DNA of 25,750 nt, from assembly GCA_964014485.1 (NCBI GenBank), contig CAXHAT010000114.1, positions 1 through 25,750 on the forward strand. The letters are read 5' to 3'. Under the pieces are notes generated by a model that was not told where the DNA came from, ran no database searches, and worked only from the letters and a program-made list of their open reading frames with translations. The position numbers and the translations under genes were made by a program. The DNA is from an uncultured Deferribacteres bacterium (GTDB lineage Bacteria; Zhuqueibacterota; Zhuqueibacteria; Zhuqueibacterales; Geothermadaptataceae). Below, piece after piece: positions 1 to 25,750 of this stretch; the first letter of the stretch is position 1; every line of letters starts with the position of its first letter.

Positions 1-2
1 AT

Positions 3-3000
3 TTATGGATGTCGTGGGGAATCAAGCCGTCGGTGGTGATGGGGCATAGCGTCGGCGAGTATGTCGCGGCGTGTCTGGCGGGCGTTTTTAGTCTGGAAGA
101 AGGTTTGAAGCTTATCGCCGAGCGTGGGCGGCTGATGGATTCCGCGACCGCAAGCGGCGCGATGACGGCCATTTTTGCCAGTGAAGAAAAGACGCGCGCG
201 CTAATTGCCGGATTTGAAGAAAACGTCTCAATCGCCGCGATCAACGGTCCGGCGAACACGGTGATTTCCGGCGAAAAACAAGCCGTCGCGGAAATTCAGC
301 AAAAGTGCGTTTCAGAAGAAATTAAATTTCGCGAATTGGTCGTTTCCAGCGCCTTTCATTCGCCGTTGATGAATTCAATCTTGGACGAATTCACGACTTT
401 CGCTAAACAATTTGAATTCAAAACACCGAAGCTCAGACTGCTCTCAAATTTAACCGGCGATTTCGTCACGCCCGACCAAAATCTCGACGCGGATTACTGG
501 ACGCGCCACCTGCGCCAGCCTGTGCAGTTTCTCGCCGCGATGCAAAAATTGCAGGAATCCGGCGTTGAGGCATTTCTGGAAATCGGGCCGACGCCGACGC
601 TGCTTGGCATGGGCGCGCGCTGTTTTGAAGAAGGATTTGGCCGTTGGCTGCCCTCGCTGCGCAAGGGTCGCGACGACTGGCAGCAAATGCTTGAATCTCT
701 TGGCGCTCTGTTCGTGCAAGGCATCGACATTGACTGGAGAGCTTTTGACGAACCCTACAACCGCCGAAAAATTTCAATCCCGACCTACCCGTTTCAGCGT
801 ACACGTTTTTGGCCGGACATCGTGCAATCGCCGCATCATCTGAACGGCGCGTCTGAGCCGAAAATTCATCCTTTGCTGCATAAAAGCACGCAGTCGCCGC
901 TGGTCGAAAAGATCGTTTTTGAAGCCAATTTGCGACCGGATGACGCGAAGTTTTTCAAAGATCACATCGTCCATGACATGATCGTCGTCCCGGCGACGGC
1001 GCATCTCGAAATGGCGCTCTCGGCGGCAAAACTTATTTTGAAGAATGAAGCGGAAATCAATGACGTAATCATCAAAGAACCGCTGATTTTGGATGATGAA
1101 AAACCGACGCAAGTTCAGTTCGTTTTTTTACCTGAAGAAGACGGCGTGCGGGCATTCGAATTGATTTCAATCGATGAGAGCGAAGCGCAAGGCTATCGTC
1201 TGCATTCAAAAGGAAAGGTCTCGCAACGAGACTCCGCCCAAAGTACGCAAGATTTCCAACGCGAAAAAATCCTGAAACGCTGCACAAAACAGATCGGGCA
1301 CGACGATTACTACGCGCAAATGAAAATGCGCGGCGTAGCATTCGGCGAGACGTTCTGCGCGATGACGGAACTGCATTGCGGCGAAAATGAAGCACTCGGC
1401 AAGATTGAAATTCCCGACGCGCTGACAACGGAATTCGATAACTACAATTTCCACCCGGCCTTGCTCGACGCTTGCCTGCATCCGCTCGTTGGCGCGTGGC
1501 CGGAAAATGATGATTTGCGCGAAGACGACACCTACTTGCCGCTCAGCGTCGAATCCACGAATTTTTACCAAAAACCAAATGGCGCGCTTTGGAGCCATAT
1601 GAAGCTGCAACCTTCCGGCAGCGCCAATGCCGAGACTTTTTCGGGCGACTATAAAATTTATTCGGAAGGCGGCGAATTGGTCGCTGAAATTCGCGGTTTT
1701 CTGGTGAAAAGAACCACGGCGGCGGCGTTAAATCGTGGCAAGCAGGACGATCTTTCTGATTGGTTTTACGAAATCGTCTGGGAAAAACAGACGCTTGCTT
1801 TGCAGAACGAATTCGCTGCGCAATTGGCTGCACCGAACGTGCTGACGAGCGCTTCGCAGGCGGTTTTGCCGCAATTGATTGCGAAGGACGCCTTGCGGGA
1901 ATACAGCGAGGTTCTGCCAAAACTCGAAAACATCTGCTGTGAATTCGTCGCGGCGGCGTTGCAAAAGCTTGGGTTCGATTTTCAATCCGGAAAAGCGTTT
2001 TCCCCAAAAGCGCTGGCGGACGAATTGGGCGTTATCCAAAACCATCGCCGATTATTCGGGCGATTGCTCGACATGCTTTGCGAAACCAGTTGGCTGGAAA
2101 CGAGCGGAAACGGTTTTCGCGTTATCGAATCGCCGCGCTTTCAAAATCCGGCGGAGTCGTCGACAAAGCTTGCACACAATTTCGATGCGTGCAAAGCGGA
2201 GATCGAACTAACGGCAAAATGCGGCGCGCGACTCGCCGAAGTTTTGACCGGAAGCCAAGACCCGCTGCAACTGCTTTTCCCGGACGGCTCGGTCGAAATT
2301 CTCGAAAAAATCTACCGCCAATCGCCGCTGATGGAAGCATTGAATGGGCTTGTTGAAAGTGCGATTCAAAAGCTCGTCGCAGAACTGCCATCAGACGGAA
2401 AATTGCGCATTCTCGAAATTGGCGCGGGAACCGGCGGGACAACGACTTTTGTGCTGCCGTACCTGCCGCCGGAGCGGACGGAGTACACTTTCACTGACGT
2501 TGGCGCTTATTTCTTGCAAAAAGCAGCGGAGAAGTTCGCCGAATTCCCCTTCGTCGAATACAAAACGCTGGACGCCGAATTGCCGCCCTCCGAGCAAGGT
2601 TTTAACGGACGAGAATTCGACGTGATCATCGCCGCCAATGTGCTGCACGCGACGGCGGATTTGGGGCAATGCCTTGAGCGCGTCAAGCAAATGCTCGCCC
2701 CGAACGGCGCATTGATTTTGCTGGAAGGAATCGCGCCGCAGCGTTGGGTCGATCTCACGTTTGGTTTAACCGAGGGCTGGTGGAAATTTACCGACACGGA
2801 TTTGCGCCCGAATTATCCGCTGATTTCCGGCGAAGCGTGGAAAACGTTTCTTGAAGCGCAAGGATTTAGCGAGCCGTGCGTTCTGCCTGACGCATCTGAT
2901 GAAGCGCAAACCGCCGGTTCCGCGCTTTCGCAACACGCCATGATTATCGCGCGCAGCTCTCAACAAAAATCTTCTGAAAAGGAATCGAACACGTGGCTGA

Positions 3001-6000
3001 TTTTCGCGGATGAAGAAGGCGCTGGAAAGCAAATTTCAGAGCTTGCCGCGAAAAACGGCGACCGCGCTGTCGTCATTTCCGCCGGAGCGGAATTTGAGAT
3101 GAACGATGAGAATCACTTCGTCATCGATCCCGCGCAACCCGATGATTTTCGGCGAGTTTTCGAGCAAATTGAATCTTCCGCAACGCCGCCGATTTCGCAG
3201 GTGATTTACGGCTGGGCGTTGGAAGAGAACGGCGGGGATGGCTGTTCTCTGGAATCGTTGCAAAACACTCAGGCAAAAACCGGTGCCGGCTTGCTGCATA
3301 TTGCGCAGGCGATGATTCGCTCTGGCGCCGCGAAAATGCCGCGACTTTGGGTGTTGACGAACAGCGCGCAGGCTGTGCGCGATGACTCAAAACCATCGAC
3401 TCCTACGTCATTCCCGACTCTCTCATCTATGTCATTCCCGCAGAGGCGGGAATCTATGGGCCGTGCAAAACCACTGGATTCCCGCCTGCGCGGGAATGAC
3501 GTGGAGGAGAGTTACGAGACAGGTCTCGTCCATACGCCGTTGTGGGGATTCGCCAAAGTCATAGCGTTGGAGCACCCCGAATTGCATTGCACGCGCGTCG
3601 ATCTCGATTCGACGGCGGAAAATGGATTCGAAAATTTTCTGCGCGAAATCAACGCCGATTCGAAGGAAGACCAAATCGCGTTTCGCAACGACGAGCGGCT
3701 GGTTGCACGGTTGTCTCGGCATGAATTTCAAAAAAATGGCCAACCGGAATCGTTGGGAAACGCGCCGTCGGTTCGTTTGAAAATCGACAAACCCGGTCTG
3801 CTCGACACATTGAATTATGCACCAATTGAGCGCCGCGAACCGGACGCGTATGAAGTCGAAATTCGTGTCGCTACGACCGGTTTGAACTTTCGTGATGTGC
3901 TGAAAACGCTCGGCATGTATCCCGGTGGCGATGCGGAAATGCTGGGCGGCGAATGCGCAGGAATTGTAACGGCGGTCGGCAAAAATGTACAAAGTTTCCA
4001 GCCTGGCGACACAGTGACAGGCATTGCGACGGGCGCTTTTGCTTCGTTCGTGACGACGGACGCGAATCTGGTCGTTCGCAAACCGGACGCGCTTTCGTTT
4101 ACCGAAGCCGCAACCATTCCAAGCGCTTACATGACGGCCTGGTACTGTCTGCACACGCTCGGAAAAATCCAAAAAGGCGACCGTGTTTTGATTCACGCGG
4201 CGGCTGGCGGCGTCGGTCTGGCGGCGGTGAATATCGCCAAACAAGCAGGCGCGGAAATTTTCGGCACGGCGGGCAGCGATGAAAAACACGACTTCCTCAA
4301 ATCGCTTGGGGTGCATCATGTTATGAATTCTCGCACGCTCGATTTCGCCGAAGAAATTGAACAAATCACCAACGGCGAAGGCGTCGATCTCGTGCTGAAT
4401 TCGCTCAGCGACGATTTCATTCCAAAAACGCTCAGCGTTGTTAAAAACGGCGGGCGTTTCATCGAAATCGGTAGGCGCGGGATTTGGAGCGCGGAAGAAG
4501 CGCGCAAGGTCAAAAACCTCAGCGTCTACGAAATCGTCGATCTCGCCAAAGCTTCTGAAGAAGAGCCTGGGTTGATTAAATCAATTTTGGCCAAAGTGAT
4601 GCGCGAAGTTGAAGCGGGCGGTTTGAAACCGCTGCCGCATAAGACTTTCCCGGCGTCTGAGACCGAAGAAGCGTTCCGGTTTATGCAGCAGGCTCGGCAT
4701 ATTGGGAAAATTGTGGTCGAACATGACACGCAATCTGATCCAAACTTTTCCCTGCTAACCTCCACTACGTCATTCCCGCGCAGGCGGGAATCCAGTGGCG
4801 GTGCGAAAGTCCTGGATTCCCGCCTGCGCGGGAATGACAAGGCGGCGAGTAACGAGAATGACGTGGTGGATGGGGCGGAGGTTTTGATCCGCCACAACGC
4901 AACCTACTTCATCACCGGCGGGCTGGCTGGGCTGGGACTTCTGACCGCTGAATGGCTGGTCGAGCACGGCGCGCGACGTCTTTTGCTGATGGCGCGCAGC
5001 GATCCGAGTGAAATTGCGCGAGAAAAAATCGCGGCAAGGCGAGAACAAGGAGCGCAAATCGAAATTTTGCAAGGCGACATCTCGCAACCGGAAGACGTGG
5101 CGAAAGCGTTTGAAATCATATCCGAAAGAATGCCGCCGCTGAAAGGCGTTTTTCATTCGGCGGGCGTGCTGAACGACGGCGCGATTTTGCAGCAAAGTTG
5201 GGATCGTTTCGAGTACGTGCTTGCGCCAAAAGTCCACGGCGGCTGGCTGCTGCACCAGCACACAAAAAATCTCGATCTCGACCATTTTGTGCTTTATTCT
5301 TCCTACGGTTCGCTCATGGGCAATCGCGGCCAGGCAAACCACGCAGGCGCGAACATGTTTTTGGACATGCTGGCGCATCGTCGCCAGGGGTTGGGGCTAC
5401 CGGGATTGAGCATCAACTGGGGCGCGTGGTCGCAAATCGGCGCGGCGGCGGATCGCGGCGTGGATGCGCGCGTTTCAGGGCAGGGCGTGCGAGCGATTTC
5501 ACCGGAAAACGGGTTGCGCGCGTTGGAATACGCCATGCGTCAATCGAATCCGCAAATCGGCGTTGTGCCCATCGATTGGCGGGCGTGGTTCCGCCAGAAC
5601 TCCGATGCAAAAACCAGAATTTTTCTCGAAAAACTCCTTCCAGCGGAAGCCGAAAAAACGGCGCCGTCGAAAAAGCGCGAAGTGAAAATCCGCGAGCAAT
5701 TGGCGGATGCGGCTCCTGAGAAATCCGAGCAGATTCTGCTCGATTACGTTCACGACCAGGCGCGAAAAATCATGGGACTCGCGGCCAATCAGGGGGTGGA
5801 TGTAGAACAGCCGTTGCACGACATTGGCCTCGATTCACTCATGGCCGTCGAATTGCGCAACGCCATCGGCGGCGGGCTGGAACTGGACGGCGCGCTGCCC
5901 GCGACATTGCTGTTCGATTATCCGACCATTTCCGCGGTCGCAGCATTTCTCGCCGAGGAAGTTTTGCACTTAAACGGCAACGGCGCTATTGAAACTGATC

Positions 6001-6089
6001 CGCCGGAAGAGCAAAAACACGACGACCTCGATGAATTAACCGACGAACAAGCCGAAGCCCTGCTCCTGGAAGAGCTTGGGGAGAAATAG
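3..6089 (+). CDS. Type I modular PKS (PKS-1), 5'-partial: (AT)-DH-cMT-psiKR-ER-KR-ACP plus C-terminal docking helix
   Basis: Frame is open from the window edge, so the ATG at 9 is internal. Motifs: AT GHSVG and VSSAFHS; DH DHIVHDMIVVP and HPALLDAC; C-methyltransferase LEIGAGTGG and ANVLHAT; ER LIHAAAGGVG; KR TGGLAGLG and AGVLND; ACP GLDSLM; acidic C-terminus LTDEQAEALLLEEL. Confidence 0.97.
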   Translation, partial: LWMSWGIKPSVVMGHSVGEYVAACLAGVFSLEEGLKLIAERGRLMDSATASGAMTAIFASEEKTRALIAGFEENVSIAAINGPANTVISGEKQAVAEIQQKCVSEEIKFRELVVSSAFHSPLMNSILDEFTTFAKQFEFKTPKLRLLSNLTGDFVTPDQNLDADYWTRHLRQPVQFLAAMQKLQESGVEAFLEIGPTPTLLGMGARCFEEGFGRWLPSLRKGRDDWQQMLESLGALFVQGIDIDWRAFDEPYNRRKISIPTYPFQRTRFWPDIVQSPHHLNGASEPKIHPLLHKSTQSPLVEKIVFEANLRPDDAKFFKDHIVHDMIVVPATAHLEMALSAAKLILKNEAEINDVIIKEPLILDDEKPTQVQFVFLPEEDGVRAFELISIDESEAQGYRLHSKGKVSQRDSAQSTQDFQREKILKRCTKQIGHDDYYAQMKMRGVAFGETFCAMTELHCGENEALGKIEIPDALTTEFDNYNFHPALLDACLHPLVGAWPENDDLREDDTYLPLSVESTNFYQKPNGALWSHMKLQPSGSANAETFSGDYKIYSEGGELVAEIRGFLVKRTTAAALNRGKQDDLSDWFYEIVWEKQTLALQNEFAAQLAAPNVLTSASQAVLPQLIAKDALREYSEVLPKLENICCEFVAAALQKLGFDFQSGKAFSPKALADELGVIQNHRRLFGRLLDMLCETSWLETSGNGFRVIESPRFQNPAESSTKLAHNFDACKAEIELTAKCGARLAEVLTGSQDPLQLLFPDGSVEILEKIYRQSPLMEALNGLVESAIQKLVAELPSDGKLRILEIGAGTGGTTTFVLPYLPPERTEYTFTDVGAYFLQKAAEKFAEFPFVEYKTLDAELPPSEQGFNGREFDVIIAANVLHATADLGQCLERVKQMLAPNGALILLEGIAPQRWVDLTFGLTEGWWKFTDTDLRPNYPLISGEAWKTFLEAQGFSEPCVLPDASDEAQTAGSALSQHAMIIARSSQQKSSEKESNTWLIFADEEGAGKQISELAAKNGDRAVVISAGAEFEMNDENHFVIDPAQPDDFRRVFEQIESSATPPISQVIYGWALEENGGDGCSLESLQNTQAKTGAGLLHIAQAMIRSGAAKMPRLWVLTNSAQAVRDDSKPSTPTSFPTLSSMSFPQRRESMGRAKPLDSRLRGNDVEESYETGLVHTPLWGFAKVIALEHPELHCTRVDLDSTAENGFENFLREINADSKEDQIAFRNDERLVARLSRHEFQKNGQPESLGNAPSVRLKIDKPGLLDTLNYAPIERREPDAYEVEIRVATTGLNFRDVLKTLGMYPGGDAEMLGGECAGIVTAVGKNVQSFQPGDTVTGIATGAFASFVTTDANLVVRKPDALSFTEAATIPSAYMTAWYCLHTLGKIQKGDRVLIHAAAGGVGLAAVNIAKQAGAEIFGTAGSDEKHDFLKSLGVHHVMNSRTLDFAEEIEQITNGEGVDLVLNSLSDDFIPKTLSVVKNGGRFIEIGRRGIWSAEEARKVKNLSVYEIVDLAKASEEEPGLIKSILAKVMREVEAGGLKPLPHKTFPASETEEAFRFMQQARHIGKIVVEHDTQSDPNFSLLTSTTSFPRRRESSGGAKVLDSRLRGNDKAASNENDVVDGAEVLIRHNATYFITGGLAGLGLLTAEWLVEHGARRLLLMARSDPSEIAREKIAARREQGAQIEILQGDISQPEDVAKAFEIISERMPPLKGVFHSAGVLNDGAILQQSWDRFEYVLAPKVHGGWLLHQHTKNLDLDHFVLYSSYGSLMGNRGQANHAGANMFLDMLAHRRQGLGLPGLSINWGAWSQIGAAADRGVDARVSGQGVRAISPENGLRALEYAMRQSNPQIGVVPIDWRAWFRQNSDAKTRIFLEKLLPAEAEKTAPSKKREVKIREQLADAAPEKSEQILLDYVHDQARKIMGLAANQGVDVEQPLHDIGLDSLMAVELRNAIGGGLELDGALPATLLFDYPTISAVAAFLAEEVLHLNGNGAIETDPPEEQKHDDLDELTDEQAEALLLEELGEK
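3407..3500. repeat. Family A palindromic doublet (70 bp, 3431-3500) plus a partial arm at 3407, in-frame in the PKS-1 psiKR
   Basis: GTCATTCCCGCAGAGGCGGGAATC, a 22 nt spacer, then GATTCCCGCCTGCGCGGGAATGAC; translated SFPQRRES...DSRLRGND. Confidence 0.95.
4769..4838. repeat. Family A palindromic doublet (70 bp), in-frame in the PKS-1 ER-KR linker
   Basis: GTCATTCCCGCGCAGGCGGGAATC, 22 nt, then its exact reverse complement; translated SFPRRRES...DSRLRGND. Confidence 0.96.
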
Positions 6090-6405
6090 AAGTCAGAATA
6101 ATTTCAGTCAAAATCATTGCTATGATTTGAAGGCAAAAAAGACGCTTCAAAAACTTAAAGCCAAAAAATGATTTTGACTTAAATCATTTTGAGAGACACA
6201 AAAACATGACCCATACCTCGAAATCTATGCAAGGGCTTGGGAGAGATAAAGTCAGAATAATTTGAGTCAGAATTATTGATGTGATTCGAAGTCAAAAAAT
6301 AGAGTCGCTGAGAATTTGAAGCCCCGAAAATGATTTTGACTTTAATCATTTTGAGAGACAAAAAGGAAAGACATGACCCGCACCTCGAAACCGCAGCAAG
6401 AGCTT
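6070..6405 (+). repeat. Diverged ~160-165 bp tandem duplication spanning the PKS-1 end, the intergenic region and the PKS-2 start
   Basis: Both units read AAGRGCTTGG..AAGTCAGAATAATTT..AAAATGATTTTGACTT.AATCATTTTGAGAGACA..CATGACCC..ACCTCGAAA. The first unit has an internal inverted repeat AGTCAAAATCATT (6106-6118) / AATGATTTTGACT (6167-6179). Confidence 0.9.
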
Positions 6406-9400
6406 TCTCCCGTTAAACGCGCCATCGTGGAATTGCGCGAAATGCGCCAGCGCGTCGATGAATTGGAGCGCGAAAAGCACGAACCCATCGCCATCGTCGG
6501 CATTGGCTGCCGCTACCCCGGCGGCGTGAAAAGCCCGGACGATTTTTGGAACCTGCTCGCCAACGGCGTGGACGCGATTTCCGAAATTCCCGCCGACCGT
6601 TGGGATATTGAACGACTCTATGATCCCGAAGGCAAATCCCCCGGCAAAATGTCCACCAAATTCGGCGGATTTCTCGACGACGTCGACCAATTCGACGCGG
6701 ATTTTTTCGGTGTATCACCGCGCGAAGCCGCCAGTCTCGATCCGCAGCAGCGGCTTTTGCTCGAAGTGAGCTGGGAAGCTTTGGAACATGCGGGACTTGC
6801 AAACGACAAGCTAAAAGGCGGCAAGACCGGCGTTTATTTCGGCGTCGGCGGTTTCGATTACAGCCAGCTCGAAGCGACGCAGGGCAGCATCGAAGAGATC
6901 GACGCTTACTTCGCGACCGGCGCGGCGCACAGTTGCGCTTCCGGGCGGATTTCCTATTTTCTGGGCTTGCAGGGTCCGAGTTTGTCGGTCGATACCGCCT
7001 GTTCGTCTTCACTCGTTGCAACGCATTTGGCGGCGAAAGCACTGCGCAGCAAGGAATGCAACATGGCGCTCGCGGGCGGAATCAGCATGATTCTCGCGCC
7101 GACCATCAACATCGGCCTCTCGAAAGCCAACATGATGGCGCCGGACGGTCGCTGCAAGACTTTTGACGAGAGCGCCGACGGCTTTGTGCGCTCGGAAGGT
7201 TGCGGGGTGATCGTACTCAAACGCCTTTCCGACGCGCTTGCTGATAACGACAGTATTCTCGCCGTCATACGCGGTTCGGCGATCAATCAGGACGGTCGCA
7301 GCAACGGACTGACCGCGCCAAACGGCCCGTCCCAGCGCCGTGTCATCCGTGACGCGCTCGTCGATGCAGAAGTTGATCCCGAAAATATTAGCTACGTCGA
7401 AACGCACGGCACCGGCACTGATCTCGGCGATCCCATTGAAATTCAAGCGCTTGGCAGCGTGATGCGCACGGAAAAAGGCGCCCATCGTTTGGCCGTCGGA
7501 TCGGTCAAAACGAACATCGGCCACGCGGAAGGCGCGGCGGGCGTCGCCGGGCTGATCAAAGTCGTGCTCGCCATGCAAAACCAAACGATTCCGCCGCACC
7601 TGCACCTCAAATCCCGCAATCCAAAAATCAACTGGAATGAACATTCCTTCGATATTCCAACGGAAAACACAGCCTGGGAGCCGATCAACGGCAAGCGTCT
7701 CGCCGGAGTCAGTTCCTTCGGCTTCAGCGGCACAAACGCGCATGTAATTTTGGAAGAACATGCCGATGCACGAAGTGCAGCGCCCAATTCCCATCCTGGG
7801 AGGGGTAAGGGGTGGGTAAAGCAAAGTTCCGAGCATTCAAAAACGTCTGAAGACATCCCCCTACCCCCCTTCGAAGGGGGAATGACTCGTGCGTCAAAGA
7901 CGCACTCGGACTCCCCCCTTCGAAGGGGGGCTGGGGGGGATGTAAATCACGCCGCCGTTCTTACCCTCTCCGCTAAACGCCCCGAAGCCCTGCGCGACCT
8001 CGCACAAAAACACGCCGAGCATCTCGAGGACAATCCTAACCTCGAACTCAACGACATTTGCGGTACAACCAGCACAGGACGCTTCAACTTCGACCACCGT
8101 CTCGCCGTTGTCGCCAAATCGACGCAGGATTTTCAAAAACAACTCACTGCGTATGCTGAAAACGCCGAGCACCGTGCGATCACCGGCAGCGTGACCAGCT
8201 TGCATCAGCCGAACATCGTTTTTCTCTTTACTGGGCAAGGCTCGCAATATTTCGGCATGGCGAAATCGCTGTACGAATCAGAGCCGGTTTTCAAAAACGC
8301 GCTGGATCGGTGTGATGAAAATTTGCGGGAGCATTTGGGCGACTCAATTCTGGATGTGATTTTTGATAAAAACGCTCTCGAAAACGTCATAGATTCCCGC
8401 CTGCGCGAGAATGACATAGTGGAAGGCGACGGGAATTCTCGTTCCCATGCTTTGCGTGGGAATGCAGCTCAGGATGCTTCGCGTCCAGTGACGACGGCAG
8501 ATAGCGCCGAGCAAGGATCAATTTCTGAAGGCGGGGCGCGTGATTTACCCACCCCTAACCCCTCCCAAGATGGGAATTCTTCGGACGCTTCGCGTCCGGC
8601 CATCGATCAAACCCGTTTCACCCAACCCTCCCTCTTCGCCGTCGAATACGCACTGGCGGAACTGTGGCAATCCTGGGGAATCAAACCGGCGGCGGTTATG
8701 GGGCACAGCGTCGGCGAGTACGTCGCGGCGACGGTCGCGGGCGCGATGACGCTGGAAGACGGCCTGAAATTGATCACGATGCGCGGGAAATTGATGCAGG
8801 AAAAAACCGAACCGGGCACGATGATCGCGGTTTTCGCCGAACTTGGCGAAGTCGAAAAACTAGTTGAAAATCATCAAGATTCGTTAGCAATCGCGGCGGT
8901 CAACGGGCCGCAAAATATCGTCGTTTCCGGCAAAACGGATGCGATTCAGGAAATCGTCAAAATCTGCGATGAGCGCGAGATCAAGCACAAAAAACTTGCC
9001 GTCTCGCGAGCGTTTCATTCGCCCACGATGGATCCGATTCTCGACGATTTTGAGAAAGCCGCCGCGAGCGTGACGCAAAATCCGCTCAAAACCCCGATGG
9101 TCTCGAACCTGACCGGAGAAACGCTGCAACCCGGCGAAACCCTCGACGCAAAATACTGGAGTGAGCACATCCGTCAGCCGGTGCAATTCGTGAAATCCAT
9201 GCAGGCGCTGTGGAACGACGGCCAGCGCGTCTTTCTGGAGATCGGCGCCAATCCTGTGCTGCTCGGCATGGCGCAGCGCTTCGCGGAAGGCGACGCGGCC
9301 AAGTCGGTCTGGCTGCCGTCCTTGCGAAAAGGCCGCGAGGACATGGAGCAAATGCTTGAAACTCTCGGCCAGCTTTATGTGCGCGGCGTGAAAATCGATT

Positions 9401-11169
9401 GGCAAAATTTCTATGCCGACAAGCCGTTCCGCAAAGTACACTTGCCGACCTACGCCTGGCAAAAGCAACGCTACTGGTTCGCCAAAAAGAACGATGGATT
9501 TGCCAGCGCCGAGCCGGAAAAAGCGCCGAATTGGCGCGATCTCGTCACCGCCGGAGAGCATCAGGCGGAGCATATTCCGCTCAATTTACACATCCACACC
9601 TACGCCGAGAAATGGGCGGGACTGGACAAATTGACCAAAGCTTACATCGCCAAAACCTTGCACGAGTTGGGCGCGTTCACCCAGGCGGGCGACAAATACA
9701 CGATCCCGGAATTCCTGCAAAAATTCCACGTCGCCGACACCTACCGTCATCTGATGGCGCGCTGGTTCGACAAACTGATCGAAGAGAACTGGCTCGAAAA
9801 AGACGGCGACGCTTACCGAGCCCCGAACTCGCTGCCGCAGCCCGATCTCGAAGCAATGCTCGTTGAGACGCGTAAACTGCTGGCGGAGATTCCCGAACTT
9901 TTCGAATACATTGAGCGTTGCGGCGGCCTGCTCGCAAAAGTCATCACTGAAAAAGAGAGCGCTCTGGAGACGCTGTTTCCGGGCGGCACGTACAAAACCG
10001 CCGATTTTCTTTACCATCGATGGGGCTTGCCGCTTTATTTCAACGGCATCGCGCGGGCGCTGGCGGAAGCGGCGGTGCGGACGATGCCGAGCGCGCAAAA
10101 AATCAAGATTCTGGAGATCGGCGCGGGCACGGGCGGCACCAGCGCACAGGTTTTCCCGATCCTGCCGCCGGAGCGCACCGAGTATCATTACACCGATCTG
10201 TCGGAGTTTTTTCACAGCGACGCGCAGGCGCGCTTCAAGAATTTTCCGTTCATCAAGTACGGCATTTACAACGCAGAGCAAAGTGGCGCGGAGCAGGGCT
10301 ACGGCGCGCACGATTTTGACATTGTGATCGCGGCCAACGTGATCCACGCCACGCGCAACCTTTACGAAACGCTGCAAAACGTCCACGATCTGCTCAAGCC
10401 GGGCGGCGTGTTCATTCTTTACGAGACCATCTCCCAGCCGTCATGGTTCGAAATCACCATCAGCCTGATCGAGGGGTGGCAGATTTTTGAGGACGATCTG
10501 CGCGACGATCATCCGCTCATGCCCGCTGAAAAATGGGAGAATGTCCTGCGTAAAACCGGCTTTGAAAACGTGGCGACCTTCCCGAAAAGCGATTTGCCAA
10601 CAGAAATTTTGGCCCAGAACGTCCTCATAGCGCAAACGCCGTTGGCCGACAAGGGCGCGGCGAAACAAGCGATTGCCGCGACCGCCGGAACAATGGAAAA
10701 CGGCGCGGTGAACGGCGAAGCAACGCAAGCTCCGGAGCTGGAAAACGCGGCGGAATCTCTGCTCGCGACGCTCAACGACCTGCCCGAAACCGAGCGCTTC
10801 GGCGCGCTGATCGACTACACGCGCAAGCACGTGCTCAAAGTCCTGCGCCGCGACCCGAACGCGAATTTGGGACGACACGAGCGCCTGATGGACATTGGCG
10901 TGGATTCGCTCATGGCCGTGGAACTGCGTAACAACCTCGCCGCCGGCGCCGGTCTCGACGAAAACCTGCCCGCCACCCTGATTTTCGACTACTCCAACAT
11001 CGAAAGCATCGCAAAACTGCTCGAAGACGAACTGTTCGGTGAAAAAGAAACGGTCGCCGAGTCCGCGCAAACGCCGGTCGAAGAAAACGCGCAGGGTACG
11101 GATGTTTCGGGGATGTCGGATGATGATGTGGAGGCGATGTTGATTCAAAAACTGGACGATTTGGGGTAA
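6373..11169 (+). CDS. Type I modular PKS (PKS-2): docking-KS-AT-cMT-ACP, no reductive domains
   Basis: AAGGA RBS upstream. KS DTACSSS, HGTGT, NIGH; AT GQGSQ, GHSVG, VSRAFHS; MT LEIGAGTGG, ANVIHAT; ACP GVDSLM. No DH, ER or KR motifs. Confidence 0.97.
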   Translation: MTRTSKPQQELSPVKRAIVELREMRQRVDELEREKHEPIAIVGIGCRYPGGVKSPDDFWNLLANGVDAISEIPADRWDIERLYDPEGKSPGKMSTKFGGFLDDVDQFDADFFGVSPREAASLDPQQRLLLEVSWEALEHAGLANDKLKGGKTGVYFGVGGFDYSQLEATQGSIEEIDAYFATGAAHSCASGRISYFLGLQGPSLSVDTACSSSLVATHLAAKALRSKECNMALAGGISMILAPTINIGLSKANMMAPDGRCKTFDESADGFVRSEGCGVIVLKRLSDALADNDSILAVIRGSAINQDGRSNGLTAPNGPSQRRVIRDALVDAEVDPENISYVETHGTGTDLGDPIEIQALGSVMRTEKGAHRLAVGSVKTNIGHAEGAAGVAGLIKVVLAMQNQTIPPHLHLKSRNPKINWNEHSFDIPTENTAWEPINGKRLAGVSSFGFSGTNAHVILEEHADARSAAPNSHPGRGKGWVKQSSEHSKTSEDIPLPPFEGGMTRASKTHSDSPLRRGAGGDVNHAAVLTLSAKRPEALRDLAQKHAEHLEDNPNLELNDICGTTSTGRFNFDHRLAVVAKSTQDFQKQLTAYAENAEHRAITGSVTSLHQPNIVFLFTGQGSQYFGMAKSLYESEPVFKNALDRCDENLREHLGDSILDVIFDKNALENVIDSRLRENDIVEGDGNSRSHALRGNAAQDASRPVTTADSAEQGSISEGGARDLPTPNPSQDGNSSDASRPAIDQTRFTQPSLFAVEYALAELWQSWGIKPAAVMGHSVGEYVAATVAGAMTLEDGLKLITMRGKLMQEKTEPGTMIAVFAELGEVEKLVENHQDSLAIAAVNGPQNIVVSGKTDAIQEIVKICDEREIKHKKLAVSRAFHSPTMDPILDDFEKAAASVTQNPLKTPMVSNLTGETLQPGETLDAKYWSEHIRQPVQFVKSMQALWNDGQRVFLEIGANPVLLGMAQRFAEGDAAKSVWLPSLRKGREDMEQMLETLGQLYVRGVKIDWQNFYADKPFRKVHLPTYAWQKQRYWFAKKNDGFASAEPEKAPNWRDLVTAGEHQAEHIPLNLHIHTYAEKWAGLDKLTKAYIAKTLHELGAFTQAGDKYTIPEFLQKFHVADTYRHLMARWFDKLIEENWLEKDGDAYRAPNSLPQPDLEAMLVETRKLLAEIPELFEYIERCGGLLAKVITEKESALETLFPGGTYKTADFLYHRWGLPLYFNGIARALAEAAVRTMPSAQKIKILEIGAGTGGTSAQVFPILPPERTEYHYTDLSEFFHSDAQARFKNFPFIKYGIYNAEQSGAEQGYGAHDFDIVIAANVIHATRNLYETLQNVHDLLKPGGVFILYETISQPSWFEITISLIEGWQIFEDDLRDDHPLMPAEKWENVLRKTGFENVATFPKSDLPTEILAQNVLIAQTPLADKGAAKQAIAATAGTMENGAVNGEATQAPELENAAESLLATLNDLPETERFGALIDYTRKHVLKVLRRDPNANLGRHERLMDIGVDSLMAVELRNNLAAGAGLDENLPATLIFDYSNIESIAKLLEDELFGEKETVAESAQTPVEENAQGTDVSGMSDDDVEAMLIQKLDDLG
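7786..7946. repeat. Composite in-frame repeat cluster just after the PKS-2 KS: family C (7786-7817) and a family B pair (7853-7883, 7911-7946)
   Basis: AATTCCCATCCTGGGAGGGGTAAGGGGTGGGT is the reverse complement of 8547-8578 with 2 mismatches. Also ACATCCCCCTACCCCCCTTCGAAGGGGGAAT and CTCCCCCCTTCGAAGGGGGGCTGGGGGGGATGTAAA. Confidence 0.93.
8386..8598. repeat. Composite in-frame repeat cluster in the PKS-2 AT loop: internally deleted family A, family D, family C and a GGACGC hairpin
   Basis: GTCAT+AGATTCCCGCCTGCGCGAGAATGAC (8386-8415); CTCGTTCCCATGCTTTGCGTGGGAATGCA (8438-8466); GGATGCTTCGCGTCC (8472-8486); ACCCACCCCTAACCCCTCCCAAGATGGGAATT (8547-8578); CGGACGCTTCGCGTCCG (8582-8598). Confidence 0.93.
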
Positions 11170-11209
11170 GTATAGATATTTTCTTGATCTAAAAACGAAA
11201 GGAAGAACT

Positions 11210-11884
11210 TTGGCAGAGCATCTAATACAAATGGATCAAGATGATAATTCGGAATATAAGAAGCTAGTGGATGAGCACAATAAGCTCATTATGAAGTATG
11301 ATAGCTTCATGACTGAACTCAGCGAAATCGATAGAATTCCACTATTTTTTCTTTTTGGATTAAAATCAAGACTGAAGAAATTCCTTGGTTATGAAAAAGA
11401 ACTTAAGGAAGAATTCATGAAATGGTATCAGAGGGCATCTAAGTTTGTCAATGAACCTACCTATAATATCCCACAATCTGCTCATGGCGGACTTACTTTT
11501 GTTCATTTTACTACTCTTATGGCCTATCGAATTTCAGATGTGAATACTTTTGTGACTTTGTTCTCTGAAAGTCTTGTTCAAACTAAAAACGCTTATGAAA
11601 ACAGAAAAAGTATGCTCATAGCGGTTGCTGGTATTATTATCTCAATCATACCTGCAATCTATTCTTTCTTTTTTGATAAAAGCTTCGATGAAATATTTCG
11701 GTCTTCTGATCTTAATTGTCAAGTTCAGGAAATCGCTACTCAACTTGACAGCATCTATGAGAACTTTCCGGAATTTGAAAAATTTGGTGTTCAGAATCAG
11801 ACAATCATTCTCCAATTTGAAGAACGTCTCAGAAAACTTGAGCAAGTGGATAGCCTGCTTTCGTTGACTGGCAAGAAGCCTTAG
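11210..11884 (+). CDS. Hypothetical protein with one predicted transmembrane helix; AT-rich, probably foreign
   Basis: 224-codon ORF with a TTG start preceded by AAGGAAG; hydrophobic stretch MLIAVAGIIISIIPAIYSFFF; visibly more AT-rich than the flanking PKS genes. No family recognised. Confidence 0.7.
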   Translation: MAEHLIQMDQDDNSEYKKLVDEHNKLIMKYDSFMTELSEIDRIPLFFLFGLKSRLKKFLGYEKELKEEFMKWYQRASKFVNEPTYNIPQSAHGGLTFVHFTTLMAYRISDVNTFVTLFSESLVQTKNAYENRKSMLIAVAGIIISIIPAIYSFFFDKSFDEIFRSSDLNCQVQEIATQLDSIYENFPEFEKFGVQNQTIILQFEERLRKLEQVDSLLSLTGKKP

Positions 11885-12082
11885 ATAATGCTCTTTCAAA
11901 CCAAAATTCAGACAAAAATTGCTCTGTTAGAAGAACAACTCGCTGATGCAGGCTGAAGATAGCGCTCCAAGCGTTTACAGTTGCTTCGGCTGTCCTGAGT
12001 ATTTACATTATCCGGCAGCAACTGTTTTGAGCGTCGCCAAATTCAAGGGCAGCCAAAAGGATTTACTATTTGGGTGATCGTG

Positions 12083-12328
12083 ATGGTTAAAGCATACGAA
12101 GAAGTGATCGATTTTATCGCCGCTGGGACGAGTCCGGCGGGCCTCGTTAGTTATGAGCCTTCGCACGCCGCGAAAGAACGCGTCGCGGATTTGATTTACC
12201 GCGAAAAAACGAGCGGGCTCTCAGCGGAGGAAAAATCCGAGCTGGATCATTACATGCAGTTAGAGCATATCATGAGGCTGGCAAAGGCTCGGGCACACAA
12301 ACACTTGGCTGATGAACAGGTATATTAG
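12083..12328 (+). CDS. Small helical protein overlapping the HNH nuclease gene (putative antitoxin-like partner)
   Basis: 81 aa from ATG 12083 (alternative GTG at 12074). The segment LIYREKTSGLSAEEKSELDHYMQLEHIMRLAKARA resembles small proteins I recall preceding this type of HNH gene. Overlaps the HNH ORF by 17 bp. The function is inferred. Confidence 0.75.
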   Translation: MVKAYEEVIDFIAAGTSPAGLVSYEPSHAAKERVADLIYREKTSGLSAEEKSELDHYMQLEHIMRLAKARAHKHLADEQVY

Positions 12329-12752
12329 CGATGAAATTCGCGAAATAGACGCCGCCCGCGCGAATTATTTATGCGAATACTGTTTAATCCACGAGAACGA
12401 TACGTTCTTAAAATGTCAGGTTGACCACATCATCAGTTTGAAGCATTCGGGAGAGACGGAACTGGACAATCTGGCTTACGCGTGCGCGAATTGTAATCGG
12501 AACAAAGGCAGCGACATTGGCTCGATCTTACAGCCTGCCAAAGAATTTCTGCGGTTCTTTAATCCGAGAACGGATGTTTGGGCGGAGCATTTTGAATTTG
12601 AAGAAACGATAATCCAACCGTTGACCGGAATTGCCAAAGTGACCGCGCAGATTTTAGCTTTTAACCACATTGACCGAATTATAGAGCGCCAGACCTTGAT
12701 TGAGCTCGGCAGGCACCCAAGTTTAGCTGCACTTAAACATATGGAAAAATAG
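12312..12752 (+). CDS. HNH endonuclease (zinc-binding, McrA/HNHc-like)
   Basis: CEYC...QVDHIISLKHSGETELDNLAYACANCNRNKG followed by FFNPRTDVWAEHF. Confidence 0.93.
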   Translation: MNRYISDEIREIDAARANYLCEYCLIHENDTFLKCQVDHIISLKHSGETELDNLAYACANCNRNKGSDIGSILQPAKEFLRFFNPRTDVWAEHFEFEETIIQPLTGIAKVTAQILAFNHIDRIIERQTLIELGRHPSLAALKHMEK

Positions 12753-12766
12753 ATTATACGCAGAGG

Positions 12767-12863
12767 CAGCCTGAAGGCTGAACTACAAACGACCATGCTT
12801 TCCTCAACGCTTGGAGTCGTAGAGCGCCCTGTCGTTTGTAGTTCACCCCGAAGCGTCGGGGTG
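12767..12863. repeat. Intergenic GTAG-tagged REP-like doublet (family E)
   Basis: CAGCCTGAAGGCTGAACTACAAACGAC ... GTCGTTTGTAGTTCACCCCGAAGCGTCGGGGTG; 15 bp perfect inverted repeat at 12779-12793 / 12831-12845, each arm with its own hairpin. Confidence 0.85.
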
Positions 12864-12933
12864 TTTTGCGGAATTTGAATCTTCGAAATAAAATGGGGCG
12901 AACGACGCATCTTTGAATTAAACGAGAAAGTTG

Positions 12934-15900
12934 ATGACCCGCACCACGAACACGCAACAAGAACTTTCGCCGTTAAAACGCGCTTTTTTGAAAATTGAGG
13001 AATTGGAGCGCAAGCTCAAATCCGCGCAAGACGCCGCCGTGCACGAGCCGATTGCCATTATCGGTATGGCATGCCGCTTTCCCGGCGGCTGCGACACGCC
13101 GGAGAAATTCTGGCAACTCCTGCGCGACGGCCGCGACGCGGTCGGCGACATTCCGTCCGAGCGCTGGGACGTTGACGCGCTCTACGATCCCGATCCGAAC
13201 GCGCCGGGGAAAATTTTCACCCGCCGGGGCGCGTTTCTCAAAAACGTCGATCATTTCGATCCGCAATTTTTCGGCGTCTCGCCGCGCGAGGCGATGAGTC
13301 TCGACCCGCAGCAGCGCCTGCTTCTGGAAACCGCCTGGGAAGCGTTGGAAAACGCCGGACAAGCGCCGGACGCGCTCAAGGAATCCCTCACCGGCGTGTT
13401 TCTGGCGATGTGCAAAACCGACTACGCCGAACTCCAGCTTGCGACCAACGATCCCGTCTTTCTTGACACCTACTACGCCTCCGGCAACGCCTACAGCACC
13501 GCCGCCGGACGCATCGCCTACATTCTCGGGTTGCAAGGCGCCTGCCTGACCGTGGACACGGCGTGTTCGTCTTCGCTGGTCGCCACGCATCTCGCCTGCC
13601 GCAGTTTGCGTGCGCGGGAGAGCAATTTGGCGCTGGTCGGCGGCGTGAATCTCGTGCTCTCGCCCAACAACACCATCACTTTTTCAAAATCGTCCATGCT
13701 CGCCGCGGACGGTCGCTGCAAAACCTTCGACGCTTCGGCGGATGGCTTTGTGCAGGGCGAAGGCTGCGCCATGATCGCGCTCAAACGCCTCTCTGATGCA
13801 CAAAAAGACGGCGATCCGATTATGGCGGTGATTCGCGGCACGGCAATCAACCAGGACGGCGCGAGCAGCGGCTTGACCGCGCCGAACGGCTCATCGCAGC
13901 AGGCGGTGATTAACACGGCTTTGCGCGACGCTGGCTTGCAGCCTCGGGACGTCGATTACGTCGAGACGCACGGCACGGGAACCTCGCTGGGCGATCCGAT
14001 TGAAGTGCAAGCTTTGGGCGCGGCGTTGGGCAAGGGACGACCATCTGAGAATCCGCTATTGCTTGGCGCGGTAAAAAGCAACGTCGGGCATTTGGAAGCG
14101 TGCGCAGGATTGGCCGGACTGTTCAAACTCGTGTTATCGTTGCAAAATCGGCAATTGCCCGCTTCATTGCATTTCAACAAGCCGAATCCGTTCATTCCCT
14201 GGCAAAAACTGCCAGTGAAGGTGGTTACGGAATTGTCCGATTGGCAGGCGCACGACGGCAAACGTCGCGGCGGGTTGAGCGCGTTTGGCTTCAGCGGCAC
14301 GAACGCACATGTGATTGTGGAAGAGTATTGCGATGACACGCCGGTTGAGCGAGCGCCTTCGCATCCTGCGCAGATTTTGACTTTGTCGGCGTTTGATAAA
14401 AAGGCTTTGGATGCGCAGGTTGAGCGGTTTTGTACGGAGTTCAGCCCGAACCGTCGGGATGCTTTTGAGAGCGGCGAGATCCCGAAAGACACGCTAAAGC
14501 GTGAACTCCATACGTTTGGCGACATCTGTTTTTCAGCAAACACTGGGCGGGCGGATTTACAGCATCGCATTGCGCTGCAAGCGAAGGATTTTAAGGAACT
14601 CAAAAATAAGCTTGCGGAGCTGAAAAACGACGAATTGCCCGACGGAGTAGTGCGCGGCGTTTTGGAGAGTCCGGACAAGCCGAAGCTGGCGTTTTTGTTT
14701 ACCGGGCAAAGTTCGCAGTACGCCGGGATGGGGCGGAAATTGTATGAGACCGAGCCGGTTTTCCGGCAGGCGCTGGATCAATGTGCAGCGATTTTGCGGG
14801 ATGAGCTTGACGCGCCGTTTTTGGAGGTGGTTTTCGATGAAGACTCCGAGATTAATTCTGTTTTTGATGAAGTGGGAACGTCTGGAAAACCCACCCCTAA
14901 ACCCTCCCCGGAGGGGAATTTGGACGCTTCGCGTTCGGGGGTTATCGATCAAACCGCCTACACCCAACCCGCGCTATTCGCGATTGAATACGCTCTGGCG
15001 CAGTTGTGGTTGTCTTGGGGGATCAAGCCGGACGCATTGATGGGGCATAGCGTCGGCGAGTATGTAGCGGCGTGTGTGGCGGGGATTTTTGGTTTGGAAG
15101 ACGGCTTGAGATTGATCGCGGCGCGCGGGCGGTTGATGCAAAACCTGCCGCAAGACGGCGCGATGGTCGCAGTATTTGCTCCCGAAGAAATTACTCGCGG
15201 GGAGTTGCATGGATTCGAAGATCGACTCAGCGTTGCTGCGCTGAACGGGCCGGAGAACACGGTGATCAGCGGGGAGAAAGGCGCGATTGACGAAATTCTT
15301 AAATCGTTCGACAAAAACGAAATCAAGTACAAAGCGCTCACCGTTTCGCACGCTTTTCATTCGCCGTTGATGGCGCCGATGCTCGACGAATTTGAAAAAA
15401 TCGCCACTGGGGTAAAATTCTTGCCGCCGAAGATCGGGCTGGTTTCGAATCTCACCGGCAAAATTGAGCCGGGCAAGACGTTCGCCGATCCGAAATACTG
15501 GCGCAGGCATATTCGCGATGCGGTTCAATTCCTGCCGTCGATGCAATTCTTGGAAGCGAAAGGCTACCGCCATTTTCTTGAGATCGGGCCGCACCCGACG
15601 CTTTCCGGCATGGGCGCGCGCTGCGTTGAAAATTCTTGCGAGTGGCTGCCGTCGTTGCGGCGCGGGCGGGATGATTTTGAGACGATTTTGACGGCAGTGC
15701 AAAAGCTTTACGTGCAGGGTTTCAACATCGATTGGGACGGATTCTATCAGCATGAAAAACATCGCAAAGTACGCTTGCCGAATTATCCGTTCAATCGAAA
15801 ACCTTACTGGTACACGGCGCTTTCATCTGGCGGACAGGAAAGTGCTGCGGCGAATTTGAGCGTTGTTGCAGACAAAAACGTGCATCCGATTTTGGGAAGA

Positions 15901-18900
15901 CGGCTCAACACGCCAACGCTGAATGACATTTTATTTGAATCTCAGATCAGTCTGGCGACCGCGCCGTTTGTCGCGGATCATGAAGTGCATGGCGCGATTG
16001 TGCTGCCGGGTGCAGCGTATTTTGAGATACTCGCCTCCGCCGCCGATCAGGTTTTTGGCAAGGGCGCTCACATAATCGAAGCCCTTGATTTGCGGGAAGC
16101 GTTGGTTTTGGATGAGAAAAGCCAGCGGACGGTGCAGGTTGTTTTTTCACCTGAAAAAGATGGTGAAATTGCGTCGAAGAACGGGGCGGCGGATGCAGCG
16201 CGGTCTCTGAAATTCCAGATTATTAGTTTTGAAAATGATCTGGACGAAGAAGCGCCAGAATGGACGATTCATGCGGCCGGGAAAATTCAGGAATCTTTAC
16301 AACACGTCATTCCCGCCCCGAATAAGTCGGGAGGAATCCAGAATGAGCAGCGCTCCTTAGATTCCCGCCTGCGCGGGAACGACGTGTCACTGGACGCGGA
16401 GCGTCCGAGTATGCATGACGACGGAGACCGTCGTCACGAGACGGACGAAGCGTCGAAGACGCGCGAAAGCTCCCCCCTTCGAAGGGGGGCTGGGGGGGAT
16501 GTAAACAAACGTTCTCATTCTTCTCCAACGCCGAAAAACATCCCCCTAACCCCCTTCGAAGGGGGAATGACTGGCGCGCCTTCGGCACGCTCGATGGATT
16601 CCTCCCGACTTATTCGGGACGGGAATGACGTGTTGGTAGGAATTCGTGAGTCGTTGACTCAGGAAGTTTCTCATGAAGTATTTTATGCAGACCTGCACGA
16701 ACGCGGGTTGAATTTCGGCGATTTGTTTCATGGCGTGCAGAAAGTCTGGCGTGCGGACGGGCAGGCGTTGGCGGAGATTCAATTGCCGGAAGTTTTGGCT
16801 GCGGAACAATCGCGCTACAAAATGCACCCGGTTTTGCTCGACGCTTGTCTGCAAATCATAGGAACGGCGACGCACGGCTGGGGCGGGGAAGATGATGCGA
16901 AGGACGTTTACATGCCGCTGGGGGCGGGACGGATTTCGATCTTCGAATCACCGCAAGGGACGACGCTTTTCAGTCACGCCGAGCTTGAGAGCGGCGATGC
17001 GACAGGCGGCGATACGATGTCCGCGACGGTCAAAATTTATGATGAGAACGGCGAGCCGGTTGCACTGGTTGAACGCTTGCAGTTGAAGCGAGTGACCGCC
17101 GATCAATTGCGTCAATCGATGCGGGCGAATTATGATGATTGGTTTTATCACGTTGACTGGGAAGAAAAGCCGCTGGCGGAAAAACCGACGGCGCGGCGGG
17201 TGGATTTCGTTCCGGAGTCGGCGAAGCTCGGGGAAATCATGCTGCCGGAATTGCAGAAGCTCACCGACGAATTCGGCATGCGGCGCTACGACGATTTGCT
17301 GCCGCTTTTGGATAAGCTTGGTTTTGCTTACATCGTTGAAGCTTTCAAATCGTGGGGATTCGAATTTTCCGAAGGGCAAAAAATTACCGCTGAAGATGCG
17401 GCGAAAAAATGCGGCATAATCGAGCAGCACCAGGGGCTTTTCGTGCGATTGCTGGAAATTCTTGCTGAAGAAAATATTTTGAACCGAGAAAATGATGGCT
17501 GGGTCGTTTGCGAAGCGCCGGAGATTGCCGCCCCGGAAACCTTGTTCAAAGAGATTGCTGAGGAATACAACGTCGAGCAACCGGAGTTGATTTTTATCCG
17601 ACGCGGCGGCGAGAAGTTGGCTGAAGTGCTGCGCGGCGAGTACGATCCGCTGCAAGTGCTTTTCCCCGGCGGTTCGCACGAGATTGCGGATCGACTCTAT
17701 CAAGAATCGCCGGGCGCGCGTGTTTACAACAGCGTGGCGAAGCGGGCGCTGGCGGAGGTGGTTGACAATCTACCGAAGGATCGGAAAATCCGCGTTCTGG
17801 AAGTCGGCGCAGGCACGGGCGGCACGACGTCATTCATTCTCGATGCTTTTCCGTCGGATCGGACAGAGTATGTTTTCACCGACGTCGGCGCGGCGTTTTT
17901 GCCGAAAGCGCGAGAGAAATTTGGCGAATATTCGTTCGTCGAGTACAAGGTTTTGGACATCGAACGCGACCCTTTGGCGCAGGGATTTGAAGCGAATTCT
18001 TTTGATCTGGTGATCTCGGCCAACTGCGTTCATGCGACGCGCGATTTGACTGAAACGCTGGCGCACATTCGCCAACTCATGGCGCCGTCGGGATTGCTCA
18101 TGCTTCTGGAAGGCATTCAGCCGCAGCGCTGGATCGATTTGACTTTTGGGCTGACGGACGGCTGGTGGCGATTCACAGACACGGATGTGCGCGAGAATTA
18201 TCCGTTGATTGGTCATCACGAGTGGTCTTCGTTATTTACGAAAATTGGGTTTGAAGACGTTCAGACGATTCCGGGCGAAGACGAAAACAGCCGGGCGCTT
18301 TTGCAGAACGCAATTCATGTGGCGCGTGCGCCGAAAGCGGCGTTTGCTTCAAATGAAGGTTTGTCAAAGGGCCGCTGGCTCATTTTTGCAAACAACGATG
18401 ATGCGGGAGAAAAGCTTGCCGGGCAATTGGAAAACGAGCGCGGCGAAGAAGCGGTCATTGTTTTTCCTGGTAATGAGTTTGAGCTTGAAAGCGACGGTCG
18501 ATTCAGCATCGATCCAGCCAACGCCGAGCATTATCAACGGCTGTTTGCCGAGGCGTTTGTCGAGCGAGAAATTGCGTGTGCCGGAGTCGTTCATTTGTGG
18601 GGACTGGACGCCGCCTCTTCCACGTCATTCCCGCGCAGGCGGGAATCTATGAGCGTGTTCCGAGAATTGGATTTCCGCCTGCGCGGGAATGACGTGGTTG
18701 AGAAAACTGAAAAAAACGTCTCATTAGCACCGGGCTTCAGCCCGGTGAAAAGCGGAAACCGCCCTCTCTTTATTCCGCCCCGCCGGCGGGGCGGAATAGA
18801 GGGGGAGAAGGCTCTGCACCGGAACCCCGCTCTAAAGAGCGGGGCTAATGAGAAAGAAGCCAATGTGATCGATTCTCAGGACTTAAGCAGTCGTAGTGTT

Positions 18901-21180
18901 TTGCATTTGGTACAAGCATTGGGAAGGGCTGATTTGGCGCCGCCGGTTTGGTTGGCGACGCGGCAGGCGCAGGGGGTGGTCTCGGACGATCCCGTTGATG
19001 GTTTTTCTGCCGCGACGCTTTGGGGAATGGGCAAGGTGATCACGATGGAGCATCCTGAGTTGCAGTGCGTGCGGCTTGATCTGGACGACGATTCGCCGGA
19101 AGCACAAGCGACGCAAATTTTTGCCGAAACCTGCGACGGCGATGACGAAAATCAAATCGCGTATCGCGACGGCAAACGTTTCTCGGCGCGATTGACGCGC
19201 ACGGATTTTTCAAAAACAATTCAAGCAAAAGAAGTACGTCCGGAAGACAATCCGGTGCAGCTCGTGGTCAAAACGCCGGGCATTTTGGACGATCTCACGT
19301 TCACGCCGCAGCAGCGCGTTTTTCCAAAACCCGATGAAGTCGAAATTCGCGTTTGTGCAACCGGGTTGAATTTCCGCGACGTTTTGAACGCTCTGGGGAT
19401 GCGGGACGACGATGATCCGCTGGGCGGCGAAGTGGCGGGGATCGTCACGCGCGTCGGCGAAAATGTGCGGGATTTGGACATTGGCGATGAAATTGTCGCC
19501 GTGACTTCGGGCGGATTCAGCACGTTCGTCAACGCTGATAAAACGCTGGTTTTGCAGAAGCCGGAAAATCTGAGTTTTGAAGACGCGGCGACCTTGCCGC
19601 TGGCGTTTTTGACGGCGCAATACGCGCTGTTTAATATTGGCAATTTGCAAAAAGGCGAACGCATTTTGATCCACGCAGCGGCTGGCGGCGTCGGCCTGGC
19701 GGCGGTGCAATTGGCGCAAAAAGCAGGCGCTGAGATTTTTGCTACGGCGGGAAATCCCGAAAAACGCGAGTTTCTAAAATCGCTTGGCGTGAAACACGTG
19801 ATGAATTCACGCACGCTCGATTTTGCCGAAGAAATTGTGCAAATCACCGGCGGCGAGGGCGTGGATGCGGTGTTGAATTCATTGACCGATGATTTTATCC
19901 CGAGAAGTCTGGAATTGCTGCGTGAGGACGGACGCTTCCTGGAAATCGGCAAAAAAGAAATTTGGGACGATGCGCGAGTCGCCGCAGTGAATTCGAGAGC
20001 GCATTATTTTGCCGCCGATTTGGCGGAGAAAATCATCACGGATCCAGCAGCGGTGCGGCCGATTTTTGTCGAGATTTTGGTCCGCCTCGGACGCAGCGAA
20101 TTGGCGCCGTTGAACAAACACATTTTTGCATTTGAAAAAGCGCCGGAGGCCTTCCGGTTTATGGCGCAAGCGCGGCATATGGGGAAGGTTGTGGTTTCGC
20201 AAGACATAGAGTTTTTGAACGAACTAAACCTTTCGGCTGAGTCATTCCCGCGCAGGCGGGAATCCAGTTCTCACGGCGCCCAAATAGATTCCCGCCTACG
20301 CGGGAATGACGTGTTGGGAGAGGCCGAGAATGATAAAAGCGGGACAGTTTCCGGTTTGGTGAAAAGTTCCGACACGTTTCGAACCGCCGCGACTTACCTC
20401 ATCACCGGCGGGATGAAGGGGATTGGCTTGTTGGTCGCGGAATGGATGGTTGAGAAGGGTGCGCGGCATTTGATTTTGACCGGACGGAGTGCGCCGGATG
20501 AATACGCCGAAGAAGTCATCGCAAAATTGGTCGAGCAGGGCGCTGAGATTCGCACGGTGCGCGGCGACGTTTCGGACGCTCAGCATGTTGCGGACGGGAT
20601 GGCTGTGATCGAGCACGAATTGCCGCCGCTGAAGGGTGTTTTTCACTCGGCGGGCGTGCTGGCGGACGGCGTGCTGTTGCAGCAGGATTGGGAACGCTAT
20701 CTCAAAGTTTACGGTGCGAAAGTGCAAGGCGCGTGGAATTTGCATCAATATACGCAAGCCTTTGATCTCGATTTTTTCGTGTTGTTTTCATCGATTTCCG
20801 GTTTGTTGGGATCGTCCGGCCAGAGCAACCACGCAGCGGCGAATGCGTTTATGGACGCGCTTTGTGCATTCCGGCGCGCGCGGAATTTGCCTGCGATGAG
20901 CATCAATTGGGGCGTGTGGTCGGAGATTGGCGCGGCGGCGCGCCACGGCGTGGATGCGCGCGTAACGATGCAGGGCATGCAAAGCTTTACACCGCAGCAA
21001 GGCCTCGATACGCTCGAAATCCTGATGAAAAACCAGCCCGTGCAGTGCGCAGTGATGCCGGTGCATTGGCCGAGACTTTTGCAGACTTTTGATCGGCCAA
21101 AAGAGCAAGCCTTTTTCGAAAGATTGGCGGCGGAATCGCTGCGGCAAACGGAGATTTCTGAAGAGCCGAAAAAGCGTTAA
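12934..21180 (+). CDS. Type I modular PKS (PKS-3): docking-KS-AT-DH-cMT-psiKR-ER-KR, ending at an apparently premature TAA before the ACP
   Basis: ATG 12934 gives MTRTTNTQQELSP, similar to the PKS-2 N-terminus. KS DTACSSS, HGTGT, NVGH; AT GHSVG, VSHAFHS; DH DHEVHGAIVLP, HPVLLDAC; MT LEVGAGTGG; ER LIHAAAGGVG; KR TGGMKGIG, AGVLAD. Confidence 0.96.
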   Translation: MTRTTNTQQELSPLKRAFLKIEELERKLKSAQDAAVHEPIAIIGMACRFPGGCDTPEKFWQLLRDGRDAVGDIPSERWDVDALYDPDPNAPGKIFTRRGAFLKNVDHFDPQFFGVSPREAMSLDPQQRLLLETAWEALENAGQAPDALKESLTGVFLAMCKTDYAELQLATNDPVFLDTYYASGNAYSTAAGRIAYILGLQGACLTVDTACSSSLVATHLACRSLRARESNLALVGGVNLVLSPNNTITFSKSSMLAADGRCKTFDASADGFVQGEGCAMIALKRLSDAQKDGDPIMAVIRGTAINQDGASSGLTAPNGSSQQAVINTALRDAGLQPRDVDYVETHGTGTSLGDPIEVQALGAALGKGRPSENPLLLGAVKSNVGHLEACAGLAGLFKLVLSLQNRQLPASLHFNKPNPFIPWQKLPVKVVTELSDWQAHDGKRRGGLSAFGFSGTNAHVIVEEYCDDTPVERAPSHPAQILTLSAFDKKALDAQVERFCTEFSPNRRDAFESGEIPKDTLKRELHTFGDICFSANTGRADLQHRIALQAKDFKELKNKLAELKNDELPDGVVRGVLESPDKPKLAFLFTGQSSQYAGMGRKLYETEPVFRQALDQCAAILRDELDAPFLEVVFDEDSEINSVFDEVGTSGKPTPKPSPEGNLDASRSGVIDQTAYTQPALFAIEYALAQLWLSWGIKPDALMGHSVGEYVAACVAGIFGLEDGLRLIAARGRLMQNLPQDGAMVAVFAPEEITRGELHGFEDRLSVAALNGPENTVISGEKGAIDEILKSFDKNEIKYKALTVSHAFHSPLMAPMLDEFEKIATGVKFLPPKIGLVSNLTGKIEPGKTFADPKYWRRHIRDAVQFLPSMQFLEAKGYRHFLEIGPHPTLSGMGARCVENSCEWLPSLRRGRDDFETILTAVQKLYVQGFNIDWDGFYQHEKHRKVRLPNYPFNRKPYWYTALSSGGQESAAANLSVVADKNVHPILGRRLNTPTLNDILFESQISLATAPFVADHEVHGAIVLPGAAYFEILASAADQVFGKGAHIIEALDLREALVLDEKSQRTVQVVFSPEKDGEIASKNGAADAARSLKFQIISFENDLDEEAPEWTIHAAGKIQESLQHVIPAPNKSGGIQNEQRSLDSRLRGNDVSLDAERPSMHDDGDRRHETDEASKTRESSPLRRGAGGDVNKRSHSSPTPKNIPLTPFEGGMTGAPSARSMDSSRLIRDGNDVLVGIRESLTQEVSHEVFYADLHERGLNFGDLFHGVQKVWRADGQALAEIQLPEVLAAEQSRYKMHPVLLDACLQIIGTATHGWGGEDDAKDVYMPLGAGRISIFESPQGTTLFSHAELESGDATGGDTMSATVKIYDENGEPVALVERLQLKRVTADQLRQSMRANYDDWFYHVDWEEKPLAEKPTARRVDFVPESAKLGEIMLPELQKLTDEFGMRRYDDLLPLLDKLGFAYIVEAFKSWGFEFSEGQKITAEDAAKKCGIIEQHQGLFVRLLEILAEENILNRENDGWVVCEAPEIAAPETLFKEIAEEYNVEQPELIFIRRGGEKLAEVLRGEYDPLQVLFPGGSHEIADRLYQESPGARVYNSVAKRALAEVVDNLPKDRKIRVLEVGAGTGGTTSFILDAFPSDRTEYVFTDVGAAFLPKAREKFGEYSFVEYKVLDIERDPLAQGFEANSFDLVISANCVHATRDLTETLAHIRQLMAPSGLLMLLEGIQPQRWIDLTFGLTDGWWRFTDTDVRENYPLIGHHEWSSLFTKIGFEDVQTIPGEDENSRALLQNAIHVARAPKAAFASNEGLSKGRWLIFANNDDAGEKLAGQLENERGEEAVIVFPGNEFELESDGRFSIDPANAEHYQRLFAEAFVEREIACAGVVHLWGLDAASSTSFPRRRESMSVFRELDFRLRGNDVVEKTEKNVSLAPGFSPVKSGNRPLFIPPRRRGGIEGEKALHRNPALKSGANEKEANVIDSQDLSSRSVLHLVQALGRADLAPPVWLATRQAQGVVSDDPVDGFSAATLWGMGKVITMEHPELQCVRLDLDDDSPEAQATQIFAETCDGDDENQIAYRDGKRFSARLTRTDFSKTIQAKEVRPEDNPVQLVVKTPGILDDLTFTPQQRVFPKPDEVEIRVCATGLNFRDVLNALGMRDDDDPLGGEVAGIVTRVGENVRDLDIGDEIVAVTSGGFSTFVNADKTLVLQKPENLSFEDAATLPLAFLTAQYALFNIGNLQKGERILIHAAAGGVGLAAVQLAQKAGAEIFATAGNPEKREFLKSLGVKHVMNSRTLDFAEEIVQITGGEGVDAVLNSLTDDFIPRSLELLREDGRFLEIGKKEIWDDARVAAVNSRAHYFAADLAEKIITDPAAVRPIFVEILVRLGRSELAPLNKHIFAFEKAPEAFRFMAQARHMGKVVVSQDIEFLNELNLSAESFPRRRESSSHGAQIDSRLRGNDVLGEAENDKSGTVSGLVKSSDTFRTAATYLITGGMKGIGLLVAEWMVEKGARHLILTGRSAPDEYAEEVIAKLVEQGAEIRTVRGDVSDAQHVADGMAVIEHELPPLKGVFHSAGVLADGVLLQQDWERYLKVYGAKVQGAWNLHQYTQAFDLDFFVLFSSISGLLGSSGQSNHAAANAFMDALCAFRRARNLPAMSINWGVWSEIGAAARHGVDARVTMQGMQSFTPQQGLDTLEILMKNQPVQCAVMPVHWPRLLQTFDRPKEQAFFERLAAESLRQTEISEEPKKR
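14432..14513. repeat. Family E doublet, in-frame in the PKS-3 KS-AT linker
   Basis: GTACGGAGTTCAGCCCGAACCGTCGGGATG ... ACACGCTAAAGCGTGAACTCCATAC; terminal inverted repeat GTACGGAGTTCA / TGAACTCCATAC. Confidence 0.82.
14889..14936. repeat. Family C element plus GGACGC hairpin, in-frame in the PKS-3 AT loop
   Basis: ACCCACCCCTAAACCCTCCCCGGAGGGGAATT then GGACGCTTCGCGTTC; homologous to 8547-8598. Confidence 0.88.
16300..16635. mobile_element. 336 bp nested MITE-like composite with 41 bp terminal inverted repeats, in-frame in the PKS-3 DH
   Basis: 16300-16340 and 16595-16635 are inverted repeats matching at 40/41. The interior holds a family A arm (16360-16383), family D (16392-16440) and a family B doublet (16470-16567). 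Mobility as a single unit is inferred. Confidence 0.8.
18624..18693. repeat. Family A palindromic doublet (70 bp), in-frame in the PKS-3 psiKR
   Basis: GTCATTCCCGCGCAGGCGGGAATC, 22 nt, then GATTTCCGCCTGCGCGGGAATGAC. Confidence 0.95.
18719..18853. repeat. Family F REPIN-like doublet (135 bp) with a central perfect 28 bp palindrome, in-frame in the PKS-3 psiKR
   Basis: TCTCATTAGCACCGGGCTTCAGCCCGGTG ... TATTCCGCCCCGCCGGCGGGGCGGAATA (18771-18798) ... CCCCGCTCTAAAGAGCGGGGCTAATGAGA. Confidence 0.88.
20241..20310. repeat. Family A palindromic doublet (70 bp), in-frame in the PKS-3 ER-KR linker
   Basis: GTCATTCCCGCGCAGGCGGGAATC, 22 nt, then GATTCCCGCCTACGCGGGAATGAC; same linker as the 4769 copy in PKS-1. 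Confidence 0.95.
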
Positions 21181-21597
21181 AAAAACATCCGCGAGCAATT
21201 AGAAAAAGCGACCCCGGCGCGGCGCAGAAAGATGCTGCAAGCTTTTGTCGAGCAAAAAGTGCTGAAAGTGCTGGTGCTGGACGACGATCACGAAATCGGC
21301 GAGAAGCAGCCGCTCACGGACATGGGGCTGGATTCGCTGATGGCGGTGGAATTGCGCAATCTGCTCGGCGCCGGACTCGCCTTGGAACGCGCCCTGCCCG
21401 CCACGCTGGTTTTCGACTATCCCACGACTTCGGCGATCACGCAATTTCTGGAAAAAGAGTTGTTTGGCGATACAAAGAAGGAAGCCGTTGACGAAGTCGC
21501 CACGAAAGAATCGTCCGGCGCGCTCGATATGCTGGAACAGCTCGAGTCTCTCTCCGACGACGAAGTTGATCAACTATTTTCTAAAGAATTGAAGTAG
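21181..21597 (+). CDS. ACP plus C-terminal docking region of PKS-3, in the same frame after the TAA (possible restart at ATG 21232)
   Basis: KNIREQLEKATPARRRKMLQAFV...GLDSLMAVELRN...FDYPT...LSDDEVDQLF aligns with PKS-1 VKIREQLADAAPEK...GLDSLMAVELRN. Confidence 0.9.
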   Translation, partial: KNIREQLEKATPARRRKMLQAFVEQKVLKVLVLDDDHEIGEKQPLTDMGLDSLMAVELRNLLGAGLALERALPATLVFDYPTTSAITQFLEKELFGDTKKEAVDEVATKESSGALDMLEQLESLSDDEVDQLFSKELK

Positions 21598-21681
21598 AGC
21601 TGACAAAATAATTGAAGTCAAAACGAATTTATTGTTTTGACTTATTACTACCCGACACATTTTGACTGGCCTTAAATATTT

Positions 21682-21829
21682 CACCCCTTCGGGGTTTGAA
21701 AATTGTAGAACCAGATTCTTTCTATAATCATATCATCCCTTCGGGATTGTCGCCTCAGAAAATCCCGAAGGGATGACATGATTATAGAAAATAGTGGACG
21801 TTGTCATGTGGTCAAACCCCGAAGGGGTG
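21682..21829. repeat. Intergenic 148 bp REPIN/MITE-like long hairpin (family G)
   Basis: Outer inverted repeat CACCCCTTCGGGGTTTGA / TCAAACCCCGAAGGGGTG (18/18); inner inverted repeat 21719-21748 / 21761-21790 (29/30); each arm carries a CCC-TTC-GGG mini-hairpin. Confidence 0.9.
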
Positions 21830-21914
21830 GCACTCTTTAACGCGCAAAAGGTGTGTAGGCCGGTTAGCTTTGACCTCGATCATTTTGCTACCCTAAGAAT
21901 TAAAGGACGCTTGA

Positions 21915-24900
21915 ATGAGCCAATTGCTGGAACGATTACAGAATTTATCTCCGAAACGTCTGGCGCTGCTGGTGATGGAACTGCAGAAGCGTTTGGATAC
22001 GCAGGAAGAGACGCGACGCGAGCCGATTGCGATCATCGGGTTGGGCTGCCGTTTCCCCGGCGAGGCGGATTCGCCCGAAGCGTACTGGAGTCTCCTCAAA
22101 AACGGCGTGGACGCCATCTCAGAAGTTCCCGCCGACCGCTGGGACGCGGAAGCGCTCTACGATCCCGACCCGCAAGCGCCTGGAAAAATGTACACCAAAT
22201 GGGGCGGGTTCATCAAAAACGTCGATCAGTTCGATCCCTACTTTTTTGGCGTCTCGCCGCGCGAAGCGGTGACGATGGATCCCCAGCAACGGCTCCTGCT
22301 CGAAGTCACCTGGGAAACGCTGGAGCACGCCGGGCACGCGCCGTCGTCTTTGGAAGGCTCAAAAACAGGCGTGTTCGTCGGCATTGCCAGCGGCGATTAC
22401 CGCAATTGGGTCGCGAAAATGGGCGTGGAAAATTACGACACCTACGTTTCGACCGGCGGCTCCCACGCGATTGCTTCCGGACGGCTGTCGTACGTTCTCG
22501 GCTTGCAAGGCCCCAGCGTTTCGCTCGATACGGCGTGCTCGTCCTCGCTCACCGCGATTCATTTGGCGTGCCTGAGTCTGCGCGCGGGCGATTGTAATAT
22601 GGCCTTGGCGGGCGGCGTGAATCTCATGCTTTCGCCGGAAATTTCCATCATGCTTTCTCGCGCGACGATGCTCTCGCCGGACGGCCGCTGCAAAACTTTC
22701 GACGCTTCGGCGGACGGCTTTACCCGCGCGGAAGGCTGCGGCATGATCGCGCTAAAACGTCTCTCGGACGCACAGCGCGATGGTGACAATATTCTGGCCT
22801 GCATTCTCGGTTCCGCCGTCAATCAGGACGGGCGTAGCAGCGGAATCACCGCGCCGAACGGGCCGTCGCAGGAGAACGTCATTCGCCAGGCGCTGAAAGA
22901 TGCGGACATTTCGCCGGAAATGGTGAGCTATATTGAAGCGCACGGCACGGGCACTTCACTCGGCGATCCGATTGAAGTGCAAGCATTGGGGAGCGTTTTT
23001 GGCAAGAGCCATTCGCAGGATGATCCGTTGCTAATCGGATCGGTTAAGACAAACTTTGGACATCTCGAAGCCGCCGCAGGAGTTGCCGGATTGGCGAAGG
23101 TCATTCTTGCACTTCAAAATCGAGAAATTCCCAAGCATCTACATTTTAATGAGGCGAGTCCGTACATCCCGTGGGCGGAGGTTCCGGCGAAAGTCGCGGC
23201 AGAGCACCAAGACTGGGTTGAGAGAAACGGTCGGCGAATTGCCGGGCTCAGCTCTTTCGGATTTAGCGGGACGAATGGACACATTTTGCTTGAGGCTGCG
23301 CCTCGCGGAGAACGGAAGACGGAGACGGAAGGACGCAGGATTCTGCATTTGCTGTGTTTGTCGGCGCAGAGCGAGGGAGCGTTGGATGCGCGTTCCGGAC
23401 AAATGGCGGAGTTTTTTGATGAGAATGACGCAGGCGGAAACACGCTAAAGCGTGAACTCCGTACTTTTGCCGATATTTGTTTTACGGCCAACGCGGGGCG
23501 GTCGCATTTTAATCAGCGGTTTGCCGTGATTGCCGAGAACACGGATTCGGCAAGAGAAAAACTGGCGGCTTGGCGGCAGGGCGGGGAAGATGTCGCTGTT
23601 TTTTCCGGGAAAGCGACCGGTGCAAAAAGCAAAGACGTTGCGTTTCTTTTTACCGGGCAAGGCGCGCAATACGTTGGCATGGCGAAAGAACTTTACGAGA
23701 CGCAGCCGGTTTTTCGGGATGCGTTGGATCGGTGTGCGGAGATTTTGAAGGCGCATTTGGACAAGCCGCTGATTGAAATCATTTTTGACGAACAAGCTCT
23801 CGAAACAGTCATTCCCGTCCCGAATAAGTCGGGAGGAATCCAGAATGAGCACCGCCCTATAGATTCCCGCCTGCGCGGGAATGACAGGGTGGGAGACGGC
23901 GGAAATGTCGCTCGTTCTCGTGACGACGGTCTCCGTCGTCACGCACACAAGGACGCTCCGCGTCCTGTCACTAGCCTCATTAACCAAACCGTGTACACCC
24001 AACCCGCGCTTTTCGCTGTCGAGTATGCATTGGCGCAGTTGTGGACGTCGTGGGGCGTGCGACCGACGGTGGTGATGGGGCACAGCGTCGGCGAGTATGT
24101 CGCGGCGTGTGTGGCCGGGGCTTTTAGTCTCGAAGACGGCTTGAAATTGATCGCCAAACGGGGGCGATTGATGCAATCGCTGCCGGAAAATGCCGGCGGC
24201 ATGGTCGCGGTTTTCGCCGAAGAAAAAACGGTGTGCGAGTTTCTGAACGGGTTTGAAAAAAGCGTCGATATCGCGGCGTTGAACGGGCCGGAAAACACGG
24301 TGATTTCAGGCGAAAACGGCGCTCTTGATGAAATCCTGCAAAAGCTTGATGCAGCGGGCCTGAAGTACAAAGCATTGACCGTTTCGCACGCTTTTCATTC
24401 ACCGCAAATGGAGCCGGTTCTCGAAGAATTTGGAAAAGCGGCGGCGAGCGTTGAATTTCACGAGCCAGAGATCGATTTGATTTCGAACGTCACCGGCCAG
24501 CCCGCGACATTTGAAGAGATCAGCGATCCGAAATACTGGCAAAAACACATTCGTCAGCCGGTGCGCTTTGCCGACTCGATTCGCACGATTCAAAAGCAAA
24601 AAGTGAACATTTTTCTGGAAATCGGCCCACACCCGACGCTTTTGGGCATGGCGCAGCGTTGCATTGAAGAAGAAAAAATGGTCTGGCTGCCGTCCTTGCG
24701 CAAAGGCCGCGACGATTGGCGGCAATTGCTCGAAAGCGCGGCGAAGCTCTACATTGCCGGCCTTGATCTTGACTGGGCGAGCTTTGAAAAACCACACAAT
24801 CGCCGCCGCGTGCCGCTGCCGACGTATCCGTTCGAGCGCCAGCGCTACTGGATCGATCCGCCAAAAGCGAGCGCGGTTTCTTTCGCGGCAGAAGATGCGG

Positions 24901-25750
24901 AAGACGCGCGTTTTTCACTGCTTGGCAAACGGCTCAACTTGCCGATCACGACCTTTCAAACCGAATTGAGCAGGGCAAAACTGGCGCTGATGGACGAGCA
25001 TCGAACTCACGACGTTTCGGTTGTTCCCGGCGCGGTTTTTCTGGAATTGGCGTTGTCGGCGGCGATGGAGTCGCAAAGCTCCCCCCTTCGAAGGGGGGCT
25101 GGGGGGGATGTAAAAGAACGCTCTCACTTGGCGACAACATCCGGAAACATCCCCCTAACCCCCTTCAAAGGGGGAACAATCTGGTCGCTTCGCGATATGA
25201 TGATCGATCAGGCCATCGTGCTGCCGGACGAGGGCCTGAAGACGATTCAAGTCATCGTCGATGAAGACCGCTTCAAAGTTTTTGGTCTGGAAGAATCTGA
25301 ATCAGAGAAGCCGGTTTGGCGCAAGCACGCTTCAGGACAATTTTTGTTTGAGCAAATTGATGTTTCTTCCGAGTTTTCCATCCAGGAAACGAAAAAACGC
25401 TGCGAAATCACGGATGTCGCCACAATCCAAAATCGCGTCAGAGCACGCGGCATTCGCGTTTCTGAAGATTCATTGAAGCCGGAAACGATTTGGAGGCGTG
25501 ACGGGGAAGCGTTGTGCCTTTTGAATTTGCCGAAGCATTTTTCAGAAAAATCAGACGATTTTGCGATGCACCCCGCCGTTATTGACGCGGGTTTGCAATT
25601 GCTCGAAGCGGCGCTGCCGGAGGACGGTTCCGTGCTCGCGGCTGACGAAGCTTACATGATGATCGGTTTGGAAAAAGCCGCACTTTTCGCGCAGCCCGCG
25701 GGACAAATTTTCATTCACGGCGAACTCTATTTGCCGGAGAAATGCAACGC
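21915..25750 (+). CDS. Type I modular PKS (PKS-4), 3'-partial: docking-KS-AT-DH...
   Basis: Absent from the ORF track because it runs off the window. AAAGGA RBS at 21902; MSQLLERLQNLSPKRLALL...EPIAIIGLGCRFPG; DTACSSS, EAHGTGT, NFGH; GQGAQ, GHSVG, VSHAFHS; DH EHRTHDVSVVPG and HPAVIDAGLQ. Segments translated by hand all fall in one frame. Confidence 0.95.
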   Translation, partial: MSQLLERLQNLSPKRLALLVMELQKRLDTQEETRREPIAIIGLGCRFPGEADSPEAYWSLLKNGVDAISEVPADRWDAEALYDPDPQAPGKMYTKWGGFIKNVDQFDPYFFGVSPREAVTMDPQQRLLLEVTWETLEHAGHAPSSLEGSKTGVFVGIASGDYRNWVAKMGVENYDTYVSTGGSHAIASGRLSYVLGLQGPSVSLDTACSSSLTAIHLACLSLRAGDCNMALAGGVNLMLSPEISIMLSRATMLSPDGRCKTFDASADGFTRAEGCGMIALKRLSDAQRDGDNILACILGSAVNQDGRSSGITAPNGPSQENVIRQALKDADISPEMVSYIEAHGTGTSLGDPIEVQALGSVFGKSHSQDDPLLIGSVKTNFGHLEAAAGVAGLAKVILALQNREIPKHLHFNEASPYIPWAEVPAKVAAEHQDWVERNGRRIAGLSSFGFSGTNGHILLEAAPRGERKTETEGRRILHLLCLSAQSEGALDARSGQMAEFFDENDAGGNTLKRELRTFADICFTANAGRSHFNQRFAVIAENTDSAREKLAAWRQGGEDVAVFSGKATGAKSKDVAFLFTGQGAQYVGMAKELYETQPVFRDALDRCAEILKAHLDKPLIEIIFDEQALETVIPVPNKSGGIQNEHRPIDSRLRGNDRVGDGGNVARSRDDGLRRHAHKDAPRPVTSLINQTVYTQPALFAVEYALAQLWTSWGVRPTVVMGHSVGEYVAACVAGAFSLEDGLKLIAKRGRLMQSLPENAGGMVAVFAEEKTVCEFLNGFEKSVDIAALNGPENTVISGENGALDEILQKLDAAGLKYKALTVSHAFHSPQMEPVLEEFGKAAASVEFHEPEIDLISNVTGQPATFEEISDPKYWQKHIRQPVRFADSIRTIQKQKVNIFLEIGPHPTLLGMAQRCIEEEKMVWLPSLRKGRDDWRQLLESAAKLYIAGLDLDWASFEKPHNRRRVPLPTYPFERQRYWIDPPKASAVSFAAEDAEDARFSLLGKRLNLPITTFQTELSRAKLALMDEHRTHDVSVVPGAVFLELALSAAMESQSSPLRRGAGGDVKERSHLATTSGNIPLTPFKGGTIWSLRDMMIDQAIVLPDEGLKTIQVIVDEDRFKVFGLEESESEKPVWRKHASGQFLFEQIDVSSEFSIQETKKRCEITDVATIQNRVRARGIRVSEDSLKPETIWRRDGEALCLLNLPKHFSEKSDDFAMHPAVIDAGLQLLEAALPEDGSVLAADEAYMMIGLEKAALFAQPAGQIFIHGELYLPEKCN
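23440..23464. repeat. Single family E arm, in-frame in the PKS-4 KS-AT linker
   Basis: ACACGCTAAAGCGTGAACTCCGTAC, 24/25 identical to 14489-14513; translated TLKRELRT. Confidence 0.85.
23808..23965. repeat. Composite in-frame cluster in the PKS-4 AT loop: nested family A doublet (23808-23885) plus family D (23917-23965)
   Basis: GTCATTCCCGTCCCGAATAAGTCGGGAGGAATC...GATTCCCGCCTGCGCGGGAATGAC; then CTCGTGACGACGGTCTCCGTCGTCACGCA-CACAA-GGACGCTCCGCGTCC. Confidence 0.93.
25079..25176. repeat. Family B doublet, in-frame in the PKS-4 DH
   Basis: CTCCCCCCTTCGAAGGGGGGCTGGGGGGGATGTAAA ... ACATCCCCCTAACCCCCTTCAAAGGGGGAA; same layout and spacer length as 16470-16567. Confidence 0.93.

Follow-up and report, generated by a model that had tools for sequence, protein, structure and literature searches.

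PKS genes and their inserts

The window analysed here (the whole stretch of 25,750 nt, contig CAXHAT010000114.1) contains four PKS genes, P1 to P4, delimited by open reading frames and Pfam domains:

3..6086, plus strand: P1, AT-DH-MT-ER-KR-ACP, 5' end cut by the contig
6373..11166, plus strand: P2, KS-AT-MT-ACP
12931..21180, plus strand: P3, KS-AT-DH-MT-ER-KR
21915..25748, plus strand: P4, KS-AT-DH..., 3' end cut by the contig

The host is an uncultured, free-living marine bacterium with an 8.4-Mb genome. Catalytic motifs were found intact in P1 to P4 by a motif check (for P1: GHSVG, DH His, MT, ER, KR and ACP GLDSL). P3 ends at an in-frame TAA (21178-21180) ahead of an ACP that follows in the same frame (21181-21597), a sign that the cluster may be in partial decay.

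Ten inserts are present in these genes, all of them in variable loops or linkers and only where homologues vary in length. They are listed without strand, together with a conserved segment that had been described as a further site:

Insert 1, 3405..3527: P1, between pseudo-KR and ER; inverted family A doublet of NTS type (core 3431-3500, outer partial arm 3405-3417); reads SFPQRRES..DSRLRGND; RNA fold -71.1 kcal/mol, z -8.7; found in 119 copies outside megasynthases
Insert 2, 4760..4864: P1, ER-KR linker; A doublet 4769-4838 and tail with a third partial arm; reads SFPRRRES..DSRLRGND..NEND (219 copies); fold -67.8 kcal/mol, z -8.8
Insert 3, 7783..7946: P2, start of KS-AT linker; C unit 7786-7823, unique stretch, inverted B pair 7851-7946 read as IPLPPFEGG..SPLRRGAGGDV; fold -70 kcal/mol, z -8.8
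Insert 4, 8374..8604: P2, AT variable loop; composite of a single A arm (8392-8415, with tail) and three further elements, namely a 17-locus family (about 8434-8487), a C unit (8541-8578) and an F hairpin (about 8584-8598)
Insert 5, 14886..14945: P3, same AT loop as insert 4; C unit 14889-14923 and F-like hairpin reading PTPKPSPEGN LDASRS
Insert 6, 16300..16635: P3, loop between the two DH halves; 336-nt nest with outer D arms 16300-16340 and 16595-16635 (98% complementary) around an A arm, F and E hairpins and a B doublet; RNA fold -210.1 kcal/mol, z -14.8
Insert 7, 18615..18855: P3, pseudo-KR region; A doublet 18624-18693, the A part of which folds at -66.7 kcal/mol (z -13.6), G hairpin 18729-18748 with about 60 to 81 copies in the genome, depending on method, and two local palindromes 18768-18801 and 18825-18846 (unique or nearly so genome-wide)
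Insert 8, 20232..20335: P3, ER-KR linker; A doublet 20241-20310 and tail
Insert 9, 23808..23971: P4, AT loop; D arm 23808-23842 (35/35 nt match to the complement of P3 arm 16595-16629), A arm 23862-23885, E/F block inverted relative to P3
Insert 10, 25079..25160: P4, loop in the DH N-terminal half; B doublet reading SPLRRGAGGDV..IPLTPFKGG
14432..14449, plus strand: TLKREL, conserved KS-AT linker, no element; likewise 23440-23466

The preliminary description of this DNA, which listed twelve insertion sites and a set of recurring peptides, is upheld in part. Ten sites are in-frame dispersed palindromic repeats, several of greater extent than first listed, and SFPRRRES..DSRLRGND, SPLRRGAGGDV, IPLxPFEGG and PTPxPS do recur. 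As it stated, no insertion disrupts a frame, the four ORFs remaining open over 2028, 1598, 2749 and 1278 codons. TLKREL is no repeat, and the sites at 14432 and 23440 both align as normal KS-AT linker. Queried with blastn-short, 14420-14470 matches itself alone genome-wide; 23440-23466 matches other megasynthase ORFs only, and nothing once those are excluded as subjects.

The position of the inserts in the proteins was considered through homologues and a structural model. The ten aligned database homologues all lack both P2 inserts examined (3 and 4); for the PKS sites no filled/empty pair was found, the best non-self PKS homologues being just 33-55% identical, so that the term "insertion" rests here on distant homologues and paralogues. 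Outside the PKS genes, an A insert of 55 residues is present in a GT4 glycosyltransferase and missing from its same-family orthologue. Neither target-site duplications nor defined element ends were established for the inserts. In a model of the P2 AT, residues 69-145, the 77-residue excursion of insert 4, score pLDDT below 50 and most 10-residue blocks outside the insert score 87-97; at least one insert is thus predicted to be disordered, looping out from an AT fold that is otherwise modelled with confidence.

Repeat families and their distribution in the genome

Family A usually comes as two hairpin arms of 24 nt each, arranged as an inverted doublet. With at most one mismatch its 24-mer has 251 matches in the genome, against 0 for a reversed control, and the count of each family that had been proposed gives 259 family A hairpins on 135 contigs, mostly outside long ORFs. 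To judge from its sequence, family A is a CGTC-tagged REP of the NTS/dRS3 type, in agreement with the Neisseria dRS3 resemblance first suggested; the NTS consensus is published as CGTCATTCCCGCGMAVGCGGGAATCYRG (PMC11893778), and the exact A 24-mer occurs also in Neisseria lactamica, N. mucosa and many phyla. Its tag GTCATTCCC is common to family B. Family D is a variant of A, and C, E, F and G are likewise small palindromes. With genome-wide copies of A (including D), B, C, E, F and G, and of a further family that is represented here at 8440-8540 and has 17 loci, the claim of at least six palindromic repeat families read in frame is borne out.

Only 26 of 130 inner groups of family A lie inside long ORFs, compared to 63% of random positions. 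The 18 megasynthase ORFs (90,681 nt in total) contain 17 of the 192 A groups, which do not represent 17 independent events because paralogous modules have inserts in the same loop, and 933 other long ORFs (2.57 Mb in total) contain 5. This corresponds to an approximately 96-fold higher density in megasynthases (Poisson, 4e-28), an enrichment that is therefore partly inherited. Dispersed-repeat segments as a whole number 40 in megasynthase ORFs and cover 2.7% of their length, compared to 0.63% in the control.

Copies inside ORFs are a filtered subset, with frame-keeping spacers and a downstream arm that is read in a single, hydrophilic way. That arm is read DSRLRGND in 28 of 28 copies, and spacers of a frame-preserving class are found in 10 of the 14 doublets in megasynthases versus 19 of 99 elsewhere (Fisher, P 1.5e-4). 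Together with the kept catalytic motifs, these observations make evident the selection for intact frames that had been proposed. The spacers of PKS copies are unique, with a median nearest-neighbour edit distance of 6 versus 2 elsewhere, and these copies fall outside the recently amplified subfamilies found in the rest of the genome. Some inserts, moreover, are common to paralogous modules. The continuing insertion into PKS genes that had also been suggested is thus not supported.

Origin of the inserts

The reading that we consider highly probable is that of intact PKS genes whose surface loops and linkers have been colonised by dispersed GC-rich hairpin repeats kept in frame. Units would have come in as discrete DNA insertions, of which only those keeping the frame and encoding a tolerable loop would have survived. 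Permissive loops may have gathered more elements and so become nests, and module paralogy or gene conversion would have carried some inserts between PKS modules. The inserts are predicted to be translated as floppy protein loops.

A larger role for paralogy, namely a few ancient insertions multiplied by module duplication and gene conversion, with the PKS excess as its product, seems unlikely. In its favour, the D+A doublet of insert 9 recurs in the same AT loop of C101c, a PKS on contig C101, and P2 retains the A arm alone at this spot. An F hairpin stands at the right edge of the AT loop in P2, P3 and P4, inserts 2 (P1) and 8 (P3) occupy an identical alignment position in the ER-KR linker, family D is confined to megasynthase ORFs (5 of 5 sites), and the unique PKS spacers agree as well. 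However, the same families are found in non-homologous places: B in the KS-AT linker, the DH inner loop and the DH N-terminal loop, and D in the DH loop and AT loops, with a 35-nt perfect match joining a DH-loop copy and an AT-loop copy. The E/F block is flipped between P3 and P4. Element DNA is also far more alike than the synonymous sites of its flanks: when P4 is compared with C101c, identity at third codon positions reaches 0.87 inside the element they share and 0.27-0.53 in the AT sequence on its sides, so that the element appears younger or more constrained than the host gene. Finally, family A is in frame in at least nine unrelated non-PKS genes, one of them with a demonstrated empty site.

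The hairpins might instead be kept because they are useful, as interdomain translational pauses, RNA regulators, or sites of homology or Ssn cleavage promoting recombination of domains or modules; we regard this as rather improbable. It would account for a density of 0.19 A groups per kb in megasynthase ORFs, higher than the approximately 0.03 per kb outside long ORFs (derived from 104 groups over 37% of the genome), a difference that makes random insertion followed by a filter passing only a minority, those with open frames, hard to accept. It would also suit the near-perfect arms (0.79 mismatches per 48 nt) beside diverging spacers, the very stable folds of the inserts (-53 to -210 kcal/mol), and the location of several inserts exactly at domain boundaries. 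Yet the abundant families A3 and A4 have no megasynthase copy and G has one, and the core doublet offers about as many open frames as random 72-mers (3.15 versus 3.01 of 6). No recent intermodule recombination was seen at the elements, where identity stays low, with a flat profile, to either side, and the sole candidate recombinant joint in the contigs is weak (a 26-nt side, depth 3).

Colonisation by dispersed repeats raises the matter of a trans-acting partner. The preliminary description proposed RAYT (REP-associated Y1 transposase) or IS200-type genes flanked by the same motifs. Movement of REPINs by RAYT, as in Pseudomonas and E. coli, would fit the inverted-doublet, REPIN-like architecture, and the genome has seven Y1_Tnp matches; but no family A hairpin was found within 1.5 kb of any of the seven, although two lie at the end of a contig, so that assembly may have removed repeats next to them. 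The tag of family A is CGTC, not GTAG, CGTC REPs are described as lacking a dedicated transposase (PMC3733652), and the gene bracketed by hairpins is a GIY-YIG gene, all of which leaves RAYT a quite improbable partner. This 95-residue GIY-YIG gene (C343:147-434) has A hairpins on both sides and, on account of its domain, size and flanking hairpins, is a candidate Ssn-like nuclease. Three more small GIY-YIG paralogues are each flanked by their own hairpin type. Among 30 relatives the closest homologues of the C343 gene are in G018, the only one with many A-like hairpins, and one partial homologue in that genome has such a hairpin 26 nt away. The query found no homologue in two Neisseria genomes, and an Azospirillum homologue with 58% identity lacks this hairpin in its flanks. 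The most likely partner would be the small Ssn-type GIY-YIG nuclease, which would act on single-stranded hairpin DNA and might move the repeats, homogenise them or do no more than cut them.

That the inserts arose as artefacts in assembling a short-read metagenome bin is very improbable: the bin does consist of 465 contigs, a contig end is less than 400 nt away from 60 to 62 of the 192 A groups, adapter remnants occur at some contig ends, and public contigs break at repeats with repeat-mediated alternative joints, but frames of 1,300 to 2,750 codons and the expected domain order are kept around every insert, a single reading frame in all 28 copies is not expected of random misjoins, and independent contigs from three runs (low-depth contigs of one study, probably from the source sample) bridge unique flank and inserts, among other places at 7581-7919, 8228-8422 and 15620-16346.

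Comparison with known systems

RPEs, which the preliminary description aptly chose as precedent, are palindromic selfish DNA that enters genes in frame and leaves them functional (Ogata et al., cited in PMC3733652 and PMC10969869). As described there, they share with the present inserts the addition of peptides outside catalytic cores; they differ by their units of 100 to 150 bp, longer than the hairpin doublets observed here, and by a reduced intracellular genome instead of a free-living host with 8.4 Mb. REPIN/RAYT systems, as cited in PMC11893778 and PMC3733652, have the same inverted REP-hairpin doublets with conserved arms and variable spacer, and differ by the tag and by their repeat-flanked RAYT gene.

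NTS/SRM repeats are reported to be tied to Ssn GIY-YIG single-strand nucleases (Chenal et al. 2025, PMC11893778). Family A equals the published NTS consensus letter for letter, in hundreds of copies, and the small single-domain candidate gene found here would mirror the NTS-ssnA-NTS layout. The host described in that work is a host-associated proteobacterium, whereas ours is an uncultured marine bacterium, and here the repeats lie inside genes, concentrated in megasynthases, with translation predicted. The searched text of PMC11893778 contains neither "intragenic" nor "open reading", and "coding" twice, on neither occasion for repeats in coding sequence.

A close precedent for the insertion itself concerns GTAG- and CGTC-tagged REPs, described as short, mostly intergenic palindromes, often in inverted dimers (Di Nocera, De Gregorio and Rocco 2013, PMC3733652). 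According to the same source, intragenic REPs are known in several species, and a minority are in frame, where dimers or clusters of them add 20 to 82 residues. Tagged short palindromes, inverted dimers and an in-frame minority are thus common to both systems, and in-frame REP/RPE insertion as such is already published. The initial suggestion that no such case was described needs qualifying for intragenic REPs in general; for PKS genes, our literature search found no paper linking them with intragenic REPs. The hosts reported in PMC3733652 are chiefly DNA replication/repair and RNA-related genes; here they are preferably PKS/NRPS megasynthases, single loops hold nests of several families (of up to 336 nt), and the repeats keep exclusively to one reading frame. 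The phenomenon is known, and its roughly hundred-fold concentration in PKS-type enzymes is not: host class, density, nesting and frame bias are new.

Palindromic repeats inside the PKS genes

The window spans all 25,750 nt of contig C114 of the host bin. This bin (465 contigs, 8.40 Mb, 50% GC, marker-gene completeness of 97%) was considered together with 30 related genomes, among which G016 and G023 are unpublished. Four type I PKS genes, delimited as ORFs and annotated with Pfam, are present in the window:

3-6086, plus strand: P1, AT-DH-MT-ER-KR-ACP, 5' end cut by the contig
6373-11166, plus strand: P2, KS-AT-MT-ACP
12931-21180, plus strand: P3, KS-AT-DH-MT-ER-KR
21915-25748, plus strand: P4, KS-AT-DH, 3' end cut by the contig

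Every module carries the usual catalytic motifs, scored with patterns from general PKS knowledge: the KS cysteine and two histidines, GHSVG and HAFH or RAFH in the AT, HxxxG and DxxxxP in the DH, the nucleotide-binding motifs of MT, ER and KR, and GLDSL in the ACP. P3 ends at an in-frame TAA (21178-21180) between KR and ACP, with which no repeat is associated. An ACP domain (GLDSL) and a C-terminal tail follow directly in the P3 frame (21181-21597), with an internal ATG near 21229, and the TAA could be a nonsense codon marking early decay, a sequencing error, or the result of a split into KR and ACP genes. The gap between P2 and P3 (11170-12930) is AT-rich (39-47% GC) and holds a 224-codon ORF at 11210-11884 to which Pfam assigns no family. 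An inverted repeat with 33-nt arms, 94% complementary and 6 nt apart, lies at 21719-21790, ahead of the P4 start by about 125 nt; it is built on ATCCC-TTC-GGGAT hairpins, which occur at 12 sites on 9 contigs.

A repeat finder and direct reading of the window upheld the preliminary description of these genes as densely occupied by palindromic repeats that never interrupt the frame. Ten of the twelve insertion sites proposed there are real. The other two, the TLKREL sites at 14432 and 23440, are not repeats: they align as ordinary KS-AT linker, and their DNA matches only themselves or other PKS genes. The main elements are distributed as follows:

3431, 4769, 18624 and 20241: complete family A doublets, from direct reading of the window
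8392, 16352 and 23862: single arms of family A
7851-7946, about 16466-16575 and 25079-25160: family B pairs
7786, 8541 and 14889: family C units

A family A doublet is composed of two inverted 24-nt arms with 19-23 nt between them, each arm being a hairpin. In family D, a variant of A, the arm has a bigger hairpin; a D arm and a normal A arm stand at doublet spacing in the AT loops of P4 and of C101c, a PKS ORF on contig C101, and at 16305-16383 in P3. The 336-nt nest of P3 is bounded by two D arms in inverted orientation (41 nt, 98% complementary), between which stand one A arm, hairpins of families E and F, and a B doublet. At 18615, the P3 insert covers about 240 nt, more than was first attributed to it, and includes in addition one hairpin of family G, along with two local palindromes (18768-18801 and 18825-18846); these have 1 and 2 genome copies by pattern and were not counted as families. 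As RNA the inserts would be highly stable: predicted folding energies are -53 to -71 kcal/mol for the four A doublets (z against shuffles -5.7 to -13.6), -70 kcal/mol for the B pair at 7851-7946 (z -8.8) and -210 kcal/mol for the 345-nt nest taken at 16296-16640 (z -14.8).

Public data holding the window come from three DNA runs labelled as marine metagenome, all of one study that is probably the source of the bin, and consist of contigs only, at about 5-fold depth; among the runs listed for the window none is of RNA. These contigs are interrupted at the repeats, and in some cases extend from unique flank into an insert (7581-7919, 8228-8422 and 15620-16346). No joint precisely removing an insert was found in the roughly 5-fold contigs of the three runs, which speak neither for nor against insert polymorphism. 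One low-depth contig of run X2 joins the A element at 18624 to that at 20241 (18649 to 20283), which would remove the ER region. This joint (26-nt side, depth 3) is probably a repeat-induced assembly path, and its form is that expected of a recombinant.

Distribution in the genome and reading frames

Counting each family genome-wide, a check suggested in the preliminary description, revealed copies of the window inserts elsewhere. The family A hairpin is present 259 times, spread over 135 contigs. Its 24-mer, with at most 1 mismatch, gives 251 genome matches versus 0 for a reversed control; in the 30 relatives it gives 1, 1 and 14 matches in three genomes, G016 being one of the three, and 0 in the other 27. 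Loci elsewhere number 17-22 for B, 9-12 for C, 9-12 for E/F, 81 for G and 17 for the 8440-8540 stretch, and family D is found at 6 loci only, all on PKS contigs. The A hairpins were clustered into 192 elements; by a strict pattern 67 of them are doublets, and most 'single' groups have a slightly mutated second arm. A elements break the assembly, as 60-62 of the 192 are less than 400 nt from a contig end. A few subfamilies, marked by identical spacers and additional conserved flanks, make up the A copies outside long ORFs; inside ORFs the core only is found.

Inner A elements lie in ORFs of at least 600 nt in 26 of 130 cases (20%), versus 63% of random positions, and in ORFs of at least 3 kb in 16 of 130, versus 11% of random positions. 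Beyond the window, the hosts of A elements according to Pfam are 8 PKS or PKS-NRPS ORFs and 11 others: a C25 peptidase, a NACHT-FGE protein, an M14 peptidase, a PSCyt/PSD1 protein, an SSF transporter, an HlyD protein, a C-methyltransferase, a GT4 glycosyltransferase, a TIR-Lcl protein, an NTP transferase and one without family. The NTP_transf_3 gene on contig C41 was dropped as an in-frame case because its homologues align from residue 174 only, the element probably being upstream of the true start.

The megasynthase (PKS/NRPS-type) set contains 18 ORFs of at least 1.9 kb (90,681 nt in total, 1.08% of the genome), and the control set 933 other ORFs of that length (2.57 Mb). Of the 192 A elements, 17, which do not represent as many independent events, are in the 18 megasynthase ORFs versus 5 in the 933 controls, a 96-fold density ratio (Poisson P ~4e-28); a uniform spread would place 2.07 there (P ~1e-10). 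One gene class can carry such elements about 100 times more densely than other long genes. Segments of dispersed short repeats, defined by at least 3 copies outside megasynthases, occur in 16 of the 18 megasynthase ORFs (40 segments, 2.7% of length); in control ORFs they cover 0.63%, many of them at ORF ends. The excess varies by family.

Sites in megasynthase ORFs among all genome sites, by repeat family
Family A: 28 of 259
Family B: 12 of 28
Family C: 3 of 9
Family D: 5 of 5
Family E: 2 of 3
Family F: 4 of 19
Family G: 1 of 60
A3 (AT-richer hairpin): 0 of 59
A4 (AT-richer hairpin): 0 of 76

Pre-adaptation of family A to coding was rejected: the core has 3.15 open frames of 6, close to the 3.01 of random 72-mers, and when copies outside megasynthase ORFs are extended by 35 nt of flanking sequence at either end, 1.0 frames are open versus 1.8 for random 142-mers. 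For the downstream A arm, all 28 copies inside ORFs (20 of them in megasynthases and 8 in other genes) read DSRLRGND, and a second frame, IPACAGMT, is open too; the upstream arm reads SFPRRRES 14 times, VIPAQAGI 7 times and HSRAGGN once. With one base added at either end, the spacer length makes the unit a multiple of three in 10 of 14 megasynthase doublets, 3 of 5 doublets of other ORFs and 19 of 99 elsewhere (Fisher P 1.5e-4, megasynthases versus the rest). We infer that the repeats entered as discrete units, of which only those with frame-preserving, hydrophilic readings survived.

Insertion sites, age and possible function

In the protein collection no close PKS orthologue was found (best non-self matches 33-55% identical), and an orthologous empty site could consequently be demonstrated for none of the PKS inserts. 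Both P2 inserts are missing from 10 of 10 aligned homologues, among which both sites (the start of the KS-AT linker and one AT loop) are variable in length. Paralogue alignment places the other inserts in the loop between the DH halves, a loop of the DH N-terminal half, the pseudo-KR region and the ER-KR linker. In an AlphaFold2 model of the P2 AT domain, made with a shallow alignment of 7 sequences that are the host genome's own AT domains, most 10-residue blocks outside the insert have a pLDDT of 87-97, and residues 69-145 (8374-8604) are below 50. On sequence comparison, a true empty site exists for a non-PKS host: in the GT4 glycosyltransferase of contig C2, a stretch of 55 residues contains an A doublet and has no counterpart in the orthologue (40-49% identical) from a same-family genome. 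P1 residues 1586-1628 (SFPRRRES..DSRLRGND), searched against large proteins elsewhere, gave 6 candidates, 0 of which scored. A Nostoc PKS (P0115) contains a Gly/Arg-rich repetitive insertion, GSRGAGGQGGRGAGEQ..., at the same post-KS linker position, a hint that repeat-derived inserts may occur at this linker in other phyla too.

The inserts represent a natural insertion scan, indicating where working PKS modules appear to take 20-112 extra residues. Tolerant sites for PKS engineering would be the KS-AT linker start, one AT loop, two DH loops, the pseudo-KR region and the ER-KR linker. Such inserts inflate or distort domain boundaries in megasynthase predictions from metagenomes, and are therefore to be recognised, not taken for novel domains.

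Several inserts are shared between modules. The same D plus A doublet is present in the same AT loop of P4 and C101c, with an A arm only at that spot in P2; C plus F in the AT loop are common to P2 and P3; and the A doublets of P1 and P3 occupy the same ER-KR linker position. The spacers of PKS doublets are unique (median nearest-neighbour edit distance 6), whereas doublets elsewhere have a median of 2, with an identical twin for 38 of 104. Shared loops and unique spacers together favour inheritance or conversion among paralogous modules. Simple ancient inheritance is disfavoured by other observations: third-codon identity between P4 and C101c is 0.87 in the element and 0.27-0.53 in the flanking AT coding sequence; the D arm of the P3 DH loop and that of the P4 AT loop match perfectly over 35 nt; the E/F block has opposite orientations in P3 and P4; the family B pair is found at three non-homologous positions; and the arms are near consensus, with 0.79 mismatches per 48 nt in PKS copies versus 2.19 in others, the latter including a variant subfamily. 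Either the elements are still mobile or being copied from one PKS site to another, or a DNA-level process holds the arms constant.

It is also conceivable, but in our opinion quite improbable, that NTS-type hairpins such as those of family A are preferentially kept or homogenised in megasynthase linkers because they are functional, as homology sites cut by Ssn (a GIY-YIG single-strand nuclease) or as ribosome-pausing mRNA hairpins. This is permitted by an element density in PKS ORFs at least equal to that outside long ORFs, the latter density being uncertain because stop-to-stop ORFs replaced gene calls and about 1/3 of the elements are at contig ends; it is equally permitted by arms that are near-perfect in the midst of scrambled spacers and host synonymous sites. 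If homology sites were cut, identical homology of 24-70 nt at ER-KR linkers and AT/DH loops would drive domain and module shuffling; if pausing were the function, very stable mRNA hairpins would pause ribosomes between PKS domains.

Candidate nucleases and comparison with known repeats

RAYT (REP-associated Y1 transposase) or IS200-type genes flanked by the same motifs had been proposed as a further check. None was found: no A hairpin lies less than 1.5 kb from any of the 7 Y1_Tnp matches, a test that is not exhaustive because two of the 7 genes are at contig ends. Four small GIY-YIG genes are present in the host genome:

Contig C343, 147-434: 95 residues, PF01541 at 63 bits, with A hairpins at 73-92 and about 559-590
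Contig C229, 3593-3880: 78% identical to the C343 gene, with related-hairpin doublets on both sides
Contig C156, about 9858-10130, and contig C86, about 29800-30057: flanked by two further GTCAT-tagged hairpin types

These last two types have 59 and 76 genome copies, none in megasynthase ORFs. Four paralogues of about 95 residues, each bracketed by its own GTCAT-tagged hairpin type, suggest several Ssn/repeat pairs in this one genome. The C343 gene has the ssnA-like arrangement of a small GIY-YIG gene flanked by the repeat. Adapter-like sequence, presumably a transposase-library adapter, occupies C343:1-46, beside this gene, and the last ~30 nt of contig C36, so these contig ends are not genomic. 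Homologues at E <=1e-10 are present in 19 of the 30 relatives, including G016 and G023. The closest are both in G018 (61% identity, plus a 74% partial copy). No other relative has many A-like hairpins, and one of those in G018 is 26 nt from the partial copy. With the C343 protein as query, no homologue was found in two Neisseria genomes; the small GIY-YIG gene of N. lactamica is not flanked by an NTS-type repeat, nor the Azospirillum homologue by an A hairpin. NCBIfam profiles gave weak GIY-YIG-type matches to the C343 protein, whose membership of cd10448 is putative, and a PDB sequence search gave weak GIY-YIG matches (UPF0213, UvrC) and no match to an Ssn entry. The host GIY-YIG proteins are, judging from their genomic context, candidate Ssn-type partners of the repeats.

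Family A fits the NTS consensus CGTCATTCCCGCGMAVGCGGGAATCYRG letter for letter (e.g. 4768-4795, CGTCATTCCCGCGCAGGCGGGAATCCAG), and shares with NTS/SRM the trait of hundreds of copies per genome. PMC11893778 defines this consensus from Neisseria, with dRS3 included in it, and shows that small GIY-YIG nucleases (Ssn), whose genes typically have such repeats on both sides, bind NTS-like repeats and cut them in single-stranded form. Family A also has the traits of CGTC-tagged REPs: a palindrome of 20-40 bp, a CGTC end tag, a mostly intergenic location and frequent inverted dimers. PMC3733652 describes these REPs as mostly intergenic, often dimeric, sometimes intragenic and without dedicated transposase, and records palindromic inserts in frame both in Rickettsia and, as GTAG/CGTC REPs, in several species. 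At least 121 stretches in the genomes of other species contain the exact A 24-mer, with carriers, among the matches listed, in Neisseria lactamica, N. mucosa, Azospirillum, Duganella, Sphingomonas, planctomycetes, candidate-phyla-radiation bacteria, Bacteroidota and a Nanoarchaeota bin; the identity of an exact 24-nt arm across so many phyla is striking.

Compared with MITEs, the window elements are palindromic throughout and no parent IS was identified; nor could a target-site duplication be delimited, the one available empty site being in the 40-49% identical orthologue. The window inserts resemble Rickettsia palindromic elements (RPE) in being in-frame, in genes that stay intact and at positions outside the conserved core, a likeness in mode of insertion. 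Full-text literature searching found no publication on such repeats inside PKS or NRPS genes; the preliminary statement that no case was known agrees with this for these genes, and has to be qualified by the published intragenic REP and RPE. The present case links the newly described Ssn/NTS hairpins with the older phenomenon of palindromes translated within genes, under a strict frame filter (28/28). Intragenic REP/RPE insertion, the repeat itself and the likely partner nuclease are already known from publications; the present case is set apart by its class of host genes, a concentration of roughly hundred-fold, the nesting of several families, the exclusive reading frame and a putative link to partners of Ssn type, not of RAYT type.
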